Assembly (NCBI GenBank): GCA_963980215.1
Contig: CAXBYZ010000002.1
Span: 1,726 to 65,725 of the forward strand
Length of the DNA: 64,000 nt
Direction of reading: 5' to 3'
Source: an uncultured bacterium
Lineage (GTDB): Bacteria > Patescibacteriota > Microgenomatia > UBA1400 > CG1-02-47-37
Shown here: positions 1-64,000 of the stretch, piece by piece
Numbering within the stretch: the first letter of the stretch is position 1
How the letters are laid out: each line of letters begins with the position of its first letter
Program-made: the position numbers and the translations under genes
Notes under the pieces: generated by a model
Told to the model about the DNA's origin: nothing
The model's input: the letters and a program-made list of their open reading frames with translations, nothing else
The model's database searches: none

Positions 1-1
1 C

Positions 2-1117
2 AATGACAAACTGACCACTGCTACCGATGACACTCTCAACCTTCCTCCAGGAGAATACCAAGTCAAGATCGCCAAAGACGGCTACACTCCTTGGGAGAAA
101 ACTCTTAAACTTGAACCGGAACTAGTCACCCAAACCAATACTAGGTTATTCCCTTCTGTACCAGACCTAAAACCACTCACTTTCACTGGAGCTACCAACC
201 TCGCTCCTTCCCCAGATGGCCAAAAAATCGCTTTTGTTATCAACTCAGCTACCACTAACGACAAAAATGGTCTATATATCCTAGACCTCCTCGATCGCCC
301 TTTTGCTCTAAACTCAGATGCTCGTCAAATCACCAGAAACTCCAAAGCCTTTGACTACTCAACCGCTAGTTTCACTTGGTCTCCGGACTCTACTCAAATT
401 ATCGCTACCTTCAAAGATGCCAATCTTTTACTCTCTATCTCTAACTTTAGTGATCAAAAAGATCAAAAAGACATTACTGCTAGCTTACCTATTCTTCTTA
501 AAGAGTGGAACCTAGAACTCGATAAAAAAGAACATGAAAAACTAGTAAAGTTACCTGATTTTATTCAACAAGTAGCTACTACCTCAGCAACTGCCGTTTA
601 CTTCTCTCCTGATGAAGACAAGTTAATGTACACCGCCACCGCTTCTGCTCAAATTCCTGATGAACTCATCATTCCTCTTCCAGCCAGCTCTACCCAAAAA
701 CAAAATCGAGATATCAAGCCTGGTAATGTCTACATCTACGACATTGAAGAAGATAAAAATTTCTGGATCGCATCTGCCGATTCAAGGTCCGTTCTTGAAG
801 GTACTCCTTTAAGGCCGGACCTTAATGAAAATTCCGAACCTTCACCGGATCTCCTCTCTCATCTCTCCAACCGCTACTCACCCTTAAATCTTCAAAACAT
901 CCAATGGTATCCAGACTCACGCCACCTTATTAAAATCCTTGAAGATAAAATCGACATTATCGAGTATGACAACACCAACCACCAAACTATCTACGCCGGC
1001 CCTTTTGTCAACTTCTTTGCTTATCCTTGGCCCAACGGCAATCGCCTTATCATCCTTGCTTCTCTAAACGGCGGCTCTCACTTACCCCCAAACCTCTACT
1101 CTATTAATCTAAAATAA
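2..1117 (+). CDS. PEGA-domain / TolB-like beta-propeller protein (5' truncated by the window edge)
   Basis: Frame 2 is open from base 2 to the TAA at 1115-1117; the track only reports the part from the internal Met at 626. The N-terminus reads PPGEYQVKIAKDGYTPWEKTLKLEP, a PEGA-like motif. It is followed by propeller-like PDGQKIAF... and SPDSTQI... repeats. Confidence 0.45.
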   Translation, partial: NDKLTTATDDTLNLPPGEYQVKIAKDGYTPWEKTLKLEPELVTQTNTRLFPSVPDLKPLTFTGATNLAPSPDGQKIAFVINSATTNDKNGLYILDLLDRPFALNSDARQITRNSKAFDYSTASFTWSPDSTQIIATFKDANLLLSISNFSDQKDQKDITASLPILLKEWNLELDKKEHEKLVKLPDFIQQVATTSATAVYFSPDEDKLMYTATASAQIPDELIIPLPASSTQKQNRDIKPGNVYIYDIEEDKNFWIASADSRSVLEGTPLRPDLNENSEPSPDLLSHLSNRYSPLNLQNIQWYPDSRHLIKILEDKIDIIEYDNTNHQTIYAGPFVNFFAYPWPNGNRLIILASLNGGSHLPPNLYSINLK

Positions 1118-2235
1118 TGAAAGTTGTCAACTTAACTTCGACAAACCACGCATCCGTAACCAACCAAGCCGTTAAAACTCTTAAAAATAACGGCCTAGTT
1201 ATCTACCCTACTGAAACCTGCTACGGCGCCGGAGTTTTAGCTACCAGCCAACCGGCCATTGATAAACTTCTAGCCTACAAAACCCGTCGTGAAGGTAAAC
1301 CCCTCTCCATCGCCGTCACCAACAACACCATGGCATCAAAATATGTCACACTAAATACTTCTGCTAAAAACTTATATCAAAAATTCCTTCCCGGACCCCT
1401 CACTGTCATCTCTCGTGGTTTAAATAAAGTGGCCAAAGGTGTTCAATCAGAAACCCACACTCTAGGTATCCGCATTCCCGACTACCCCCTCATTACAAAA
1501 ATTGTTAAAACTCTAGGCCAGCCCATCACCGCCACTTCCGCCAACGCTTCCTACAAAAAACGCCCCTACTCAATTAAAGACATTTTAAATAATACTAGCC
1601 AAAAACAACAAAACTTAATTGACTTAATCATCGACGCCGGCACCTTACCTAAAAGACCCCCAAGCACCGTGGTTGACACCACCCTCGATGATCCTCTTAT
1701 CCTACGCAAGGGAGGTTCCGAACTTCAGGCTTTAGCCGATGCCAATTTCATTGGCACTAGTTCGAAACCTAAAAAACTCACCACCAAATCTCCCCAAGAC
1801 ACCATCAATCTTGCCAAAACTCTAATGCTTAAAAACTGGAACCACCTCCAAAAACACCCCCTCCTATTTCTCCTAATCGGTGACCTAGGCGCCGGCAAAA
1901 CCAAATTTGCCAAAGGCATTGGCCAGTTTTTAAAGATAAGCAACCCTATCACTTCGCCCACCTACACCATTGAAAAAGAGTATCCCTACACCCGCCACTC
2001 CATCTCCGGCCTCTTTCTTCATCTAGATCTTTGGCGTCTACAAAATCTAGAAGAACTAGACCAACTCAAGCTCAACTCCCGTCTTCTGCCCAAAAATGTC
2101 ATCGCTATCGAATGGGCTTCCCGCACTCTAAAACCAATCTTCTCCCTCGCTCGCCAATCCAAAGCCAAGATTATCTCAATTCAAATCTCTCCCGGATCCT
2201 CTCCATCTCATCGGCAGATAATAATTAATCATTGA
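1117..2235 (+). CDS. tsaC/tsaE: Fusion of L-threonylcarbamoyladenylate synthase (TsaC/YrdC domain) with the t6A ATPase TsaE (YjeE domain)
   Basis: The N-terminal ~200 aa show the YrdC/Sua5 fold signature (LVIYPTETCYGAG...ATSANASYKK...PSTVVD). The C-terminal half carries a TsaE P-loop (LLIGDLGAGKTKFAKGI, with PTYTIEKEYPY and HLDLWRL). It is a single ORF with no internal stop. Confidence 0.65.
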   Translation: MKVVNLTSTNHASVTNQAVKTLKNNGLVIYPTETCYGAGVLATSQPAIDKLLAYKTRREGKPLSIAVTNNTMASKYVTLNTSAKNLYQKFLPGPLTVISRGLNKVAKGVQSETHTLGIRIPDYPLITKIVKTLGQPITATSANASYKKRPYSIKDILNNTSQKQQNLIDLIIDAGTLPKRPPSTVVDTTLDDPLILRKGGSELQALADANFIGTSSKPKKLTTKSPQDTINLAKTLMLKNWNHLQKHPLLFLLIGDLGAGKTKFAKGIGQFLKISNPITSPTYTIEKEYPYTRHSISGLFLHLDLWRLQNLEELDQLKLNSRLLPKNVIAIEWASRTLKPIFSLARQSKAKIISIQISPGSSPSHRQIIINH

Positions 2236-2269
2236 CAAAAAAATATAAAGACACATATACTAATAGTTA

Positions 2270-3259
2270 ATGTTCAAACCACTAAAAAAGTTTGTCAAAA
2301 AAAATAGCACTACTTCTCTAGCTTTAGCGACCATTGCTATCTCCCTTTCAGTTGGCTTATCAATCCCCTCTGCTATCAATCCTAACATTAGCCAAATTTG
2401 TTTTGACTGGGATGTCAACTGCACTCAAACTAGGGCAACAAAAGAAAAAGCCAAACAAGCAGCTACCACTAGAAAAACAACCCCCAACCCACCAACACCC
2501 ACTAGACCAGATCCCGAAGATCTTCTTCCAGAAAATGAATTTTATGTTCCACCTGCCACGACTCCTGCCCCCCCCAAATCTGATGGCTGTAGAGAAGGTG
2601 AACGTCGATGCTATGGTGGTAAAAATCAATTCTGCGCCCCCCTTCCTAATAATCAAGGTACCGAGTGGATTAGTCTTGGCGGATCATGTGATCCTTCCAA
2701 ACCTTTAACAAACTACACCACTCAAACCACAACCGCTGAAACTCAAGAGGAAGATGAAAATTATGGAGTTCCTAAATGCAACCCTACATGTAAAGCACCA
2801 TATGTTTGCACCTGGCAAACAGGTAACTCAACTACTTGTATTCTTGAACAATTTACTTGTGTAGATGAAAATACAGGTGGAAATTATAAAAACGGGGTTC
2901 CTCTATACCTTCCCGGCCCTAGCGATCCTTACTGTAACTCATACAAAACCGGAGCAAATTCGGGATACGAATTTATCTCTCGAACCTGTGTCAATGGTCA
3001 ATGGAAAACCTCCTATTCAAAGAACCCAACCAGTAATTGTCCTGATACCGGTGGATGCCGAAGCTATACGAGTTCAGAAGAATTTCAGTTTAATAATTGC
3101 TGTGAAATAATGAAAAATCAATCAGATTGGGGTCAATATGAAAGTATGTGTAAAGGCCAATCTCAAATAGATAATTCAGATTCAAACCATTCAGTCATTG
3201 AAAAAGCCAAAGGATTCTTTGATGCTATCCTCTCAATTTTTGGCCTAAAAAGAACCTAA
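2270..3259 (+). CDS. Secreted cysteine-rich protein with a Pro/Thr-rich linker
   Basis: An N-terminal hydrophobic signal/anchor (LALATIAISLSVGLSI), a PT-rich stretch, and more than 20 Cys in the C-terminal 250 aa. No recognisable catalytic motif. Confidence 0.35.
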   Translation: MFKPLKKFVKKNSTTSLALATIAISLSVGLSIPSAINPNISQICFDWDVNCTQTRATKEKAKQAATTRKTTPNPPTPTRPDPEDLLPENEFYVPPATTPAPPKSDGCREGERRCYGGKNQFCAPLPNNQGTEWISLGGSCDPSKPLTNYTTQTTTAETQEEDENYGVPKCNPTCKAPYVCTWQTGNSTTCILEQFTCVDENTGGNYKNGVPLYLPGPSDPYCNSYKTGANSGYEFISRTCVNGQWKTSYSKNPTSNCPDTGGCRSYTSSEEFQFNNCCEIMKNQSDWGQYESMCKGQSQIDNSDSNHSVIEKAKGFFDAILSIFGLKRT

Positions 3260-3265
3260 GTCCTA

Positions 3266-4195
3266 ATGTCTCCCAAACGGCAATTTTTGATCTTGTTTTC
3301 ATCAAGTTTGTTTGGCCTGTTTCTCTCTTTCTTAATTAACCAAAACAGTTTTTACCAATTACCCACCATTCAACAAATTAACACTTCTCAAGACACCTTT
3401 GAATTAAAAATTGAGAATAAGTTCTTAGAACCAAATCAAACTTTTTCAGTTATCCTTGGCTATCATACTTCACAACCAGTTCAATTTCTTCAAGCCTTAC
3501 TGGAATTTGATCCAAACATCATAAAGATTATTCCACCCGATGAAAAACTTCATTCACTTAACTTTCATAAATTTGATACTCCTCAAAGAAATCAAATCAA
3601 AATTACTGCCAACTCTATTAATCCTTTAAATCTCATTAACCACTCAGATTCTCTTGAGGGTAATGGAGATATTGCCAAACTCAATTTTATAGTTATTGGT
3701 AATCAATCAACTCAAACCCAAATTAAGTTTATTGTTCCCGATAAAAATAACACTGATTGGAATAAAACCAACCTTGTCTTTCTAGATAATTTATTATCCC
3801 CAAACCAAATACTAAATCACACTCCAGAGTCATTAGTTTTAGATATTATTCTACCTTCACCTTCACCTTCACCAACTCCTTCGGCTACAGCCTCGGCTAA
3901 TTTAGTAGACAACAACCCATCTTCATCTTCAAACTCCGCTAGTTTTATTGAATACCTTAAACTATTCCCAATGATCGCTTCACAAGCTTCAGAAATTATT
4001 GAAGCTAGCCCATCTTCTTATCTTATCCCATCTCCAGAAGCAACTTTTACTGCCACCCTACCAATACCTGAACCTAAAGATGAACAACCATTAATCGTGA
4101 TCGAAACAAAAAAACCAACATTTTGGGATAATATTATTACAAAACTAAATCAAATTTTTATATACTTAGGTTCACTCACTTTAAACCGTTCCTGA
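3266..4195 (+). CDS. Secreted or membrane-anchored hypothetical protein with a PSPSPSPTPS linker
   Basis: An N-terminal TM/signal (FLILFSSSLFGLFLSFLI) and a low-complexity SP-rich linker. The 3' ~45 nt overlap the convergent HIT gene, so the true C-terminus is uncertain. Confidence 0.3.
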   Translation: MSPKRQFLILFSSSLFGLFLSFLINQNSFYQLPTIQQINTSQDTFELKIENKFLEPNQTFSVILGYHTSQPVQFLQALLEFDPNIIKIIPPDEKLHSLNFHKFDTPQRNQIKITANSINPLNLINHSDSLEGNGDIAKLNFIVIGNQSTQTQIKFIVPDKNNTDWNKTNLVFLDNLLSPNQILNHTPESLVLDIILPSPSPSPTPSATASANLVDNNPSSSSNSASFIEYLKLFPMIASQASEIIEASPSSYLIPSPEATFTATLPIPEPKDEQPLIVIETKKPTFWDNIITKLNQIFIYLGSLTLNRS

Positions 4196-4539
4196 ATCCT
4201 CTCCATCTCATCGGCAGATAGCTTTTCACCTTTAAGTGTATCTTTTCTCCCCGGTTTTAAGTGAATATGAGCATGGGGCACTTCCCAACCATAAATACTC
4301 GACCTAACCCCCTCACTAACCACTTCTCGAAAATGCCTAGCTAGTTTACCCACTACTTCAAAGTACTTCCCTAAATTTTCATAATCCCAAACCCACTCTT
4401 CATGCTGTTTTGGAATCACCACTGTGTGTCCGTAGGTATTTGGAAATATATCCAAAAAAGCCAAAAACTCCTCATCCTCGTAAACCTTATACGCCGGCAT
4501 CTCTCCTTTAATAATTTTGCAAAAGATACAATCCGTCAT
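4150..4539 (-). CDS. HIT-family (histidine triad) nucleotide hydrolase
   Basis: CIFCKII, HTVVIPKQH and the HxHxHxx triad (HAHIHLKP). The start is moved to the ATG at 4537-4539 (MTDCIFCKI); the track's 4572 start is a TTG that overlaps tsaD. Confidence 0.75.
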   Translation of the reverse strand: MTDCIFCKIIKGEMPAYKVYEDEEFLAFLDIFPNTYGHTVVIPKQHEEWVWDYENLGKYFEVVGKLARHFREVVSEGVRSSIYGWEVPHAHIHLKPGRKDTLKGEKLSADEMERIQERFKVSEPKYIKI

Positions 4540-4563
4540 ATCTTTGAGTATATAATACAGTTT

Positions 4564-5661
4564 ATGAAACAACCAGTAATTTTAGCTATCGACACTTCCT
4601 GCGATGAAACCGCCGCCGCCGTTTCTCGTGGCCGTAAAATTCTTAGTAACGTCATCTCCTCTCAAATTAACATCCATAAAAAATGGGGCGGCGTCGTCCC
4701 TCATCTAGCTAAACGCGCTCATTTGGAAAAAATAAAACCAGTGGTAAATAAAGCTTTATTACAAGCAGGGTTCGGAACTTCAGCAATTGCGACTCCGACG
4801 AAAGTCGGAGCTAGTTCCGAACCTAAAAACCTTACCGGCATCGACGCCATCGCCGTCACCATCGGCCCCGGCTTAGCTCCGGCTCTAGAAGTAGGTCTGG
4901 CCTACGCCAAAAAACTCGCCCAAGAGCACCACAAACCCCTCATCGCTATCAACCACATGGAAGGCCACCTACTCTCTTCTCTCGCCCTACCCAACTCTCA
5001 CACACATACTGGTTCGGAACCAGTATGTGACTTCCCCACCATTGGCTTACTCGTCTCCGGTGGTCACACCCAACTAGTTTTAGTTAAAAAAATTGGCGAC
5101 TATCAGCTCTTGGGTGAAACCCTAGATGATGCCGGCGGCGAAGCTCTAGACAAACTAGCTAAAATGTTAAAACTAGGCTACCCCGGTGGCCCGATTGTGG
5201 AAGAACTAGCCAAAAAAGGTCTTCCTGGCACTATTTCCTTACCAGTGCCAATTCAACACTCCAAAGATTTTAACTTTAGTTTTAGTGGTTTAAAAACCGC
5301 TGCCCTCTACCAAATTCAAGCTCAAAAAAAAATCACCAAAACCTACACCTCCAACATGTGTTATTCCTTTCAACAAGCCATCACTATATCTTTAACTACC
5401 AAACTTACTCGAGCCATCAACCAATATCGTCCCAAAAGCATCTTGCTTGGTGGTGGTGTCTTTTCTAACATCTACATTAGAAGTCAAGTCAGACAAACCG
5501 TCAAAAAATTCAACTTACCCTTACACCTTCCCTACTCCAAAAAACTATTTACAGATAACGCCGCCATGATTGCCATTCCCGCCTACTACAAATTCATGCA
5601 AAAAGACTTTGCAAAAAATCTTGACACCCTCGACCGCCAACCTAGTCTAAATTTTAATTAA
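4564..5661 (+). CDS. tsaD: tRNA N6-adenosine threonylcarbamoyltransferase TsaD (Kae1/YgjD family)
   Basis: MKQPVILAIDTSCDETAAAV..., GVVPHLAKRAH, IAVTIGPGLAPALEVGL and the His pair (INHMEGH). The start is refined to the ATG at 4564. It contains two in-frame hairpin elements (4769-4823 and 5003-5029). Confidence 0.85.
   Translation: MKQPVILAIDTSCDETAAAVSRGRKILSNVISSQINIHKKWGGVVPHLAKRAHLEKIKPVVNKALLQAGFGTSAIATPTKVGASSEPKNLTGIDAIAVTIGPGLAPALEVGLAYAKKLAQEHHKPLIAINHMEGHLLSSLALPNSHTHTGSEPVCDFPTIGLLVSGGHTQLVLVKKIGDYQLLGETLDDAGGEALDKLAKMLKLGYPGGPIVEELAKKGLPGTISLPVPIQHSKDFNFSFSGLKTAALYQIQAQKKITKTYTSNMCYSFQQAITISLTTKLTRAINQYRPKSILLGGGVFSNIYIRSQVRQTVKKFNLPLHLPYSKKLFTDNAAMIAIPAYYKFMQKDFAKNLDTLDRQPSLNFN
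4769..4823. repeat. 55-bp composite hairpin element inside tsaD
   Basis: GGTTCGGAAC...GACTCCGACGAAAGTCGGAGC...GTTCCGAACC; a near-identical copy at 19503-19557. Confidence 0.8.
5003..5029. repeat. 27-bp perfect palindrome CACATACTGGTTCGGAACCAGTATGTG in frame inside tsaD
   Basis: Encodes HTGSEPVC; related copy at 54033-54057 in leuS. Confidence 0.8.
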
Positions 5662-6373
5662 ATGCCCACTCAATTTCATGGGTTTTTGGATCAACTCCAT
5701 GATCACGAATCCAATTAGCTATTTCCTCTATTGAAACCTCTTCTTGTGTCAAAACCAAAACTTTAATTTTTTTTCTGCCAACATATTCAATCTTATAATT
5801 TAATGATTCATAGGGTAAAAAATTCACCAAAGGATAATTTTCTTTTTGAAAATTATCTAGTTGTTCCATCCCAATCGATCTCAATTTTTCTTCCCCAGTA
5901 GTAATTTGCCAAACATAAATCAACTGATCACCCTTATATACCATTACCTCATACCATTGACCGGATTTTAATATCTCAAGAGGATAAAAACTCACACTCA
6001 TCTCTCCCTTATTTATCAATGTTTCTCCCAAAATCACCGGATTTAATTGAATATTCATCTTATCTAAATCAATTAATTGATCAAACATCACTCGAATCAC
6101 ATCCAATTTTCTGTTAACTGTCTCATCAGCACTCGGTTCAGTTCTCATAATTTTTACGCTCTCGCCTCTTTTAATAGCCACCTGATCACTTAATATTTTC
6201 CCTAACTCTTCTTCCCTCAACACATCATTAAGTCTAAGCCCAAACATCGATTTCATCTCCCCTTTACTAACCATTTCTTGCTGTCGTTTAACCACCACTC
6301 CACCCACTACCAACAATAAACAACCAATACTAATCCCACCAATAACTAACAAAAATTTATAATCAAGTTTCAT
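5654..6373 (-). CDS. Membrane-anchored hypothetical protein
   Basis: One N-terminal TM helix (FLLVIGGISIGCLLLVVGGVVV) followed by a soluble domain. No motifs recognised. Confidence 0.35.
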   Translation of the reverse strand: MKLDYKFLLVIGGISIGCLLLVVGGVVVKRQQEMVSKGEMKSMFGLRLNDVLREEELGKILSDQVAIKRGESVKIMRTEPSADETVNRKLDVIRVMFDQLIDLDKMNIQLNPVILGETLINKGEMSVSFYPLEILKSGQWYEVMVYKGDQLIYVWQITTGEEKLRSIGMEQLDNFQKENYPLVNFLPYESLNYKIEYVGRKKIKVLVLTQEEVSIEEIANWIRDHGVDPKTHEIEWAFN

Positions 6374-6957
6374 GAACCTCCCAAAGGCCTCACGACAAAG
6401 TAGCTTAAATCTGCAGTCGGCACACTTGGTAAAGTAATCGTCCTACAATCACCTGCTCCACTATTTTGATAATTAAAGTCACATATGCGTACAAAATAAT
6501 CTCCATTTGACGTATTAATTGGATTACCGACCACCACCATAATATGCCCTTCATCTCTAGGAACCCCATCGTTTTTCGGTACTATATATTCCCCATCTAC
6601 CCATCCATTACTTCCATTCAATACAATTCCATCACCATCTTGAATTCCAATAGTGCTTGCTCCATAACTATTTATCAAATCACCTTTTTGACACCAATTA
6701 TTACTTCCAGGGTTACATACTGACGGTAAAGCACCAGCAATATTCCCATAAGTATCTACGCCAAAATGGCCAAAGCTTGGATTAATAGTAATCGCACCAT
6801 CCAAACACCTATAAACGATCTCTCCATTTTTGATATAAAAATCATAAGAAGTAGGATAATCTTCTCCAAGGCATAATTCCATATCACGATCAACCTGATT
6901 ATCATTAATCACCTCAATACTTTCCACACATAAATTAACCGCATCCACAATAATCAT
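6370..6957 (-). CDS. CHAP-like (Cys/His amidase-peptidase) domain protein, possibly the C-terminal part of the upstream ORF
   Basis: NNWCQKGD (candidate catalytic Cys) and DEGHIMVVVG (a GHVxxV-type His motif), typical of CHAP domains. It overlaps 6935-7807 by 23 nt in another frame. Confidence 0.35.
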   Translation of the reverse strand: MIIVDAVNLCVESIEVINDNQVDRDMELCLGEDYPTSYDFYIKNGEIVYRCLDGAITINPSFGHFGVDTYGNIAGALPSVCNPGSNNWCQKGDLINSYGASTIGIQDGDGIVLNGSNGWVDGEYIVPKNDGVPRDEGHIMVVVGNPINTSNGDYFVRICDFNYQNSGAGDCRTITLPSVPTADLSYFVVRPLGGS

Positions 6958-7807
6958 CTATCCAAAAACTACCTCCCAAACTTAATCTATCATCCACACT
7001 CTCCGTCACTGAAGTATTCTGATTAAATCCATTCAAAAATGATCCATAATTATCTCCATACACCCCCCACTCATCCCCTTGAACTTCATCAACCTCAATT
7101 ACAATATCAGCATAATCATGATACGAATCTCTCAATTCTTGTGGCCCATAAGTCACTTGACAATTAGGACAATAAACCCACGAACCAGTTGGCCCATCAC
7201 ATTTATATGTAGTATATCTTTCTCCAGCTCTCAACGGCCCAAACGCCACTACAGGATTACCCGATGCGTCTTTACTCACAGCATTACCATTCTTATCACG
7301 ACAAGGTATATCTCGCTCGTTATTTCCACTACTGCTATTTCCAGTAGTAACACCAGGAATTTGCCCTTGTTCTGCTACCGCATTTCCCCCTACATTATTC
7401 AAGTACTCCTCTCTCTCAGTTATAAATTCACCACTCAAACTATCATTCATTGCTCCGTCGTGATTTCCTTGCCATAAGTCAGCCAACCCCTTCCACCTAT
7501 CCGCATCTGCTTGCTTACCCTCCTTTAGTGTAATTTCTTGTTCTTTCAAAGGTTTCCTATTTTTCTCAAAAGCCTGCTTTACTTCTTCAGTTATTCGTTT
7601 TGCATCCTCTCGCCTCTGTTCTAACAAATTACTCTTATCAATTTTATCTTGTGTCTCTCTATCCAAGCCCGCTCTTCCATCTATATTAAATATCTTCGGC
7701 ACCTCTCCCTGATTACTCACCACATACTTACTCACCGGCACCATCAACGCCACTACCGCTACAATCACTAAAATCGGTAAATGAACAAAACCACGGCAAG
7801 CCTTCAT
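6935..7807 (-). CDS. Membrane-anchored coiled-coil protein (possible N-terminal portion of the CHAP protein)
   Basis: A signal/TM (LPILVIVAVVALMVPV), a charged coiled-coil segment and a Cys-rich C-terminus. Confidence 0.35.
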   Translation of the reverse strand: MKACRGFVHLPILVIVAVVALMVPVSKYVVSNQGEVPKIFNIDGRAGLDRETQDKIDKSNLLEQRREDAKRITEEVKQAFEKNRKPLKEQEITLKEGKQADADRWKGLADLWQGNHDGAMNDSLSGEFITEREEYLNNVGGNAVAEQGQIPGVTTGNSSSGNNERDIPCRDKNGNAVSKDASGNPVVAFGPLRAGERYTTYKCDGPTGSWVYCPNCQVTYGPQELRDSYHDYADIVIEVDEVQGDEWGVYGDNYGSFLNGFNQNTSVTESVDDRLSLGGSFWIDDYCGCG

Positions 7808-7861
7808 AGTTATATCCTATCAATACTTAGTCGAATTCTCAATGATATAATACTTCCAAAC

Positions 7862-7933
7862 GCTCTCATAGTTTAATGGATAAAACAGAGGTTTCCTAAA
7901 CCTCCGATGCAAGTTCGATTCTTGCTGGGGGCA
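7862..7933 (+). tRNA. tRNA-Arg (anticodon CCT)
   Basis: Hand-folded. Acceptor GCTCTCA/TGGGGGC (two G-U pairs), D-arm GTTT-AATGGATA-AAAC, anticodon arm GAGGT-TTCCTAA-ACCTC, a 4-nt variable loop, T-arm GCAAG-TTCGATT-CTTGC. No encoded CCA. Confidence 0.55.
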
Positions 7934-7938
7934 CATCT

Positions 7939-7963
7939 ACATGAAGGTTCGTAACCTTCATGT
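7939..7963. repeat. 25-bp perfect hairpin element ACATGAAGGTTCGTAACCTTCATGT in the spacer between the two tRNAs
   Basis: An identical 25-mer recurs at 24160-24184. Confidence 0.8.
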
Positions 7964-7968
7964 ACCAT

Positions 7969-8041
7969 CGGGGTGTAGCGCAGTTGGTAGCGCGCGTCGT
8001 TCGGGACGGCGAGGTCGTGAGTTCAAATCTCACCACCCCGA
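7969..8041 (+). tRNA. tRNA-Pro (anticodon CGG)
   Basis: Acceptor CGGGGTG/CACCCCG, D-arm GCGC-AGTTGGTA-GCGC, anticodon arm CGTCG-TTCGGGA-CGGCG, T-arm GTGAG-TTCAAAT-CTCAC, discriminator A. Confidence 0.75.
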
Positions 8042-8046
8042 CTTTA

Positions 8047-8694
8047 TTATTCTCTTGAAGCAATATCTGCCAAACTTGTCTTAATTATCTCATCATCTAC
8101 TTTAAACCCCGGCATAAACTCTACCGTTTCTGAATAATCCACGTCCTTAAAATATGACAACTGGCTTCGTAGTAAAACTTCATCAAATAAACCCCCTCCA
8201 AAAATATCTACAGTCTTCTTACTAATCTCTTCTAGAGAAAACTGTTTCAATAAAAAATACACATCCACATAATCTTTCCACTTGGCTCTTTGACCCAAAG
8301 CAAATGCCTTCATACAACCAATCGATAACACATCAGGCATCTTAATCACTTCATCCCAATTCTCATTAACCGGCACCGGATATTTATACTGATACCAAGT
8401 CATTTTTACTCCATGAGTCATCACCGTTAACTGATTTTTCTGATTCACAAACGTTTCTTCAACTGGAAAATACTTGCCAACTTTTCCAATAATTTGATTA
8501 TTATCAAAGTCTATTTTTGTAAACAAATCAAAGTCTATCGACCTCCTATGACCGATCTGCAAAGCCAGGGCTGTTCCTCCCACCAAGTAATAATCATCTT
8601 TAAACTCCCTCACCAAATCAATTAAATCTTTCTGCTCTTTAGATAAAATATCAAGCTCAAACATATCTATTAAAATAGTTGCCAAATAAAGCAA
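8047..8694 (-). CDS. AbiEii/AbiGii-family nucleotidyltransferase (type IV TA toxin-like)
   Basis: YYLVGGTALALQIGHRRSIDFDLFT matches the GGTAL...R.S.D.D nucleotidyltransferase signature of AbiEii. Confidence 0.55.
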   Translation of the reverse strand: MLYLATILIDMFELDILSKEQKDLIDLVREFKDDYYLVGGTALALQIGHRRSIDFDLFTKIDFDNNQIIGKVGKYFPVEETFVNQKNQLTVMTHGVKMTWYQYKYPVPVNENWDEVIKMPDVLSIGCMKAFALGQRAKWKDYVDVYFLLKQFSLEEISKKTVDIFGGGLFDEVLLRSQLSYFKDVDYSETVEFMPGFKVDDEIIKTSLADIASRE

Positions 8695-8914
8695 TCCTTT
8701 CCGGCCGTAAATTCACTCTTCGTTTTTCTTGCGTCATATACAAAAACAGTTTCTTTATTTTTTTTAAACCCATCTTTTTCTTCAACCACAAAAAATCTTT
8801 CCACCGACCATAATTCAACACCCCTTCCACCACTGCTTCATCATCTAGTTTTGTCACATCACTCACCCACCACCATTTTTGCTTATTCTCAGTCAACCAG
8901 TTATTCAACTGCAT
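8657..8914 (-). CDS. Small hypothetical protein upstream of the AbiEii-like gene (possible cognate partner)
   Basis: The start is trimmed to the internal ATG (MQLNNWL...) so that it does not overlap ndk. No motif recognised. Confidence 0.25.
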   Translation of the reverse strand: MQLNNWLTENKQKWWWVSDVTKLDDEAVVEGVLNYGRWKDFLWLKKKMGLKKIKKLFLYMTQEKRRVNLRPERIALFGNYFNRYV

Positions 8915-8916
8915 TT

Positions 8917-9387
8917 TTATTCCCGCTCTTCCTTCGAATAAATCAAGCAATCCGAAGCACTCTCCCACTCTATAATCTCACTATCTTTAAAGACCAGTTT
9001 TCTCTCTTTTTCAGCCGACTCCACTCCATCCGAGGCATGAATCAAGTTTAACTGTTGGCTCATAGAAAAATCTCCCCGAATCGAACCTGCCTCAGCCTCA
9101 CGACCATGAGTCGTACCGACTAGTTTTCTAACCGTATCAATCGCTCCCACCCCACTCCAAACCATGGCCACAATCGGTGAAGACATCATAAATCCCTTCA
9201 AGTCACTAAAAAATCCTTTGTCTTTATGATGAGCATACCACTCATCCAAAATCTCGTCAGTTAACAACATCATCTTCAACCCAGACAACTTCAAACCCTT
9301 CTTCTCAAACCGATTAATAATCTCCCCCAACAAACCCCTCTGTAATCCATCCGGTTTTAGTAAAATGACTGAGTATTCAAACTTCAT
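8917..9387 (-). CDS. ndk: Nucleoside diphosphate kinase
   Basis: ILLKPDGLQRGL, the NLIHASD active-site His motif and GTTHGREAEAGSIRGDF. Confidence 0.85.
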   Translation of the reverse strand: MKFEYSVILLKPDGLQRGLLGEIINRFEKKGLKLSGLKMMLLTDEILDEWYAHHKDKGFFSDLKGFMMSSPIVAMVWSGVGAIDTVRKLVGTTHGREAEAGSIRGDFSMSQQLNLIHASDGVESAEKERKLVFKDSEIIEWESASDCLIYSKEERE

Positions 9388-9401
9388 ACCATCATTATAA
9401 C

Positions 9402-10679
9402 CTACCCCACCAATTTTTCAAATCGAGCCTTGTCTTTAAAATCCCCCAAGACCGTCAAATTTAACTTATTTTCTTCAAATACCCTCTTAGCAGTTTTACT
9501 AATCCCGGCCACACTCACCTCGTCAATCTTGGCTTTAATTTTTTCCACTGTCCTAATCTCGTTCTCCATCAATAAATTCTCACCAAACAAGTTAGCCACC
9601 GACTGACTATCCTCCAAAGATAAATCAATCCTCCCTTTCAAGTACTCTTTGGCTCGCTTCAACTCCACTTCACTCACCGTCTCAATTTTTTGATACTCTC
9701 CCCGCACCACCTTGATAGCCTCATCCACTCGCTTGGCATCACAACCGGCTTGAGTTACCAAGTAGCCGGTATCAAGCAGTAAATCTATACTGGAGCGAAC
9801 ATAGTAGACCAAGCCCCGCTTTTCTCGAATTTCATCCCACAACCTTGAGCTAGTGTTGCCTCCCAAAATAGTGTTTAACATCATCAAGTTATACCGATCG
9901 GGGTCAGTTGACTTAAACGTCTCCATTCCCAAGCAAAAATGGGCTTGCTGTATTGGTTTTTTCACTAATTTAACTCTCGCCTTTTCCTGTTTCACCACCA
10001 CTTGATTAGGTTTATCCGTAAACTTAATTTTCCCCTTCCGGTTGGATACAAATACCTCCTCAATCTGTTTTTCGGCCGTTTCCAAGCCACCTCCAGCCAA
10101 GACCAAAACCATATTAGCCGGTTGATACCAATAATCCAAGTACTTCACAAACTCCTTGTGTCCCAAAGATTTTATATTCTCAGCCGGTCCAATCACCAAT
10201 TGACCTAACTGGGTCGCACTATATACTTGTGATACAAAAGACTGAGCCACATTCCTCATCGGGTTATCCTCATACATCTTGATCTCCTCCAAAATCACTC
10301 CCCGCTCTTTTTCCAACTCATCCGCCGGCAGTAGCGGTTCAAACACCGCTTGATGCAAAAACTCCAAGCCCAACTCTAAGTGTTTCTTACCAATCTTCAT
10401 CCAAAAAGCAGTCATTTCTTGAGAGGTAAAAGCATTAAAGACGCCACCAACCGACTCAATCACCCGATTCATCTCCATTGGTGTTGGCCACTTCTTAGTT
10501 CCCTTAAACACCATGTGCTCCAAAAAATGTGAGATCCCGTTTATCTTGGCCGACTCATCCCTACTCCCCACTCGCACCATCACCATCGCCGTCACCGACT
10601 CGGTGGCCATCGGTATTTTTACCACCGTCAAACCATTTGCTAAAACCTGATTTTTTACTTGAAAACTCATAATAACCAC
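9402..10679 (-). CDS. M16-family zinc peptidase (pitrilysin/insulinase-like)
   Basis: The inverted zinc motif HFLEH plus a downstream E (GISHFLEHMVFKGT), with a ~420-aa two-domain length. Confidence 0.8.
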   Translation of the reverse strand: MVIMSFQVKNQVLANGLTVVKIPMATESVTAMVMVRVGSRDESAKINGISHFLEHMVFKGTKKWPTPMEMNRVIESVGGVFNAFTSQEMTAFWMKIGKKHLELGLEFLHQAVFEPLLPADELEKERGVILEEIKMYEDNPMRNVAQSFVSQVYSATQLGQLVIGPAENIKSLGHKEFVKYLDYWYQPANMVLVLAGGGLETAEKQIEEVFVSNRKGKIKFTDKPNQVVVKQEKARVKLVKKPIQQAHFCLGMETFKSTDPDRYNLMMLNTILGGNTSSRLWDEIREKRGLVYYVRSSIDLLLDTGYLVTQAGCDAKRVDEAIKVVRGEYQKIETVSEVELKRAKEYLKGRIDLSLEDSQSVANLFGENLLMENEIRTVEKIKAKIDEVSVAGISKTAKRVFEENKLNLTVLGDFKDKARFEKLVG

Positions 10680-11008
10680 CTATATAAAGGTGTCACCTGT
10701 ATTCTACCACTTTTACTTTTTATTACATCTTCTTCTGCCTCGGTAACAATTATCTTCCTCACTCCCCTAATCTCTTTTGAAAGCTCCACCAATGACCTTA
10801 CTTCTCGATTTCTAATTACTTCATTATCCAAACTCAAGCTAGCTTGAATCGCCAGCTTTTTCTCCGGTACATAAAAATCCACTTCCAAATTATTTTTAGT
10901 TTGATAATAATATACTTGTTTATACTGCTGTCTCAACCTTAAATAAACCAAGTTCTCCAACAACCGACCGGAATTAGCCGAAAATGAAAATCCCACCGAC
11001 TTTGCCAA
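10667..11008 (-). pseudogene. 3' fragment of a DUF4143-type AAA ATPase gene (C-terminal domain only)
   Basis: LENLVYLRL...EVDFYV...IQASLS match the C-terminal DUF4143 region of the full-length paralogs at 43932-45110 and 54857-56017. The P-loop half is missing. Confidence 0.45.
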
Positions 11009-11169
11009 ACCAGTATCAATCGAGTAAACCTTGCTTTATTTTAGTAGCCAAACTGCCACAATCTTGATTCAACCTCTAGTTGGCGCAGAAACTCCACCTA
11101 CAATTGGAGTAGATCACTCCAATGCTTTGACTCTCAAGAAAACAACTACTAACCTGAATTTTGAGTCAT

Positions 11170-11565
11170 TTACGCTACTATTGCTCCAACGGGTAGAGGA
11201 TTAGCAGAAAAGTCATAATCATCCACTATCAGTTGAGCTAATCTCTCCCACATTCCCACCTCCGCCATCACATCAGGGTCAATATGTAAATCAAGCAAAT
11301 TAGTTGGATAAGTATGATATTTTTGGTGTAAATATTTTAAGGTTTGTTCATAATAGCTATCTAAACTTCCACCTTGAACAACAAACACCTTGGTAAACTC
11401 CCGTACTGCCACTGCCCGTAAAAAGTCCCCTGCACCTAATTTTTCAAATAATCCCCATTGATGAAGTGAATCCCAAAACTCCCGAGACACCCCCCTACCC
11501 TTAGGGTCTGGAGCCTTTATCCCACTTATTAGTGACCCATCTGGTCTGCAAAATATTTCTCTCAT
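11170..11565 (-). CDS. Hypothetical protein (ORFan operon, gene 4)
   Basis: A long ORF in an operon-like array; no motif recognised. Confidence 0.4.
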   Translation of the reverse strand: MREIFCRPDGSLISGIKAPDPKGRGVSREFWDSLHQWGLFEKLGAGDFLRAVAVREFTKVFVVQGGSLDSYYEQTLKYLHQKYHTYPTNLLDLHIDPDVMAEVGMWERLAQLIVDDYDFSANPLPVGAIVA

Positions 11566-11569
11566 ACAA

Positions 11570-12436
11570 CTACACCACCACCAAACTCTTTTTAAACTTC
11601 AATACTTCTTCTATTAAATCTTTTTCTTTCCAAGTTGTTACAACCCTTAATGGATCCAAACACCAAGTAATTAGTTTCAAGTGTTTATTCATTAACGCAC
11701 CTCCTGTTTCTGAAGGTACTTTTACTTTCCTAGCCAATCTTTTTCCAAAGCTTTTTCCATAATTTACAGCCAACAATCCATTTTGATTAGCAGTCACTTC
11801 CAACAATACTTCATTCCGATGACCGTACCACTCCTTAGAGGGATTCAATGAATATTCCTCACTTTGTGTATCAACCAATCTTACACCTATGCCTTTATCA
11901 CTCTCAACAAATACATATCTAGATTCAGGCACCCTATTAGGGTTTTGCCCATGAACTCTATCATCTCCATTCAACCAACCACCACGTAAACTATACTCCC
12001 CATTTTCTGGATGCGAAAACAACAAAAAACTCGCTTGTACCCCCTTCCAACTCCATGACTTCATCAGAGTATCTTGAATCTCAAGACCCTCTCTAGCCAT
12101 ATGCACCTGAACACCAACCTGAGAGTACTGAAACACCCCTTGCCCATCCATAAATACTTGTACTTGAGTATCAATACTTGCATTTTTATCGTCAAGCAAT
12201 AGCGTTACAGCGTGGTGATCCGCAGAGAGTCTCTTATACTGTATTCTCCACACACTCTCATTCTCTCTCCCTTCACTTTCTCCAACTTCTAAATAAAAAT
12301 TTGGATCATCCATATTTTTGGGGAAAAATAGTTCAAGTCTTGGTGACTGTCGACTACCAACACATCCCTCATAGGAGGAAATATCAACAGTGGGAGCTAT
12401 GCTTCTCTCAGTTGACATGACCCCCCTCAAACCCAT
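11570..12436 (-). CDS. Hypothetical protein (ORFan operon, gene 3)
   Basis: A long ORF, tightly spaced with its neighbours; no motif recognised. Confidence 0.4.
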   Translation of the reverse strand: MGLRGVMSTERSIAPTVDISSYEGCVGSRQSPRLELFFPKNMDDPNFYLEVGESEGRENESVWRIQYKRLSADHHAVTLLLDDKNASIDTQVQVFMDGQGVFQYSQVGVQVHMAREGLEIQDTLMKSWSWKGVQASFLLFSHPENGEYSLRGGWLNGDDRVHGQNPNRVPESRYVFVESDKGIGVRLVDTQSEEYSLNPSKEWYGHRNEVLLEVTANQNGLLAVNYGKSFGKRLARKVKVPSETGGALMNKHLKLITWCLDPLRVVTTWKEKDLIEEVLKFKKSLVVV

Positions 12437-13208
12437 CTTTAAACAAACATTCCGGTATAGTATATCCAGGAGTAAACCATATCCACTTTTCTATATTTTC
12501 TCTATCAAAAGTTACCGTGCTTCCGGAGTTATATTTTTTTCCTGCTAAATTCATTAAATTCCCCAACAAAGCTATAGGTGTTTTAGCAAGAATTCCAATT
12601 GAACTAACTAATTCTTTCATCATCGTTAACATTCCTTCTCTACCTCCATCCAAGACTAATTTTCCAGAGCAAGAGGTCACTGGATATTGAAATATTCCAT
12701 CATTTTCAATCTTAAACGGATTCAAACTAAAACTCTCCCCAAACTGTTCTTGATATCTTGCCAAAATTGCCCCACAACAATCATCCATAGCATCATTCAC
12801 ACCCACAAATTCACTATCTTTTTCCCACTTAACTACTTCTTTATATGAAAGACTCATCTTCCAACCATATCTGTCCACTGTAAACTGCAGTGGCACTCTA
12901 TATTTACACATCTCTTCATGCTCCCTAATCTCAGTAGAGCTCATATTTGACCTAAACACCTCACTCTCCCATCTCCACTCACCCTTCGAATTCACTACAC
13001 TCGTAATCCCGGGAACGTCTAGTACCAACCCATGGTCTTTCAAAACAGTAAATATAGGTAAAAATAATTTATCAAGACCTAATCTCTCAAATTCATGTTT
13101 ACGTGTATCTCCAAACGCAACAATCGTTGAATCTGGATCTATACGTAAAGCAAGTGGAGAACCACCGGATGATGAGATAGTAATCGTTTTTTCATGTTCA
13201 TTAACCAT
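12408..13208 (-). CDS. Hypothetical protein (ORFan operon, gene 2)
   Basis: A long ORF that overlaps the downstream gene by 29 nt. Confidence 0.4.
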   Translation of the reverse strand: MVNEHEKTITISSSGGSPLALRIDPDSTIVAFGDTRKHEFERLGLDKLFLPIFTVLKDHGLVLDVPGITSVVNSKGEWRWESEVFRSNMSSTEIREHEEMCKYRVPLQFTVDRYGWKMSLSYKEVVKWEKDSEFVGVNDAMDDCCGAILARYQEQFGESFSLNPFKIENDGIFQYPVTSCSGKLVLDGGREGMLTMMKELVSSIGILAKTPIALLGNLMNLAGKKYNSGSTVTFDRENIEKWIWFTPGYTIPECLFKDGFEGGHVN

Positions 13209-13219
13209 ACCACCACTCC

Positions 13220-13801
13220 TTATACTGCTACCAAATTTATAAACGCTTTAGTTACGGCACTCGCAAATCTAAGGCTATCGTGCACATACCATGGAGTTAA
13301 CGCCAGCGCTTGCTTATCATAACCTTCACCAAGTAATGAGTTTCTTTCAAATCTCAACCCATTTGCGGTCCGTCTTGGTTCCATCAGTAAGCCCCACCTC
13401 AATGATCTTGCTCTTGAAGCATTTAGTGTTTCAAGTTTGGAATGATTATTATCACCCGAAAGCAATATCATTGGTACCCAAACACTGTGCATATCATTAT
13501 TAACCAAACTCCACTGCGCCCTCACCCCATCACCTATTTGATGAATTTCTGAATAAGATTTTATTGATCCACCCATCTCTCTCCTCAATTTAAAATAAAT
13601 ATCAAATCCACTTGTTTCACCTCCAGTTTGTTCAAAAGTCATTTGATCTTGAGTCAAACCTTCTCTCGACAACCTTTGGCCCACCACCACTATTCCAGTG
13701 TGTAAATTTGCTCCAGGAGCTAACACTGTCCGTAATCCCGGAACTTCCCCCCATGGGGCATCATTGTTCAATAAATCTATTGCTTGCTCTGGTTCCCTCA
13801 T
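13220..13801 (-). CDS. Hypothetical protein (ORFan operon, gene 1)
   Basis: A long ORF at the head of a four-gene co-directional array. Confidence 0.4.
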   Translation of the reverse strand: MREPEQAIDLLNNDAPWGEVPGLRTVLAPGANLHTGIVVVGQRLSREGLTQDQMTFEQTGGETSGFDIYFKLRREMGGSIKSYSEIHQIGDGVRAQWSLVNNDMHSVWVPMILLSGDNNHSKLETLNASRARSLRWGLLMEPRRTANGLRFERNSLLGEGYDKQALALTPWYVHDSLRFASAVTKAFINLVAV

Positions 13802-13972
13802 ACGCTCGGAATTCTACAATAACTTCCAATAGTTGTCAACTATAAGCCTATATTGACAGATCGAGTTCCAAATGATATATTCCACCAACTATAACTTATA
13901 GTAAATAAATGTATGATAATAGAAGATAATTGACTTCTTTTTTCAATAAATAGTAAAAAAAATTAAAAAATT

Positions 13973-16690
13973 ATGTCACCACAGGAAAGAGCAGTAGTCA
14001 GGCTAGCAAAACTTCCTATAAGACTTGCCCTATCTGTTGTAGATACTCCAAATGCTGTGCTCACTAGAGACCTAGAAGAGAGTCTCTCTTTCGGAACCAG
14101 GCCAGGTCTTACAAATTTTCTCCTAAACACCTTTAATGACCGACTACAAACAGAGGTAAATTGGAAACTAAATCATCCTCAATTATATTACCCTCTAGCA
14201 AATAAACCAGAAGAAGCCGTTGTCTTTGAGCTTTATGATACTCACGCTCAGCTTGCTACCAACTTTTTAGCTACCGCAGGCAGAACTCTACCAAGTTCAG
14301 AAACATCTAAACATAACGCCCAACTTTTAACTAGACTGGCTATTAATTTAATTATTCAGTCAGAAAATTGTTATAAACCCAGCACCAGCACTGAAATATT
14401 TGAAGATAAAAGACTAGCCTCCATCACTACCAGAGTTGCCCAAACTCCTCTCGATCCAAACACCACCAAAGCTCTTGTAGAAGTCATAAAAACCTGCTTC
14501 AACAACAAAAGCCCAAATATTGACCAACAAGGTAAACCCATCCATCCACTCCTAAAAATCAAAACTGGCAGCAGAGTCGACCCAGAGACGAATAAAGTAA
14601 AAGAGGTAAATCTAACCCTGGAAACGGCTGAATATCTTTTAGGGCTTCTCACCGACCTCAAATTTAGTCGACCTCCAAAAGAAGTAGTTCCCTTAATACA
14701 ATCCCTTGCTTTTGGTATCGAAAACTGGACCAGGTTTGCTATTAAAAATCCAGAAAAATTTGCTCTAGAAGTTATTAGAGATATGACTAATACACATCCT
14801 TTTGGGAGTTACATTTATACCAAAACAGCCTGTGGACCAGATACTCAAGTTAGTCATACAAAATCAGAGAATCGCGCTGATGACCTAGGAACTTTACCAG
14901 AAAACTGGATGAAAAATGGTAATTTAACCATGGGTAAACAAAGTCCATATCCAGAATATACCACCGATACTTTTACTCATTTCCGTCCAAAACAAGCCAC
15001 CCCAACCAGAAAATTAGAACCAATCGGAGGCGAAACCCCAACCCCATTAAGAATTAACGATAGGATAGCATCAACTGCAATCAGACATTTCTCTAAATTT
15101 CATCCTGGTAGATGGATTGAAAATTTTTCTAGATTTCCTTGGTACTCTGAAAAATATAAAACTATGGGCGGTGAAGTCGCCTATGTTGATGACCGTCATA
15201 GTTATCAAGAATTAGCTAATGCCCAAGCTGAAATTGTAAAAAAACGAGTCGATCAACTCAAAATTATTATTGATAAAAGTAACTCACCAGACTCCAAACT
15301 CACTGCTACTCACGCCTTAGCTTGTTATCTGGTCGATTATCAAGATGACGAAAGAGGAATTAGTCATAGTTTAAGAAGTGCTCTAGACAAACACATTGCC
15401 CCCTTACTGGCACAAATAATTATCAATAGTCAACCTAATGATGCTATCTGGCCCATGCTTCAAAACACAGTGCCACTCATGCCGTTTAGTAGTATTGACA
15501 CCATGCTTCAACACATGGAGCAAAATATGGGCACCACTCAACACTGCTTTAACTGGGCCGCCTTTTGCTACATTGCCCACGGAGATATTGCTCAAAGTGG
15601 TTTTAATGGAATACACGTTAGCGATGAAACCAGAAAAGCCATTTTCTATAGTGCTCAACGAGTTATTTTTGACAAACTTCCAGATCAAAAAAGTGCCGGA
15701 GTTAACTTTGTTCACCCTATTATGGCTTTTGCCAACCCCAAACAATATCCTCATTTTCAAGAATCTATTGAAGTTGCAAGTTTAAATGTCCACGCTCTTG
15801 CCCCCAGAATAACTCAATCATGGAAAGAGTATGTAGCTTATGATTTACGAGGCCACGATACTAACCCTCCGTTTACAGCAGAAAAAATCAAACCATTACT
15901 CAATCTTCTCCCAGATCCAGAATCTGTTAGAGAACTCATGCAACAACTTCAAAAGATTAAAGATCCAGCAAGTGAACTAGACTCTATCCTCCCTGGCCTT
16001 GCTCAGGAACTAAACGAATCAAGACAATCCTTAATCCAAGCTCTTGACATTCTTGCCCCCACAGACAAAATAGTAGATTTCGATGAATTACAAGATTTTT
16101 TAAATAAAGAAAGCCTTAATCCGCAAGATATTGAAGATCTCCAAGCAAGAATAGTAGCTAAAATTTTTGATAAACCTGGTGACGCCGCCATCATCATTGC
16201 CTTAAAGGAATCAGGACTCCTTCCCCTTCTTACCAAAAATGAAGCAATAAAAGCTGCTAAAATTACTGCTCTTAGAGGGGTTGTCTCAAGTACAGCTAAA
16301 AATCTCTCTGATAGTGCCATGGAAGCTATGCTCACCAAAATTGAAACTCAACTAGAACCAATCAAAGCCACTCTCGCTCTTCAGCAAACTGCTCTTGATA
16401 TCACCAAAAGTATCAGAGAAGGGTTTTCTGATATTATGAAAACTCAAATTAATTTAAAACTCAAATATGTTAATCATCTCCAAAATCTGGTCAACTCCCA
16501 ACATGAAAACACAGAGTTGCAAAGGGTTAGAAAAACAGTTTATAACAACTGCGGTAAAATTAGAAAAGAGTTAAAATGTAACATAAGTCAATTATTACCT
16601 AATCTTACCCTTGAAGAGCTTGTCGAAATCCTTAACCTTCCCCCAGAAATACAAGAAATTTTACTACAAACAAATACAACTACTACCTAA
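13973..16690 (+). CDS. Large hypothetical cytoplasmic protein (905 aa)
   Basis: An uninterrupted 2.7-kb ORF with no TM or signal peptide and a helical, repeat-like C-terminal third. No catalytic motif recognised. Confidence 0.45.
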   Translation: MSPQERAVVRLAKLPIRLALSVVDTPNAVLTRDLEESLSFGTRPGLTNFLLNTFNDRLQTEVNWKLNHPQLYYPLANKPEEAVVFELYDTHAQLATNFLATAGRTLPSSETSKHNAQLLTRLAINLIIQSENCYKPSTSTEIFEDKRLASITTRVAQTPLDPNTTKALVEVIKTCFNNKSPNIDQQGKPIHPLLKIKTGSRVDPETNKVKEVNLTLETAEYLLGLLTDLKFSRPPKEVVPLIQSLAFGIENWTRFAIKNPEKFALEVIRDMTNTHPFGSYIYTKTACGPDTQVSHTKSENRADDLGTLPENWMKNGNLTMGKQSPYPEYTTDTFTHFRPKQATPTRKLEPIGGETPTPLRINDRIASTAIRHFSKFHPGRWIENFSRFPWYSEKYKTMGGEVAYVDDRHSYQELANAQAEIVKKRVDQLKIIIDKSNSPDSKLTATHALACYLVDYQDDERGISHSLRSALDKHIAPLLAQIIINSQPNDAIWPMLQNTVPLMPFSSIDTMLQHMEQNMGTTQHCFNWAAFCYIAHGDIAQSGFNGIHVSDETRKAIFYSAQRVIFDKLPDQKSAGVNFVHPIMAFANPKQYPHFQESIEVASLNVHALAPRITQSWKEYVAYDLRGHDTNPPFTAEKIKPLLNLLPDPESVRELMQQLQKIKDPASELDSILPGLAQELNESRQSLIQALDILAPTDKIVDFDELQDFLNKESLNPQDIEDLQARIVAKIFDKPGDAAIIIALKESGLLPLLTKNEAIKAAKITALRGVVSSTAKNLSDSAMEAMLTKIETQLEPIKATLALQQTALDITKSIREGFSDIMKTQINLKLKYVNHLQNLVNSQHENTELQRVRKTVYNNCGKIRKELKCNISQLLPNLTLEELVEILNLPPEIQEILLQTNTTTT

Positions 16691-16705
16691 AAACCCTAAG
16701 TTAAT

Positions 16706-17068
16706 ATGAATCATGAAACCACATCACCCATCAAGCGACTAGACTCAAATTCCCCACCATCTTCTCCGCCCAACATCATTGATTTCTATCAACATATTTT
16801 TTTTCAAAAAATTATTCTTCCATTTCTTCTCAATCCAATAATGAAAGCACGAGCCAAAGAAGAAGAACATTATTTTGGAGAAATAGTAACCGAAAAAACT
16901 CGTAAATTTTTTGGATTACCAGTTAATCCTTACGGAAATAGAGCATGGAGGGAAGTAAAACAAGAAAAATATCTTGTTCGTGATGAGCAAGGACGTATAA
17001 TGTCTCTAGCTGAGTATCGAGAAAAATACCCCAATAGTAACCAACACCCTGTACAAAACATATATTAA
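16706..17068 (+). CDS. Hypothetical protein
   Basis: An ORF immediately downstream of the 905-aa gene. Confidence 0.3.
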   Translation: MNHETTSPIKRLDSNSPPSSPPNIIDFYQHIFFQKIILPFLLNPIMKARAKEEEHYFGEIVTEKTRKFFGLPVNPYGNRAWREVKQEKYLVRDEQGRIMSLAEYREKYPNSNQHPVQNIY

Positions 17069-17086
17069 ATCAATCATTACCAAACT

Positions 17087-18337
17087 CTAACTCAATATCT
17101 CCCTTGCCACCTCACTTTCCCTCATCTCCCCCAGTAATTTCTGCGCTTCAAGATACATCCCTGCATTATATCCACTATTCTCCCAATCACGACTACAGAC
17201 AACATCCGTGCTCACAGTGCTTGACCTATCCAAATTATATGGCCGTAAACCCACCCGATTAATCTTCACTCTCCGAATAACCGGCACCATCGTGCCTCTC
17301 TCGGTCAACTGCAACCCCAAAGCCCGACCATCTAGCTTAGATAAATCATTTTCCTGTATCTCTGCCAAAGTCCTCGCCGTCAACCAATCAACTAACCTTA
17401 CTACTCGATCTACATAACTATTATCACCTGTCTGACGGACTGGCCAACCCGGCATAAAATTCCATACCTCCCATTTATATCCATGACTATCATCCAAAGT
17501 CACCCTCAACTTATCCGGCCTAATAGAAAAAACTACACCCAAACCATGCATCACCGCACTTACCCGCAAACCACAACACTGAGTAATTTGACTACTCTCT
17601 TTATTCCGCAGATTACTAGTCCAAGTTAAGTTATCTCTATGATATTTGCGCAGATTATCAGCCATTGCTAGCAACATTCCCCCCATTTCCATTTCCTTCC
17701 AAGCCAGAGTCATCTCTTGCGGACCAGGGAACTGCACCAGCCATTGACTCCGTTCCTGAGGATCCAAACTATCAAATGATAAAGTACCGCTAAACGGATA
17801 ACCAGCCCTGATCTTAGCTATTACTTTCTCCATCATTAAGTTATATGCAAACTGTCCGTCTACTTCTTTCTCAAGGATCGTCTGATTACTGTTATATCCA
17901 ATCGCCAACCTCCTATCATCCAAAGTCGACCTCACCCAATTCAACCCCTTCTCTGATATTGTAGGAGTTACTATCCTAAAGCTATTATCTAAATATCTAA
18001 TATATTCCCCATAATATGCGTCATCATCTTTTTTATAAATCAACGGCACACCACCTTCGTCAGACTTAACCGGCCTTGATGCCCACCACAAATCCGTCAA
18101 CCTAGACAAATGACTTATCCCCACCCTCATCGCCATCCTCAAATGCTCCTGTGTTACTTTCTCTCCTTTCATTAATGCCTCAGCATAACCTGGATGATCC
18201 ATCGCCCAACCAGCCGCCATCAGCTTACCCAAAGAAAGTTTAGGATATGGTGACTGCCTTTCCGGCCTACCATCCACCACACTATATCCACTCACGAAAT
18301 CTGGCATTAAAGATTTCTGCCTTGCGCGTTCTGTCAT
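17087..18337 (-). CDS. Hypothetical protein (416 aa)
   Basis: A long ORF convergent with the 905-aa gene. Confidence 0.4.
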   Translation of the reverse strand: MTERARQKSLMPDFVSGYSVVDGRPERQSPYPKLSLGKLMAAGWAMDHPGYAEALMKGEKVTQEHLRMAMRVGISHLSRLTDLWWASRPVKSDEGGVPLIYKKDDDAYYGEYIRYLDNSFRIVTPTISEKGLNWVRSTLDDRRLAIGYNSNQTILEKEVDGQFAYNLMMEKVIAKIRAGYPFSGTLSFDSLDPQERSQWLVQFPGPQEMTLAWKEMEMGGMLLAMADNLRKYHRDNLTWTSNLRNKESSQITQCCGLRVSAVMHGLGVVFSIRPDKLRVTLDDSHGYKWEVWNFMPGWPVRQTGDNSYVDRVVRLVDWLTARTLAEIQENDLSKLDGRALGLQLTERGTMVPVIRRVKINRVGLRPYNLDRSSTVSTDVVCSRDWENSGYNAGMYLEAQKLLGEMRESEVAREILS

Positions 18338-18437
18338 ATATACACCACAATGCGAGCAGGCTTATATTTACTATATACAACTTTACACTCTTACTCAAAC
18401 TACCGTATAATCTCCTCACTGCCCTATACTATAATAT

Positions 18438-19667
18438 ATGACACCAAAATCCTGGCAGCTAAAACTTTTCTACCTCATCTTATTTTTAATTCCTTCCAAT
18501 CTCGCCAAACACTTCATCCTCCCTTCATCCTACGTCTCCGGCATCTTAGTTGACTACCTCATCCCTACTATTTATCTCACTGATATTCTTATCCTCACCC
18601 TCCTTGTTTGTAACAAAGGACTGTCCTTTGTTACAGTTGTTAAATCAAGCTTTTTTGTTTTCTTGCTCTGCTTACTCCCCTCAATCATTTTCGCCTCCTC
18701 CCCAATTCCAGCTATCTACAAGTACTTAAAACTCATAGAGCTAGTCTTATTTTCCCTCTGGGTCAAACAAAATATTAATCTAAAAAAACATCTACAACCC
18801 ATTATTACTATCCTTACCCTCTCTACCCTCTTTCAATCTCTCCTAGCCTTAACTCAATGGTTCAAACAATCATCGCTTTTTGGTTACTATTTTTTGGGCG
18901 AACAACCCTTTACCTCAGCTTCAGTTGGTATTGATAAAATCACTTGGTTCACTGGCGCTATCAAAATCCCCCCTATGGGCACCTTCCCTCACCCCAATGT
19001 TTTAGGAGGCTTTTTAGCCGTAGTTTTACCGCTTATCCTCTATAAGGGTCTTAATTCCAACACAAGGTTACGAACCTTGTGTTACACCTCATTTTTGCTC
19101 GGTCTCCTCACCCTTTTTCTCACCTTCTCTCTCTCCGCTTGGTTAGCCTTTCTCTTAATCGGCCTTCCCCTCACCCTAAAGAAAATATTTAAGGTTCGGA
19201 ACCTTAAATTTATCTTTATCTACTCAGGGCTTTTCTTAATCCTCTTTTCTTTTGCTACCAAATTTACCTTTCTTGCTCCCCAAAGCTCCTTTAGCCGTCG
19301 TTCTCAACTAACCCAGATTGCTCTCAAATCTTTTACCCACTCACCCATTGTTGGTGTTGGCCTTAATAACTTTACCATTAACATGGAACACTACGGCTAC
19401 ATCACTTCCACTACTCGTTTTCTCCAACCCGTCCATAACATCTTTCTTTTAATCCTCTCCGAAACCGGCCTCATCGGCCTTGCTGGCTTTCTTTATCTTT
19501 TAGGTTCAAAACTTCAGCAATTGCGACTCCGACAAAAGTCGGAGCAAGTTTTGAACCTAAAAATATTCTTAATCCCTCTCCTCACCCTCCTCTTCCTCGG
19601 CCTCTTCGATCACTACCCTTTTACCATCCAACAAAGTTTATTGCTACTCTTTACCCTAATTAACTAA
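18438..19667 (+). CDS. Polytopic membrane protein, O-antigen ligase/polymerase (Wzy)-like
   Basis: About 10 predicted TM helices and a central loop, lying in a glycan locus. It carries four in-frame palindromic elements (18610, 19063, 19185, 19503). Confidence 0.4.
   Translation: MTPKSWQLKLFYLILFLIPSNLAKHFILPSSYVSGILVDYLIPTIYLTDILILTLLVCNKGLSFVTVVKSSFFVFLLCLLPSIIFASSPIPAIYKYLKLIELVLFSLWVKQNINLKKHLQPIITILTLSTLFQSLLALTQWFKQSSLFGYYFLGEQPFTSASVGIDKITWFTGAIKIPPMGTFPHPNVLGGFLAVVLPLILYKGLNSNTRLRTLCYTSFLLGLLTLFLTFSLSAWLAFLLIGLPLTLKKIFKVRNLKFIFIYSGLFLILFSFATKFTFLAPQSSFSRRSQLTQIALKSFTHSPIVGVGLNNFTINMEHYGYITSTTRFLQPVHNIFLLILSETGLIGLAGFLYLLGSKLQQLRLRQKSEQVLNLKIFLIPLLTLLFLGLFDHYPFTIQQSLLLLFTLIN
18610..18634. 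repeat. REP copy (GTAACAAAGGACTGTCCTTTGTTAC) in frame inside the Wzy-like gene
   Basis: Reverse-complement-centre version of the RAYT-flanking REP; it encodes CNKGLSFVT. Confidence 0.8.
19503..19557. repeat. 55-bp composite hairpin element inside the Wzy-like gene
   Basis: A copy of the 4769-4823 element with about 6 substitutions. Confidence 0.8.
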
Positions 19668-19703
19668 TATTGTATATTATTATTTGTCTTTTCTTATCTT
19701 CAT

Positions 19704-20315
19704 ATGCAAAAAAATAAGTTACTTAAAATTAGCATTCTTTGTTCACATAAAGATCCAGAAAACAAAGACAAAATCTTAATTAACTCCATTATCGATAAGA
19801 TTATTACTAACAAGCTTGATCAAAAAATCCAAATCTTTCATGGTGGTAGCATAGGTACTATGATGTATCTGAGGGACCAATTAACCCAAAACAATATCTA
19901 TAATACTGGGGTCATTTCTGATCCGTATATCAACCATGAACTAGAAAACAAATCATTTAAAGTTATTAGATATAAAAGTATTTTTTCAAGATTCGAAAAA
20001 CTTGTTCAGTCTAAAATAATCCTCACTCTTCCTAATGGTGGCGAAGGTACTGAAGCTGAACTAAGAGCTGCGTTAACTACAATTAAAGTTCTTGGTTGGA
20101 AACAAAAAAATAATTTTCCAATACTAAACTGTGAAAAAAAAACTCTATGCGTGACCGGAAAATTTATTAAACGAACAAAAAACTATTTAAACTATTGGCT
20201 TGATCAAGGCAATACAAGTTTTATCTCCCCAATTGTATCTCAATCAATTCATTACCTAAGCAATAATATTCCCAAACAGCTTATTACCATCATCAACCAA
20301 TCTATTTATTTATAA
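19704..20315 (+). CDS. LOG/TIGR00730-like Rossmann-fold nucleotide-binding protein
   Basis: HGGSIGTMMYL and LPNGGEGTEAEL resemble the GGGxGxMG / PGGxGTxEE motifs of the LOG family. Confidence 0.35.
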   Translation: MQKNKLLKISILCSHKDPENKDKILINSIIDKIITNKLDQKIQIFHGGSIGTMMYLRDQLTQNNIYNTGVISDPYINHELENKSFKVIRYKSIFSRFEKLVQSKIILTLPNGGEGTEAELRAALTTIKVLGWKQKNNFPILNCEKKTLCVTGKFIKRTKNYLNYWLDQGNTSFISPIVSQSIHYLSNNIPKQLITIINQSIYL

Positions 20316-20320
20316 GCATC

Positions 20321-20926
20321 ATGTTGCCAATTAATGAAAAAATCACTACATGGCTAAATCATCTTAAACTTAAGTTTTCCCTCCAGCAAAAAGAACAGAC
20401 AGAAATTACTATTCCTTTATCTAACAATCAAATCATATCAAGCCTTTCAAAGAATAAAAATCTAAAATTTATTTCTAAAATTCTCATTAAGGATGTTTTC
20501 CTTAATCGAACATTACCTTACAAAATAAGAATAAGATTTAAGTATCATAAGAAAAATCTTTCTGAGTTGTTAATCCTTGAATCTAAATCCAATATGCAAC
20601 TATTGCCCTCTTATCAACTAAAAACAAAAAAACTCAATGTTTATAAAATATGTCTTACAAATAATCATAACATCCAAACGAAGCTCTTAAGCTCAATCAC
20701 GGAGCAAAAACAATACCAGATTACTAAAATCAGAACAACTCTTCAATCGCATATTAATAATACTCCTATTTTTTTTGACTTCGACGCTCTCGAGCAAGTC
20801 ATAACATTCTCAAAACACTTACCTTCAATCTCTATTCCTAACTACTGTCTTGATATCGAAACTTCAAGTCAATTCGATATCAAACAATTACTTAATTATC
20901 TAAAAAAAATTGACATACATTTGTAA
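20321..20926 (+). CDS. Hypothetical protein (AT-rich, K/N/I-rich)
   Basis: An ORF whose composition differs from its neighbours. Confidence 0.3.
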   Translation: MLPINEKITTWLNHLKLKFSLQQKEQTEITIPLSNNQIISSLSKNKNLKFISKILIKDVFLNRTLPYKIRIRFKYHKKNLSELLILESKSNMQLLPSYQLKTKKLNVYKICLTNNHNIQTKLLSSITEQKQYQITKIRTTLQSHINNTPIFFDFDALEQVITFSKHLPSISIPNYCLDIETSSQFDIKQLLNYLKKIDIHL

Positions 20927-20966
20927 TATTGCACGAATACTAATCTACCATTCTAAAAAACTCCCA

Positions 20967-22712
20967 TCACATCTTTTCCGGCGCCTCTATTCCCAACATC
21001 CCCAAACCTCTCTTTAATATCTCCCCGGTTACTTTAGTCAACCACAATCTAAAATTCTTTTGCTCTTCACTCTCCGCTTTTAATATCGAGCACTTATTGT
21101 AAAAACTATTATATTTTTGGGCCAAATCATACAAGTAATTAGCTACCAAATTAGGCGCCAACTCCTCCGCCGCTTCTATAACCACTTCCTCAAACCGATA
21201 CAAACTTCTCAACACTACTTTCTCCTCCTCTTTCAAATTTTCCAGGTTCGGAACCTGGAATTTACTATCGGACTTGAGTAGTACCGACTGAGTCCGGGCA
21301 TAAGTATACTGCAAATACGGCCCCGAGTTCCCCTGCAAACTCACCGCTTCTTCCATATCGAAATTAATCTTCACCCCTGGTCCAACCTTTAAAAACGAGT
21401 ACTTCACCGCTCCCACTCCAATCATTTCCGCCGTTTTTTCGTCCACTTTATAACTAGCTTGAACTTTTTTTACCGCCTCATCCAGCAACCACCAACCAGT
21501 CACCACTCTTCCGGTTCTCGAGGACATCTTACCACCCTTTAAATCCACCAACTCATAAACCCGATGGTACTGCTTATCTTTAAACATCTTTGGATCTAGC
21601 AATTCTTCTACCTTAAAAGTCACCTCAAAAAAACTCCTCTGTTCCGGACCCACTACATGAATACACTTATCAATCTCCCCAAAATCACTAAACTCTTGTG
21701 GCGCCAAACCCAACTCCTTGGCTTCATAAGTTGCCAAGCCAATACTATTAATAAACACCCTAGTATCCAAACCATACTGAGATCCGTCAAACACCACTGC
21801 CCCTTCACTTTTCTTTAATATTCCCCTCTCCAAGGCTTTCTTTGCAATCTTTAAACCCTCACCACACTCCGACTCAAAATATAGTTTATCGTACTTAGTT
21901 CCCACCCGTTTATAAATCAGTTCAAAGTACTCCAAACTCCAATTTCTGGTCTCCTGATAAATCTCAATCACCTCCCCCTCTCCTTTACCTTCATAAATCT
22001 CTTGATTAATCTTAATAATCTCAATCTTGACTTTTTCATGCTTTTCGTAAGCCGTTGCCCCCTTAGCATAAGCCTTCCCCAAAAACTCAATTCTCTCTAA
22101 AATTGACTTACTTTTAACTAGATTGAACTCTTTTGATATAGATAAAATCCCCCACAAGGCTTTAGCAATATGAAGACCCACGTCACCTTGATAATTGACT
22201 CGTATTACCTTGATTCCCACCGCTTCAAGCAATCTGGTGATCGACTCTCCCAAGGAGATATTCCTCAAATGGCCAATGTGAAACTGTTTATGAGTGTTGG
22301 GGTGAGCATACTCCACCATCACTTTTTCACCCCACTTAGTCTTACTTTTAAACTTACCCTCTAGCACTCTTTCAGCTTCTTTGATAAGGGCATCCTCTTG
22401 GATTGATATATTAATAAATCCTGGTCCAGCAACTTCAATTTTTTTAACCAATTTCTTTGACATTTGTTCGTGTAATCTCTCAACAACCTTCTCTGCTAAC
22501 TCTCGAGGTGACCTCGGTTCCGAACTCACACCTCCAAGGTGGTGTTGCGCCTGCGGCTCACCTTGAAGGTGTGACCAAATCACCATCGCCACATTACAAG
22601 CAAAATCCCCATGAGTCATGTCTTCAGGATGCTCCACTTCAAACTCAACTTTTTCTAGCCCCATTTGACTAACTACTTCTTGGATTTGTTTTTTAATTTT
22701 ATCTTTTAGCAT
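20967..22712 (-). CDS. argS: Arginine--tRNA ligase
   Basis: The class I HIGH motif (FHIGHLRN), a KMSS-like motif (GGKMSSRTG) and a C-terminal DALR anticodon-binding region. It contains in-frame elements at 21241 and 22527. Confidence 0.9.
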   Translation of the reverse strand: MLKDKIKKQIQEVVSQMGLEKVEFEVEHPEDMTHGDFACNVAMVIWSHLQGEPQAQHHLGGVSSEPRSPRELAEKVVERLHEQMSKKLVKKIEVAGPGFINISIQEDALIKEAERVLEGKFKSKTKWGEKVMVEYAHPNTHKQFHIGHLRNISLGESITRLLEAVGIKVIRVNYQGDVGLHIAKALWGILSISKEFNLVKSKSILERIEFLGKAYAKGATAYEKHEKVKIEIIKINQEIYEGKGEGEVIEIYQETRNWSLEYFELIYKRVGTKYDKLYFESECGEGLKIAKKALERGILKKSEGAVVFDGSQYGLDTRVFINSIGLATYEAKELGLAPQEFSDFGEIDKCIHVVGPEQRSFFEVTFKVEELLDPKMFKDKQYHRVYELVDLKGGKMSSRTGRVVTGWWLLDEAVKKVQASYKVDEKTAEMIGVGAVKYSFLKVGPGVKINFDMEEAVSLQGNSGPYLQYTYARTQSVLLKSDSKFQVPNLENLKEEEKVVLRSLYRFEEVVIEAAEELAPNLVANYLYDLAQKYNSFYNKCSILKAESEEQKNFRLWLTKVTGEILKRGLGMLGIEAPEKM

Positions 22713-22755
22713 TTTGACTTAATCAATTAATTTGTTATAATATTCTTATCACGAT

Positions 22756-22810
22756 GAGAGGACTACCAAAGGAGGACCTTGCTCCCCTAGGGAATGCCTC
22801 TCTTTTTATT
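22756..22810 (+). terminator. Hairpin plus T-tract (rho-independent terminator-like) in the argS/NYN intergenic region; possible tiny + strand transcript
   Basis: The GAGAGG...CCTCTC stem is followed by TTTTTATT on the + strand. A TTGACT-16-TATAAT sits at 22714-22741, just upstream on the same strand. Confidence 0.3.
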
Positions 22811-23321
22811 GCTTCTTTTTTAATTTTTCTTTAAGCATCGAGATTACTAAAATATACTTAGCAAACCCCCTCAATAAAGAAGAGTATTTCTGGTTTGGCG
22901 CAATCACTTTATCTAGTTTACCCTTTTTTGCCAAATACTCAATCAGGCAATGAAAATCTCCATCTCCTGATACAATCACCGCCTTTTGATAATTATCAAA
23001 CTCAATCATAGCATGTAGCACTAGTTCAGCGTCCACATTGCCTTTAATTTTCACTTTTTTACCTTTACCCTTTCCACTAACTACTTCCAGGGTCGGCTTA
23101 AAAATGCAAATATAACCAACCGACTGCAAGTAAGTATATAAAGATTGATTCCCCTCTATATACCCAATAAACAAATATGTTTTCTTGACCTTGTACTTAG
23201 TCCTTAGATACTGCCTAAATCTACCGTAGTCCAATTCCCAACCCTGAGACTTAACCCCCAAGTGTAAATTCTGGGAATCAATAAAGGCGTAGTTACTTGT
23301 ATCCTTCAACAATTTTTTCAT
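22806..23321 (-). CDS. NYN/LabA-like (PIN-fold) nuclease domain protein
   Basis: AFIDSQNLHLG ... NVDAELVLHAM ... VIVSGDGDFHCLIEYL, matching conserved acidic residues of the NYN domain. Confidence 0.55.
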   Translation of the reverse strand: MKKLLKDTSNYAFIDSQNLHLGVKSQGWELDYGRFRQYLRTKYKVKKTYLFIGYIEGNQSLYTYLQSVGYICIFKPTLEVVSGKGKGKKVKIKGNVDAELVLHAMIEFDNYQKAVIVSGDGDFHCLIEYLAKKGKLDKVIAPNQKYSSLLRGFAKYILVISMLKEKLKKKQ

Positions 23322-23387
23322 AAACTTTCACTGCCATTTCTACCTTCTCTAGTTTAGCATATTCATTATGCTGATCGTACTTCCCCC

Positions 23388-24122
23388 TTACTCTCTCACT
23401 ACCCCCGCTCGCAACACAAATTTCTTACACTTCTCTGCCGCCCAATCACTTGGTAACAACTCACTTGGTAAAAACGGATCTTTGATCACCACGTCCAAGT
23501 ACTCCGAGTAAATCTTTTTCAAAAACTCCTCCCTTTTTCGTTTATCACTAATTCCAAATCGAGTGCTAAGCTTATCTATCAGCTGGTTATACTCCTTACT
23601 CACCTTATCCAATCCCCACACCTTACTTGCCAACATCTTTGGGTTGCCCAAGTGCTTCTGTTTAGCTTCCATTAGTAAAACACTTCCGGATAAACCCTTT
23701 ACTTGCAAGAAGTTCATAAAACTCTTTGAAAATTCGTAAGGGGAAATATAAGTGCTATCTTGCAATCTACCAAAACCTTGCTTCAAAATCTCTTTTCGCA
23801 AACTATCCCTACTGCTCCTCTTTCTCTCTGGAATATCAAACATAATCACTCTCCAAAATCCATCCCATTTATCTTGGTCAATTCCCAGTACCGGATAAAG
23901 GCTAAATAGCTCTTTCATCCCGGATCCTGTCAAGCGAAAGTTCATCTGGCCATTAATAATCACTTTTTGGATAAACCCGTCTCGGTACATTCGATTGCTA
24001 AGATCACGATATTTTTTCTTTGAGTACTTTGGCGGTGTCCATAAAAACAACTTATCTTTATAGCAAGCCCTCGAACCCCCGCTCACCGCCAACCCCCACA
24101 GTAATCTATCTCTAAGTTTCAT
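23388..24122 (-). CDS. PaaX-like transcriptional regulator family protein
   Basis: WRVIMFDIPERKRSSRDSLRKEILKQGFGRLQDSTYISP matches the conserved core of PaaX C-terminal / Cas2-like-fold regulators. Confidence 0.35.
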   Translation of the reverse strand: MKLRDRLLWGLAVSGGSRACYKDKLFLWTPPKYSKKKYRDLSNRMYRDGFIQKVIINGQMNFRLTGSGMKELFSLYPVLGIDQDKWDGFWRVIMFDIPERKRSSRDSLRKEILKQGFGRLQDSTYISPYEFSKSFMNFLQVKGLSGSVLLMEAKQKHLGNPKMLASKVWGLDKVSKEYNQLIDKLSTRFGISDKRKREEFLKKIYSEYLDVVIKDPFLPSELLPSDWAAEKCKKFVLRAGVVRE

Positions 24123-24159
24123 AAATATATTCTACTCCACCCGCATCAAAATTTCCACA

Positions 24160-24184
24160 TGAAGGTTCGTAACCTTCATGTAAG
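24160..24184. repeat. 25-bp hairpin element ACATGAAGGTTCGTAACCTTCATGT (second copy)
   Basis: Identical to 7939-7963; intergenic. Confidence 0.8.
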
Positions 24185-24244
24185 AATCTCACTACTCTGG
24201 AGTGGCACTTGATGACTCTCCGGAGTGGACTATATACTACCCTT

Positions 24245-25675
24245 ATGAAAATAGTCATCGGCTACCCCCCCTTAGAATCCAAAAAAGGCACCGCCCTTCT
24301 TTCTCAAAATCGCCAGTTCCAGTGGTTTTCTTCTCCCACCTACATCTATCCCGTCATTCCCGCCTCAACAGCCACTCTTTTAGCAAAAAACGGTCACCAA
24401 GTTCTCTGGCTCGACGGCATTGCCGAAAACTGGACCTACCAACAATGGTTAAAACAACTCAAAGACTTCAAACCCGACCTTTTGTTCATGGAATCCAAAA
24501 CCCCAGTCATTAAGGCTCACTGGAAAATCATCAAAGATCTCAAACGCAAGGTTCCGAACCTTAAATGTGTCTTGGTCGGTGACCATGTTACCGCCTTACC
24601 CAAAGAGTCCTTCAAACACTCGCCCGTCGACTTTGTTATCTCTGGTGGCAACTACGACCTCGCTTTACTCGATCTCGTAACCAAACTCAAAAACAAAAAG
24701 AAAGTCACTCCAATCACTTATGCCCCTTCAAACTACAACCTCACCAAGCTTCCTTTCATCGATCGAAAGCTAACCAAGTGGCACCTCTACGCCTCCAAAA
24801 ACGGTAACTTCAAGTACTTCCCCGGTACCTACACTATGGCCGGTCGGGATTGCTGGTGGCGCCAAAATGGTGGCTGTACTTTTTGTTCCTGGACCACCTT
24901 GTATCCCCAATTTTCCTCCCGCACGCCAACAAATCTCCTAGACGAAATTGGTCAATTGATCAAGATTGGAGTCAAAGAAGTTTTTGACGACACCGGCACT
25001 TTTCCCATCGGTGATTGGTTAACCAAGTTTTGTCAAGGCATGGTCAAACTCGGCTACCACAAACAAATCACTTTCGGGTGCAACATGCGTTACGGAGTTT
25101 TAACCAAAAAAGACTATACATTAATGGCCAAAGCTAACTTTCGCTTCATCCTCTACGGCCTTGAATCGGTAAACCCCAAAACCATCAAACGTTTAAACAA
25201 AGGCACCAAGCCTTCAAAAATCAAAGCCGAGCTTGAAGTTATCAAGCAAGTAAATCAGGAATTAAAAGGTCATCTAGAACCCCACGTTACTTGCATGATT
25301 GGCTATCCATGGGAAAGCTATCAGGACGCCCAAAACACCGTCAACTACACTAAATCTCTCTTCAAAAAAGGCCTCATCGACTCTCTCCAAGCCACCATCT
25401 GCATTCCCTATCCAGGCACCAAACTCTACAGCCAATGTCAAAAAAATCACTGGCTCAAAACCACCAACTACAACCACTACGACATGCGTCAACCAATCAT
25501 GAAAACCAAGATAAAAAACCAAGACCTACTCAAACTCACCAGAAACATCTACACCTCCTGTCTCACTCCAAAGTTCATCCTAAAAAAACTTTTTTCTATC
25601 AGAAACTTCAACGACCTCAAATGGTTCTACAACGCTAGCTTTAAAGTCCTCGCTCACTTACTAGATTTTTCATGA
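24245..25675 (+). CDS. B12-binding-domain radical SAM protein
   Basis: An N-terminal cobalamin-binding-like Rossmann segment (VLWLDGIAE...KCVLVGDHVTALP) followed by a Cys cluster (CWWRQNGGCTFC) and a TIM-barrel-length remainder. The start is refined to the ATG at 24245. Confidence 0.5.
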   Translation: MKIVIGYPPLESKKGTALLSQNRQFQWFSSPTYIYPVIPASTATLLAKNGHQVLWLDGIAENWTYQQWLKQLKDFKPDLLFMESKTPVIKAHWKIIKDLKRKVPNLKCVLVGDHVTALPKESFKHSPVDFVISGGNYDLALLDLVTKLKNKKKVTPITYAPSNYNLTKLPFIDRKLTKWHLYASKNGNFKYFPGTYTMAGRDCWWRQNGGCTFCSWTTLYPQFSSRTPTNLLDEIGQLIKIGVKEVFDDTGTFPIGDWLTKFCQGMVKLGYHKQITFGCNMRYGVLTKKDYTLMAKANFRFILYGLESVNPKTIKRLNKGTKPSKIKAELEVIKQVNQELKGHLEPHVTCMIGYPWESYQDAQNTVNYTKSLFKKGLIDSLQATICIPYPGTKLYSQCQKNHWLKTTNYNHYDMRQPIMKTKIKNQDLLKLTRNIYTSCLTPKFILKKLFSIRNFNDLKWFYNASFKVLAHLLDFS

Positions 25676-26487
25676 CTCACTCCATTGCCACTATTATCAA
25701 TTTTTGTAGTAACGACAAACTTTTTATCCACCACACTATCAACCAAGTTAAAAAATTCTCAAGCCAAATAATTATTCCTTACTGCGACCACTTCTACGAC
25801 GGCACTCCTGAAGATCAAAGCTTAATCTCTAAAACCATTGCAAAACACCCCACAGTTAAATTCATCCCCTTTCAATACGACCCCAATGCCACCAAAACTT
25901 TATGGCGCGGTTGGCAATTTATCTTACGCCGCCTCACCAAAACCCAAGTCTGGGGACCCCAACACTGGATCTGTCATGCCCGTTTACTAGGAACTACTTA
26001 CCTCAAAAAAAACATCAAATACGTCCTCTTTTTAGACGCCGACGAAGTCCCCGATGGCAAACGCTTTAAAGGTTGGCTAGACACCAAAAACTACCAAAAA
26101 TATAATGCCATAAAGTCTGCTAATTACTGGTACTTTAGATCACCCAAACACCAAGCCACTACCTTTGAAGACTCAAGCTTATTAGTCAAAAGAACTTCTT
26201 TAACTCAAGCCGTCTTCATGGATCACGATGAACGAAACGCTACCTACAACTCCATCCCTCACCCCAAAAAAAGAATGGTTTTAGGTTTAGACAGTAAACC
26301 CATGATCCACCACTACGGCTGGGCTAAACCCAAAGCCAATCTCCTTAAAAAAGTCAAAACCTGGGGGCACTCCAAAGACCGAAATTGGACCAAGTTAATC
26401 GAAAAAGAGTTTCAAAAACCTTTCTCCGGCACAGACTTTATCTACCACCGTCGCTTCACCACCGTCAAACCTTTCCTTCACTTGTAA
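25672..26487 (+). CDS. Hypothetical protein, possibly a glycosyltransferase (DxD-like LFLDADE)
   Basis: Its stop codon lies inside the upstream REP. Confidence 0.3.
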   Translation: MTHSIATIINFCSNDKLFIHHTINQVKKFSSQIIIPYCDHFYDGTPEDQSLISKTIAKHPTVKFIPFQYDPNATKTLWRGWQFILRRLTKTQVWGPQHWICHARLLGTTYLKKNIKYVLFLDADEVPDGKRFKGWLDTKNYQKYNAIKSANYWYFRSPKHQATTFEDSSLLVKRTSLTQAVFMDHDERNATYNSIPHPKKRMVLGLDSKPMIHHYGWAKPKANLLKKVKTWGHSKDRNWTKLIEKEFQKPFSGTDFIYHRRFTTVKPFLHL

Positions 26488-26508
26488 CAAAGGACAGTCC
26501 TTTGTTAC
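26484..26508. repeat. REP, 25-bp perfect palindrome GTAACAAAGGACAGTCCTTTGTTAC (5' flank of the RAYT gene)
   Basis: It is identical to the copy at 27165-27189. It contains the stop codon of the upstream gene and ends 9 nt before the RAYT start codon. Confidence 0.85.
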
Positions 26509-26517
26509 AATAATAAT

Positions 26518-27168
26518 ATGCCTTCCAAAAACGAACTTAAACAATACCTAAAAAATGGTTACTATCATATATACAATCGTGGGGTTGATAAAAGAATCAT
26601 TTATAAAGATGAGCAAGACTACGGTGTCTTTTTAAACTTCCTAAAATATTACCTATCTTCCCTTCCAAAACTAAATCCACTTAGAAAAATAACAATTAGA
26701 GAAAGTAAAACGTATCAAATTAGCGATTACAAATGCAAAAACTATCACCAAGCCGTCACTTTACTCGCCTACTGCCTAATGCCCAACCACTTTCATTTAC
26801 TCATCAAACAAACTGAATCCAGAAATATTGAATCTTTCATGAAATCTATTGGCACCAGATACTCAATGTACTTTAACAAACGCTATCAAAGATCTGGCCA
26901 CCTCTTCCAGGGTAGATACAATGCCGTCTTGGTTGATTCCGACGAACAACTCATTCATCTTTCTCGCTACATTCATTTAAATCCCTCTCCAAATCTTTTT
27001 AAGCAGCCTTCTAGCTATCCTGATTATCTCAACCAAAAAAACACCCCATGGCTTCAGAAGCAAGATGTCACTCAACACTTCAAAAATTCACTTGCTTACA
27101 AAAAATTCGTCCAAACTCCCGACCAATCCGCCCTCTCAATCCTCTCCAAACTCACCCTAGATTCGTAA
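26518..27168 (+). CDS. REP-associated tyrosine transposase (RAYT / TnpA-REP, IS200-like HUH Y1 transposase)
   Basis: YHIYNRG, AYCLMPNHFHLL (the HuH motif) and RYSMYFNKRYQRSGHLFQGRYNAVLVDSDEQLIHLSRYIHLNP (catalytic Tyr region). It is collinear with E. coli RAYT motifs and flanked on both sides by the palindromic REP. Confidence 0.85.
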   Translation: MPSKNELKQYLKNGYYHIYNRGVDKRIIYKDEQDYGVFLNFLKYYLSSLPKLNPLRKITIRESKTYQISDYKCKNYHQAVTLLAYCLMPNHFHLLIKQTESRNIESFMKSIGTRYSMYFNKRYQRSGHLFQGRYNAVLVDSDEQLIHLSRYIHLNPSPNLFKQPSSYPDYLNQKNTPWLQKQDVTQHFKNSLAYKKFVQTPDQSALSILSKLTLDS

Positions 27169-27189
27169 CAAAGGACAGTCCTTTGTTAC
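27165..27189. repeat. REP, 25-bp palindrome (3' flank of the RAYT gene)
   Basis: Identical to 26484-26508; overlaps the RAYT stop codon. Confidence 0.85.
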
Positions 27190-28628
27190 ACTTTTATCAA
27201 ATATACCCTCATCATCTCGTCATTAAAACCAAAAATCGATAATAATTTCAACCACGGCCACAACAACACTCCTACAAAAACTTGCCCCACCCCTCTTCCT
27301 AGTTTAGCCGTGATGTTATGGAAAAAAACTTGATGCCAAACCAAACCTTTTCTAATCACCTTGTACCCCGCTTTATTTATCACCTTTAAAAACTCATCTT
27401 TCGTCCAAAAATTCACATGAGTCTTGTCCCAATAAGCAAGGTAATCTTTTTTCAACCACTTTTCTGACAAATTCCCGGTTAACGGCACTTCCAAAACCAA
27501 AACTCCACCTGGTTTCAACCATTTTTTAATCCGCTTCAACTGCTTGACCGGATCTTTAATATGTTCCAACACATGATACATACTTATTACCTCATATTTT
27601 CTATTTGCCTCATATGCTTCAATCTTTTCCCCTTTTTTCTCATCTATTCCCATCGCCTTGATTCCCCACTCATTAGCCATCTTTACCAACTTGCCATCCC
27701 CACACCCCAAATCCAACCACTGAATACTTTTTTTCTTTACCACTTGCCTAGCTTCTCTCAACCTCATCCTCACAAACACCTCCCCCATCAACCAATCCAA
27801 GCTCATCAACATCGCTTTTACACTCATCTTTAATCTTCCCGAAACCAAACTCACTCCAACCAACAATCCCCACCTCAACCATCTCTCTCCTCCTGAAAAA
27901 TTCTTTAAAACCGTCACCAATCGATTTCGTCGATAATAAAAGACCACCTCATCGCTAGCCACATTTTGATTAAAACTCAAAGACCCTTTGTGCTCAATCA
28001 CACTCTTCATCACCCCCACAGCCGACCCTCCTAACCTTTTTGCCCTCAACTGCAAATCTACATCTTCGTAAAAATACTTGTACCACTCGTCAAAACCACC
28101 AAGATCAAAAAACCACTCTTTATTCACCATCAAGCAAGTACCATTGGCATACTCTCCTCTGATTATCTCTCCAAACTGCCCCCTATCTTCCTGCCCTCTT
28201 CCTACCGCTACCCCAAATCCTGGCCACAAATACTTCCCCGCTACGCAATCAATTTTACTGCTTTTGTATGTCAAAATCTTTGGTTGCAACATCAACTTTT
28301 TATTTCCCTCAGCCTGACCCCACAACTCCTTTAACCAGCTTTTTTGGACCACCGTGTCTGAGTTCAAAAACACTAGCCACTCACCCTTTGCCTCTCTAGC
28401 CCCCAAGTTACTCCCCCCTGCAAAAAACTTATTTTCGCAACTCACCACTATCCGCACTTTTTTACTCCCCCCATATTTTTTCTTTAACAACCCCAAGCTC
28501 CCATCACTAGACCCATTCTCCACCACCACCACTTCAAAACTCACCTCCACACTCTTCAATACCGAATCGACACACTCCCTGATATATTTCTCGCCGTTAT
28601 AGTTAACTATGACTACGCTTATCTTCAT
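27186..28628 (-). CDS. Bifunctional GT2 glycosyltransferase / class I SAM-dependent methyltransferase
   Basis: An N-terminal GT2 signature (VVIVNYNGEKYIRECVDSV...VVVENGSSDGS) and a C-terminal methyltransferase motif I (WLDLGCGDGKLV) with post-I motifs. Confidence 0.55.
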   Translation of the reverse strand: MKISVVIVNYNGEKYIRECVDSVLKSVEVSFEVVVVENGSSDGSLGLLKKKYGGSKKVRIVVSCENKFFAGGSNLGAREAKGEWLVFLNSDTVVQKSWLKELWGQAEGNKKLMLQPKILTYKSSKIDCVAGKYLWPGFGVAVGRGQEDRGQFGEIIRGEYANGTCLMVNKEWFFDLGGFDEWYKYFYEDVDLQLRAKRLGGSAVGVMKSVIEHKGSLSFNQNVASDEVVFYYRRNRLVTVLKNFSGGERWLRWGLLVGVSLVSGRLKMSVKAMLMSLDWLMGEVFVRMRLREARQVVKKKSIQWLDLGCGDGKLVKMANEWGIKAMGIDEKKGEKIEAYEANRKYEVISMYHVLEHIKDPVKQLKRIKKWLKPGGVLVLEVPLTGNLSEKWLKKDYLAYWDKTHVNFWTKDEFLKVINKAGYKVIRKGLVWHQVFFHNITAKLGRGVGQVFVGVLLWPWLKLLSIFGFNDEMMRVYLIKV

Positions 28629-29350
28629 AATTTTCTTACCTTAATAGCTAAAGCAGCTCCGCTTTTTAATCTCATAAATTTTCTCTTCTCTACCTTAAAA
28701 GAAATTCCCAACTTATTCAACCACAAGCACTTATGCCACTCACCAATCGTCTTTGTATCCAAGTAATAATAACTATCTACCAACTTCAATCCGAACTTTT
28801 TCAACAAACTCACCCACTTTTCTCTCGAGTACAAATGATAGTGATTATATTTTTTATTAAACAAAAAGCCATATAATTTTCCCCAACCAATATATGAGAT
28901 TAACTGATCACTCGGCATGGTGGCTACCAATAAACCACCCGGCTTTAACACCCGGCTCACCTCTCTTAGCACTCTTTCCAACTTACTGATATGCTCCAAG
29001 ACACTATTACTAAACATCACCTCAAACTCACCGTCAGCAAATGGCATCTCTCCAGCATCAGCCAACACCACTTCTTTATACACCCCGCTCTTCCTGGCTT
29101 TCCTCACCATCCCTTCATCATTATCAAGCCCTGTAACAAAGGACTGTCCTTTGTTACACTTTCCACCAAACACTTCCTTAGCAATCTCACCCTCGCCACA
29201 CCCCAAATCAAGAACTTTTTTACCAATAAAGTCTTTCCCCCACTCTTGTTTCACCAGCCCCACCTCAATTTCTCTCCAAATATTTGTTACTTGATCAAAC
29301 TTCATATTAAAATGGTTTCCCGGTAATATATGCCAAAGCCTTCCCAGCAT
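28625..29350 (-). CDS. Class I SAM-dependent methyltransferase
   Basis: Motif I VLDLGCGEGEIAKEV, motif II (VVLADAGEMPF) and a motif III region. Confidence 0.6.
   Translation of the reverse strand: MLGRLWHILPGNHFNMKFDQVTNIWREIEVGLVKQEWGKDFIGKKVLDLGCGEGEIAKEVFGGKCNKGQSFVTGLDNDEGMVRKARKSGVYKEVVLADAGEMPFADGEFEVMFSNSVLEHISKLERVLREVSRVLKPGGLLVATMPSDQLISYIGWGKLYGFLFNKKYNHYHLYSREKWVSLLKKFGLKLVDSYYYLDTKTIGEWHKCLWLNKLGISFKVEKRKFMRLKSGAALAIKVRKL
29134..29158. repeat. REP copy in frame inside the methyltransferase gene 28625-29350
   Basis: Encodes CNKGQSFVT on the - strand. Confidence 0.8.
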
Positions 29351-30371
29351 ACCAACTAACCCCTCTTTTCACCAACACTTTATCCATCCAGTTGTCATCA
29401 CTCATCAAATGCTTCTTAACCCATCTTCTTTTCCGCCACAACTTACCCAAATTACCAATCCACCAACCCGTTGCTCTTTCAATAGCCCACACATGATTGA
29501 TTTTACCTTTAATTAAAAACAAAAACTCCAGCCCCACCCAACCCACCGCTACACCAACCAACATTTGCCACTTTTTTAAACCCTCCCCATTCTTAAACAC
29601 CGTCATCGCTTGGTTTCTACACGCCAAGTACACCTGCTGATAATCCGTCTCTCTGGGGATCGGCTTAAGTTTGGTTCCATAAGCATGCTCCACTACCCCC
29701 ATCCACAAAAACCTTACCTCATATCCACTCTTCCACACTCTCCAAAACAAATCCGGCTCCTCCCAATAGTACACATAATCCTCATCCAAACCTCCAACTT
29801 TATAAAACACATCTTTTCGCACCACCATGCCCGCTCCCTTGCCAGAAAAAATTGCATCATCGCTATCAAACTGCCCCTCATCTTTTGCCTCTCTGGCTCT
29901 CTCCACCAAAAACCCATTTAAAGTCACCAACTCCCCCGCACTATCATACTTTTTACTTCCAATCCGTAGTAACTTCAACTGTCCCGCTCCAACCCTGGGA
30001 TGTCTATCTAAATACTTCACCACTCTATCCAAGCCCTCTCCCAACTTAGTATCATTATCCAAAAAGACCAAGTACTTTCCCCTGGCCACTCTAGCCCCAA
30101 CATTCCTAGCTTTACTCGGATTACCTTCCTGAATCTGTAGCAACTTAACAGGTTTATTCTTTAACCATCTCCTTACTCTATCTGCTTTATCAAAATCCAA
30201 CCCATTATTAATCACAATTATTTCTGCTTTTTCCACCTCCGAGGTGGTGTTGCGCCTGTGGCACACCTCGGAGGTGTGGTTAAGCACAGATTTCACCGTC
30301 TCTTTGAATAACGAGTCCCAGCGATGATTGGCAATAATTATCGACACCCTTACAACCATCTTCGTCTCCAC
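29307..30371 (-). CDS. GT2-family glycosyltransferase
   Basis: The SIIIANHR start motif and a DxD (YLVFLDNDT). It carries an in-frame palindromic element at 30234-30279. Confidence 0.6.
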   Translation of the reverse strand: METKMVVRVSIIIANHRWDSLFKETVKSVLNHTSEVCHRRNTTSEVEKAEIIVINNGLDFDKADRVRRWLKNKPVKLLQIQEGNPSKARNVGARVARGKYLVFLDNDTKLGEGLDRVVKYLDRHPRVGAGQLKLLRIGSKKYDSAGELVTLNGFLVERAREAKDEGQFDSDDAIFSGKGAGMVVRKDVFYKVGGLDEDYVYYWEEPDLFWRVWKSGYEVRFLWMGVVEHAYGTKLKPIPRETDYQQVYLACRNQAMTVFKNGEGLKKWQMLVGVAVGWVGLEFLFLIKGKINHVWAIERATGWWIGNLGKLWRKRRWVKKHLMSDDNWMDKVLVKRGVSWYAGKALAYITGKPF

Positions 30372-31090
30372 TTTAAATAATTTCTCACTCTCTCCAAAAT
30401 CTTTCGTCGATCCACATAAACTCCACCCTGACTAACCTCATGTCTCAAACGAACCCCCCGACTCCACACTAACCTAATCCCAAGCTCCTTTACCCTCATC
30501 GCCAAATCCAGTTCACACCACTCGGCCGTACCCTTATAACCCTTATCAAAGCCACCCACTCTCTTTACCAACTCCCGCCTCAAACACATATTACACGCCT
30601 CCAAGTAATCCACTTCCCACAAACCCTTCAACTTCAAACAACTCTTAAAGTTTGATCCCGGCGACCACCAACCATTACTATAAATTCTCCCCACATCACT
30701 TGGTCGACCTTGCAAAACCCACTTAACCCACACTTTAGCCAAAAAGTCATCCCGACCATACCACCAAAACACCAACCGATTATTCAGTAACTTCTCCGGC
30801 ACCAGAGTCGGCCCGGAGACTCCCCCCACCTTCGGATCTTCATCAAAAATCTTCACCAAATTCTTAGCCCAATTTTTACTCAAAACCACATCGTCATCAA
30901 TCCATGCCACCAACTCCCCCTTGGCTCGCCGCCACCCCAAATCCCGGGCTCTTGCCAGCGGCCTTTCTTTGACTACCACCAACTCCCAGTCAGAAAAACT
31001 CTGAGCCTCTAAACTTTTAACCGTTTTTTTTAAACTCTCCGGCCGCCCCCCCGAACAAATAATTACAGACAACTTGACCATAATCTCCAT
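30350..31090 (-). CDS. GT2-family glycosyltransferase
   Basis: LSVIICSGGRPESLKKTVKSLEAQ and a DDD motif (WIDDDVV). Confidence 0.6.
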   Translation of the reverse strand: MEIMVKLSVIICSGGRPESLKKTVKSLEAQSFSDWELVVVKERPLARARDLGWRRAKGELVAWIDDDVVLSKNWAKNLVKIFDEDPKVGGVSGPTLVPEKLLNNRLVFWWYGRDDFLAKVWVKWVLQGRPSDVGRIYSNGWWSPGSNFKSCLKLKGLWEVDYLEACNMCLRRELVKRVGGFDKGYKGTAEWCELDLAMRVKELGIRLVWSRGVRLRHEVSQGGVYVDRRKILERVRNYLKWRRRWL

Positions 31091-31113
31091 TTTATACTAA
31101 ACTGGTTATTAGC

Positions 31114-31584
31114 ATGAAACGACTGCTCGTCTTACTAAGCTTCTTGACTCTAACTTCCCCCGTTTTTGCTTCCGGTTTTCAGCTTAAAAACATTGGTGGT
31201 TTAGATACAAAAGGCATGGCTTACACCGAATGGTGGTACTCCACCGAAAACCCTTCCCTGTCTGGTATTACTTCAGTTGGTGACTCAGTCTCTGTCACTA
31301 TCGACGGCACTGCTAGCTCTGCAACTGTAGATGCTTCCGGAAACTGGAGTTACAACCCTACTACTCTCACCGCCGGCGACCACACTGTTTCTATTACCGG
31401 CGGCGCTGGCTCCACTTCATTTACTCTTCATGTTGGCTCAAGTATTCCCAGCAATGTCTCTGCACCCACCGACTCTGACATGCCCGTAGCTGGAATCATT
31501 GACAACACCATCGGACTCTGGCTCATTGGTGGCTTGCTTCTAGTCACTGGCATCTTCGTCATTCCCAACAAAATCAACTCTTAA
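31114..31584 (+). CDS. Small surface protein with a signal peptide, a Gly/Ser/Thr-rich beta-domain and a C-terminal TM anchor
   Basis: The signal peptide MKRLLVLLSFLTLTSPVFA and a C-terminal GLWLIGGLLLVTGIFVIP anchor. Confidence 0.4.
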   Translation: MKRLLVLLSFLTLTSPVFASGFQLKNIGGLDTKGMAYTEWWYSTENPSLSGITSVGDSVSVTIDGTASSATVDASGNWSYNPTTLTAGDHTVSITGGAGSTSFTLHVGSSIPSNVSAPTDSDMPVAGIIDNTIGLWLIGGLLLVTGIFVIPNKINS

Positions 31585-32636
31585 ACCAACTCCTCAAACA
31601 TCTCCTCATAATTTTTAGCTATCCTCTCCCAACCAAACCTCTCCAACCACCTCTCTCTTTCCCGCCTCTGTGTAACAAAGGTCCGACCTTTGTTACAAGC
31701 CTGCTCCAATTTTTTTGAGTACTCCTCACCCCAAACATCTTTCACATAAATTCCAAACTCTCCCAACAACTCCCGACGAAGCTCATCATCAGTCACTACC
31801 ATTGGTAATCCACTTGCCAAGGCTTCCAAATTCACAATCCCAAACTCCTCTGTACTCTCTGATACCATCGTAAATACGTCACACGCTCTATACACCTGAT
31901 CCAAATCTTTGTACTCCACTTTCATTCTCAAAAACCTCTTACCTAATAATCGTTTCCCCAACTTCTCCATCTCATCACTCCCACCAACCAGCAACAAACT
32001 AGCTTCCTTAACTTTGACCATCGCTTTTATCGTCGCCTCCACTCGCTTATACCTATCCGGCCCAGCCACACACAAAACTACTGCCTTAGTCTCGCGACGA
32101 AGCTTTTCCAGAGATTCACTTTTCAACCTCTTTCCCTCCGGACTAAATCTTTTCAAATCCACTCCATGAGGAGCAATCTCAATCTTTACTCCCTTACTAT
32201 ATTTTCTAGCCCACTTAGCGTTTCGCTTGGTTGAAGCCACAAACACATCCGGTCGCATCAATAAGTTCCAGCGATCACACCAACCCAAACCAGCCAATCC
32301 CGGAATTACCAACTTTATCCCCGTTAACCAACTATACAATCGGCAAAGCAAACTCTGCCAACCCCCATTCACCGGAATTAAAAAATCTACCTCACCAACT
32401 TTTTTCAACGCTTTCACCGTAAACCAAAAAATCTTCAAGTGATAATAATCCAGCATCAACATTCTCCAACTATTCCCTTTAGTCATCTTTTCCCAATCTA
32501 CTTTCATTCCCAAACTCTCTGCACTTATCACCTGAACTTCATGTCTCTTTTTCCATTCTTGCTCCAACTCCCTCACCACCGTTTCCACTCCTCGGCTAAT
32601 CTGTCCGCTAGTAAAACTTAAAACCGCTATCTTCAT
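31581..32636 (-). CDS. GT4 (GT-B) glycosyltransferase
   Basis: The C-terminal E...FGIVNLEALASGLPMVVTD signature of GT4 enzymes. Confidence 0.65.
   Translation of the reverse strand: MKIAVLSFTSGQISRGVETVVRELEQEWKKRHEVQVISAESLGMKVDWEKMTKGNSWRMLMLDYYHLKIFWFTVKALKKVGEVDFLIPVNGGWQSLLCRLYSWLTGIKLVIPGLAGLGWCDRWNLLMRPDVFVASTKRNAKWARKYSKGVKIEIAPHGVDLKRFSPEGKRLKSESLEKLRRETKAVVLCVAGPDRYKRVEATIKAMVKVKEASLLLVGGSDEMEKLGKRLLGKRFLRMKVEYKDLDQVYRACDVFTMVSESTEEFGIVNLEALASGLPMVVTDDELRRELLGEFGIYVKDVWGEEYSKKLEQACNKGRTFVTQRRERERWLERFGWERIAKNYEEMFEELV
31672..31696. repeat. REP variant (GTAACAAAGGTCCGACCTTTGTTAC) in frame inside the GT4 gene
   Basis: Same arms, different centre; encodes CNKGRTFVT. Confidence 0.7.
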
Positions 32637-33652
32637 ATCCTATAGTTAGTCAAGGTTCGTAACCTTGAGTAAATAACTGCCTTTGAATATATAAATACCA
32701 TACTAACACACACCAGCGGATGCCAGAACCAAGCAATATCTGGCTTAGATATATATCCAAAAAAAGACTCCAGTATCGGCCCAATAAAAGTTATAGAGTA
32801 AATACAATATCCAATTACTTTAATCACATCCTTAAAATCTCGCACCCAAACAAAACGCCGAATCTTCCTTTGCTCCAAGTAAAGCTTGGTCATGTACTTA
32901 TAACGCTTCCTTAGTGACTTTAAAAAGCTCTCACCAGTGTCGTGAACAATCGTATTTTTCACCACTCCAAACTTATCTTCTCCCATACTAACCAAGTCCC
33001 AAAACACATCTATATGCGAAAAATTCTTCTCACTTACCTTCGCTTTCATTAGCTTCTCCCGCCACACCAAAACTCCGTTATCTCCCAAAGTTGGCATGCT
33101 ATCTTTACTAAACTTCACTCTCCACCAACTTCCTTTATCCTCCACTCTGCCCGCCAACCTCCATTTCTCACTCCCCCAACTTTGACGGTCAGCTCGACCC
33201 ATAAACTTGGCCACCGGATCGTTAGCTCCCATCAAGGCATAGTAGCGATTCAAGCTAGTGTCGGTTTTTCTCACTTCATACCGCCAGGGATAAACTGCCA
33301 CTAACTTAGGCTCACTTTCAAGCACCTTAACCATCTTTGATAGCCAATCTTTAGTTGGCAGTACATTATCACTAGCTATCAATAAAATCAGCTCGCCCTT
33401 TGCCTGCCTTAAACCAGTTGCTTTAGCAGATTCGGGATTACCAGTCTTCTCGCTCACCACTTTACAACCATACTTCTTCAACACTTCCACCGTCCCATCA
33501 TCAGATCCACCATCGGCCACTATTATCTCTACCTCACCCACATAATCTTGCTCCCTCACAATCTTCAAACAGGCCTCAACCGTTCTAATACTATTAAACG
33601 TCGGCATCACCACACTAATAGATCTCATATCTACATAGTATACTATTCCCAA
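32633..33652 (-). CDS. GT2-family glycosyltransferase
   Basis: ISVVMPTFNSIRTVEACL and the GGSDDGT motif. The 3' end contains an in-frame hairpin element (32640-32671). Confidence 0.65.
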   Translation of the reverse strand: MGIVYYVDMRSISVVMPTFNSIRTVEACLKIVREQDYVGEVEIIVADGGSDDGTVEVLKKYGCKVVSEKTGNPESAKATGLRQAKGELILLIASDNVLPTKDWLSKMVKVLESEPKLVAVYPWRYEVRKTDTSLNRYYALMGANDPVAKFMGRADRQSWGSEKWRLAGRVEDKGSWWRVKFSKDSMPTLGDNGVLVWREKLMKAKVSEKNFSHIDVFWDLVSMGEDKFGVVKNTIVHDTGESFLKSLRKRYKYMTKLYLEQRKIRRFVWVRDFKDVIKVIGYCIYSITFIGPILESFFGYISKPDIAWFWHPLVCVSMVFIYSKAVIYSRLRTLTNYRI

Positions 33653-34860
33653 TGATCTTCAAATCCACCCTTATCATCTTTGCTACCAACACTATTGCTC
33701 ACTTTTTAAACTACCTCTACCATTTTATTGCCGGTAGATTTTTATCCCCCGACCAATTTGGCTTGCTGGAAAGCTTTGTAGCTTTAAATTATCTCCTAGC
33801 CGTCGTCATCTCCGCTTTCTCTCTCTCAATCATCCACCAACTAAGCCTCACCAAAAAATCTCATCAACCAACTCTCATCAACCAACTCCAAACCTTCAGC
33901 CTCAAGCTCACTTTGGTTGTTTGGTCAATCACTCTCCTGTTTTTCCCTCTCTTAAAACGCTTGCTTCACTTTAATAACCCCTACCTCCTCTTCCTCTTCT
34001 CTCTCCAAATCCTCTTTAGTTTTACTCCCACCCTCTACCTCTCGTTTCTCCAAGCCAAACTAAAATTTACCAAATATAGCCTAGTTAACCTCCTCTCACC
34101 TCTAGTAAAAACTCTTTCAAGTCTCATTCTTTTTTTTCTAGGTTTCAAAGTCTCCGGCGCTCTCACCGGCCTCTTTCTAGCTAGTCTTATCCCTGCCATT
34201 TTTAGCTACCAACTGGTCAAACCCCACTTACCCAAGCATCAACAAAAACCTCCTCTTCCTCTCCCCCCATCTTTTTTTAAGTTCGGCCTGACCGCTTTTA
34301 TTGTCAACCTCTCCCTCACTTCTCTCTACACTTCAGACGTCCTGCTGGTCCGATTTTTTATCTCTCACCAAAGTGGCCTCTACGCCGCTGCTTCCGTCCT
34401 CTCTAAGATCATCTTCTTTGTCTCCGCCTCGGTTCTCACCGTCACCTTCCCCGTCTTCACTCTTCAGACTAACAATCTAAACAAGCTTAAAACCAGCTTT
34501 AAAAATGCCTTTTTCTTAATCTCCATTATTGCCTTTCTCGGAGTCATCGTCTACCAAACCTATCCTCATCTAGTCATCAAATTATTCTCCAGCTCCGAAT
34601 ACACCCTAGCCACCACCCTCCTTCCCGGCTTCTCTCTCTTTATTTTTTTCTTCACTCTCTTTAATTTATCTACTCAGCTTCTCCTTATCTTAAATAAACG
34701 CTTGGCCATTCTAACCACTCTCATCCCCGCTATCTTTCAAGTCATCCTCATTTTTCTCTTTCACCAAAACCTATTCCAAGTCATCACTAACTCCATTATT
34801 ACTACTCTTTTTGGTCTCACCCTCTCCTTGATTTTTATTCTCAAGTTGTTATATATTTAA
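33652..34860 (+). CDS. Polysaccharide flippase (Wzx/MATE-like) membrane protein
   Basis: About 12 predicted TM helices, lying in the GT cluster. Confidence 0.45.
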   Translation: MIFKSTLIIFATNTIAHFLNYLYHFIAGRFLSPDQFGLLESFVALNYLLAVVISAFSLSIIHQLSLTKKSHQPTLINQLQTFSLKLTLVVWSITLLFFPLLKRLLHFNNPYLLFLFSLQILFSFTPTLYLSFLQAKLKFTKYSLVNLLSPLVKTLSSLILFFLGFKVSGALTGLFLASLIPAIFSYQLVKPHLPKHQQKPPLPLPPSFFKFGLTAFIVNLSLTSLYTSDVLLVRFFISHQSGLYAAASVLSKIIFFVSASVLTVTFPVFTLQTNNLNKLKTSFKNAFFLISIIAFLGVIVYQTYPHLVIKLFSSSEYTLATTLLPGFSLFIFFFTLFNLSTQLLLILNKRLAILTTLIPAIFQVILIFLFHQNLFQVITNSIITTLFGLTLSLIFILKLLYI

Positions 34861-34956
34861 TCAATACCCACCTTCACTCAAGAACCATACCAAGCTCCCT
34901 CTACTTTAGAAAAAGTTCTAAAGCCCAGTCTTCTCGTTCCTCTTTTTCTTGGCACT

Positions 34957-35610
34957 TTGGTCCTCTATCTTATCTACTTCTTTACCCCTTCAAGCATTAC
35001 TGCCCTAATCCCCAATCCTTTCTCAAAAAAATCTACCATCACTGTTTTAGGCACCGGCACTGTCAAAGCCACTCCTGATACCGCCCAGTTTGCCATCACC
35101 GTGGCCGCCACCGGCAATGACTCTAATCAATCTTTAAGCAACGCCAAAACCAAGGTTAACTCTCTAATCGATTCTCTCAAAAATAAAGGCTTAACCGATT
35201 CAGACTTTCAAGTAGCCGCCTACAATGCCACTTCTACTCCTACAACTGATAAACTCATCTACGCAGCCGGCACTACTATCTTAGTCACTTCCCCCGATCT
35301 CAATCTAGCTGAAGACTTGATCAACACCTCTCTTTCCGCCGGAGCTAGACTCAGTATCCCTCTTACCTACACCGTCAATTCCGTCGATAAAGTATCTTAC
35401 GAGAAAAAAGCCCGAGACGAGGCTGTCAAAAACGCCAACCAAAAAGCCCAAAACATTGCCACCGCCTACCACAAACAACTAGGTAAAATGATCGCTTACA
35501 CCGAAAACCCCTCCACCCAAGGTAGTCTTTCCGACTCTTCCTCATCTTCCTCCCGCCCCGGCGAAATCGAAATTTCTCAAACAATTCAAGTAAGTTTTTA
35601 CACTAAGTAA
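34957..35610 (+). CDS. SIMPL-domain (DUF541) protein
   Basis: ITVLGTGTVKATPDTAQFAITV...GLTDSDFQVAAYNA...AVKNANQKAQNIATAY resembles the SIMPL family. Confidence 0.5.
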   Translation: MVLYLIYFFTPSSITALIPNPFSKKSTITVLGTGTVKATPDTAQFAITVAATGNDSNQSLSNAKTKVNSLIDSLKNKGLTDSDFQVAAYNATSTPTTDKLIYAAGTTILVTSPDLNLAEDLINTSLSAGARLSIPLTYTVNSVDKVSYEKKARDEAVKNANQKAQNIATAYHKQLGKMIAYTENPSTQGSLSDSSSSSSRPGEIEISQTIQVSFYTK

Positions 35611-36342
35611 CTAATTCCTACTTATCTCATCTTTTAATAAACTTAAAAGCTCCGGCCGAATTTGTTGAATGGTTTTATTCAGCACACTCACTGGTAATAA
35701 TGGATTCAAGTCTTGGTTTAATACTTTATCGGTCACTCGCCTCTCCAGAAACTCAACCACTTTATCCAGGTACTTCACATAGCTCATCTTGGTAGAATTC
35801 TCAACTACAGCTTGATTCACTGGTAATCCATTCAAGAAAAAATACCATAGATCATAAAAATCTCTACCGGCTATTTTATTAGTTTTTTCAAATCTAGCTA
35901 AACTAGCCACCAACTTATTAGCCACCATAGTCCCTAATGTATGACCGGAACAGTACATATTAATTTCTTTCAAATGAATTTTCTCATAAGTATTTTTTAT
36001 ACTCGGTTTGTCGTTAATCTCTAATTTAATCGTATTCCTCTCACCAGCCTTTGCTTCATACCTTAAAAAAAACTGCAAGTATTTTTTACTCTCATCTTTA
36101 ATTTGAAAACCCAATTTATCAAATATCCGGTAGCAAGCCTGCCTCACCTGTTTCTTTTTACTTTTATCAGGCAGGTCAAAATCAAGATCAACAGAAAACC
36201 GATCCAACACTCCCCTCAAAGCCGCGTAGGTCCCTCCCTTAAACTGCAAACATAAACGCAAATCCTTATTGCAAAGTATCTCTCTTAGTAATCTCAACAT
36301 CACCAATTTATGTTGAGCATCTTTTGGTTGTGGCAAAATCAT
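35611..36342 (-). CDS. AbiEii-family nucleotidyltransferase (toxin of a type IV TA pair)
   Basis: LQFKGGTYAALRGVLDRFSVDLDFD, a nucleotidyltransferase motif; 4-nt overlap with the upstream AbiEi-like gene. Confidence 0.6.
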   Translation of the reverse strand: MILPQPKDAQHKLVMLRLLREILCNKDLRLCLQFKGGTYAALRGVLDRFSVDLDFDLPDKSKKKQVRQACYRIFDKLGFQIKDESKKYLQFFLRYEAKAGERNTIKLEINDKPSIKNTYEKIHLKEINMYCSGHTLGTMVANKLVASLARFEKTNKIAGRDFYDLWYFFLNGLPVNQAVVENSTKMSYVKYLDKVVEFLERRVTDKVLNQDLNPLLPVSVLNKTIQQIRPELLSLLKDEISRN

Positions 36343-36890
36343 AAATAACCTACCTCTCTCTGCATGGTTTTCAATTTATCTTTTCTGATAACTAATTGGT
36401 TATCCACATAGTAATTAGGGTTAGCCCTCAACAAATCTGCCAAAGCCCGCTCCCCACTCGCCACACTAAAAGTCTTACCATCATTAATCCCCGCCCGGTT
36501 CATTAAAAATCTTGGATTTAAATACCTACACAAAAAACTATTCCCACCTAGCTCAAACTCTTTGGCTTTCTGACCGAATAAAGTTATTTTATTCACCTGT
36601 TGCTGGATTATTCCCTCTTTAACTAAAATCGTCTCACCACTAATGTAGCTATGAGGCCCACTGACTGCACAACCCAACTCAAGCAGATCAAGCTTATTTA
36701 GGGGCAAGACGCTATACATGCCTCGCTGAACCGGATAAAGAATCTTTCGTTTTATATATCTTTGAATCGTCATCCACAAACTATTCTCATTCTCAATCTC
36801 CCACAACACTCCCAAATCCCCTGTTCTAAAGATTTTCTTCTCCTGCTCCAACAAAATCTTTTGATAGTTTGTATTTCTCTTATTATACAT
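36339..36890 (-). CDS. AbiEi-family antitoxin / transcriptional regulator
   Basis: An N-terminal wHTH with FRTGDL...RGMYSV (the AbiEi RGxY motif); operonic with the AbiEii-like gene. Confidence 0.55.
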   Translation of the reverse strand: MYNKRNTNYQKILLEQEKKIFRTGDLGVLWEIENENSLWMTIQRYIKRKILYPVQRGMYSVLPLNKLDLLELGCAVSGPHSYISGETILVKEGIIQQQVNKITLFGQKAKEFELGGNSFLCRYLNPRFLMNRAGINDGKTFSVASGERALADLLRANPNYYVDNQLVIRKDKLKTMQREVGYL

Positions 36891-37035
36891 ATAAGTATAT
36901 GATACGAAATACTTATCAAAATGTCAACCCACAACCTTCAACCCTATAGTCAGTCAAGGTTCGTAACCTTGAGTTCTTCCCCCTGACAGGGACTGTCCCT
37001 GTCAACCTACAAGGATCATCCTTGTAGGCTACAAT

Positions 37036-37533
37036 CTAAAAATCCCAAGCTGACGGATCTATTGCACGCTCAACAAAGTTTCCATTTCCATCAGGAACCA
37101 ATATAGGTAGAAATTGATTATCTAGCTTTTTCACTGAATCCAAAGTTAATACTTGAATATCATTGGGAGTATCTGCAGTTCTAAAAGCCTGTAAAAATTC
37201 ATTAACAGTCTCATCGTAATAACCCCTCATTAGCTCAGGACTTAATCCTACTCTCTCCAATGCCCTCATGTCATCAGTCATTGCTCCAATTTCTTCTAGG
37301 GCATCCGCCATTACTCTACCGCTATCAAAATTAGTAGCCTGTGCACCAAACTCTAAAATATTATCTGTAACTCCACTCATCCCTCTTAGCAAATGATTTG
37401 TTTCATGATGAACTGTAGCCACTAAATCACTCGGAGCAAATAACTGACCATAATCCAATCCAATTGTTGCTTGGTTTAACCTCTGATTAGCACTTCCTGC
37501 AATATCCCCACTACTTGACCTCCTCTTTGCCAA
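37036..37533 (-). CDS. C-terminal segment of a surface protein carrying an HExxH zinc-metalloprotease motif
   Basis: VATVHHETNHLLRG contains HETNH. The ORF uses a TTG start and overlaps the previous ORF by 58 nt in another frame. Confidence 0.35.
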   Translation of the reverse strand: MAKRRSSSGDIAGSANQRLNQATIGLDYGQLFAPSDLVATVHHETNHLLRGMSGVTDNILEFGAQATNFDSGRVMADALEEIGAMTDDMRALERVGLSPELMRGYYDETVNEFLQAFRTADTPNDIQVLTLDSVKKLDNQFLPILVPDGNGNFVERAIDPSAWDF

Positions 37534-38042
37534 GGCATTAGATATTCAACACTACCTCCAACCGCTTCAATTTCTCGAATGCGTGCAGAATTTTCAGCAG
37601 ACAATGAAATAATTCCCTTAACGTCCTTAGTTACACTAACCACATCTCCAACAGAACCTAAGGCATGTAAAGTTGTCACCCCCGCAGACAATGCACAGTC
37701 AAGATAATTATCTTCTCCAATATCTGAACAAACATCCACTGTTCTAGACACATTCACACCCGCTTCAATAGTGGACACCGCTGCATTTCCATACTGAAAT
37801 AAAGTGGGAATCGTCGCTCCAACAGTTCCAAAATAATATGAAGCGCCCCCAGTTATAAGTCCGGCAGATGCCAATCCTGCATCAACCAAAGACTGCTTAC
37901 ATGACTCTCTATCACTTGTACTAGATATATCTTCACATGCATTAACCGCTTCACGCACACTATAAATAGTATTAGCAGTATTTCCCAACATCATTAACTT
38001 TGCAGATCCTAAAGCTACCCCGCCATAAGCCACCCCCCCCAA
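37476..38042 (-). CDS. Middle segment of the same surface protein (Gly/Ala-rich)
   Basis: A TTG start that lies inside the G8 tract; in the +1 frame relative to the upstream 360-aa ORF. Confidence 0.35.
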   Translation of the reverse strand: MGGVAYGGVALGSAKLMMLGNTANTIYSVREAVNACEDISSTSDRESCKQSLVDAGLASAGLITGGASYYFGTVGATIPTLFQYGNAAVSTIEAGVNVSRTVDVCSDIGEDNYLDCALSAGVTTLHALGSVGDVVSVTKDVKGIISLSAENSARIREIEAVGGSVEYLMPWQRGGQVVGILQEVLIRG

Positions 38043-39054
38043 CCACTCCAGCAGTCACTGCCCCTCCAGCCACCGCATGTTGCCAATCCTCAAACCCTTG
38101 CTCACTACTCACTGCCGATTCCGGCAAGGGAATCGATCCATTACCCGCCAAACCTGTACCCTGATAACTCACTCCCAAATCTCCAGATATATCCAAACTA
38201 CCACTCACATTATTATTCCACCAATTACTAACTCCGTCTAAAAATGTATTCGCAGCCAACTGGGTATTTCTCGCCTCTTCCGCTGCTTTTTGTTCCGCCA
38301 ATAATCTCTGTTGAGCTACCGCCGCGGCTATCTCAGCCTGTGCGGTGGGATTGTTATCTGGACTTTGAGTGGTTGTGTATCTTGAAGTAGGTTTTTGATC
38401 TACCGCTTGGTTTTGAGCATAACCGGCCCATCTTTGAGCAGCTGCTTCGGCTACCCGATCCCGATTCTCTTCCTCTATCTGAACTCTATCGTCTTCTGAT
38501 AAATAACCGGATTGGTTTAGTCTATTGGTTGCTGCTTGAGCTGCCGCCGCGGCCGCTTCGGCTTCGGCTTTTTTTGCCTCCGCCACTACTCCTCCGGTAT
38601 CTACTGCTTCAGTCTTTGGAGTGGCCTTTGGGGTTGGCGTTGGATTTAACTCATTCTTTATCGAATCTTGAGCTTGTTGATCTAACATTCCCACCAACTC
38701 CTCCGAAACCGGACTTGTACTCGTAGTGGTCGAGGTGTTATTGGCTTCTCCATCTTCCGGATTTGCCCTCCTCTCCTCTCGTCTCTCTTTTAGAACTTGA
38801 GCAAAATCTTTTTCCACCTCTTCCTTACTCGCTTTTTTACCACTATTAGTTACTTGATCCCTTATCTTTTCTACTGTCTGATCATCAAAACCCGCCTTCT
38901 CCGCGATTCTAGCAAACCCCCGATTATCAAAACTTAAATTAGGATCAGTCACGTACTTAACTGTGGGAATCATCAAACCCACTAAGGCCACTAAAACCAC
39001 TACCGGTAAAAAAGCAAATCCTCCCGATCTTCGACTGGGCAGTTGAGTATTCAT
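37972..39054 (-). CDS. N-terminal segment of the surface protein: TM anchor plus Ala/Glu/Gln-rich coiled-coil
   Basis: An N-terminal TM (FAFLPVVVLVALVGLMIP) and a low-complexity charged, alanine-rich helical region. It ends just past the G8 tract. Confidence 0.45.
   Translation of the reverse strand: MNTQLPSRRSGGFAFLPVVVLVALVGLMIPTVKYVTDPNLSFDNRGFARIAEKAGFDDQTVEKIRDQVTNSGKKASKEEVEKDFAQVLKERREERRANPEDGEANNTSTTTSTSPVSEELVGMLDQQAQDSIKNELNPTPTPKATPKTEAVDTGGVVAEAKKAEAEAAAAAAQAATNRLNQSGYLSEDDRVQIEEENRDRVAEAAAQRWAGYAQNQAVDQKPTSRYTTTQSPDNNPTAQAEIAAAVAQQRLLAEQKAAEEARNTQLAANTFLDGVSNWWNNNVSGSLDISGDLGVSYQGTGLAGNGSIPLPESAVSSEQGFEDWQHAVAGGAVTAGVVGGGGLWRGSFRICKVNDVGKYC
38034..38041. repeat. Homopolymeric C8 tract (G8 on the coding strand) at the junction of two overlapping ORFs
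   Basis: Read directly from the sequence. With G8 the 360-aa frame runs on to the stop at 37972; with G7 it would join the 188-aa frame. Confidence 0.8.
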
Positions 39055-39713
39055 TCAATAATCTCCCCTTTAAGTTTACTCGCTTCCTGCTTAAAAAAAT
39101 CTACCAATTTTTCCTTATCCAAACTCTTCATCAAAATCGGATCATCCAAAAACTCGCCTACTCGACTCAACTGAGTCCCTAGCTGCAAACTATCAACATG
39201 CCAGTCAAACTTAATCTTTGCTAACTTTCTCAAATCGTCTATTCGATTATCAAGTTTTTCTAATATAAAAAACAAATCATAGTAATCTCTACCCCTTGGA
39301 TTTTGACTAATTGTGAATAACTTATCCACTCCAATATCCAATAAACTGTTAACCTTTAATCCGCCTTTACTCAAACCCGCCCCAATTCTTTTAAAGGGAA
39401 AATAAGTAAACTCTACTTTAAGAAAATCTTCTTTACCAAACCTCAACAAAAAAATATTCCGATTAAAACTAATCTGCAGATCTATTGTCTTATAGCCAAT
39501 TTTTTCCTTATTTTGCTTCAGCCAAGCACTAATCATTGAGGGCTCAAATTCATCTTCACAAAAAAAATCCAAATCCTCTGAAAATCTATGTTTTAAGTAA
39601 TACAAAGACAATGCCGTTCCACCAGTAAAGTAAAACTGATCAGCTAATTTAGAATCTGCTAGTAGTTTTAAAAACTTTTTTTGTCTTTTAACTACCTTTA
39701 ATTGCTTGACCAT
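39051..39713 (-). CDS. AbiEii-family nucleotidyltransferase
   Basis: FYFTGGTALSLYYLKHRFSEDLDFF. Confidence 0.55.
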   Translation of the reverse strand: MVKQLKVVKRQKKFLKLLADSKLADQFYFTGGTALSLYYLKHRFSEDLDFFCEDEFEPSMISAWLKQNKEKIGYKTIDLQISFNRNIFLLRFGKEDFLKVEFTYFPFKRIGAGLSKGGLKVNSLLDIGVDKLFTISQNPRGRDYYDLFFILEKLDNRIDDLRKLAKIKFDWHVDSLQLGTQLSRVGEFLDDPILMKSLDKEKLVDFFKQEASKLKGEIIE

Positions 39714-39904
39714 AATAAATTTTTTAAAAACCTTCTTTTATATTCATCAATATTTAGCCGATCCCAGTATTTTCTCAAACTTTTCTCTGACAATTTCTGA
39801 TCATTTAAACCAAAATTAATCATTTGCTCCAATTGAAAAACTTCAAAAGCTTCATGATTTTGCTTCAATCTCTTTGTATCTACCGACCAATTATACATAA
39901 GCAT
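39698..39904 (-). CDS. Small protein upstream of the AbiEii-like gene (possible antitoxin remnant)
   Basis: 68 aa, overlapping the downstream toxin-like gene by 16 nt. Confidence 0.25.
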   Translation of the reverse strand: MLMYNWSVDTKRLKQNHEAFEVFQLEQMINFGLNDQKLSEKSLRKYWDRLNIDEYKRRFLKNLLWSSN

Positions 39905-39919
39905 ATTTTACCATTATAA

Positions 39920-40654
39920 TTGACCCTAATGAAACTCGTCTCCATCATCATCCCTGCTTTCAAGCAGGAAAAGACTATCTTAAAAGATTTAAAGCGCATC
40001 GAAAAATCTCTAAAATCTATTAGATACCCTTACGAAATTATCGTGGTTATCGACGGAGCCATCGACCAAACCTATCGTAAAATAAAAAAACTAGCTAACC
40101 CTCAACTCAAAGTTTACCTTCTCAAAAAAAACTTAGGCAAAGGCTACGCCGTTCGCTTCGGCATGACCAAAGCTAAAGGCGACTATATTGCTTTTCTAGA
40201 CGCCGGCATGGAGATAGACCCCAACGCCATCTCCATGTTACTTGAACATCTCGAGTGGTACCACGCCGATATCGTGGTCGGCAGTAAACGCCACCTAGCC
40301 TCAAAAGTCTTTTATCCCTGGGACCGAAAGATTCTTTCATGGGGTTACTACCAACTCGTCCGCCTCCTTTTTGGGGTCAAAATTAGAGACACCCAATCCG
40401 GCATCAAGGTTTTTAAACGAAAAGTCTTAACCACTATCTTACCCAAACTGGTGGTCAAAAAATACGCCTTCGACATCGAGATCTTAGCCGTAGCCCACCG
40501 CTTAGGTTTTAAAAAAATCTACGAAGCCCCCATCAAGCTCAAGTATCACTTTGGCTCAGTCACCGACGCCGCTACCATAAACACTATTTATCACATGCTA
40601 ATAGACACACTCGCCGTCTGGTACCGATTAAAAATCTTAAAGTTTTATGACTAG
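39920..40654 (+). CDS. GT2 glycosyltransferase (dolichyl-phosphate mannose synthase-like)
   Basis: VSIIIPAFKQEKTILKDL, DGAIDQT and a DxD (FLDAGME). Confidence 0.65.
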   Translation: MTLMKLVSIIIPAFKQEKTILKDLKRIEKSLKSIRYPYEIIVVIDGAIDQTYRKIKKLANPQLKVYLLKKNLGKGYAVRFGMTKAKGDYIAFLDAGMEIDPNAISMLLEHLEWYHADIVVGSKRHLASKVFYPWDRKILSWGYYQLVRLLFGVKIRDTQSGIKVFKRKVLTTILPKLVVKKYAFDIEILAVAHRLGFKKIYEAPIKLKYHFGSVTDAATINTIYHMLIDTLAVWYRLKILKFYD

Positions 40655-41639
40655 TCAAGGAAAGGGTTCCGAACTTCAAAGTAATAGGGTTCCGAACCTC
40701 CAGCGGTCTGCAGCGTCAGCGAAAGACGGTTCGGAACCTTCAACGTTTGCCATCATCATCCCCTGTAAATCCCTAAAAGACCTTTGCCCCGAGCTCCTCC
40801 CGGCCCTAAAAACCCAATCTCTCCCTCCCGCCAAAATCATTATCATTCCTGACTCCCTTAACCATGTTAACAAAGGAGACTCCTTTGTTAAAGTTTTACC
40901 CAAGGCTGGCGACCCCGCCACCAAGCGCGACTATGCTGTTAAACACCTCAAGAAAACAGTAGGAACGGTTCCTACTGTTTTAGCCTTTATCGACTCGGAT
41001 GCCTACCCGGATAAAAACTGGCTTAAGAATGCTACTAAACACTTGAAACCAAAAAACATCGCCGCCGTCTGCGGGCCGGGCCTCACCCCACCCCAAAACT
41101 CCAAACTTCAAAAACTCTCCGGCCTCATTTGGTCCAGCTTTATTGGCGCTGGCCCTTACCGCTTCCGAAACCGCCCTTTAAAACCCCGCTTCGTCGACGA
41201 CTACCCCACCTTCAACCTCCTCGTCAAAACCAAAGACTTTCAAAAAATCGGTGGCTTTGACACCAAGTACTGGCCCGGTGAAGACACCAAGCTTTGCCTC
41301 GATCTCACCCACCAACTCCATAAAAAAATTCTCTATCACCCATCTATCATCGTCTTTCATCATCGCCGTCCCCTTTGGCTCCCTCACCTTCAGCAACTCT
41401 CCCGCTACGGCTTTCAACGCGGTCGATTTGTTAAACTTTTCCCCCAAACCTCCCGTCGCTTCTCTTACTTTTTACCCCTGCTATTTCTTCTCTCCCTACC
41501 CCTAACTTGGCCTTTCTATCTCGCCACTATCTTACTCACCGGCATCTATCATCAATCCCTTCTCCTGCCCCAAGCCCTACTCTTAACCCACCTCACCTAC
41601 GCTATCTACTTTCTCAAAGGCCTTCTAACAAACTCTTGA
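40647..41639 (+). CDS. GT2-like glycosyltransferase with C-terminal TM helices; its N-terminus is built from tandem hairpin elements
   Basis: FAIIIPC start motif, FIDSDAYP (DxD) and WPGEDTKLC. The first ~35 codons are three GGTTCCGAACC-type elements (40667-40747). It also contains a REP variant (40866). Confidence 0.5.
   Translation: MTSQGKGSELQSNRVPNLQRSAASAKDGSEPSTFAIIIPCKSLKDLCPELLPALKTQSLPPAKIIIIPDSLNHVNKGDSFVKVLPKAGDPATKRDYAVKHLKKTVGTVPTVLAFIDSDAYPDKNWLKNATKHLKPKNIAAVCGPGLTPPQNSKLQKLSGLIWSSFIGAGPYRFRNRPLKPRFVDDYPTFNLLVKTKDFQKIGGFDTKYWPGEDTKLCLDLTHQLHKKILYHPSIIVFHHRRPLWLPHLQQLSRYGFQRGRFVKLFPQTSRRFSYFLPLLFLLSLPLTWPFYLATILLTGIYHQSLLLPQALLLTHLTYAIYFLKGLLTNS
40866..40890. repeat. REP variant (GTTAACAAAGGAGACTCCTTTGTTAA) in frame inside the GT2 gene 40647-41639
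   Basis: Encodes VNKGDSFVK. Confidence 0.6.
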
Positions 41640-41704
41640 CAAATCCTCTCATTTACTATAAATTTAAACCAAATATCTTAATATTTAATATCTTTAGTTT
41701 AAAT

Positions 41705-42274
41705 ATGTCAAAGAATTTCATTCTTAAACTCTATCAACAGCCTCAAACTGTCTTTAGTTTCACCGACCTTACCCTCCTTTTTCCCCAGAAATCTCCAAAG
41801 TCACTTCAAAATAAAATTCACTATGCCACCAAAACTAATAAGCTCCAAAACCTTCGAAGAGGCATCTATGCCAAACCAAATTTTCAACTGTTCGAATTAG
41901 CCAATAAAATTTACACCCCGTCATACATTAGCTTCGAAACAGTTTTGCTAAAAGAAGATATAGTTTTCCAAACTTACCAAACTATTTTTCTTGCCTCCTA
42001 CCTCACCAGAACCGTTTCAGTTGACCAACAATCCTTTTCATTCAAAAAACTAAAAAGCTCTCTCCTTTCTAACCCTCAGGGATTAACCTTAATGCCCGGT
42101 TACACTATTGCTACCAAAGAACGAGCCTTTTTGGATGCTGTTTATCTTTACGGTGATTATCATTTTGATAACCTTAGACCCCTAGATTGGAATCTAATCA
42201 ATCAACTTACTCCTATTTATCAAAACAAGGCTTTTAATAAAAGAGTTAAGAAGTACTATACTCAGTCAAGATAA
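41705..42274 (+). CDS. AbiEi-like antitoxin-family protein (orphan)
   Basis: LRRGIYAKP (the RGxY motif) and an N-terminal wHTH-like region. The start is refined to the ATG at 41705; the upstream part of the track ORF is P/S-rich noise. Confidence 0.4.
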   Translation: MSKNFILKLYQQPQTVFSFTDLTLLFPQKSPKSLQNKIHYATKTNKLQNLRRGIYAKPNFQLFELANKIYTPSYISFETVLLKEDIVFQTYQTIFLASYLTRTVSVDQQSFSFKKLKSSLLSNPQGLTLMPGYTIATKERAFLDAVYLYGDYHFDNLRPLDWNLINQLTPIYQNKAFNKRVKKYYTQSR

Positions 42275-42482
42275 ATACTTTATTTTTCTTACTTAACTAC
42301 GAAAAACATAATAGAAATATAAAAATCGAAATCTCCAAACGTCCCGCTAAAAACCAATTTAAAGTTAAAATCCACTCAACTAATGCCAGGCTTAGGAGAG
42401 CTGGTTGATAAAAAACAACAACACTGGATAAAAAATCATCTGATAGAGGAAACAATTTTCCAACTCAAGCTCTACCAAAAAA

Positions 42483-43925
42483 TTACTTAGTTTCCTTGCC
42501 CCCCATATACTCCTCAAGCCTCTTCAACTGCTCGGCCGACTGCCACAGCTTCGGCTTACTCTCCAAGGCTTTTTGGTAATACTCACGCGCTTTATCCAGT
42601 TGCCCCATCACCACGTAAGTATTAGCCAAGTTATGCATGGCATCAGCATAGTTAGGATTAATGGCAATCGCCCGCAAAAAATGCATCTCCGATCGCTTTA
42701 AATCTCCCATCCGGCCATAGTAATCCCCCAAGTTATTGTTGTTTTGGGGGCTATTGGGCGAAGTCCGCTCGGCCGAAAGCCACAACTTATCCGGTGTCTG
42801 CCAATTGGCATTTCGCACCCAAGTTCTACCCATTAATAAAACAGCTACCAGTCCAAACCCCATCATCACTCCTTCTTTTAAACCCTCTTTTTGAGCCAAC
42901 CAATCAACCACCATTCCCACCAACATCCATACCCCAATCGCCCCCAAGTAAACATACCTCTCGGCCACTACCCAAGACACCCCTAAAGGAGTCAAGGTCG
43001 GACTCAAAGCCACTACTAACCACCCCAACCAAAAACTAACTCGTTTCCAAACCCCATTCCCTTTCAACCAACCCCACAACCCCATCCCTATCAACCCCAA
43101 CACCACCCCAACCCTCATCCAATAACCAACAGCTGAAAAAAACATCTCCGAGTGATACAAGGTTAATTTACTCGGCCAAACCGCCAACTTCAAGTACTCG
43201 GCTACAGCCACCGGTACTTGAACTAAGGGGTTCATCTTAGCTCCCCCGCCGGAATAATCTGTTTGTAAATAACCTAAACGAGCATCAACTTGGGTAAAAC
43301 TTGACCAGATCCACACTCCTGCCAAACTTACAAATGGAATCAAGTCCCAATATTGACCTCGTTTTTTAGCAAAAATCAGCCGGTACATAATTAACATCGC
43401 CGGCAACACCATCGCTTTTTCGCTATACTCCAAAGAAAATAAATAACTCAAACTAGACCATACTATAAACTTATGATCATCTTTTGCCTTTATATATAGT
43501 ACCAAAGCTAAAAGCAACCAAAAACTATACTTAACATACCCGCCCCCAGAAATCCAAGTCACTGACTCGGTCATAAGCGGGTGAACGGCAGTTAACACTC
43601 CCGCCATCAATCCTACCCGTTCATTTACCAATCTCTCTCCCAACCACAGCACTAAAACACTCACCCCCGCATGGGCCAATATATTTGAAAACCGAAAAGC
43701 CCATTCATTAATCCCAAACAGATTACTAATTACAAAATACTCCAACCGCCCCAAAACCACCAATGGATTCTGCCACACCCAACCCCACCTGGTAATCTCC
43801 GGATTATTAACAATCCCAGGCAAATCATCGGCTACAAACTTAGCTCCCCAGGTATTCATGTAGCCAATCACCACCAAACCAACCAACAAAACTATCTGCC
43901 ATTTATTTTTATTAAACCAACTCAT
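42483..43925 (-). CDS. Polytopic membrane protein (GT-C/PMT/ArnT-like) with C-terminal TPR repeats
   Basis: About 11 TM helices followed by three TPR-like repeats (YYGRMGDLKRSEMHFLRAIAINPNYADAMHNLANTYVVMGQLDKAREYYQKAL). Confidence 0.45.
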   Translation of the reverse strand: MSWFNKNKWQIVLLVGLVVIGYMNTWGAKFVADDLPGIVNNPEITRWGWVWQNPLVVLGRLEYFVISNLFGINEWAFRFSNILAHAGVSVLVLWLGERLVNERVGLMAGVLTAVHPLMTESVTWISGGGYVKYSFWLLLALVLYIKAKDDHKFIVWSSLSYLFSLEYSEKAMVLPAMLIMYRLIFAKKRGQYWDLIPFVSLAGVWIWSSFTQVDARLGYLQTDYSGGGAKMNPLVQVPVAVAEYLKLAVWPSKLTLYHSEMFFSAVGYWMRVGVVLGLIGMGLWGWLKGNGVWKRVSFWLGWLVVALSPTLTPLGVSWVVAERYVYLGAIGVWMLVGMVVDWLAQKEGLKEGVMMGFGLVAVLLMGRTWVRNANWQTPDKLWLSAERTSPNSPQNNNNLGDYYGRMGDLKRSEMHFLRAIAINPNYADAMHNLANTYVVMGQLDKAREYYQKALESKPKLWQSAEQLKRLEEYMGGKETK

Positions 43926-43931
43926 ATCTAA

Positions 43932-45110
43932 CTATCCTACAAACTTTAAATAATTATCTTGATCAATCACACTGTAGCTTGCTTGCTTGTAATTTTCTAG
44001 CCAATCTTTGGGGGGGGTTTTTTGTTTCATACTCCCCCACTTAAACTCATATCCAAACAACTTCCCCCCTCTCTCTTCCACCAAATCTATCTCTTTTTTG
44101 TCATAAGTTCTCCAAAAATAATAATTACCCCTAATTTTTAAGTACTCTCGCAACTTCATTCGTTCAATAAACAAAAAATTCTCCCACAACTGCCCCACAT
44201 CATCCCGGCTACTCAACTGATTAAAGTTACCAATTACCGCATTCCTCACCCCATTATCATAAAAGTAATACCTAGAGGTTTTCGAAATCTCTTTTCTTAA
44301 ATTTCTCGAAAACCCCCCCACATTGATCAACACAAAAGATTTTTCTAATAAATCCAAGTATCTCAAAACTGTATTCCTACTCATAGACAATTGACGCCCC
44401 AATTCCTGATGAGATACTTCATGTCCAATTTGAAAAGCCACTAGTCTTAGTAGGTCATAAATTTTCCTTGAATTTCTTACACTCTCTAGCTCCAAAATAT
44501 CTTTATATAAATATGAATCTCTTATCAATTCAAGATACTCTGTTTTTTCCTGAAAAGAGGTGGCCATCATCACTTCTGGATATCCCCCATAAATTAAATA
44601 ATTTTCTAAATTTTGTTGCACCACTCCCGTTCCCAACTCTTTTCTAAGCTCCATTATAGATACCGGATAAAGTTTTAAAATATTTTGTCTTCCGACTAAA
44701 GGCTCTCCTAATTGATTTGATAAGTCAAAAGAAGAAGATCCTGTAGCAATCACTTTCACTCCCGGAATCTGATCCACTACTATCTTTAAACCTTGGCCCA
44801 CATTGGCAATTTTTTGAGCTTCATCAATAAAAATCAAGTCATAATCACTAAAGAAAGGGATAATTTTTGAAAAATCAGAAGATTCTAATACCTCCCTTAA
44901 TTTAACATCTTCGCCAGTGCTCCTGTAAACCTTCCCCTTGTAACCCTCTAAAAATTTCTCCACTAAAGTTGTCTTACCTACTCTTCTGGGGCCATAAATC
45001 ACCAACACTTTATTGGGTACCAATAATTTTAATATCTTATTGCTGTAATACCTGTTAATCATTGCTTTATAGTAACATATTTTCTTATTTGCGTCAATAT
45101 ACTGACGCAA
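43932..45110 (-). CDS. AAA ATPase with a C-terminal DUF4143 domain
   Basis: The Walker A motif YGPRRVGKTTL, a Walker B (LIFIDEAQ) and a DUF4143-like C-terminus. Confidence 0.6.
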   Translation of the reverse strand: MRQYIDANKKICYYKAMINRYYSNKILKLLVPNKVLVIYGPRRVGKTTLVEKFLEGYKGKVYRSTGEDVKLREVLESSDFSKIIPFFSDYDLIFIDEAQKIANVGQGLKIVVDQIPGVKVIATGSSSFDLSNQLGEPLVGRQNILKLYPVSIMELRKELGTGVVQQNLENYLIYGGYPEVMMATSFQEKTEYLELIRDSYLYKDILELESVRNSRKIYDLLRLVAFQIGHEVSHQELGRQLSMSRNTVLRYLDLLEKSFVLINVGGFSRNLRKEISKTSRYYFYDNGVRNAVIGNFNQLSSRDDVGQLWENFLFIERMKLREYLKIRGNYYFWRTYDKKEIDLVEERGGKLFGYEFKWGSMKQKTPPKDWLENYKQASYSVIDQDNYLKFVG

Positions 45111-45125
45111 ATTAGCTTAATTGCA

Positions 45126-45983
45126 TCATTTTATCCACCACTTTTCACCAGTACTAACTAACCTCACCAAACCATCTTCATCAGTCCGCTTAATCATCGC
45201 TCCCAGCTCTCTCAATCTCTCCAGCACTTCCCTAGTTGGGTGCCCAAATCGATTTTTGCCTACCGAAATCACTGCCAACTCCGGCTTCACTGCTAAAAGA
45301 AACTCCCCACTTGTACTAGTTTTGGATCCATGATGAGCTACTTTTAACACTTCTACGTCTGTTAGTTTATCAGTTAACCTCAACTCATCCTCTATCTTTG
45401 TATCAATATCTCCGGTTAACAAAAACTCAAATTTCCCATAGCTTCCCCTCAACACCGTCGACACTTCATTAATATCTTTAATCTCACACACCTCGGAGGT
45501 GATCTCAATCGGATACAGCACCTCTAAACTCACCTCTCCCAACCTCACCCCATCCCCAGCCTTAAATTCGAGGTTCGTAACCTCGAATTTTTCCATCACC
45601 CGCTTCAACTCCCTTACCTCAGCAATGTCATTCTCCACTCCACTCATATAAAAATTCTCTACCTCATATCTCTTCAAAACCTCGATCATCCCTGTCATAT
45701 GATCTGCTTGAGGATGAGTCACTACCACCAACTCTATCTTTCTATCCCAAAAAGGCATACTCTTCCCCAAACAAGACAAAACCGAACTATCCGGACCCCC
45801 ATCTACCAACATCTGATAACTTCCCCAAGACACTAAAGTTGCATCTCCTTGACCTACATCACAAAAAGATAACTCTAATCTCTTTTTTGGCAACTGAAAA
45901 GCCACCAAAACCAACAAAAATAACAGCAACACCAAACTAAAATTAATCTGTTTTAATAAATTTTTCTTCTCAATCTCATCCAT
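45126..45983 (-). CDS. ComEC/Rec2 metallo-beta-lactamase domain protein (ComEC C-terminal module as a separate gene)
   Basis: An N-terminal TM anchor, then MLVDGGPD and VVTHPQADH (the MBL HxHxDH motif), then VAHHGSKTS. Confidence 0.6.
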   Translation of the reverse strand: MDEIEKKNLLKQINFSLVLLLFLLVLVAFQLPKKRLELSFCDVGQGDATLVSWGSYQMLVDGGPDSSVLSCLGKSMPFWDRKIELVVVTHPQADHMTGMIEVLKRYEVENFYMSGVENDIAEVRELKRVMEKFEVTNLEFKAGDGVRLGEVSLEVLYPIEITSEVCEIKDINEVSTVLRGSYGKFEFLLTGDIDTKIEDELRLTDKLTDVEVLKVAHHGSKTSTSGEFLLAVKPELAVISVGKNRFGHPTREVLERLRELGAMIKRTDEDGLVRLVSTGEKWWIK

Positions 45984-46068
45984 AATCCACTCCGTTTTTA
46001 ATCAAATTTAAAGAGATGGTTTAACAACTACGTTCGTAATTATTAAACTTCACCTGTCATTATTCATG

Positions 46069-47319
46069 CTAACCCCCAATATTTTTTAACCTTTTAACTC
46101 TAAATATTACCGCAAACAAAACAATATAATAACCCACCGCCCACCACCAACTCAACCCCTCCACCACTCCCCCATCTTTCATCGGCCAGGTGATAAAACT
46201 TCTCTTGCCAAACCACTCAATCACTCTCACCATCACCATCAAACCTGAATAGCAAATAAACCCCACTATAGAAACCAAAAACTCTAAACCGCCCCCCGTA
46301 AACACCAAACTAAACAAAGCCAACACCCCACCCCAAGTCATCAAAACCGGCACCAGCCACAAAATTAAACTATTTACCACCACTGAAAACAAACTCAAGC
46401 TATTAAAATATATCATCAATATTGGCCAAACCATAATCTGAGCAGATACTGTCTCAGACATATACTCTCCAATCACAAAAACATGCTTAAAAACCCCATT
46501 TAACATAGGAGAAATAAAGATAAGTCCTAAAGTTGCCGCCACTGACAACTGAAACCCAACATCCCAAATCAACACAGGGCTATAAATCAACATTAGCATC
46601 ACCGTTGCTAGCAACAGGCGTATCGTATCCGCCTTCCTCCCTATTACCTGCCCAAAAAAAGCCAAAGACCCCATAATCGCCGCTCGCACAATCGCCGGCT
46701 CCCCTCCAGCCATAATTACATACCCAATTACCGCTAAAATACCCAAGGAAACTGCCATTCTTCTCTTAAAAATTCCCGCAAACATCTTGATTACAAAACT
46801 AATAATTATCATCACATTAAACCCTGAAGCCACTACAATATGAAGAGTGCCAGTTTTCTGTAAACTATCATAAAACTCTCGAGGTAATCCTCTTTTTGAC
46901 CCCAAAACTATTCCGGCTAGCAGACTAGCCTCTGGCTCAGACAAGACCTGATTATACCCACCTTCTATCTTTCTTCGTAAACCCATAATTTTTGAACTCT
47001 CAGCTTTAATGACCTTAATACTTGGATACATCAAGCTAAATCGACTGTACCACTTGTTTACCACTTTCCTCTGGAGAGTGCCAGAAATTTGGACATTTTG
47101 ACCATACTCATAAACAGGATACTGCTTGGCATACACCATCACTCTACCTATATAGAACCGTTGAGAGCTACCCTGTAGTATAGGTTCTGAAGATATTTTA
47201 CCTTCCACCATTATCCGCTTTCCGACCTTTTCCCGTAAATTACTCTCCGTCTGAAATTGTGAGTTTAATCTAATAAAAAATGAGACAAACCATATCACTA
47301 ACACCAAAAGTACCCTCAT
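46069..47319 (-). CDS. comEC: ComEC/Rec2 membrane channel module (DUF4131 plus competence domain)
   Basis: An N-terminal TM, an OB-like region, then ~9 TM helices. Adjacent to comEA and to the MBL module. Confidence 0.55.
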   Translation of the reverse strand: MRVLLVLVIWFVSFFIRLNSQFQTESNLREKVGKRIMVEGKISSEPILQGSSQRFYIGRVMVYAKQYPVYEYGQNVQISGTLQRKVVNKWYSRFSLMYPSIKVIKAESSKIMGLRRKIEGGYNQVLSEPEASLLAGIVLGSKRGLPREFYDSLQKTGTLHIVVASGFNVMIIISFVIKMFAGIFKRRMAVSLGILAVIGYVIMAGGEPAIVRAAIMGSLAFFGQVIGRKADTIRLLLATVMLMLIYSPVLIWDVGFQLSVAATLGLIFISPMLNGVFKHVFVIGEYMSETVSAQIMVWPILMIYFNSLSLFSVVVNSLILWLVPVLMTWGGVLALFSLVFTGGGLEFLVSIVGFICYSGLMVMVRVIEWFGKRSFITWPMKDGGVVEGLSWWWAVGYYIVLFAVIFRVKRLKNIGG

Positions 47320-47334
47320 AAGTTATAGGGCCAA

Positions 47335-47973
47335 TTAATACACTGATATCTCATCTTTTATCTCTTCATACACATTAGCTTTTACTATTTTTCGAGTCAG
47401 CAGTTCATCAATCGACCCATACGGTCTTCCTTCTACAATCTTCTTGGCCGTGGCCTCACCCACTCCCCAAAGAGTATCTAAGTTAGAGATGCTTGCTGAA
47501 TTTATATTAATCTTATCAGTCAAGGACGTTCCTTTGCTTTGCAAGGGTGCGTCCTTACTGGATTCACCTTCAAATGGTATATACAGTTTCTGCCCATCCA
47601 CCACTTTTTGAGCTAAATTCAAGTTCTTGCTCACCCAATTATTGTCCGCTTTATCAGAAAAACCACCAGCCAACACTAAAACATCATTAATCCTTGAGTC
47701 AGACTTCAACGAATACACCCCCGGTTTCTCGACCGCTCCACCCACATCCACAAAAACCTCACCCGACCCCCTCGTCTCTTCATCTACCAACATCACTTCT
47801 ACCCCTGAACTCACACTCTTGTTTGCAATCAACACAGCAGACAACACCCCGACACCCAATAAAAACACCCCCAACAAGCCCACGCTCACCAAATACGGTC
47901 TCTTTTTCGCCTTTTCCACCCAATCAACTCCACCACCTTCATTACCCAACAAACCTTCAAGCTCTTCGCTCAT
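47335..47973 (-). CDS. comEA: ComEA-like DNA-binding competence protein (HhH)
   Basis: An N-terminal TM anchor and a C-terminal IDINSASISNLDTLWGVGEATAKKIV...YGSIDEL helix-hairpin-helix. Confidence 0.6.
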   Translation of the reverse strand: MSEELEGLLGNEGGGVDWVEKAKKRPYLVSVGLLGVFLLGVGVLSAVLIANKSVSSGVEVMLVDEETRGSGEVFVDVGGAVEKPGVYSLKSDSRINDVLVLAGGFSDKADNNWVSKNLNLAQKVVDGQKLYIPFEGESSKDAPLQSKGTSLTDKININSASISNLDTLWGVGEATAKKIVEGRPYGSIDELLTRKIVKANVYEEIKDEISVY

Positions 47974-48021
47974 ATTACTATATTAAGTCCCTCGACCCAA
48001 TCCAGTCAAGCTCATTTTTTC

Positions 48022-48051
48022 TTGACAACATGTGTATACACATGTTACCAT
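48022..48051 (+). promoter_or_regulatory. Candidate sigma70-type promoter with an embedded 18-bp perfect palindrome (ACATGTGTATACACATGT) directly upstream of the vapB-like gene
   Basis: TTGACA (48022-48027), an 18-nt spacer formed entirely by the palindrome, then TACCAT. The start codon follows at 48058. Confidence 0.4.
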
Positions 48052-48057
48052 CTATCT

Positions 48058-48297
48058 ATGTTAACTAAAAGAGCTCAAATTTTATTCGAACCCGAAACTT
48101 GGCAAATCCTCCAGCAGGTTGCTACTGCCAAAAACATCTCCACCAGCGAACTTATCAGGCAAACACTTGAAAAAACTCACAAAGCCGGACCTGCTTCCAA
48201 CAAAGCTCTCCAGGCTCATAAAACTATTCTAAAAACTAGAATCTCTAGCAAAAACATAGATTACAAAGCTTTAATTGAACATGGCCGAAAATACTAA
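48058..48297 (+). CDS. Ribbon-helix-helix (VapB/CopG-like) antitoxin
   Basis: MLTKRAQILFEPETWQILQQVATAKNISTSELIRQTLE, a typical RHH N-terminus. The start is refined to the ATG at 48058. Confidence 0.5.
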   Translation: MLTKRAQILFEPETWQILQQVATAKNISTSELIRQTLEKTHKAGPASNKALQAHKTILKTRISSKNIDYKALIEHGRKY

Positions 48298-48676
48298 ACC
48301 TAATTCTGTCGTTGACGCTTCTTTTGTTTTAAATTACCTATTCCCTGACGAAAAAATGCCTGCAGGTGATAATATTTTTAAAAACGCCACCAAAAATAAT
48401 CACCACTTAATTTCCACCACTCTCCTCCCTTACGAAGTAATTAACGGACTTAAATCAGCCGTTCTACGAAAACGGCACCCCGAAAACAAAGCTAAAATCT
48501 TAGCCAAAAACTTTCAAAATCTACCCATAAAACTAGTCGCCCCCAACATATCTTCTTGCTTATCTCTTGCCCTCAAACACCAGCTCTCCGTCTACGACGC
48601 CTCTTATCTCCAACTTGCTATAGAAAAAAACTGCCCCCTCCTCACCCTTGACAAAAAGCTAAACCAATTGACCTAA
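48275..48676 (+). CDS. PIN-domain (VapC-like) toxin
   Basis: An N-terminal VVDASFVL, a central E, and C-terminal YDASYLQLA plus LLTLDKKL acidic motifs. It overlaps the vapB-like gene. Confidence 0.55.
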   Translation: MNMAENTKPNSVVDASFVLNYLFPDEKMPAGDNIFKNATKNNHHLISTTLLPYEVINGLKSAVLRKRHPENKAKILAKNFQNLPIKLVAPNISSCLSLALKHQLSVYDASYLQLAIEKNCPLLTLDKKLNQLT

Positions 48677-48686
48677 ACCTTAACTT

Positions 48687-50042
48687 ATGCTATCCTATAG
48701 CATGTTAAAAAAGGTTCCCTTCCCTCAAGTTCACCAACAAATCGAAAACATAGTCAAAAAATACTCGCTGACCCTCAGCGAATCTCAACGCAGTCAAATC
48801 GCCCTCCTCTCTGGCCAACTTCAAAACTGGATATCTCCCCTTACCAAAATCATTGCCAAAAATCCCAACCACACTCTTGACAGTCTCTTAAAACTTCCTC
48901 AGATCAACCAACTCTGCCAAGATTTGTTTTCCCTTATCCCTCAAGACCAGTGGTTTTATCTAGTTAACCCCAAATCAAACACCAAAAGTCCCTACTCTCC
49001 TCTCTTTACTCACTGGCTCAAACACCAACCCCTAACCGAAAAATTTAAACTCTGTCAAGCCACTCTCACCGCTTCAGAGGCCAAAATTACCCGCCTCCTT
49101 CACCAAAAACTTGGCCTGATCTGTTCCCGAGACGAGATTGCCCAAAGTTTGTGGGGTCAAAATTGGATGGAAAAATACTCCGACTGGTGCATCGACACTC
49201 TCATTCATCACCTTAAAACCAAGCTTAATCAATCTTGGAAGCTCACCACCATTAGAAATCGAGGCTACCTTCTCTCCCCATCTTCTTCGGTTGTTCCTCC
49301 CAAAACCCCAACCAATTCCGTTCCCGGCACTCGCCCCACCAAAGTTTATCTAGACTACATGAACAACCCCAACAATATTCGTCAAACCATCAAAGACTTA
49401 CTTTCCGCCACCGATCAAGCCCACTTGACCTCAAATCTTATCACTTACCTTAAAAAAGACCCCCAACCGTCTATTCTAGCCATCAACTCCTACTCTTATG
49501 ACAATGTTGACAGTCTCCACTCTTTTACCAAAAATATATTAAAAAACCCTCCCTCAATCTACTTCACCAATTCCGACGATCGCGCCCTTGAACTCCACCG
49601 CAATCGAGCCTCCAAACTTAATCTTCATCACCTAGTCACCCTCTATGACGATATCCGCCACTCTCGACTTCAAACCCAATCTCTTTCTATAGTCATCAAT
49701 GACTTTCGTCTCAACTTTAACATCACCAACAAGCAAAACCAACAAGCCATGAAGCACACTCATCGGATCTTAAAGCCAAAAGGTTATGTCTTGATCTCGG
49801 TGGTAATAGATAATCGCTATGAATCAGCTCGGTACGGCACCAACCAACAAAAAGCACCCCTAAACCACCACAAACCCTGGACTTTCAAAGCCCAAGAAAA
49901 TCTAGAACGACACTGCTTTACCGTTCCCTACTACCAGGAATTATTTAAAAAAGCCGGCTTTAAAGTTGTTAAACAGTTTGACACCAAAGCAGGCAAAGCC
50001 TGGCAACCCGCCTTTAGGCGTTTCTTCCTCCAAAAAATCTAA
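48687..50042 (+). CDS. OmpR/PhoB-type winged-helix domain fused to a class I SAM-dependent methyltransferase
   Basis: Residues ~100-190 (LTASEAKITRLLHQKLGLICSRDEIAQSLWG...DTLIHHLKTKL...TIRNRGYLL) match trans_reg_C. The C-terminal third (HRILKPKGYVLISVV) looks like a methyltransferase. Confidence 0.4.
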   Translation: MLSYSMLKKVPFPQVHQQIENIVKKYSLTLSESQRSQIALLSGQLQNWISPLTKIIAKNPNHTLDSLLKLPQINQLCQDLFSLIPQDQWFYLVNPKSNTKSPYSPLFTHWLKHQPLTEKFKLCQATLTASEAKITRLLHQKLGLICSRDEIAQSLWGQNWMEKYSDWCIDTLIHHLKTKLNQSWKLTTIRNRGYLLSPSSSVVPPKTPTNSVPGTRPTKVYLDYMNNPNNIRQTIKDLLSATDQAHLTSNLITYLKKDPQPSILAINSYSYDNVDSLHSFTKNILKNPPSIYFTNSDDRALELHRNRASKLNLHHLVTLYDDIRHSRLQTQSLSIVINDFRLNFNITNKQNQQAMKHTHRILKPKGYVLISVVIDNRYESARYGTNQQKAPLNHHKPWTFKAQENLERHCFTVPYYQELFKKAGFKVVKQFDTKAGKAWQPAFRRFFLQKI

Positions 50043-50154
50043 TCAACTTCCCCACCACATTTTTTCCTCAAGTCAATATTTACTACAGGGCGTAATTTAT
50101 TAAGTTTCAATTCAAATAATACTAATAAATATCTGATACTATTTACTTTATAAT

Positions 50155-50373
50155 ATGACAAAAGTTGAACAACAAATCTCTCAGATAGAATTTGTAACCA
50201 GTATTATAGAGGCGGAAAATTCTCTACTGGAACAAATGCTCAATAGACGCGCAGATGCCATAAATAGATATGCTAAATCACTAACACCAACTTCCTTGCA
50301 TAGAAAAAGCATAGCAGGAAAGCAAGCAGAAGGTTCACCACGCCCCTGGGGTGATGGTTTAGGTCCTACTTAA
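50155..50373 (+). CDS. Small hypothetical protein
   Basis: An ORF preceded by a copy of a ~40-bp direct repeat. Confidence 0.2.
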   Translation: MTKVEQQISQIEFVTSIIEAENSLLEQMLNRRADAINRYAKSLTPTSLHRKSIAGKQAEGSPRPWGDGLGPT

Positions 50374-51099
50374 CAACACACCACCATATAATCAAACAGC
50401 TCCCCTAATCTCTCCCTCTCATTCAACGGCACAAACACCTAATCCCCCACACCCTCCCTCACAAAATAAAATTTACCAAAATGTACTACATCTTAGCAAA
50501 TTTATTTGACAAAATGTATATTTATCCAATCATCCTCACATCTTCTACCTCTCTTTAGGCACAACACCCATAAAAGATCTATTTTCAGTTGTCAAAATTC
50601 TTGGTTTAAGTAAGTTATTGTATTGCTAAAAACACGATTTTAGGTTGTAATATCAGGTAAAAAAGGAGAACCTTTATTGGTCTTTCCACCTTAGTGAAAG
50701 CTACTCAGCCTTGGAGTCTGATCTGGTTAAATTGATTGAATTATTAGAGGGAAAGGGAAACTACCCGGTAAGGGCCGTCAGTGATTGGAAAGGAGTGAAA
50801 GACTCTCCTACCAAAAAGAAGCCCGCCACAAACAAACTAATTAATCACAGAGGCATGAAACCACAACAACAAATATCTTTTCTTCGTTGGTACTTTACCT
50901 TTAGTCGGGTTAAAAACAAGCAAGATCTGAGAAAACTATGGGTCTATTGGAAAGCCGTCAATAATTCTGTTTAGCAACACAAAAGGTTACTTAAACTAAA
51001 GTTCCGAACCTTCCTCTAAAATCTCTTTACTACAGGACGTAGATTATTAAGTCTCAATTCAAGTTTCTATAGACTATAGCAGTTAAAATTCCCGGTAAT

Positions 51100-52143
51100 A
51101 TGACCGAAGTTACTCAACCACAATCTAATGAACCGATTGCTGGCTTAACGACCGAAGCTGTAAAGAGAATAAAAGGAGAAGAGCTTGATCCTAACGGCAT
51201 AGTTGAGTTATTTCAGGAACCAGCATATGCTGGTATTCCTCCTCTAGATGTATGGGCTCAAGTAGGTAATTTGGATCTAGCTCTACTAACAATAGACAAT
51301 ATTCAGCTCATTAGAAATATAGGTAATCAAATCCTAAAAGAATCTCAATCAGACACTAGTTTAGACTCAAATGCTTTAGATGCTTTAACTATAATAGCTG
51401 AAAGAGTTTCAAAAATTGGAGATTTTGTACTTGAATCTACATTTCAACCAATAGATGTAATTGGTATGTGTAAGGATATTGATCTTGAAACGCCAGATAC
51501 AATTCTCGATGAATTTAGAAAGCTTCCGAACATCATACAAGAAGAAGAATTATATATTTGGGCAACAGCTTCAAAAATTCCTCTTTCCAGTATTTCCTTC
51601 CCCAATCTAATCTTCTTAATTCAGATCGGAGCTAGAATTAATGGTTTAGAAAACCCAGAACAAGCAATCAAAAAACCTGAATTAGATGGACTTGTTGTTC
51701 TTACAGGGGAACTCAATGAACGAATCACAAGTCTGACTATTGAACAAACAGAAACTCCCAACGCCAATCTCACTCCAAATGAGATAGCTACTTTACTAGA
51801 TGAAGTAAAAACAACAATTTCTGGAAAAAAACTTCACCCTAACCAAGTCGTTAAATTATTCAAAAAAAAAGAAAGTAAGTTTTCTAATCTTCCCGCCATT
51901 AATGTTTGGAGTCAATTGGAAAATCTTTCCCCAGAAGATCTTAGTCTAGAAAACGCTCAATATATGAGTGAATTAGGAGTAAGAGCTATGAGTATAATTA
52001 CTAATAATATCCCTCGATCAGAATTATCTTCACAAGCTAAAGAATTAGTAGAAAAAATAGGAAAAAAAGTAAATAGTATTACCAATGCAATAGTTATAAA
52101 AAACAGTGACATGCAAAAAAATCAACCTCACCCCGCCACCTAA
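51100..52143 (+). CDS. Hypothetical protein with an internal duplication
   Basis: LDPNGIVELFQEP...PPLDVWAQVGNL and LHPNQVVKLFKKK...PAINVWSQLENL are repeated modules. It is preceded by the second copy of the direct repeat. Confidence 0.4.
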   Translation: MTEVTQPQSNEPIAGLTTEAVKRIKGEELDPNGIVELFQEPAYAGIPPLDVWAQVGNLDLALLTIDNIQLIRNIGNQILKESQSDTSLDSNALDALTIIAERVSKIGDFVLESTFQPIDVIGMCKDIDLETPDTILDEFRKLPNIIQEEELYIWATASKIPLSSISFPNLIFLIQIGARINGLENPEQAIKKPELDGLVVLTGELNERITSLTIEQTETPNANLTPNEIATLLDEVKTTISGKKLHPNQVVKLFKKKESKFSNLPAINVWSQLENLSPEDLSLENAQYMSELGVRAMSIITNNIPRSELSSQAKELVEKIGKKVNSITNAIVIKNSDMQKNQPHPAT

Positions 52144-52276
52144 CCTATTGCTCAACTACCCCCCTCCAACTTCTTCTCCAAATACACCACAATATAATCA
52201 AACAACTCAACACATATTTACAGATGACACATTCCACCTATTTTAGGTGGTTTGTATCACCGTATTACCAGCCAAA

Positions 52277-54763
52277 TTACCCCACCACCAAATTCACCAA
52301 TTTCCCCGGCACAAAAATCTCTTTCACAATCTTTTTATCCCCCACAAACTTCTTGACCGCCTCTACTTCTCTAGCTAACTTCAACACCTTCTCTTTATCC
52401 CCGCTCTCCTCTTTACTTATCTCCAGTTGTCCCCTTAATTTACCATTCACCTGGACCACTACAGTCACTTGATCCGACTCAATCAACTTAGCATCATACT
52501 TTGGCCACAACTGCTGATGAATTGAACCTTCACCCCCTAGTTTTGCCCAAACTTCTTCGCTCATGTACGGCGCCATTGGGGCCAATAACTTCACCAGTCT
52601 CATCCCATCCTCACTACTTAAAACCTCCCCCTTCTCCCGCCACACATTCACACACTCCATCATTGAAGCTATAGCTGTGTTATAACTAAATCTCTCCATA
52701 TCCTCGCCCACTTTTTTAATGGTTTGCTCTAATTTTTTTAGTAACTTCTCACTGGTTTTAACCCCCATTTTTCCCTCAAACAAGAGCCACAATCTGTTCA
52801 AAAACTTGCTTATTCCCACCATCCCCGTATCTCGAAAATCCCCACCTTGTTTATAAGGCCCAATAAACATCAAGTACATCCGCAAAGCATCGGCCCCATA
52901 CCTACTCAAGTACTCATCCGGATTGACAATATTACCTTTACTCTTACTCATCTTAGTACCGTCTTTAATAATCAAACCATGACCAAACAAAAATGGGAAC
53001 GGCTCTTCAAAATCAATCATCCCCCAATCTTTTAACGCCATAGTTACAAACCGTGCATACATCAAGTGTAAAACCGCATGTTCGGCTCCGCCAATATAGG
53101 CATCCACCGGTAGCCACTTCTTGACGATTTCATCGTCAAACGGCCATTTCTCCATCACACTCCCGGAGTGTGAACTTCTTTCACTCCGGGAGTGTAAAAT
53201 ACTCGGATACCTTAAAAAATACCAACTGCTGTCCAAAAAAGTGTCAGATACATCCGTCTCCCTCTTAGCTTTACCACCACACTTAGGACAGTCAGTATAT
53301 AACCAGCTCTCGTCCGCCTTCTCCAAAGGTGACTTGCCATCCCCGGTCGGCTTGTAATCTTGTACCTCCGGCAACCTCACCGGCAAGTTCTCCAACTTCT
53401 CGGGCACAAAACCACACTTCTCACACTCGATCATCGGAATCGGTGGCCCCCAGTAACGCTGACGCGAAATACACCAATCCCGCAATCGGTAGCTCACCAC
53501 CCGTTTCCCCCAACCTTTTTCCTCAAAATAATCCATTATCTTTTCTGTTGCCTTGTGAATATCCATTCCATCCAAAAACTCAGAGTTTATCATCGTCCCC
53601 TCATCCTCTTGGACCTGCTCCACCTTAGTTATCTCACTCTTATCACCATCACTAGCCACTACCACCCTAATCACCTCTAAATTAAACTCTTTTGCAAACT
53701 CAAAGTCCCGCTCATCGTGCCCCGGTACTCCGACTACCGCCCCGGTTCCCACATGGCCCAAAACAAAATCTGTCACAAAAATCGGCATCTCTCGACCAGT
53801 TAAATCATTAATCGCCACCAATCCGGTATCCACTCCCGTCTTCTTTTTCCCTTCGGCAATCCTATCTATCTCACTCTTCTTTAATGCCTTCTTCACATAC
53901 TCTTCCACCGCTTTTTTATCTTTCACTTTAATTTCACCAGCAATCATCTTCTTGACCAACTCATGCTCGGGTCCCACCACCACAAACGTCGCCCCAAAAT
54001 TCGTATCCGGCCTAGTCGTAAAACATTTCACACACACTGGTTCCGAACCAGTGTGTAAACCTTTAATTTGGTATGATATATCAACCCCTGTCTTCCTCCC
54101 AATCCAGTTCTTCTGGGCAATCTTGATCTTCTCTGGCCAATCAATCTTGTCAATGTTATCCAGTAATCTCTGAGCGTACTCGGTAATCTTAAAAAACCAC
54201 TGAAACGTTTCCTTTTTGGTCGTCTCGGTCTTGCACCGCTCACACTGCCCTGCTTCCACTTGCTCATCGGACAGCACTGTCATACATGACGGACACCAAT
54301 TCACCAAGGATTTTTTTCGATAAGCCAACCCCTTCTCAAACATCTTCACAAACAACCACTGGGTCCACTTGTAATACTCCGGATCGTAAGTTTCCAGTCG
54401 ATTATCCCAAGAAAACCGATTACCAATTTTTAACAACTGCTCGTAAAAATGTTTCTGGCTAATCTTGGCCTGTTCCGCCGGGTGCTTACCAATCTTAATG
54501 GCATAGTTCTCGCTGTGTATCCCAAAGCCATCCAAACCAATCGGCTCAAACACATCGTACCCTTGCATCGCCTTAAACCGCCCATAAAAATCCGCCCCGG
54601 TAAAGGCATACATGTTACCTACATGAAGTCCCTCAGCACTAGGATAGGGAAACATCATTAGGTTATAAAAAGGCTTCTTAGCTTTATCTAAATCCACCTT
54701 ATACGTCCCCTGTTCTCGCCAGGTTTTATTCCACTTCTCCTCAATTTTTTTATGATCAAAACT
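52277..54763 (-). CDS. leuS: Leucine--tRNA ligase
   Basis: HVGNMYAF (the HIGH region), KMSKSKGN (KMSKS), a CP1 editing region and FTTRPDT. The start is refined to MSFDHKKIEEKW. It contains the in-frame element at 54033-54057. Confidence 0.9.
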   Translation of the reverse strand, partial: SFDHKKIEEKWNKTWREQGTYKVDLDKAKKPFYNLMMFPYPSAEGLHVGNMYAFTGADFYGRFKAMQGYDVFEPIGLDGFGIHSENYAIKIGKHPAEQAKISQKHFYEQLLKIGNRFSWDNRLETYDPEYYKWTQWLFVKMFEKGLAYRKKSLVNWCPSCMTVLSDEQVEAGQCERCKTETTKKETFQWFFKITEYAQRLLDNIDKIDWPEKIKIAQKNWIGRKTGVDISYQIKGLHTGSEPVCVKCFTTRPDTNFGATFVVVGPEHELVKKMIAGEIKVKDKKAVEEYVKKALKKSEIDRIAEGKKKTGVDTGLVAINDLTGREMPIFVTDFVLGHVGTGAVVGVPGHDERDFEFAKEFNLEVIRVVVASDGDKSEITKVEQVQEDEGTMINSEFLDGMDIHKATEKIMDYFEEKGWGKRVVSYRLRDWCISRQRYWGPPIPMIECEKCGFVPEKLENLPVRLPEVQDYKPTGDGKSPLEKADESWLYTDCPKCGGKAKRETDVSDTFLDSSWYFLRYPSILHSRSERSSHSGSVMEKWPFDDEIVKKWLPVDAYIGGAEHAVLHLMYARFVTMALKDWGMIDFEEPFPFLFGHGLIIKDGTKMSKSKGNIVNPDEYLSRYGADALRMYLMFIGPYKQGGDFRDTGMVGISKFLNRLWLLFEGKMGVKTSEKLLKKLEQTIKKVGEDMERFSYNTAIASMMECVNVWREKGEVLSSEDGMRLVKLLAPMAPYMSEEVWAKLGGEGSIHQQLWPKYDAKLIESDQVTVVVQVNGKLRGQLEISKEESGDKEKVLKLAREVEAVKKFVGDKKIVKEIFVPGKLVNLVVG
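54033..54057. repeat. 25-bp palindrome ACACACTGGTTCCGAACCAGTGTGT in frame inside leuS
   Basis: Encodes the same HTGSEPVC peptide on either strand. Confidence 0.8.
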
Positions 54764-54856
54764 CATACCTGTTAGTATACCAAACAAAACTATATCCCCA
54801 CAAACACAAAAAAACTTGACTTTTTCTACATTCAATGTAATAATAGTCTATACTAA

Positions 54857-56017
54857 ATGAACATTCGACACCTAGATAACTCCATCAGTTCTCACTTTGA
54901 CACCTATCGTCAAGCTATAATTTTACTCGGAGCTCGTCAAGTTGGTAAAACCACTTTACTAAAAAAACTCTTTCCCAAAGCTCACTATCTTCTCCTTGAC
55001 AACCAACACACCAAGCAAGTTCTAGAAAGTTATGATATCAATACCTACCGTCAAATATTGGGCCAACACAAAGTTGTCATTCTAGATGAACTTCACCTAC
55101 TTACCAATCCCGGTAGAGCTGTCAAAATCATCTACGACCAACTCCCCTCTATTAAGCTTGTTGTCACTGGCTCATCCTCTTTTCACATCAAAAATAAAAC
55201 TTCTGAAAGTATGGCCGGCCGAAAAATAGACTACCACCTATACCCGCTTACTTTTTCAGAATACTTAGTTCAAACCAAAGTTGAATCATCTTTAAATACC
55301 CGTCTCCTTGACCATCTGATTCAGAATTCCCCACCTTCCATTCACAGCTACTCTCCATCAGAAATTGCCAGCAACGCCATGGTATTCGGTCTCTACCCGG
55401 AGATAATTAATCTTCCTCAAAACACTACCTACCTTTCCAACTTAGCCGACTCTGCCATCTTCAAAGACATTCTTGAATTAAATTTAATCGATAATCAAAC
55501 CAAAGCCAAACAACTCCTAAAACTTCTAGCTCACCAAATTGGCAATCTCATTAATTATTCAGAATTAAGCAATAAACTTGGGCTTGACCAACGTACTGTT
55601 AAAAAATATATCGAAATTTTTGAGCAAAGTTTCATTGTTTACAGACTATATCCCTACTCCACTAGAACTCGTAATGAACTTACCAAAACTCCAAAAATCT
55701 ACTTCTGGGATCTTGGTCTAAGAAATGCAATTATCAACAACTTTGAACCCATAACCCTCAGGCCAGACGCCGGCGCTCTCTTTGAAAACTTTATTATCAC
55801 CGAAATTCACAAACTTAATATCTATACCAGCGCCAACTATAAACTTCACTATTGGCGCACCAAGGCCGGAGCCGAAATAGATTTGGTATTAACGAAAAAT
55901 AACAACCTTTATGCTTGTGAAATAAAACTAACTAATGGTCGCCTCACCCCCGCTTTCAAATCTCGCTATCCTGACGCCAAAACCAAACTCATCAATCTCA
56001 ATAACTTTTATCCTTAA
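54857..56017 (+). CDS. AAA ATPase with a C-terminal DUF4143 domain
   Basis: The Walker A motif LGARQVGKTTLL, VVILDELH and a DUF4143-like C-terminus. It is a paralog of 43932-45110. Confidence 0.6.
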   Translation: MNIRHLDNSISSHFDTYRQAIILLGARQVGKTTLLKKLFPKAHYLLLDNQHTKQVLESYDINTYRQILGQHKVVILDELHLLTNPGRAVKIIYDQLPSIKLVVTGSSSFHIKNKTSESMAGRKIDYHLYPLTFSEYLVQTKVESSLNTRLLDHLIQNSPPSIHSYSPSEIASNAMVFGLYPEIINLPQNTTYLSNLADSAIFKDILELNLIDNQTKAKQLLKLLAHQIGNLINYSELSNKLGLDQRTVKKYIEIFEQSFIVYRLYPYSTRTRNELTKTPKIYFWDLGLRNAIINNFEPITLRPDAGALFENFIITEIHKLNIYTSANYKLHYWRTKAGAEIDLVLTKNNNLYACEIKLTNGRLTPAFKSRYPDAKTKLINLNNFYP

Positions 56018-56018
56018 A

Positions 56019-58488
<2,470 letters not shown>

Positions 58489-58499
<11 letters not shown>

Positions 58500-59889
58500 T
58501 TTTTATCAACCTCTTCACTAATTTCTTCTTAATTGTAGATAAATCACTACACCCATCCACTAATTTCTCCACCTTATCAATAAAATCATCATCAATCTTG
58601 ATCTCCTTTTTAGCCGACCATTTTCCTATCAAAATCATCACCCCCAGATAACTAATTACCTTTGAGTCCAAATTCAACCACTGCTCGTTTCTCAAAAACC
58701 TCCACAAACTCTCACCCCTTGATAAAATTCTCTTAAAACTCTCAGACAACTCCGCCCCAAACTTGGTATATCTCTGGGTCTTCTCATACTGAGTAATTAA
58801 ACTCAATAACTCCCGAGATAACTCCCGTCTTAGTGGTGTTTGAGCCTGGCGCCCCACCCTGGTCACCGATAAAAATGGGTTTATGGCCGGCCGAACCCCT
58901 TTAACATACAACTCATTATCAAAATAAACATGACCGTCGGTCATACTCATCAAGTTAGTCGGAATATAACCAGTCAAGTCTCCAGCCTTGGTGTGACAAA
59001 TGGGTAAACAAGAAATACTTCCCTCTTTTTTAGAAAAATTTCCGGCCCTTTCAAGAAGGCTGGAGTGAACATAAAAAATATCACCAGGGTAAGATTCTCG
59101 CCCCGGAAAACTCTGGCCAAGCAAAGCTAGCTCCCGATAAAATTGAGCGTGGGTAGATAAATCGTCCATCACCAAAATAACCCTCTTTCCTCTAGACATA
59201 AAGTACTCAGAAATGGTCATTGCCGCATACGGAGCTTCAAAAATCTCTCCCAAACTATCAGCTGAGCTTGCCGCCACTACCACACATTTTTTTAAGATTT
59301 TAGCTTTCTTTAATCGACTCACCACCGCCATAATTTCCGACTTTCGTTTGCCAATACAAGCATACACCCCGATCGCCCCCCGACTCACTTGAAACTCTAA
59401 AATCTTTAACGCCAAGTCACTCTTACCAGTGGTTCTGTCTCCCACCAACAGCTCCCGCTGGCCCTCACCCATCGGCACCATCAAATCAACCACTGGCACT
59501 CCGGTTTCCAAAGCCTGGCTAATTCTCTCCCTCACTTCAATCCCTGCCGGCTGTACTTTTGTTTCATGACCCTTCATCAAATGAGCTTCATTTTTTGTTC
59601 CCACAATCTTCTCTCCCAATGCATTATAAACTTTTCCTAGTAATTGCTCGTGAGTTCTAAGCTTAAACCTAGATCCTGTTCCGGCTACTTTCGTTCCCAC
59701 CTTGATTGACTCTCGCGAAAAGACCACTGCTTCCGCCCCAGTTTCCTCAATTTCTCTTACCTGACCCCACTGTCCGGACCTAAACTTTAGCACCTCCCCT
59801 ACCACCACTTTTTTTAATCCATTCACCATCACCAACGACTGATTTACCTTAATTACCTCCCCCAAATATCTTTGTTTTGACTCTGTCAT
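58489..59889 (-). CDS. atpA: F1 ATP synthase alpha subunit
   Basis: The P-loop GDRTTGKS with alpha-type length and order. Confidence 0.85.
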
Positions 59890-59920
59890 AATATTATTTA
59901 ATATATCAATATATAAATTA

Positions 59921-60724
59921 CTAGATCGTTAATATAAAGTAAGCTGCCAGCAAACCTACCCCCATCACTACAGCAGTTAAGATTAAATTTAGTCCCATAC
60001 TAAACTGAATCTTGCCCATAGCCCTAGGATTTCTCCCTACCGACTCGACTCCACTCTTGACCACTTTTCCAAAAAATCCAACTCCCACCGCTACTCCAAC
60101 CGCTGTCACCAAGGCCGCCAATGCATGTCTAAAACCCACTCGAGCTGGACCAGCAATAATCCGTATTTGATTTCTAACTCTATCCACCATGGTTCTGGCC
60201 TCAAGCACTACCGGTCGAATATTTAACTCCACTAACACCTTACTGATCTCTTTTAGGTCTTGAGAATCATAATCTTCCAGAGAAATGCCCAACATCTGAC
60301 CAGATCTAGCCGCCTTCTGGCCCACCCCTGGAACTTCAGAACTAGTAATGTAGTCGCCTTTCTTGATCTCTCCTCCTTGATTAGTCACCTGAACATAGAC
60401 TCTCCCTGAAGTAATAATTGGTCTAGTGTTTAACTCAGTCGTGTTAATTAAAGCTACCGCCGGTGAATCATCAATCACTCCATACATATCCTGAGAATAG
60501 CTTTGCTCACACAAAACCTTGCCAAACTGAGTATCGCAAATTATCAAGCCATCAGCCACTTCCACTAAAGCCTCATTTAACTGAACCTCAACCGCAACCC
60601 CCGGCGCCATCGCCTGTGCCGAACGCACAGAAAAAAGGTCCGTTTTTGAAGGTACTCCTTTAAGGCCGAACCTTAATGGAATTAACAAACAAATAAAAGT
60701 GAGTAAGGCAGTCAGTACTTTCAT
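59921..60724 (-). CDS. Signal-peptide protein with a C-terminal two-helix hairpin resembling an F-type ATPase c-subunit
   Basis: The N-terminal signal MKVLTALLTFICLLIPL. The C-terminal ~65 aa read LVTAVGVAVGVGFFGKVVKSGVESVGRNPRAMGKIQFSMGLNLILTAVVMGVGLLAAYF: a Gly-rich helix, an RNP loop and a second helix without Asp/Glu. It lies immediately upstream of atpA. Confidence 0.35.
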   Translation of the reverse strand: MKVLTALLTFICLLIPLRFGLKGVPSKTDLFSVRSAQAMAPGVAVEVQLNEALVEVADGLIICDTQFGKVLCEQSYSQDMYGVIDDSPAVALINTTELNTRPIITSGRVYVQVTNQGGEIKKGDYITSSEVPGVGQKAARSGQMLGISLEDYDSQDLKEISKVLVELNIRPVVLEARTMVDRVRNQIRIIAGPARVGFRHALAALVTAVGVAVGVGFFGKVVKSGVESVGRNPRAMGKIQFSMGLNLILTAVVMGVGLLAAYFILTI

Positions 60725-60869
60725 GCTTAACCAGTATGACTAATAACCTCAAACTATGTCAAGGTACCAATACTTAGACAAACTTGGACATACATACCCA
60801 ATTTTACTCTTGACAAAGCCCCTCAAGCTGTGAGCATAATATATTACTTATTATATATAGTCAGTTAAC

Positions 60870-63800
60870 ATGTCTCTGCCCAACGACTTCAAACTCTCCA
60901 TCCAAGATGCCGCTGACCGCTTGGGTGTCTCCACCAAAACTCTTAGACGCTGGGAAACCAAAGGTTTAATTACCCCTCACCGCACTGTTGGCAATCAACG
61001 CCGCTACTCCCTCACCCAAATAGATACCTTTCAACAACAATCCACTTCCCAAGCAACTACTCCAAACTTGAAGGTAAGTTCTACCGGGTCCCTTAAACCA
61101 GTTCTAGCTGCTTTATTCTTAATTACCCTTCCCTTAGCCTCTCTATTTTTCAAACCCAAATTCATCTCTCCGATTTCTCAATCAAAAACCAACATTCTTG
61201 GTCAATTTAACACTTCTCCTCTTTCTCCCACCCAAAGTCACGTTTTAGGCAACCAAGCCATCAAATCAGACTATGTATTTAACGTCAATGTCCCAGCCAG
61301 TTTTAATGATTTAGTCTCTCTCTACTCAGCTTCTGTCTCCGGCAATCTTACCGTCCAAGGTCAAATCGTCAACCCCAATCTTCTTACCGGTTTAATAGCC
61401 GGCGAAGGTTTAGAAGTCACCGCCGGCCAATCCCCGATTATCTCAAATCTCGACCCCGGCTCCGGTCAATTTATTTTTTCAACTATTAAACTTGGTGATA
61501 ACTCCGTCACTGCCGGCAGTAATACCGATACTTTTGAATTCACGGCCGGAGGCACTACTTCCCTCTCTTTAGACACCACCAACAAAAAGCTAACCATCAC
61601 CGGAGCTACCCCAAACTACACCGAGTCCGGCTGGACCAATGCCTCCGGCAAAGTCACTCTCTCTACTATCACAGACAATATCGGTATTGGTACCTCTAAC
61701 CCAGCCTACAAACTTGAAGTCACCGGCACCGGTTACTTTTCCGATACCTTAACCGCCAACAACGGCCTCATCGTTACTGGAGCTGCCAACATCTCCAACT
61801 CCACCACTATCACCGGTGCTCTTCAAGTAAACAACTCCACTGCCAGTAACACCGACTTTAATATCAACGGCTCTGGTGATCTCACCATCTCCGACTCCGG
61901 CACTCCATTTATTACCTTTAGTGATAACGGCAACATCACCCTAGCCAACGACGCTCTCCTAGATTTATCCAATGTCACTCACGACGACTCCGCCGCCCAA
62001 GGCTTTATCCTCCCTCAAGCCGACTCCCTTGCCTCTCCATCTTCCGGTGAAGGTTACTTGGCTTGGGACTCAGACGACGACTCTCTAAAAGTCTTTAACG
62101 GCTCGGTCTGGGCCGACGTCGCAGGTTCAGGTTCCAGTAAATGGACTGATGGCGGCACCACTACTTATCTCACTGCCAACGACAACATCGGCATCGGCAC
62201 CACCAATGCTACCCAAAAACTTCAAGTGGCCGGCACCATTCAAGCCACCGGCTTCAAACTCACTACTGGCGCTACTACTAACTATGTTCTAACTTCTGAT
62301 GCCGATGGCGTTGGTACTTGGCAAGTTGCTTCCGGTGGTTCCGGCACTATCGACGGTTCCGGCACTTCAAACTATCTTTCCAAGTGGTCAGACTCAGACA
62401 CCCTCACTTCTTCTCTTCTCTTTGACACTGGTACTAATATTGGTTTAGGTACCACCAACCCCACTACCCAACTCTACCTCACTGGAGATCTCACTATTGC
62501 CGGTGGAGACTTAATCATTGGGGCTACTAATATTTTTTCAGGTGGTGACACCACTAGTCTAAATAACCTTGACGGCATCGATGCCACCACCGAATCTACC
62601 TTTGAATCTGCTCTAGATATTGCCGGAGACATCACCGGCACCGGCCTATCTTCCGTCACCATAAACGCCAACACCATAGACGACTCCGAACTTGTCAACG
62701 CTCTTACCTACACAGGATCCTTAACTCTCTCTAACGCTCTCACCCTATCTACCGTCTCCGCAGACACAGACAACACTGTTCTAATTTTAAACTCCTCCGG
62801 GGCCGTCACCAGTGACGAAATCGATCCTCGTGCATGGGGATCAACTTTACTAGACGACACAGATATCGACTCTACAGTTCAAAGCTATAACGCCAACACT
62901 TCCCTCATCGGCCAAACCATAGAAACCGGAGAGATCACCAACGATACTATTTTAGAAATCGACTTTAACTCCACCAACGCTCCCACAGATAACTACGTTC
63001 TGTCCTACGACTCAGCTTCCGGTGGCTTTACTTGGGCAGAAGACGCTGGCGGCGGCGGAGGCTCAAGTTTATTCACCGATGGCGGTACCACTACTTACCT
63101 TACTTCCCTCACCGACGATCTTGGTATTGGCGGTACCGGCCCCGAAGCCTCACTCTTTTTTGATCAATCTGCTTCTGCTTTAACTCTCAACCCCTACAAC
63201 ACCGCTTCTGGTAATACCGGCGAAATTAGACTAACTGAACTAGTAGCCAACGGCTCAAACTACTCCGGCTTTAAGGCTCCCGATTCTCTTGCAGATAACG
63301 TCATCTACACTCTCCCTTCTGCCGATGGTTCTTCTAACCAAGTTCTAGCCACCGATGCTTCCGGCAACCTCTCTTGGATCGATGTTTCTGCTGGTGCCGG
63401 TGGTGGTGTTTGGTCAGACGGTGGTACTTACCTTAAACCAACCAACAACGAATCCATGCGAGTCTATGACTCCGGTGGCACCGACTATATTGATATCTCT
63501 CACGATGGCACCAACGCCAACCTCACTTTTGCTAGCACTTCCTTATACACCATTGACACTTCCGACCTTGCCCTTGAACTCTCCTCAGGCAATCTTGGTC
63601 TTGGGACTACCGCTCCTGGTTACAAGTTAGATGTTAGTGGCACCGCCGGTTTCTCATCAACCATCTATGCTCCTAGTATTGGAGCCGGTACAGACAACTC
63701 CGTCATTGTCTTAAACTCCTCAGGAAACTTAGTTACCGACGAAATCGATCCAAGAGTCTGGGGATCTACTCTAGTTGATGACTCAGATATTGGCTCAACC

Positions 63801-64000
63801 ATCCAAGCCTACAACGCTAGCACTTCCCTTATTGGTCAAACCATCAATGAAGCCGAACTTGATGTTACCAACTCTCCTACGGACAACTTCCTCCTCACTT
63901 TTGACAACGCTTCCAGCGGCTTTACTTGGATTGACCCCACTTCCGTCGGTGCCTTTGATGGTTCCGGCACTTCAAACTATCTTTCCAAGTGGTCAGACTC
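60870..64000 (+). CDS. Giant surface protein (3' truncated by the window edge): MerR-type HTH, one TM helix, then a more than 950-aa repeat region
   Basis: The frame is open from the ATG at 60870 to the window end, so it is absent from the ORF track. The N-terminus reads LSIQDAADRLGVSTKTLRRWETKGLITPHRTVGNQRRYS (MerR/excisionase-type HTH), then a TM segment VLAALFLITLPLASLFF. Repeated NIGIGTTNxxxKLxV-type motifs follow. There are large internal repeats, for example 62349-62390 = 63960-64000. Confidence 0.6.
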   Translation, partial: MSLPNDFKLSIQDAADRLGVSTKTLRRWETKGLITPHRTVGNQRRYSLTQIDTFQQQSTSQATTPNLKVSSTGSLKPVLAALFLITLPLASLFFKPKFISPISQSKTNILGQFNTSPLSPTQSHVLGNQAIKSDYVFNVNVPASFNDLVSLYSASVSGNLTVQGQIVNPNLLTGLIAGEGLEVTAGQSPIISNLDPGSGQFIFSTIKLGDNSVTAGSNTDTFEFTAGGTTSLSLDTTNKKLTITGATPNYTESGWTNASGKVTLSTITDNIGIGTSNPAYKLEVTGTGYFSDTLTANNGLIVTGAANISNSTTITGALQVNNSTASNTDFNINGSGDLTISDSGTPFITFSDNGNITLANDALLDLSNVTHDDSAAQGFILPQADSLASPSSGEGYLAWDSDDDSLKVFNGSVWADVAGSGSSKWTDGGTTTYLTANDNIGIGTTNATQKLQVAGTIQATGFKLTTGATTNYVLTSDADGVGTWQVASGGSGTIDGSGTSNYLSKWSDSDTLTSSLLFDTGTNIGLGTTNPTTQLYLTGDLTIAGGDLIIGATNIFSGGDTTSLNNLDGIDATTESTFESALDIAGDITGTGLSSVTINANTIDDSELVNALTYTGSLTLSNALTLSTVSADTDNTVLILNSSGAVTSDEIDPRAWGSTLLDDTDIDSTVQSYNANTSLIGQTIETGEITNDTILEIDFNSTNAPTDNYVLSYDSASGGFTWAEDAGGGGGSSLFTDGGTTTYLTSLTDDLGIGGTGPEASLFFDQSASALTLNPYNTASGNTGEIRLTELVANGSNYSGFKAPDSLADNVIYTLPSADGSSNQVLATDASGNLSWIDVSAGAGGGVWSDGGTYLKPTNNESMRVYDSGGTDYIDISHDGTNANLTFASTSLYTIDTSDLALELSSGNLGLGTTAPGYKLDVSGTAGFSSTIYAPSIGAGTDNSVIVLNSSGNLVTDEIDPRVWGSTLVDDSDIGSTIQAYNASTSLIGQTINEAELDVTNSPTDNFLLTFDNASSGFTWIDPTSVGAFDGSGTSNYLSKWSD

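Follow-up and report, generated by a model that had tools for sequence, protein, structure and literature searches.

Palindromic hairpins of the window

The analyzed stretch of 64,000 nucleotides (the window) derives from a Microgenomates (CPR) bacterium with a tiny genome, related to Beckwithbacteria; extreme G/C strand disparity is on record for this lineage (PMC7143001). Scattered within and between its genes, the identities of which agreed with Pfam, are small hairpins with the core GGTTCSGAACC or GGTTCGTAACC. Exact GGTTCSGAACC was found seven times (0.04 copies expected) and exact GGTTCGTAACC, counted in both orientations, six times (0.02 expected), which gives 13 copies versus approximately 0.06 expected. 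With one mismatch permitted, the cores numbered 19 against 0.45 expected. Palindromes in which 11 or more positions pair occurred 18 times, whereas 40 Markov-1 simulations (arms of 11 or more) yielded a mean of 0.55 and a maximum of two. The recurrence of these hairpins, noted in the preliminary description, was thereby confirmed, and a census run on the window placed them far above the level expected from composition. Exact cores have a density of about two per 10 kb, both in the window and in its relatives; LeuRS loci of other bacteria, 1.29 Mb in all, contained none.

When all families were counted, 19 of the 25 hairpins were intragenic and stop-free. The commonest length was 27 nt, equal to nine codons, and further elements were 15, 21, 51, and 57 nt long. 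At least nine different basal stems were distinguished among the 13 core copies, a variability far higher than in the classical REP families, and the same stem subfamily was met at non-orthologous sites in different genomes. One of the essential genes originally listed as carrying an insertion had to be withdrawn: atpD (56260–57678, minus strand) lacks the core even when a mismatch is permitted and has no palindrome whose arms measure nine or more.

The 34-nt spacer between the tRNA-Arg(CCT) and tRNA-Pro(CGG) genes holds a 27-nt hairpin (TACATGAAGGTTCGTAACCTTCATGTA, 7938–7964). Its inner 25 nt are identical to the hairpin ACATGAAGGTTCGTAACCTTCATGT at 24157–24181, between the PaaX-like and radical SAM genes, in accordance with the reported identity of the two 25-mers. 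The counterpart of the latter spacer in L091 carries CACATGCTGGTTCGGAACCAGTATGTG, and palindrome scans of the counterparts in L090 and L092 revealed no GGTTC-cored hairpin. The Wzy_C gene contains a 25-nt hairpin with a flipped core (AACACAAGGTTACGAACCTTGTGTT, 19059–19083; predicted peptide TRLRTLC) and a 27-nt one (ATATTTAAGGTTCGGAACCTTAAATTT, 19185–19211; predicted peptide IFKVRNLKF). A 15-nt palindrome (AAGGTTCCGAACCTT, 24548–24562; predicted peptide KVPNL) lies in the B12-binding/radical SAM gene, and a 27-nt hairpin (AAATTCGAGGTTCGTAACCTCGAATTT, 45564–45590; predicted peptide KFEVTNLEF) in the metallo-beta-lactamase-fold gene beside ComEC; the subfamily of the latter recurs in the L092 ArgRS gene and at position 4502 of L090.

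The element CCTATAGTTAGTCAAGGTTCGTAACCTTGAGTAA (32639–32672) is predicted to code for the final ~13 residues of a GT2 glycosyltransferase, and its paralogue of the same subfamily, CCTATAGTCAGTCAAGGTTCGTAACCTTGAGT (36943–36974), is intergenic. A cluster of three cores (40665, 40688, and 40728; 40665–40738) occupies the junction of two GT2 genes, the latter two cores pairing as a 51-nt long hairpin (−24.8 kcal/mol). Since the downstream GT2 Pfam match starts at residue 36, this cluster may be either intergenic or part of an N-terminal extension. Comparison of a GT2 gene between the window and L090, a syntenic relative, showed a clean 27-nt insert in L090, missing in the window, with a complete stem whose source is not present in the adjacent sequence. 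Degenerate cores were found in the Sua5/TsaE gene (GGTTCCGAACT, 1714–1724), at a place where orthologs differ by an indel, and between ORFs (AGTTCCGAACC, 51000–51010).

The following had been missing from the earlier list: the cores at 40665, 40688, and 40728, the degenerate ones at 1714, 22516, and 51000, and a composite element at 4768–4824. As for the positions given there, those of the copies in tsaD (5003–5029), the radical SAM and metallo-beta-lactamase genes, and the second Wzy_C copy were exact. The leuS copy was displaced by 1 nt, the first Wzy_C copy by 4 nt, and the intergenic one at 24157 by 3 nt. The copies in argS, the GT2 3' end, the tRNA spacer, and the spacer at 36943 were extended to the borders used here.

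Hairpins in tsaD, leuS, and argS

Two elements reside in tsaD. The first is a 57-nt composite, REPIN-like element (4768–4824) built of GGGTTCGGAACT and, after a 33-nt spacer that forms a hairpin itself, AGTTCCGAACCT; its predicted peptide is GFGTSAIATPTKVGASSEP and its computed fold reaches −30.4 kcal/mol (RNA parameters). In alignments, it is missing from the L094 TsaD and from the solved TsaD 8iey, and 57-nt relatives were found in the L090 TsaD and the L099 LeuRS. The L090 TsaD has a 20-residue composite insert that is missing in the window and L094. The second element is a perfect 27-nt hairpin (CACATACTGGTTCGGAACCAGTATGTG, 5003–5029; predicted peptide (S)HTHTGSEPVC), and the same site in L090 is occupied by another subfamily with the core flipped. 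Both insertions appear as gaps in the alignment with the solved TsaD structure.

In leuS, a 25-nt hairpin (ACACACTGGTTCCGAACCAGTGTGT, 54032–54056; predicted peptide LHTGSEPVCV) directly precedes the FTTRPDT motif. This site is empty in approximately 13 of 28 clade members, and the filled ones display different subfamilies, flipped orientations, other frames, and 57-nt composites. The net change in length is five codons (15 nt) versus the nine codons (27 nt) of the unit. A second variable site (53141–53200) bears CACTCCSGGAGTG-type palindromes with the predicted peptide RSERSSHSGSVMEK and is empty in P0123, P0129, P0132, P0133, P0139, and P0141. HTGSEPVC is present in the translations of both TsaD and LeuRS, as had been proposed, because the palindrome reads identically on either strand; the two copies are one compensated, synonymous pair apart.

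In argS, a 21-nt hairpin (TTCCAGGTTCGGAACCTGGAA, 21240–21260; predicted peptide FQVPNLE) lies in a variable region that follows the QSVL motif, close to where the Pfam DALR_1 match begins. The orthologous site was filled in all four related genomes examined; L091 and L092 have hairpins of other subfamilies, L090 has a decayed copy, and the window version is among the shortest. The idea of a net insertion at this position therefore did not hold against close relatives. The N-terminal part of argS has a variable insert (22509–22583, minus strand) with the degenerate core GGTTCCGAACT at 22516–22526 (predicted peptide VSSEPRS); one to three tandem cores occupy this site in L090, L091, and L092, and the insert is missing in P0007 and P0008. 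At 67–77% ArgRS identity, the ArgRS sites stay filled with compensated stem changes, so an old insertion followed by selection for arm pairing, or by repair, could be an alternative to repeated insertion there.

In alignments with solved or distant homologs, the inserts fall in gaps and variable loops, and the same loops of LeuRS, TsaD, and ArgRS are reused by elements that differ in subfamily, orientation, and reading frame. The empty LeuRS sites, the TsaD gaps relative to the solved structure, and the presence/absence differences between orthologs support the original view of small, lineage-specific palindromic elements that keep the frame of the genes they occupy, some of which are essential.

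RAYT-like transposase genes and their flanking hairpins

The window encodes one RAYT-like Y1/HUH transposase of 216 aa (26518–27168, plus strand), with the HUH motif in NHFHLL and the putative catalytic tyrosine in RYIHLNP, the two motifs being conserved in sets of 32 and 44 homologs. Pfam assigned it to Y1_Tnp (E 8e-13), and its top NCBIfam match was REP_Tyr_transpos, with a score of 50 bits that falls short of the cut-off of 80. The AlphaFold2 model (pLDDT 87) found as its top Foldseek match in the PDB the E. coli RAYT–REP complex 4ER8 (E 1e-4); by sequence alone, ISDra2 TnpA was the only PDB match, a weak one.

This gene is bracketed at both ends by a second hairpin family, REP-A (GTAACAAAGGACNGTCC). 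One copy (TTGTAACAAAGGACAGTCCTTTGTTACAA, 26482–26510) ends 7 nt upstream of the start codon, and the other (GTAACAAAGGACAGTCCTTTGTTAC, 27165–27189) overlaps the stop codon. Further REP-A copies lie in the Wzy_C gene (18609–18635; predicted peptide CNKGLSFVT) and in a methyltransferase gene (29132–29158; CNKGQSFVT), the latter copy missing from the aligned L090 ortholog. REP-A-like copies were found in a GT1 gene (TGTAACAAAGGTCCGACCTTTGTTACA, 31671–31697; CNKGRTFVT) and a GT2 gene (TTAACAAAGGAGACTCCTTTGTTAA, 40867–40891; VNKGDSFVK). Hairpins of other families are represented by the intergenic AACCTACAAGGATCATCCTTGTAGGCT (37004–37030), which resembles RAYT flanks in L139 and L144, and by AAAACAGTAGGAACGGTTCCTACTGTTTT in a GT2 gene (40953–40981), with a related copy at L092 734–768.

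The sole RAYT gene of the window is thus of the REP-A type, and the nearest GGTTC-type one was found in L099 (81% nucleotide identity in leuS). In L090, a RAYT 40% identical to that of the window is flanked by ATAGAATAGGTTCGTAACCTATTCTAT and a flipped copy of it. Among 80 metagenomic RAYT loci, hairpins were present at both gene ends in 40 and at one end in 22. Of these loci, the seven nearest to the L090 RAYT all showed GGTTCGTAACC or GGTTCSGAACC cores, L102 having the one-mismatch variant AGTTCGTAACT, and in six of the seven a third, internal copy was present. Subfamilies of the window were recognized in such flanks: the hairpin at 5003 is nearly identical to the 5' flank of the L097 RAYT gene, the 15-mer at 24548 equals the 5' flank of the L099 one, and the subfamily of the hairpin at 19185 (ATTTAAGGTTCCGAACCTTAAAT) flanks and lies within the L098 and L100 RAYT genes.

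Because, in related genomes, Y1 genes of a paralogous RAYT-like clade have GGTTC-cored hairpins on their flanks, the kind of element is already catalogued (REP/REPIN–RAYT). The claim of something beyond the single REP family is not sustained in this respect, and only the sequence family itself is uncatalogued. Intragenic REPs were known before (PMC3733652), and Rickettsia RPEs are likewise known already; the hairpins of the window are REP-type elements, mostly inside genes. Less in keeping with this assignment, no conserved GTAG or CGTC tag was visible beside the hairpins, and their basal stems are more diverse than those of the classical REP families.

Probable origin and spread of the hairpins

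Altogether, these results make it highly probable that the GGTTCSGAACC/GGTTCGTAACC hairpins belong to the REP-type repeats and serve RAYT-like Y1 (HUH) transposases as cognate substrates. The transposase would bind its cognate hairpin in single-stranded DNA, cut beside it, and transfer it or a copy elsewhere, often within or next to a hairpin already present. Selection would then retain the inserts that keep the frame, are free of stops, and fall in tolerant surface loops. Several hairpin families would coexist in one window because the lineage has several RAYT paralogs, each with its own family, and most insertions would be intragenic since a genome of ~1 Mb has almost no intergenic space. 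The palindromic nature of the element explains why a small set of predicted peptides is shared in either orientation (GSEP, V-x-N, FGT, or LRT for the GGTTC core; CNKGxSFVT for REP-A). Essential enzymes (TsaD, LeuRS, and ArgRS) would in this way have gained lineage-specific loop segments of a predicted 5 to 20 residues, with the same few sites turning over. Nine strain-level contigs from this organism (99.9% identity) had neither gained nor lost an element over ~22 kb; any present-day activity is thus low.

Tight bracketing of Y1 genes by their own hairpins would also be expected if the hairpins were ends, or solo-end remnants, of ordinary autonomous IS200/IS605-type insertion sequences, selfish units in which gene and hairpins jump together, and did not belong to a domesticated, single-copy REP/RAYT system. 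The occurrence of two paralogs on one 68-kb contig (L095, L097), the thousands of homologs, many on very short contigs as with repeated insertion sequences, and the PDB sequence profile match to ISDra2 TnpA alone point the same way. We consider this unlikely, however. At least 25 hairpins accompany one transposase gene in 64 kb, the flanks are copies of one palindrome instead of differing as left and right ends do, RAYT comes out best by family as well as by fold, and a TnpB partner gene was not found among the scanned ORFs. Moreover, RAYTs that share a contig have just 58% identity and differ in their cognate stems, which indicates old paralogs rather than recent insertion-sequence copies.

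Still less probable are two explanations that dispense with the transposase. The hairpins could be immobile functional RNA or DNA structures, acting in mRNA stability or processing, pausing, or protein binding, with the RAYT association incidental. The filled ArgRS sites with compensated stem changes, the single synonymous pair separating the TsaD and LeuRS copies, and the hairpin placed precisely between two tRNA genes are compatible with such a role, but identical subfamilies at non-orthologous sites of different genomes, clean presence/absence differences with many empty sites, and single sites at which frame, orientation, and element class vary are not. The systematic pairing of hairpins with Y1 transposase genes, the lack of any Rfam family in a search of the hairpins, and the unrelated genes with no common position in them also speak against it.

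The least probable of all is that template switching (fold-back synthesis, quasi-palindrome correction) made and perfected the palindromes on the spot while the DNA of this lineage underwent its unusually asymmetric replication, a short seed such as GGTTCGGAACC growing arms copied from its flank. This would account for highly diverse stems around a constant core, the ArgRS copy without added length relative to orthologs, the 15-nt rather than 27-nt change in LeuRS, and hairpins perfectly G/C-balanced despite the extreme strand bias, a feature that in itself suggests that DNA stays single-stranded for long periods (PMC7143001). Yet local copying of flanks would not yield discrete stem subfamilies that recur at unrelated sites and genomes and match the flanks of specific RAYT paralogs, and the L090 GT2 insertion has its complete stem without a neighboring source. 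Finally, Microgenomates contigs of low skew likewise contain RAYT and REP pairs arranged in this way.

Abundance and anatomy of the hairpins

The recurring GGTTC-cored palindromes reported in the preliminary description proved to be real, what was chiefly made of them there was right, and the positions given for them were accurate to within 0 to 4 bases. The window contains 7 copies of the symmetric core GGTTCSGAACC, where dinucleotide-preserving shuffling predicts 0.04, and 6 of the asymmetric-core form GGTTCGTAACC or its complement (0.02 expected), which makes 13 exact cores of both types in 64 kb. When up to one mismatch was allowed, 19 cores were found in the window versus 0.45 expected. 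A threshold of 9 paired positions gave 30 palindromes and one of 11 gave 18, the means simulated under a first-order Markov model being 7.65 and 0.55, respectively. The density of cores in the related genomes was likewise about 2 per 10 kb. By their counts in the window, these are short palindromic repeats present in multiple copies, as are REPs.

Nineteen of the 25 hairpins in the window lay within ORFs, a distribution at variance with the extragenic location of REPs, and all 19 were free of stop codons, the host ORFs being backed by Pfam or by homologs. The Pfam matches agreed with the host genes originally named: TsaD, LeuRS, ArgRS, a B12/radical SAM protein, Wzy_C, GT2 and an MBL-fold protein beside ComEC. 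A copy had also been claimed for atpD and was not recovered there, since the ORF (56260-57678, minus strand) contained neither a core at up to one mismatch nor a palindrome with arms of at least 9. Compared with canonical ATP synthase beta subunits, the atpD product appears to have about 18–24 extra residues at 57112-57183 (minus strand), and its Pfam match runs about 20 residues beyond the profile. This segment, with no hairpin and no core, may be a decayed element or unrelated.

The commonest hairpin length was 27 nt, others being 15, 21, 51 and 57 nt; in a few copies of 23, 25 or 29 nt the outermost pair was ambiguous. The GGTTC cores encode GSEP, V-x-N, LRT or FGT. All four intragenic copies of REP-A, the second hairpin family of the window (GTAACAAAGGACAGTCCTTTGTTAC), or of REP-A-like hairpins were read in one frame, giving CNKGxSFVT or VNKGDSFVK. 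Examples of the encoded peptides are HTGSEPVC, confirmed in both TsaD and LeuRS, CNKGLSFVT and FGTSAIATPTKVGASSEP. Around the constant apical core the basal stems were very diverse. Doublets of 57 nt arranged as GGTTCGGAACT-N33-AGTTCCGAACC were found in tsaD of the window, twice in tsaD of L090 (the syntenic locus of a relative) and in leuS of L099 (a locus with a GGTTC-clade RAYT), and a 51-nt doublet occupied positions 40688-40738 of the window. These doublets fold as long hairpins in the manner of REPINs.

No conserved GTAG or CGTC tag was present in the 20 RAYT-proximal copies and the window copies inspected, some of which had only a loose TTCCA or TCC motif on their 5' side. The orientation of the asymmetric CGT and ACG cores with respect to the C-rich strand, counted by hand, split 16 to 7, a difference too weak to interpret. 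At gathering thresholds, Rfam detected two tRNAs in the window and matched none of the hairpins; by Rfam match, and with most copies inside ORFs, the elements did not group with intrinsic terminators or known structured RNAs. Mimicry of the tRNA T-arm, considered by eye (GGTTCGAATCC versus GGTTCGTAACC), was rejected, as the copies are paired throughout and have a base other than A at position 58. Scanning of viral contigs for AAGGTTCGTAACCTT returned single matches in many unrelated contigs, as chance predicts for a 15-mer, and provided no evidence of a phage link. When 30 residues spanning the FGT...SSEP module (19 residues) were run by phmmer against 1.84 billion representatives, a query too short to count carrier families, only three weak matches to unrelated repetitive proteins came back.

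RAYT-like genes and their flanking hairpins

The window encodes a Y1 transposase of 216 residues (26518-27168; Pfam Y1_Tnp, E 8e-13). Its best NCBIfam model was REP_Tyr_transpos, with 50 bits where the cut-off is 80, and the IS200 model scored much weaker. Across two alignments, one of 32 and one of 44 homologs, both NHFHLL, which holds the HUH motif, and RYIHLNP, which holds the catalytic tyrosine, were conserved. The AlphaFold2 model built on the 44-homolog alignment reached a pLDDT of 87 (the single-sequence model, with a pLDDT of 33, was unusable). Its top Foldseek match in the PDB was 4ER8 (E 1e-4, target-normalised TM 0.62), the E. coli REP-associated tyrosine transposase with a bound REP hairpin, followed by the ISDra2 and IS608 transposases. 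Among PDB sequences no match to the window RAYT was found by phmmer, and a PDB profile search retrieved ISDra2 alone at a marginal E of 0.009.

The RAYT-like gene of the window is bracketed by REP-A, one copy of which stops 7 nt 5' of the ATG while the other overlaps the stop codon. In L090, whose ArgRS is 67% identical to that of the window, the RAYT is a paralog that shares 40% identity with the window protein and is bracketed likewise by ATAGAATAGGTTCGTAACCTATTCTAT and its flipped copy. A metagenome scan queried with both RAYTs yielded 80 loci, with a palindrome at both gene ends in 40 and at one end in 22. GGTTC-cored hairpins flanked the RAYT genes in L090 and in the metagenomic loci L095-L102 (as the one-mismatch variant AGTTCGTAACT in L102), and the seven loci with the RAYTs most similar to that of L090 (48-100% identity) all carried GGTTCGTAACC or GGTTCSGAACC cores or, in L102, the variant just named. 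Such Y1 genes flanked by their own hairpins correspond to REPtrons; the examples with a GGTTC-type RAYT were all outside the window, within which no RAYT of this type was found. The RAYT genes of L096 to L101 additionally contain a third, in-frame copy of their own hairpin (L096 2110, L097 6198, L098 4046, L099 2851, L100 6192 and L101 6210). Some 230 nt separate it from the copy at the 5' flank, and in the RAYT protein it falls within a variable loop. This internal copy is missing from the REP-A-type RAYT of the window and from the L095 RAYT.

Individual hairpins of the window could be assigned to RAYT-flanking hairpins elsewhere: the copy at 19185 matches those of L098 and L100 (type ATTTAAGGTTCCGAACCTTAAAT), the copy at 5003 that of L097 and the copy at 24548 that of L099. 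Because these subfamilies match RAYT-flanking hairpins, the several families of the window are best read as several REP families, each linked to a RAYT paralog, and not as families distinct from REPs as had been proposed. Two RAYT paralogs that are 58% identical (L095 and L097) were located on one 68-kb contig (Ga0233431_1000717), each flanked by a separate stem variant of the GGTTCGTAACC hairpin, which suggests joint diversification of the RAYT paralogs and their hairpin subfamilies. Palindromes at 37004 and 31671 of the window resemble the flanks of other RAYT clades.

Insertions and reuse of sites in orthologous genes

The elements had been described as lineage-specific insertions in essential genes. 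Alignments with orthologs upheld this for LeuRS and TsaD, through empty sites or gaps, and did not uphold it for ArgRS, in which the window segment adds no length at the site. The LeuRS site lies just before FTTRPDT and is empty in about 13 of the 28 clade members, which read IKGLKE-TVTCFTTRPDT. The window protein has HTGSEPVC at this position; among the LeuRS proteins compared, P0125 has KGSEPLC, P0123 a flipped core (GYEP) and P0136 a different frame (KVRNL). Longer inserts were present in P0122, P0124, P0126, P0138 and L099, the last being the 57-nt composite at the DNA level. In 80 LeuRS sequences from other phyla, nothing beyond ordinary length variation was seen next to FTTRPDT. A GTDB genome scan with LeuRS provided relatives at 42-54% identity only, which were used as an outgroup and not for empty-site tests. 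A second variable site of leuS (window 53141-53200) carries two copies of a palindrome of another type, CACTCCSGGAGTG, and is empty in several clade members.

In TsaD, three different hairpins occupied one site in the window, L090 and L094 (another relative's locus), and for each of two more composite inserts, one genome had it and another did not. When the window TsaD was aligned to the solved structure 8iey, both of its inserts fell in gaps. Relatives share a conserved MKQPVILAIDTSCDET start; the listed tsaD ORF begins 54 codons upstream of it (4402-4563), and this N-terminal extension is probably untranslated. An exact look-up of the ORF returned no record, probably on account of this early start at 4402. 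ArgRS displayed four variants in four genomes at one site and in one frame, with stems that differed yet remained self-complementary and with one core flipped.

The clean cases of gain or loss were a 27-nt insert in the GT2 gene of L090, not found in the window ortholog, and a REP-A copy at 29132 of the window, missing from L090. No target duplication was evident at the 27-nt insertion, the flanks being too diverged for certainty. Identical subfamilies were also present at unrelated sites in different genomes, which is expected of copies of a mobile family and unexpected of hairpins grown locally. In-frame insertion of the RPE type was seen in TsaD, LeuRS, ArgRS and other genes, essential ones included.

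Assignment of the hairpins to a REP/RAYT system is the best-supported reading of these data. The RAYT would bind its own hairpin on single-stranded DNA and spread it, and in a near-wholly coding genome selection would retain only the frame-neutral, stop-free copies in tolerant loops. Owing to palindromy, the encoded peptides would be the same in either orientation. IS200/IS605-type Y1 transposition creates no target duplication, so that a 27-nt unit would keep the frame automatically. That RAYTs move the hairpins is inferred here from their presence and absence between orthologs. Several observations count against the simple REP/RAYT picture: no indel was found at any element among nine 99.9%-identical contigs of the source organism (L081-L089), the window lacks a GGTTC-type RAYT, the stems are very diverse and untagged, and the net change at the LeuRS site amounts to 5 codons only. 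The compensated stem changes at orthologous sites of ArgRS have another possible origin, selection or repair that keeps the arms paired.

Known repeat systems and the strand-biased host genome

Earlier work has established REPs, REPINs and RAYTs (PMC2817692, PMC3116915, PMC3479197), and intragenic REPs and RPEs are known too; no new element class is proposed here, and strict membership in the GTAG/CGTC REP superfamilies is not claimed. What is clear and well supported is the extension of REP/RAYT biology into CPR coding sequence. With the proteobacterial systems (E. coli TnpA_REP, Pseudomonas REPINs) the present one shares multi-copy short palindromic hairpins, a Y1/HUH gene bracketed by cognate hairpins, several paralogs paired with separate hairpin families, doublets forming long hairpins and a transposase whose best structural match is 4ER8. 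It differs in the host, which belongs to CPR/Microgenomates (no link between RAYTs and CPR was found in the literature searched), and in size, the units being 15-27 nt and the doublets 51-57 nt and codon-compatible, whereas REPINs are ~100 nt. It also lacks the GTAG/CGTC tag, has far more diverse stems around the constant apical core, and its GGTTC-clade RAYT genes contain their own hairpin in frame; the transposase of the window scored below the cut-off of the curated RAYT model. REPINs are described as nearly always extragenic, whereas the hairpins here are mainly intragenic.

Intragenic REPs were described in Opitutus terrae, in Rickettsia conorii (RPE-4 and RPE-6), in Xanthomonas tRNA synthetase genes and in others by Di Nocera et al. 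2013 (PMC3733652), where RPEs are also mentioned, as they are in PMC1779305. As in the present case, those hairpins add ~10 to 30 residues to coding regions, have tRNA synthetases and housekeeping genes as hosts, form dimers and clusters, and include different REPs near one site of orthologs (recB, Xanthomonas). The intragenic copies there, however, were a minority of a mostly intergenic population and here form the majority; those families bear GTAG or CGTC tags and the hairpins here do not; and site reuse is far greater here, involving three enzymes and multiple subfamilies, frames and orientations.

The RPEs of Rickettsia, reportedly introduced by Ogata and colleagues in 2000, are said to be palindromic and inserted in frame in the protein-coding genes, some of them essential, of a reduced genome, with inserts thought to be surface-exposed. 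RPE-1 is ~100-150 bp long, and we know of no dedicated transposase for it. The elements analyzed here are shorter (15-57 nt) and paired with RAYT genes, and the likeness to RPEs is one of description. The SDRs of heterocyst-forming cyanobacteria, reportedly described by Elhai and colleagues in 2008, are said to be hairpin repeats of ~20-30 nt that lie in genes and in one another and replace each other at orthologous positions; they are not known to have a cognate transposase. They too are likened by description; their host phylum and sequences are different. IS200/IS605 elements have no terminal inverted repeats. The present system resembles them (IS608, ISDra2; PDB 2A6O, 2XM3) in its Y1 HUH transposase, for which they were the second-best structural matches, in the subterminal hairpins and in the presumed use of single-stranded DNA. 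Unlike in IS200/IS605, it is the hairpin by itself that is abundant, one and the same palindrome stands on both sides of the gene, and the Y1 protein has ~216 aa instead of ~130-155, with a C-terminal extension; no tnpB was seen among the ORFs scanned. Classical MITEs do not fit, as the whole element is one hairpin and the transposase is of the Y1 and not the DDE type.

The plus strand of the window contains 12.4% G and 28.7% C, and the GC skew ranged from -0.27 to -0.54 in every 4-kb block. The skew was concentrated at third codon positions, and its sign reversed between plus-strand and minus-strand genes, which points to a strand mutational bias and not a coding bias. It was shared by all five ArgRS-linked relatives, and the closest named LeuRS relatives were Candidatus Beckwithbacteria (67-68% identity). 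Extreme G/C strand disparity has been published for this very group, the Microgenomates order UBA1400, namely for Ca. Chazhemtobacterium, Collierbacteria and Beckwithbacteria (PMC7143001); in the window it goes further than in the Ch65 genome as published (14.97% G, 29.83% C). A bisulfite-like or other conversion artefact behind the G depletion was rejected, since the base totals do not fit, the third-position bias is opposite on the coding strands and the disparity is published for the lineage.

A broader, tentative reading, which taken as a whole we regard as rather doubtful, is that in the ultra-small, gene-dense genomes of UBA1400 the REP/RAYT system moved from intergenic into coding DNA. 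The hairpin modules may have evolved compatibility with translation (the commonest length is 9 codons, and most frames have no stop), and the peptides, rich in Gly, Ser, Pro and Asn, may fit loops. Repeated turnover at a few permissive loops of essential enzymes would then act as a built-in generator of loop variation. The spread of hairpins may be favoured by a long-lived single-stranded DNA state that is also the source of the extreme strand disparity.

CPR genomes are usually pictured as streamlined and poor in mobile DNA; contrary to this, the window is dense in transposase-associated hairpins, mainly in genes, including those of three translation-apparatus enzymes. REP/RAYT biology thereby reaches a new phylum and a new niche, the coding sequence, and the hairpins account for many lineage-specific loop inserts that trouble the alignment, annotation and structure prediction of CPR proteins. 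Hairpin/RAYT repeats may also contribute to assembly fragmentation, many RAYT homologs being on very short contigs. The questions opened are how much insertion the loops of an essential enzyme tolerate and whether single-stranded DNA transposases are tied to the unidirectional/asymmetric replication proposed for the lineage.

Other features of the window were recorded. The spacer between the PaaX-like and radical SAM genes (24123-24208) carries a REP hairpin in place of an unrelated palindrome, TTACTACGATCGTAGTAA, found there in relatives (L092 2508-2525, L090 8575-8596), which may be an operator of the PaaX-like regulator. The ComEC 'Competence' and MBL-fold domains are encoded by two adjacent ORFs (45126-45983 and 46069-47319), and the MBL ORF holds a 27-nt hairpin. 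Two paralogous AAA_14/DUF4143 ATPase genes were present (43932-45110 and 54857-56017), one of them adjoining leuS. The ORFs at 13973-16690 (905 aa), 17087-18337 (416 aa) and 25672-26487 (271 aa) had no significant Pfam match, and the 271-aa ORF is kept beside the radical SAM gene in relatives.

Follow-up and report, generated by a model that had tools for sequence, protein, structure and literature searches.

The 55-nt stem-loop that recurs in the window, by which we mean the whole stretch of 64,000 nucleotides that was analysed, is best read as a mobile hairpin repeat of the REP/REPIN type in a Beckwithbacteria-like genome (Microgenomates, CPR), carried in frame in the loops and linkers of proteins. 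We assign this reading a probability of about 0.6. The preliminary description had proposed that the element could be mobile, and this proposal has gained support. The Y-shaped element is found in three unrelated genes of the window and in other genes of relatives, it occurs in two reading frames and in both orientations, and it is part of a large dispersed population of palindromes that includes a REP/RAYT-like system.

Copies of the Y-shaped element

The recurrence of positions 4769-4823 at 19503-19557 is confirmed, with 6 differences in 55 nt, and for a repeat of 55 nt the number of chance matches expected from dinucleotide shuffles is 0. Counting the 3' tail TAAAAA, which both copies have, gives a repeat of 61 nt (4769-4829 and 19503-19563) with 90% identity. 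Four of the six differences form two compensatory pairs, with GG changed to AA in the left arm and CC to TT in the right arm from copy 1 to copy 2. The tetraloop changes from GAAA to AAAA, and a T to A change at the junction makes the outer stem of copy 2 longer, which reaches 17 bp (TTTTAGGTTCAAAACTT/AAGTTTTGAACCTAAAA). None of the six differences breaks a pair. Copy 1 (4769..4829, forward strand) consists of the 55-nt hairpin and the TAAAAA tail within tsaD and scores 95 bits with the covariance model. Copy 2 (19498..19563, forward strand) lies in a C-terminal loop of the O-antigen-ligase-like Wzy_C gene and scores 91 bits.

The initial count of two copies has to be revised, as the covariance model detects a third, divergent copy at 1708..1775 on the forward strand, in the Sua5/TsaC-TsaE gene (48.8 bits, E 1.6e-10). 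Its sequence is changed in both inner hairpins with the pairing kept, and it still has TCA/GA/CT at the junction and the TAAAAA tail. The search for further copies also returned Y-shaped homologues in relatives, located in a gene for a PEGA protein (L004), antisense in ArgRS (L087) and in TsaD (L084). With the third copy and these homologues in other genomes, a local gene-conversion event restricted to two copies, which had been named as a possible artefact, no longer describes the data. The copies are also present in two independent assemblies of this organism, that of JGI (L001) for Wzy and that of ENA (L082) for tsaD and Sua5-TsaE. They are identical there and occupy the same sites, so that no insertion polymorphism between strains is seen. 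Identity between the two best copies is only 89-90%, which does not speak for recent mobility. An exact search with the inner core GCAATTGCGACTCCGACNAAAGTCGGAGC gave no match in one genome per GTDB species and a single match in JGI metagenomes, which is the same locus of the same organism. A search of viral contigs with the signature of the type-1 element gave no match.

Fold and covariation

Copies 1 and 2 share one fold, which consists of the outer stem, a small GCAATTGC hairpin and the CTCCGAC/GTCGGAG hairpin, in agreement with the outer and inner stem described before. As RNA, folding yields a ΔG of -31.4 kcal/mol for both copies with z scores of -5.6 and -8.6; as DNA, ΔG is -19.3 and -22.2 with z scores of -5.6 and -8.3, respectively. 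The resulting Y-shaped three-way junction is the common fold of the window copies and the homologues in relatives. It is predicted independently for five of the six members, and copy 3 folds alike as DNA. The GNRA-like loop that had been ascribed to the inner hairpin is not conserved: three members have GAAA, AAAA and GAAC, while two have loops that are not tetraloops (TT..TC and TT..CC).

Covariation is present in all three helices. Compensatory changes are found in 10 of 22 pairs, a number that is reached in none of 500 shuffles, and the junction nucleotides are conserved. In the alignment of the Y-shaped members 98.5% of the pair cells are in the paired state, and only 2 wobble pairs and 2 mismatches are non-Watson–Crick among the 132 pair cells. 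The arms of the outer stem are an 11-nt palindrome GGTTCSGAACY, and the arms GGTTCGGAACT and AGTTCCGAACC are each a palindromic unit in inverted arrangement around a 33-nt spacer, as in a REPIN-like doublet. This spacer itself folds into two small hairpins and is found with the conserved junction bases in at least five unrelated genes of several genomes. The conserved fold is no less compatible with a substrate of single-stranded DNA than with an RNA. A hammerhead-like core was considered and rejected from the sequence read by eye, as the junction bases TCA/GA/CT do not match.

Reading frames and sites in the host proteins

Pfam confirms Wzy_C and TsaD as the host genes of copies 1 and 2. The earlier statement that the two copies are read in different frames is correct, the tsaD frame giving GFGTSAIATPTKVGASSEP and the frame of the Wzy_C gene GSKLQQLRLRQKSEQVLNL. 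The predicted translations are GFGTSAIATPTKVGASSEPK for copy 1 in tsaD, GSKLQQLRLRQKSEQVLNLK for copy 2 in its other frame and GGSELQALADANFIGTSSKPKK for copy 3; an example of a predicted peptide encoded by an insert is ALLQAGFGTSAIATPTK. The element is thus used in two sense frames, and the third sense frame contains a stop codon. The open reading frames are open throughout the element, and it is therefore most simply translated and not excised, from which we infer that it becomes part of the host proteins. A protein search in which the element's three open frames were joined into a 57-aa query gave no word matches, and a 30-aa peptide from the window had no match among 1.84 billion representatives.

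In TsaD, copy 1 is positioned in a loop after the helix of residues 43-64. In the AlphaFold model residues 65-91 are coil, with pLDDT below 50 at 70-80. The close orthologues P0002 and P0003 are about 17 aa shorter at this site. The gene holds a second insertion, a simple 27-nt perfect palindrome with GGTTCgGAACC core (5003..5029, HTHTGSEPVC), which corresponds to the coil 138-155 of the model. In a fusion gene (1117-2235), Pfam places the Sua5/TsaC and TsaE domains at residues 21-199 and 224-341, and copy 3 lies in the linker that joins them. Palindromes and Y-shaped elements are carried in frame by tsaD, Wzy_C, Sua5-TsaE, ArgRS, LeuRS and glycosyltransferases, and the insertions occupy low-confidence coil between secondary-structure elements of TsaD or an inter-domain linker.

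Simple palindromes and composites with the same core

The outer-stem arms of the Y-shaped element are the core of a family of simple palindromes. The sequence GGTT-NNN-AACC occurs 13 times in 64 kb, and 11 of these 13 occurrences are centres of simple palindromes. In total, 19 perfect palindromes are observed in the window compared to 1.1 expected from shuffles; 13 of the 19 are inside ORFs, as are all three Y-shaped copies. Besides the second insertion in tsaD, simple core palindromes are located between two tRNA genes (7938-7964), in Wzy (19059-19083 and 19187-19209), in ArgRS (21240-21260), in an intergenic region (24157-24181), in a radical SAM gene (24540-24569, imperfect), at 32650-32668 and 36954-36972, in an MBL-fold gene (45564-45590) and in LeuRS (54032-54056). 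The core varies between CGG, CCG, CGT and ACG, with AAAA/TTTT in copy 2, and the pairing is kept; the palindrome arms are perfectly complementary though they differ between copies. The elements are 23-65 nt in size. No systematic GTAG or CGTC tag is found beside 29 elements, and no direct repeats that would indicate a target-site duplication flank them. Several unrelated palindrome families coexist in the window.

A type-2 composite of the same superfamily, GGTTCCGAAC..GGTTCCGAACC-tccagcggtctgcagcgtcagcgaaagac-GGTTCGGAACC, is located at 40665..40738 on the forward strand (29 bits with the covariance model), at the 5' end of a GT2 gene (40647-41639). Type-2 composites are also found in relatives, at 3411-3460 and 5848-5897 of L004, 2305-2356 of L094 and 10262-10324 of L084. 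The GGTTCSGAACC core is common to Beckwithbacteria-like genomes; in the close relatives L092 and L093 palindromes are nearly absent.

Orthologous sites are occupied by different members of the family. Loop 1 of TsaD in L083 has a simple core where the window has the composite, and the Wzy orthologue of L084 has the simple palindrome TATAAAGGTTCcGAACCTTTATA at the site of copy 2. At the site of copy 3, the Sua5-TsaE linker holds a simple palindrome in L094, a type-2 composite in L004 and none in L092. Where orthologous sites hold a simple form in one genome and a composite in another, their lengths differ by 21, 33 and 51 nt, values that do not fit the 44 nt expected for a single clean nested insertion. 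Neither a clean empty site nor a target duplication was found at the orthologous sites. As an alternative to repeated transposition, the recurrence at the same sites in orthologues can reflect ancient insertions that evolve in place.

A sister family flanks a transposase gene

The window contains one gene for a Y1/HUH tyrosine transposase, as found with the family HMM. It is RAYT-like, encodes 216 aa (26518..27168, forward strand) and is located 22 kb from the 55-nt element. The Pfam match to Y1_Tnp is above cut-off (E 8e-13). The HUH motif is NHFHLL and the catalytic Tyr lies within SRYIHLNP; the HUH motif and YIHxNP are invariant in the family alignment. The sole NCBIfam match is the REP-associated tyrosine transposase, with 50 bits against a cut-off of 80. 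Against the PDB, phmmer gave no match, while a profile of the transposase aligns the HUH motif and the Tyr to ISDra2 TnpA (2xm3), weakly (E 0.02).

Both ends of this gene are flanked by palindromes of a sister family with the pattern GTAACAAAGGAC-N-GTCCTTTGTTAC, which starts with GTAA. The palindrome TTGTAACAAAGGACaGTCCTTTGTTACAA (26482..26510) lies directly upstream and supplies, with its TAA, the stop codon of the ORF before it; GTAACAAAGGACaGTCCTTTGTTAC (27165..27189) overlaps the stop codon of the transposase. Palindromes with GTAACAAAGGAC number 6 in 64 kb. The four dispersed copies, in Wzy (18609-18635), a methyltransferase (29132-29158), GT1 (31671-31697) and GT2 (40867-40891), are all inside ORFs and are translated as (C/V)NKGxxFV(T/K). 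The transposase gene is syntenic among close relatives. A palindrome is seen on both flanks in eight of nine related genomes, and in the ninth (L096) the downstream palindrome is deduced from a half site. The sequence of the flanking palindrome varies between genomes. Intragenic doublets with a structured spacer occur in the sister family as well; L002 has four, three of them in tsaD.

The association of transposase and palindrome is seen for the sister family only. With the family HMM, no transposase gene flanked by GGTTCSGAACC was found in the window or in 96 loci, and because of this an enzyme can be connected to the GGTTCSGAACC family by analogy only.

Proposed mechanism

The basic unit is the short palindrome with the core GGTTC-S-GAACC, and the Y-shaped element is a doublet of two inverted units. 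By analogy with REP/RAYT systems, we propose that the element folds when its DNA is single-stranded, as it is, for instance, on the lagging-strand template, and an HUH/Y1 tyrosine transposase of the RAYT kind would recognise, cut and re-insert the folded element. For the GGTTCSGAACC family this role may be served by a paralogue of the window transposase encoded elsewhere in the genome. New copies may often enter or replace existing core palindromes, which would explain why the elements are nested and why orthologues carry them at the same sites. As the genome is about 88% coding, most insertions hit genes. Survivors would be those that are in frame, contain no stop codon and lie in loops or linkers that tolerate them; translation would then add 9-20 residues. 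Compensatory changes would maintain the pairing, because mobilisation requires the hairpin or because one arm is corrected by the other in template switching. The palindromic repeats are probably selfish.

A wider reading is possible, though we hold it tentatively and think it more doubtful than not. Microgenomates of the CPR would have a lineage-wide and vertically inherited system of RAYT and hairpins, in which the repeats are mainly intragenic and insert preferentially into the centres of each other's hairpins, from simple core to extended hairpin to Y-shaped doublet. Such a system would be a main cause of length variation in universal proteins, and the Y element with its conserved junction would be a new folded single-stranded-DNA substrate of an HUH enzyme, similar in shape to the terminal hairpins of parvoviruses. 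TsaD ranges in length from 332 to 442 aa. In the literature we found nothing specific on such elements in CPR, Patescibacteria or Microgenomates.

Alternative explanations

That the palindromes arise and grow in place through hairpin-induced breaks or template switching at quasi-palindromes, with short-patch gene conversion between the many shared arms spreading the inner modules from locus to locus, or that they are MITEs of an unseen DDE transposon, we consider unlikely. Growth in place would be in line with arms that are perfectly complementary yet differ between copies, with orthologous sites that hold different family members, and with a GGTTCSGAACC family for which no target-site duplications, tags or cognate transposase are seen. 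The strand asymmetry is very strong as well, and a GC skew of about -0.4 suggests long single-strand exposure. Against it stand the 33-nt spacer, which recurs with its conserved junction bases in at least five unrelated genes of several genomes, the arms, which at 11 nt are short for recombination, and a Y1 system flanked by hairpins in the same genome, whose sister family likewise occurs as singlets and doublets. As to the MITE version, the window and the loci contain no IS whose terminal repeats match. The mobile hairpin reading is, in turn, distinguished from a duplication, gene-conversion or assembly artefact in two genes, or a module selected at the protein level. These were conceivable as long as two copies 14.7 kb apart were known; they are already refuted and retain practically no weight, given that the different frames yield unrelated peptides, that a third copy and homologues exist elsewhere and that the JGI and ENA assemblies reproduce the copies.

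A functional structured RNA within the mRNAs, be it a processing site, an element for stability or translation pausing or a small ribozyme, is improbable in our view, and the earlier suggestion of a regulatory or processing RNA gained no support from Rfam, from the antisense member or from the DNA palindromes. The stable hairpins (ΔG of -31 kcal/mol, z scores of -5.6 to -8.6), the covariation of all three helices with conserved junction nucleotides and the sense orientation of five of the six Y-shaped members would fit such a function. The orientation bias is, however, explained without an RNA function, since the element can be read through in two of its three frames when sense but in only one when antisense, and the member in L087 is antisense to its host gene. 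Rfam offers no family match: at gathering scores two tRNAs are the only matches in the window, and a permissive search (E up to 10) adds only chance-level matches. The hosts are functionally unrelated and the sites are merely permissive loops and linkers. The outer stem is shared with DNA palindromes that have no orientation, some of them intergenic and some flanking the transposase gene. Wobble pairs are not favoured in the almost purely Watson–Crick pairing, and cleavage within essential mRNAs would be costly. Less probable still is a GGTTCSGAACC palindrome under selection for protein binding, DNA uptake or restriction-modification, with the composite as incidental. The 11-nt core is indeed strongly over-represented (13 in 64 kb) and common to Beckwithbacteria-like genomes, and competence genes are present (Pfam Competence family in L090 and L091). 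Against this, the core varies up to AAAA/TTTT with pairing maintained, several unrelated palindrome families stand side by side, such sites would not be expected to form nested doublets whose spacers are structured, and L092 and L093 are nearly without palindromes.

Implications

We conclude that the 55-nt element is a variant of a known element type and not a new regulatory RNA. For the mobile repeat, this means that selfish hairpin DNA can persist in a genome that leaves hardly any room between genes, by being translated as a passenger in the loops and linkers that essential genes encode. Length heterogeneity and odd recurring peptides in CPR proteins, such as GSEP, FGT..SSEP and CNKGxSFVT, would be explained by such inserts, which otherwise mislead alignment, phylogeny, domain annotation and the discovery of RNA motifs. 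It also means that systems of the REP/RAYT type reach the candidate phyla radiation. Many natural pairs of transposase and hairpin covary between genomes, and these pairs are useful for understanding how the enzymes read their substrates.

Comparison with known systems

Systems of REP and RAYT were reportedly described by Nunvar in 2010 and by Ton-Hoang in 2012. The window elements resemble REP/REPIN-RAYT systems in their dispersed and diverged repeat populations with compensatory stem changes, and in a single Y1/HUH gene that has the repeat on both sides and is vertically inherited, as judged from synteny; here this applies to the sister family. They also share the short palindromes that occur as singlets and as inverted doublets folding into one long hairpin (Bertels & Rainey 2011, PMC3116915). 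In contrast to these systems, the GGTTCSGAACC family has no adjoining transposase and only the sister family has one. The GTAG or CGTC tag of the two large REP superfamilies is lacking, and the copies are mostly intragenic (13 of 19) where REPs are extragenic; intragenic REPs and REP dimers that encode 20-30 aa are nevertheless documented (Di Nocera 2013, PMC3733652). The spacer of the doublet is itself a conserved pair of hairpins, which results in the Y shape and differs from REP doublets. The host belongs to the CPR, and the transposase of about 216 aa is under the NCBIfam cut-off for RAYT (50 versus 80 bits).

The Rickettsia palindromic elements (RPEs) are repeats in frame within unrelated housekeeping genes (Ogata et al. 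2000, 2002; PMC10969869). The likeness lies in translated in-frame elements at fold-compatible positions of a reduced genome. RPE-1 has about 150 bp compared to 23-65 nt here, with no sequence relationship, and the window elements belong to the RPE families neither by sequence nor by their size of about 100-150 bp. No transposase is known to partner RPEs, and RPE-4 and RPE-6 are classed as CGTC REPs (PMC10969869). Unlike RPEs, the same element is used here in at least two frames. With MITEs the elements have in common that they are small, non-autonomous and dispersed, with terminal inverted repeats and sometimes in-frame fusions, but they are without target-site duplication or a parent IS with matching ends, and the whole element is a far smaller hairpin and not two ends around an unrelated filling.

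Substrates of HUH nucleases include T- and Y-shaped hairpins, such as the inverted terminal repeats of parvovirus and AAV with Rep, and the subterminal hairpins of IS200/IS605, which the enzymes recognise as folded single-stranded DNA. The likeness is one of shape only, in that two small palindromes are nested within an outer one. The sequences are not similar, and the element does not form the terminus of a replicon or IS. Perfect inverted repeats inside translated genes are also shared with mitochondrial coding palindromes and hairpin elements, as in Nematomorpha, where coding palindromes are translated with the gene (PMC6649704). There, conserved portions of the protein are encoded by both arms, and the repeats are not one sequence copied to many places, whereas the palindromes of the window are extra insertions in variable loops that form repeat families.

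Two copies with one fold

The composite hairpin at 4769-4823 (55 nt) in tsaD, a three-way junction that we term the Y-shaped element, recurs with few substitutions at 19503-19557 in the Wzy_C gene, as stated in the preliminary description. Six of 55 nucleotides differ, and none of these differences disrupts a base pair. GG in the left arm is replaced by AA in copy 2 and compensated by CC to TT in the right arm, a single tetraloop base is changed, and a single junction-base change leads to a longer outer stem in copy 2. Because the 3' tail TAAAAA is common to both, the repeat extends to 61 nt with 90% identity; dinucleotide-shuffled sequence gave no match resembling the 55-nt element. The same RNA fold is predicted for both copies (ΔG -31.4 kcal/mol; z -5.6 and -8.6), and the same fold is predicted as DNA. 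The copies are indeed read in different frames, as GFGTSAIATPTKVGASSEP in tsaD and as GSKLQQLRLRQKSEQVLNL in the Wzy_C gene. The same copies are present in assemblies made independently from this organism (L001, JGI; L082, ENA; L001 to L096 denote genomic loci used for comparison), which rules out an assembly artefact.

Further copies and covariation

A covariance model seeded with the two window copies and one L004 homologue detected a third, diverged copy at 1708-1775 (48.8 bits, E 1.6e-10), in the linker joining the Sua5/TsaC domain to the TsaE domain, and also matched homologues in L087 and L084. The host genes are unrelated: beside the three window genes they comprise a PEGA-domain protein gene (L004), ArgRS (L087, antisense) and TsaD loop 1 (L084). 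In the six-sequence alignment, which had been fitted to the covariance model, 98.5% of pair cells are in the paired state, and 10 of 22 pairs show both-sided changes, a value reached by no shuffle; slid controls collapse. The fold is conserved; independent folding yields the same Y shape for five of the six sequences. Conservation extends to the unpaired junction bases TCA, GA and CT; within the junction TC pairs with GA and the A is bulged between. The GNRA-like inner loop described initially is not conserved across family members. No Rfam family matches the element.

Palindrome population and doublet architecture

Perfect palindromes with arms of 9 nt or more and loops of up to 4 nt number 19 in the window, many of them with arms of 12-14 nt, compared to 1.1 in dinucleotide shuffles. 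Thirteen of the 19 lie within ORFs, each of which remains open. The core family is built on GGTTC-S-GAACC or GGTT-CGT-AACC (GGTT-NNN-AACC, n=13 in the window), and this core is read in all three frames, as GSEP, VRNL and RLRT. The outer-stem arms of the Y-shaped element, GGTTCGGAACT and AGTTCCGAACC, are each palindromic and match this core exactly, so that the element is an inverted doublet enclosing a structured spacer of 33 nt. Intermediate forms are GGTTCGGAACT-tcgtcgt-AGTTCCGAACC in relatives, encoding GSELRRSSEP, and type-2 composites, another composite form of the superfamily (in the window at 40665-40738). L092 and L093, at similar distance from the window, are nearly without palindromes; palindrome abundance is therefore lineage-specific.

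Other arrangements were observed. A composite hairpin repeat of another family, AAGGTCCG..TTGAAGGTACTCCTTTAAGGCCGGACCTT, lies at 784-839 and 60635-60690 (88% identical, ~60 kb apart). One more family, of doublet hairpins whose arms are CACCTCCGAGGTG or ACACTCCCGGAGTG, is found in ArgRS (22529-22573), a GT2 gene (30234-30278) and LeuRS (53157-53195), with relatives in L005, L006 and L004 (twice in tsaD, encoding PNTPGVKPACAGREVPTPGVK). Two direct copies of the ~30-nt CCTATAGTyAGTCAAGGTTCGTAACCTTGAGT (32632-32672, 36936-36976) are 4.3 kb and five genes apart. The GGTT-CGT-AACC family is represented between two tRNA genes (region 7862-8041) by a perfect palindrome of 27 nt at 7938-7964, which would fall within a shared tRNA precursor transcript. 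The intergenic region 36954-37028 holds three distinct adjoining palindromes, TCAAGGTTcgtAACCTTGA, TGACAGGGACtGTCCCTGTCA and CCTACAAGGATcATCCTTGTAGG, and resembles the BIME-like REP clusters of other bacteria.

Effect on proteins and orthologous sites

In this clade, TsaD orthologues vary in length between 332 and 442 aa, with recurring palindrome-encoded peptides at three hypervariable hot spots; short orthologues are without them. In the AlphaFold model, both window TsaD inserts (residues 65-91, pLDDT <50 at 70-80, and 138-155) lie in coil between secondary-structure elements. Copy 3 is located exactly between two Pfam domains.

Orthologous sites in relatives hold other family members rather than being empty: simple AGGTTACGAACCT in L083 TsaD loop 1, TATAAAGGTTCcGAACCTTTATA in L084 Wzy and, in the Sua5-TsaE linker, ATTTACTGGTTCcGAACCAGTAAAT in L094 and a type-2 composite in L004, with no element in L092. 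Old elements may be diversifying in place, growing at the hairpin centre, or existing cores may be targeted by new copies; the size differences between simple and composite forms do not fit a single clean nested event.

A transposase gene flanked by a sister palindrome family

ORF 26518-27168 is, judged by its sequence, a Y1/HUH transposase gene. It matches Pfam Y1_Tnp (E 8e-13), and its sole NCBIfam match, below cut-off, is REP-associated tyrosine transposase. Neither the HUH motif nor the YIHxNP tyrosine varies within the family, whose profile aligns with ISDra2 TnpA. The gene is syntenic in close relatives, downstream of a radical SAM gene. An TGTAACAAAGGACaGTCCTTTGTTACA palindrome lies on each side; four other copies of this sister family lie within other genes and always read (C/V)NKGxxFV(T/K). 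Palindromes at both flanks of the homologous gene are present in the window, L084, L087, L088, L089, L090, L091 and L095 (Woesebacteria), and L096 (Curtissbacteria) has a clear upstream palindrome and a downstream one inferred from a half site. The flanking sequence varies between genomes and, for most Beckwithbacteria-like genomes, corresponds to dispersed copies in the own genome. REP/RAYT systems are typified by such a palindrome-flanked transposase gene with matching dispersed copies (PMC5581495). Neither the window nor the loci examined showed a transposase gene with GGTTCSGAACC at its flanks.

The stops of the upstream ORF (26485-26487) and of the transposase gene (27166-27168) are the TAA within the flanking palindrome (GTAACA); the sister family therefore terminates ORFs in one frame. 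It also forms intragenic doublets with structured spacers: L002 tsaD (3894-5138, related MAG) contains three of 70-74 nt, one per hot-spot loop, with the layout AAGGACAGTCCTT..44-47 nt..AAGGACTGTCCTT, and another L002 gene a fourth.

Genomic context

By its TsaD homologues the window belongs to Patescibacteria/Microgenomates, with Candidatus Beckwithbacteria as nearest GTDB species genomes (62-66% identity). Every 4-kb block of the window has a GC skew between -0.27 and -0.54, irrespective of gene orientation. Related Beckwithbacteria-like genomes, assembled independently (L002, L004, L082-L094), show |0.2-0.45|, compared to a median of 0.09 across the full set of loci. The extreme asymmetry results in sharply different composition of proteins encoded on either strand. 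The 416-aa ORF at 17087-18337 (-), without Pfam or NCBIfam match, is rich in R, G, W, M and E, unlike its neighbours, at least partly because it is located on the G-rich strand; in relatives an M16 peptidase of comparable length, not matched by this ORF, occupies the syntenic position. Prolonged exposure of single strands may underlie the skew and could also favour elements that depend on hairpins.

Diverged tandem repeats of ~900-930 bp (70-80% identical; one 98% pair 1605 bp apart) at 61700-64000 run past the window end and likely represent a large repetitive surface protein gene. AbiEii/Fic toxin-antitoxin-like genes lie near syntenic tsaD or transposase regions (L084 2218-4216, L087 14260-15551), and L094 58-1695 is an intein-containing gene.

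Interpretation and comparison with known systems

The preliminary description had considered a regulatory or processing RNA. The folds and covariation described here would be expected of such an RNA, but the element also occurs antisense, its hosts are unrelated, wobble pairs are not favoured, and its stem is common to symmetric DNA palindromes that are also intergenic and surround the transposase gene. The sense bias is caused by which frames are open. A regulatory or processing role is thus not supported. The Y-shaped element is most likely a selfish hairpin repeat of the REP/REPIN-like kind, one that would adopt its fold in single-stranded DNA. A RAYT-like HUH enzyme may mobilise such repeats, and since ~88% of the genome is coding, they would be kept in frame as translated passengers. 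Neither a GTAG or CGTC tag nor a target duplication was found for the palindromic elements.

Our literature search returned no report of such elements for CPR bacteria. REPs within genes, as well as REP dimers that encode 20-30 aa, are already known from Opitutus terrae and Rickettsia (PMC3733652), and in-frame RPEs are a classic precedent (PMC10969869). Compared with known REP-type elements, what is new here is a population of untagged, mostly intragenic repeats with a conserved Y-shaped doublet, in a new host phylum and with a distinct transposase subfamily.

What the first reader, a model, noticed from the sequence alone, without database searches (positions are those of the whole stretch)
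10667..18337. Block of seven ORFans (including a compact four-gene operon and a 905-aa protein) next to a truncated DUF4143 ATPase gene: candidate acquired island or uncharacterised system
The four - strand genes at 13801-11170 are tightly packed or overlapping and have no recognisable motifs. A divergent promoter region (13802-13972, carrying a TTGACA-17-TATATT and an inverted repeat CTGTCAA/TTGACAG) separates them from a 905-aa and a 120-aa gene on the + strand. A convergent 416-aa gene closes the block. Immediately outside the block lies only the C-terminal third of a DUF4143 AAA-ATPase gene (10667-11008), which is consistent with an insertion that truncated it. The surrounding window is rich in TA and defence-type genes (AbiE pairs, VapBC, NYN, DUF4143 ATPases), the usual neighbourhood for novel defence or conflict systems. 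Function cannot be assigned from sequence alone.
Basis: inference. Interest (0 to 1): 0.55.

Follow-up and report, generated by a model that had tools for sequence, protein, structure and literature searches.

The report
Hypervariable ORFan gene slot, CPR bacterium
The block fills a gene slot that changes content from species to species in a family of tiny marine candidate-phyla-radiation bacteria; it holds a dead ATPase remnant, an inactivated nuclease-fold gene and a four-gene operon of unknown proteins, the middle of which is the one fast-evolving spot in an otherwise almost clonal population.

Summary
Seven intact ORFs at the stated coordinates have no hit in Pfam, NCBIfam, PADLOC, PHROGs or PDB. 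There is a packed four-gene minus-strand operon, back-to-back near-consensus promoters, and the decayed C-terminal third of a DUF4143 ATPase gene.

The organism is a marine oxygen-minimum-zone Patescibacterium (Microgenomates, Beckwithbacteria-like). In seven relatives the backbone ArgRS–Wzy–[slot]–M16 peptidase–NDK is conserved, but the slot content differs every time. One relative has it empty (38 bp). The block is therefore variable cargo, and the DUF4143 remnant is part of it.

It is not one unit. Only g905 and g416 recur, in the closest relative. The four-gene operon is unique to this species.

Composition is native, and I found no integrase, att repeats or phage or plasmid similarity.

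g416 models confidently as a RecB/Cas4/ExoVIII-type PD-(D/E)xK fold, but three of its four catalytic residues are substituted.

Across 15 near-identical population contigs, almost all SNPs fall in g131, g288 and the C-terminal part of g266 (39 nonsynonymous : 7 synonymous, plus an in-frame indel).

My best reading is a flexible conflict-type island whose operon is under diversifying or relaxed selection. The biochemical function is unresolved. Interest is moderate.

The parts
10680..18437 (.). Variable slot between the start of the M16 peptidase gene and the start of the Wzy_C-like gene. Everything inside it is lineage-specific cargo.
   Evidence: The backbone is conserved in L010, L012, L015, L017, L021, L022 and L023, but slot content differs in each. 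In L022 the slot is 38 bp.
10667..11040 (-). Decayed 3' remnant of a DUF4143/AAA_14-type ATPase gene (about the last 110-125 codons). Its stop overlaps the M16 start.
   Evidence: Pfam DUF4143 E = 5e-8 over profile positions 104-147 of 160. PADLOC PDC-S01 E = 7.5e-22 over positions 301-407 of 412. An in-frame stop interrupts upstream DUF4143-like sequence. It is only distantly related to the two intact paralogues in the window.
11170..11565 (-). g131, the last gene of the operon. Soluble. 12 alleles in its 90% cluster (W37E/G, G46V, R55Q, V126D).
11570..12418 (-). g288 (282 aa from the start at 12418). Beta-rich and soluble. It is the main microdiversity hot spot (residues 15-116 and 188-201 in the numbering of the 288-aa ORF that starts at 12436).
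   Evidence: 25 nonsynonymous: 6 synonymous SNP sites plus an in-frame 3-nt indel at 12344-12346. 14 mosaic alleles. The AF2 model is unusable, pLDDT 30.
12408..13208 (-). g266. It has a strong AAGGAG ribosome-binding site. Its C-terminal part (residues 129-245) is variable.
   Evidence: 11 nonsynonymous: 1 synonymous SNP sites. 17 cluster members. RBS.
13220..13801 (-). g193, the first gene of the operon. Nearly invariant in the population. Probably translated from a leaderless mRNA.
   Evidence: The -10 box TAGAAT ends 9 nt before the ATG and there is no SD sequence. Only 1 SNP site.
13811..13881 (.). Back-to-back divergent sigma-70-type promoters: - strand TTGACA-17-TAGAAT (13839-13811) and + strand TTGACA-17-TGnTATATT (13853-13881).
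   Evidence: 11 of 12 positions each; sequence
13973..16690 (+). g905, a soluble 905-aa protein with no recognisable domain. Its only homologue is a 5'-truncated copy in L010.
   Evidence: 57% identity over residues 231-898 to L010. In L010 the homology runs upstream of the first possible start codon and ends at an in-frame stop.
16706..17068 (+). g120, a doubtful small gene. It is frameshift-polymorphic (120 aa or 75 aa) and absent from L010.
   Evidence: A 1-nt deletion at 16797 in 6 of the 15 contigs compared.
17087..18337 (-). g416: an N-terminal helical domain plus a C-terminal PD-(D/E)xK (RecB/Cas4/ExoVIII-like) fold in which the catalytic residues are substituted.
   Evidence: AF2 pLDDT 77, pTM 0.80. 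Foldseek top hits are AddB, AdnA, Exo5 and Cas4 in PDB and PD-(D/E)XK/RecB/ExoVIII phage proteins in BFVD, down to E = 6e-5.

Best explanation
SHOWN:

- The 7.8 kb between the M16 peptidase and Wzy-like genes is a recombination-prone 'flexible genome' slot in a family of marine Microgenomates. Each lineage holds different genes of unknown function there.
- In this species the slot is a composite of at least three layers:
  (a) a dead 3' stump of a DUF4143 ATPase gene;
  (b) an older pair, g905 and g416, shared with the closest relative. g416 is a RecB/Cas4-type PD-(D/E)xK nuclease fold that has lost three of four catalytic residues;
  (c) a species-specific four-gene operon, g193-g266-g288-g131.
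- All seven proteins lack transmembrane or signal-like segments.
- The stretch from g131 through g288 into the C-terminal part of g266 is the one place in more than 20 kb where the otherwise near-clonal population is polymorphic. The changes there are overwhelmingly amino-acid-changing, and the reading frames stay intact.

INFERRED:

- The operon is driven by a near-consensus promoter that probably yields a leaderless mRNA.
- The slot collects and discards intracellular conflict genes (anti-phage, anti-mobile-element or toxin/antidote type).
- The operon is the currently active cargo. g266, g288 and g131 would be its specificity-determining parts, evolving under diversifying or frequency-dependent selection.
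- g416, the DUF4143 stump and g120 would be decaying or repurposed leftovers of earlier cargo.
- Cassette exchange happens by illegitimate recombination that clips resident genes: the DUF4143 gene here, and g905 in L010.
For: - Synteny: the slot is empty in L022, and holds unrelated ORFs in L012, L015, L017, L021 and L023. L010 keeps g905 (57% identity) and g416 (35%), while its flanking NDK and M16 are 94% and 80% identical.
- Clipped residents: the DUF4143 remnant here and the 5'-truncated g905 in L010.
- g416 fold and motif loss.
- Microdiversity: 43 of about 57 SNP sites in 8.6 kb lie in 11720-12969. The counts are 39 nonsynonymous: 7 synonymous in g131/g288/g266. The earlier count of 38:6 against 4:10 in flanking genes gives Fisher p = 9e-5, and pN/pS = 1.67.
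- Allele counts: 14 to 17 alleles for g288 and g266, against 2 to 5 for neighbouring genes.
- Assembly behaviour: many contigs break inside g266 or g288.
- Soluble proteins. Promoters.
- Neighbourhood: AbiE pairs, NYN and intact DUF4143 ATPases elsewhere in the window.
Against: - No operon protein matches any PADLOC, Pfam, PHROG, NCBIfam or PDB family, so the conflict role is inference from context and evolutionary pattern only.
- pN/pS is not significantly above 1 (binomial p = 0.16). Relaxed constraint plus an imported divergent allele could give the same picture.
- The mosaic haplotypes could be chimeras of metagenome assembly.
- No slot cargo in any relative matches a known defence family either.
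- The only large-database search for the four operon proteins failed technically. Distant homologues with known roles may therefore exist.
Confidence: 0.5

Rival explanations
1. The seven genes form one recently acquired, co-functional defence system, and its insertion truncated a resident DUF4143 ATPase gene.
For: The arrangement is compact with divergent promoters. A truncated ATPase sits at the edge. Defence-type genes occur elsewhere in the window.
Against: g905 and g416 occur without the operon in L010, and the operon occurs nowhere else. Distant g416 relatives are solitary genes in unrelated contexts. The DUF4143 gene is absent from all relatives' backbones. Composition is native. g416 is catalytically degenerate and g120 is frameshift-polymorphic.
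Confidence: 0.08
2. The block is a degraded prophage or other integrated mobile element.
For: The g416 fold resembles phage RecB/ExoVIII-type exonucleases. Cargo turnover is rapid. A Y1 transposase gene lies 8 kb away.
Against: There is no integrase, capsid, terminase or other PHROG hit. tblastn finds nothing in 50,697 phage genomes or 72,556 plasmids, and there is no match in IMG/VR. There are no flanking direct repeats. GC and strand bias are native.
Confidence: 0.07
3. The operon proteins are cell-cell interaction factors, i.e. effectors or adhesion-related proteins used by an episymbiotic CPR cell on its host. They would diversify under host pressure rather than phage pressure.
For: CPR bacteria are commonly episymbionts (general knowledge). 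The microdiversity is nonsynonymous. The slot lies next to a Wzy_C-like envelope gene. The neighbouring TsaD–NDK slot does hold proteins with N-terminal hydrophobic anchors.
Against: None of the seven proteins has a signal peptide or transmembrane-like segment. No secretion-system genes are adjacent.
Confidence: 0.17
4. The cargo is functionless or decaying: young de novo or fast-drifting ORFs under relaxed constraint. The SNP cluster would then be a neutral recombination import from a diverged strain.
For: pN/pS is about 1.7 and not significantly different from 1. Decay is visible nearby: the DUF4143 stump, the degenerate g416 motifs, the g120 frameshift and the truncated g905 in L010. No family match exists anywhere.
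Against: All alleles keep the reading frames open and the only indel is in frame. There are a near-consensus promoter and good ribosome-binding sites. Codon-position structure is typical of real genes. SNP density is far higher in the hot spot than in the flanks: 43 SNP sites in 1.25 kb against mostly zero per 250-bp bin elsewhere. Simple drift does not explain that, and g193 and g416 show almost no variation.
Confidence: 0.18

Closest known systems
Flexible genomic islands or replacement hot spots of marine bacteria (e.g. Alteromonas, Pelagibacter HVRs); recalled from general knowledge
   Same: A fixed position in a conserved backbone whose content is swapped between close lineages. It lies next to an envelope-polysaccharide gene (Wzy-like). 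Metagenome assemblies break there.
   Different: The cargo here is small, soluble, domain-less proteins rather than glycosyltransferases or O-antigen genes. The host is a CPR bacterium with a tiny genome. No tRNA or integrase anchors this slot.
Defence islands (clusters of anti-phage systems with rapid turnover)
   Same: Rapid gain and loss, truncated leftovers, nuclease-fold and DUF4143-ATPase (PADLOC candidate PDC-S01) genes, Abi/TA genes nearby, and diversifying evolution.
   Different: No intact known defence system is present. The only PADLOC hit is a dead fragment. Slot cargo in seven relatives also has no PADLOC hit.
RecB/AddB/AdnA nuclease domain, Cas4, Exo5, RecE/ExoVIII-type PD-(D/E)xK nucleases
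   Same: The C-terminal domain of g416 has this fold. Its distant relatives carry E…D…D-x-K in the expected order.
   Different: g416 has G, D, N, M at those four positions. There is no Fe-S cysteine cluster and no helicase partner. A family-specific helical domain of about 240 aa lies at the N terminus. Sequence profiles (Pfam) do not recognise it.
DUF4143/AAA_14 ATPases (PF13173 + PF13635)
   Same: The remnant at 10667-11040 matches the C-terminal part of the family. Two intact paralogues lie at 43932-45110 and 54857-56017.
   Different: The AAA_14 domain and most of DUF4143 are missing, and in-frame stops are present, so it is a pseudogene remnant.
Diversity-generating retroelements and polymorphic toxin/immunity loci (other sources of localised protein hypervariability)
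   Same: Localised, mostly nonsynonymous variation that spans a gene junction (g266 C-terminus and g288 N-terminus).
   Different: There is no reverse transcriptase and no template repeat in 64 kb. All base types are mutated and the variation spreads over about 1.3 kb. There are no toxin or immunity domains. All combinations of g266 and g288 haplotypes are seen, so nothing indicates cognate pairing.

Membership tests
PD-(D/E)xK nuclease superfamily (RecB/Cas4/ExoVIII branch), for g416 | Core alpha-beta-beta-beta-alpha-beta fold | tested here: met
   AF2 model pLDDT 77, pTM 0.80. The top 11 PDB Foldseek hits are AddB, AdnA, Exo5, Cas4 and a putative exonuclease (E = 0.02-0.4, probability up to 0.96). 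BFVD hits reach E = 6e-5 at probability 1.00 and are annotated PD-(D/E)XK, RecB or ExoVIII.
PD-(D/E)xK nuclease superfamily (RecB/Cas4/ExoVIII branch), for g416 | Catalytic E … D … (D/E)-x-K residues | tested here: not met
   g416 has G256, D275, N293 and M295. The L010 homologue has G, D, D, R. The seven distant family members have E, D, D, K. g416 is therefore a fold member but probably not an active nuclease.
PD-(D/E)xK nuclease superfamily (RecB/Cas4/ExoVIII branch), for g416 | Recognition by a curated sequence profile | tested here: not met
   Pfam finds only PDDEXK_13 at E = 0.15, in 1 of 9 family members. The PDB profile search finds nothing.
DUF4143 AAA ATPase (PF13173 + PF13635; PADLOC PDC-S01) | C-terminal DUF4143 domain | tested here: met
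   Pfam E = 5e-8 (partial, profile positions 104-147 of 160). PADLOC PDC-S01 E = 7.5e-22 (positions 301-407 of 412).
DUF4143 AAA ATPase (PF13173 + PF13635; PADLOC PDC-S01) | N-terminal AAA_14 P-loop domain in an intact ORF | tested here: not met
   Only about 160 bp lie upstream before g131, and they contain in-frame stops. No AAA remnant is found on the other side of the block.
Known anti-phage defence systems (PADLOC-DB 2.0) | Match of any component to a defence-system HMM | tested here: not met
   There are no hits for g131, g288, g266, g193, g905, g120 or g416 (the best is E = 0.03, noise). There are none for slot cargo of relatives.
Genomic island / flexible hot spot | Presence/absence or replacement at a fixed backbone position among relatives | tested here: met
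   Seven relatives were examined. One has the slot empty (L022), one shares part of the cargo (L010) and five hold unrelated cargo.
Genomic island / flexible hot spot | Atypical composition, flanking repeats, tRNA or integrase (classical horizontally acquired island) | tested here: not met
   GC is 0.38-0.40, against a window mean of about 0.41. The third-codon-position G/C bias equals that of resident genes. There are no flanking repeats. The nearest tRNAs are 2.6 kb outside the slot.
Prophage / integrated mobile element | Phage or plasmid hallmark genes, or similarity to known elements | tested here: not met
   PHROGs; tblastn against phages and plasmids; IMG/VR peptide scans.
Diversity-generating retroelement target | Reverse transcriptase, a template repeat, and adenine-specific substitutions | tested here: not met
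   No repeat of the variable region exists anywhere in the window. Substitutions involve all bases. No reverse-transcriptase match was seen among the window proteins scanned, but not every ORF in the window was scanned.

The most novel reading that the evidence does not exclude
The leaderless four-gene operon g193-g266-g288-g131 is a previously undescribed intracellular conflict system of marine Microgenomates (phage defence, or a toxin/antidote-like module). Its recognition surfaces would be the C-terminus of g266, the N-terminal half of g288, and g131, kept polymorphic by frequency-dependent selection. It would be an arms race visible in real time within a single natural CPR population.
Probability: 0.22. 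Interest if true: 0.7.

Novelty: new member of a known kind. Interest (0 to 1): 0.42.

Why it matters
CPR bacteria make up a large share of bacterial diversity, and roughly half of their genes have no known function. This locus shows where such unknown genes sit (fixed replacement slots in a conserved backbone) and how they turn over (cassette swaps that clip their neighbours).

It also singles out three proteins on which a natural population is visibly diversifying. That gives a concrete, small target for structural and heterologous-expression work on CPR–phage or CPR–host conflict. The target is four genes in 2.6 kb with their own promoter.

If the operon turns out to be only drifting junk, the locus is still a clean example of gene birth and decay in a streamlined genome.

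Tried and rejected
1. I concatenated the four operon proteins into one query for the large homology search. It returned nothing, not even the proteins themselves, although they are in the collection. This was a technical failure, so 'no homologues' cannot be claimed for g131, g288, g266 or g193 beyond the libraries listed.
2. Scans of GTDB genomes and JGI metagenomes with the M16 peptidase returned only one same-population contig. A GTDB scan with the g416 family alignment found nothing.
3. AF2 on g288 with its alleles gave pLDDT 30, which is unusable.
5. DGR hypothesis rejected: there is no template repeat and the mutation spectrum is mixed.
6. The weak similarity of g131 to ComEC (E = 1e-4 in a tiny database) is dismissed. 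It aligns a soluble protein to a membrane protein over 59 aa.
7. The g266 hit to the staphopain pro-region (Pfam E = 0.06, PDB E = 1.1) is not significant.
8. Cognate co-variation of g266 and g288 haplotypes: all four combinations occur, so there is no support. Assembly chimeras also make this test unreliable.
9. Related cargo between slots of different relatives: only L017's 157-aa and L023's 147-aa proteins are weakly similar.


Full report
**1. What is there**

The ORF list confirms the seven ORFs:

| Gene | Coordinates | Strand |
|---|---|---|
| g131 | 11170-11565 | - |
| g288 | 11570-12436 | - |
| g266 | 12408-13208 | - |
| g193 | 13220-13801 | - |
| g905 | 13973-16690 | + |
| g120 | 16706-17068 | + |
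| g416 | 17087-18337 | - |

- A 113-codon ORF at 10667-11008 (- strand) matches only the C-terminal part of DUF4143. In Pfam it covers profile positions 104-147 of 160. In PADLOC PDC-S01 it covers positions 301-407 of 412 with E = 7.5e-22.
- Translating upstream of that ORF shows further DUF4143-like sequence (…VYSIDTGLA…) interrupted by in-frame stops. It is a decayed 3' stump, and its stop overlaps the start of the M16 peptidase gene.
- None of the seven proteins hits Pfam, PADLOC, PHROGs or NCBIfam. g905, g266 and g193 also have no PDB sequence hit.
- The intergenic region 13802-13972 carries two back-to-back promoters, each matching 11 of 12 consensus positions. One is TTGACA-17-TATATT on the + strand (13853-13881, with an extended-10 TG). 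The other is TTGACA-17-TAGAAT on the - strand (13839-13811).
- The - strand -10 box ends 9 nt before the g193 ATG and there is no SD sequence, so I infer a leaderless transcript. g266 has AAGGAG and g288 has GAGGGG before the start at 12418, both good ribosome-binding sites.

**2. Are they genes?**

- First-position G enrichment and the strong strand-specific third-position bias match resident genes on the same strand. Minus-strand genes have G3 of 0.23-0.41 and C3 of 0.03-0.12. Plus-strand genes have G3 of about 0.07.
- g905 and g416 are conserved as proteins in another species.
- The only indel in g288 is in frame.
- g120 is doubtful. Six of the 15 contigs compared carry a 1-nt deletion at 16797 that leaves a 75-aa product.
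- Hydropathy shows no transmembrane or signal-like segment in any of the seven. The same method readily detects the Wzy membrane protein and two anchored proteins in the neighbouring slot.

**3. Whose genome**

- Exact copies of g905 occur on 23 or more metagenome contigs, for example from Saanich Inlet at 200 m. These contigs are 99.8% or more identical to the window over up to 22.7 kb.
- The nearest named relatives of the M16 peptidase are Patescibacteria and Candidatus Beckwithbacteria.
- A 6-kb NCBI contig labelled 'Bdellovibrionales' is probably mis-binned.

**4. Synteny test**

Using M16 homologues as anchors, I fetched loci from seven relatives. All keep the backbone …ArgRS–(0 to 3 small genes)–Wzy_C–[slot]–M16–NDK…

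| Locus (M16 identity) | Slot content |
|---|---|
| L022 (61%) | Empty, 38 bp |
| L021 (65%) | One ORF of 123 aa |
| L017 (63%) | 157 + 131 aa |
| L015 (65%) | 100 + 377 aa |
| L012 (69%) | 43 + 408 aa |
| L023 (60%) | 309 + 147 + 190 + 229 aa |
| L010 (80%) | A g416 homologue (35% identity), a g905 homologue (57%), and three unrelated minus-strand ORFs (123/143, 241, 152 aa) |

- tblastn and all-against-all BLAST find no relative of g131, g288, g266, g193 or g120 in any of these loci. There is almost no relatedness among the other cargoes, and none hits Pfam or PADLOC.
- In L010, homology to g905 starts at residue 231 or thereabouts. It lies upstream of the first possible start codon and is preceded by an in-frame stop. 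The cassette swap in that lineage therefore clipped the 5' end of g905, just as the DUF4143 gene is clipped here.
- The DUF4143 stump is absent from all relatives, so it is old cargo and not backbone.

**5. Not a classical mobile island**

- GC content (0.38-0.40) and strand bias are native.
- No direct repeats flank the slot.
- No integrase was found.
- tblastn against 50,697 phages and 72,556 plasmids found nothing significant, and IMG/VR peptide scans found nothing.

**6. g416**

- An exhaustive HMMER search of 1.84 billion representative proteins found nine proteins at E ≤ 0.001: g416's own cluster representative, the L010-type protein, and seven distant proteins of 384-454 aa at about 25% identity.
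- Their alignment shows conserved E-x-R, T-R-h-D-E and V-h-D-Y-K motifs.
- With this alignment AF2 gave pLDDT 77 and pTM 0.80.
- Foldseek's best PDB matches are the AddB and AdnA nuclease domains, Exo5, Cas4 SSO0001 and a putative exonuclease. The E-values are weak (0.02-0.4) but the hits are uniform.
- Against BFVD the matches reach E = 6e-5 at probability 1.00. Nearly all are annotated PD-(D/E)XK, RecB-family or ExoVIII.
- At the four catalytic columns, the distant members have E, D, D, K. g416 has G, D, N, M, and the L010 protein has G, D, D, R.
- g416 is therefore a nuclease-fold protein that is very probably catalytically dead.
- Two distant relatives sit alone in unrelated neighbourhoods. 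Nothing ties the family to g905.

**7. Microdiversity hot spot (new observation)**

- I compared 15 independent contigs of the population with the window. About 57 SNP sites fall in 9220-17800, and 43 of them lie in 11720-12969.
- Counts of nonsynonymous: synonymous sites per gene are g131 3:0, g288 25:6, g266 11:1, g193 1:0, g905 4:0, g416 0:0 and M16 2:3.
- Over the wider 22.7 kb, flanking genes give 4 nonsynonymous: 10 synonymous, against 38:6 in the three hot genes. Fisher p = 9e-5.
- pN/pS is 1.67. This is not significantly above neutrality (p = 0.16).
- The 90% clusters hold 12, 14 and 17 alleles for g131, g288 and g266, against 2-5 for neighbouring genes. The g288 alleles are mosaics of a few biallelic blocks.
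- Many contigs end inside g266 or g288, as expected where strains differ.
- No template repeat exists in the window and all base types are substituted, so a DGR is excluded.
- The mosaics may partly be assembly chimeras. The existence of divergent, frame-preserving alleles does not depend on that.

**8. Interpretation**

Shown:
- The slot is hypervariable.
- The block is composite.
- It contains dead or degenerate leftovers.
- It contains a promoter-equipped operon whose middle is the population's polymorphism hot spot.

Inferred:
- Soluble proteins that turn over rapidly, sit in a genome neighbourhood rich in Abi, TA, NYN and DUF4143 genes, and show amino-acid-level diversification fit an intracellular conflict role best.
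- An episymbiont–host interaction role and plain relaxed constraint remain serious alternatives.
- I could not obtain any fold or family assignment for g193, g266, g288, g131, g905 or g120. The g288 model had pLDDT 30, and the one large homology search for the operon failed technically.

**9. Verdict**

- As a kind of feature, a flexible-genome replacement slot or defence-type island, it is known. Its cargo is unassigned.
- Interest is moderate (0.42). ORFan islands in CPR genomes are expected. The sharply localised nonsynonymous microdiversity gives a specific, testable lead.

Noticed in passing
window 1-64000: Extreme strand asymmetry. GC skew is -0.2 to -0.6 in every 1-kb bin regardless of gene orientation. 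Third codon positions are G-rich and C-poor in minus-strand genes and the reverse in plus-strand genes. This visibly shapes protein composition: plus-strand proteins such as g905 are poor in G-rich codons.
   Followed up: partly
window 4769-4829 (TsaD), 19503-19563 (Wzy), 22516-22573 (ArgRS), and 16 further sites: The palindrome GGTTCSGAACC occurs 19 times against 0.45 expected. Many copies lie in frame inside housekeeping genes, where it reads G-S-E-P on either strand. Relatives carry similar 'GSEL/SSEP/FGTP' insertions at other loop positions of TsaD and Wzy. This resembles in-frame palindromic-element insertions such as the Rickettsia palindromic elements. There are none between 7957 and 19065.
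   Followed up: partly
window 5654-8968: A second variable slot lies between TsaD and NDK. It holds three ORFans (239, 195 and 290 aa, two with N-terminal hydrophobic anchors), tRNA-Arg(CCT), tRNA-Pro(CGG) and an AbiEii-like pair. Relatives hold different cargo there. The 290-aa protein has homologues in the same slot of L021 and L022. The AbiE pair has a homologous copy about 8 kb beyond M16 in L017, next to PEGA and SdrD_B genes.
   Followed up: partly
window 18592-18635, 26466-26509, 27147-27190, 29115-29159, 31670-31702: Five copies of a perfect-stem palindrome, TGTAACAAAGGACWGTCCTTTGTTACA. Several lie at or near the ends of ORFs. It may be a REP-like element or a terminator.
   Followed up: no
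window 16797: A 1-nt deletion polymorphism in 6 of the 15 population contigs compared switches g120 between a 120-aa and a 75-aa product.
   Followed up: yes
L010 4107-4430: The g905 homologue in the closest relative is truncated at its 5' end. Homology runs upstream of the first start codon to an in-frame stop, and the region overlaps an unrelated minus-strand ORF.
   Followed up: yes
window 15220-15469: Four nonsynonymous and no synonymous SNP sites cluster in one 250-bp bin of g905, which is otherwise invariant across 2.7 kb.
   Followed up: no
window, start-codon regions listed: Most minus-strand genes examined have G-rich SD-like sequences upstream (NDK, g131, g288, g266). None of the plus-strand (G-poor strand) genes examined does (g905, g120, Wzy, g203, g201). 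Translation-initiation signals may differ by strand in this genome.
   Followed up: no
window 61720-64000: Several direct repeats are spaced about 900 nt apart (families D2, D5, D9, D11). They suggest a large protein with tandem domains of about 300 aa that runs off the end of the window.
   Followed up: no
tool behaviour: A concatenated 878-aa query returned no hit at all, although its parts are cluster representatives in the same collection. Negative results from that call should be ignored.
   Followed up: yes
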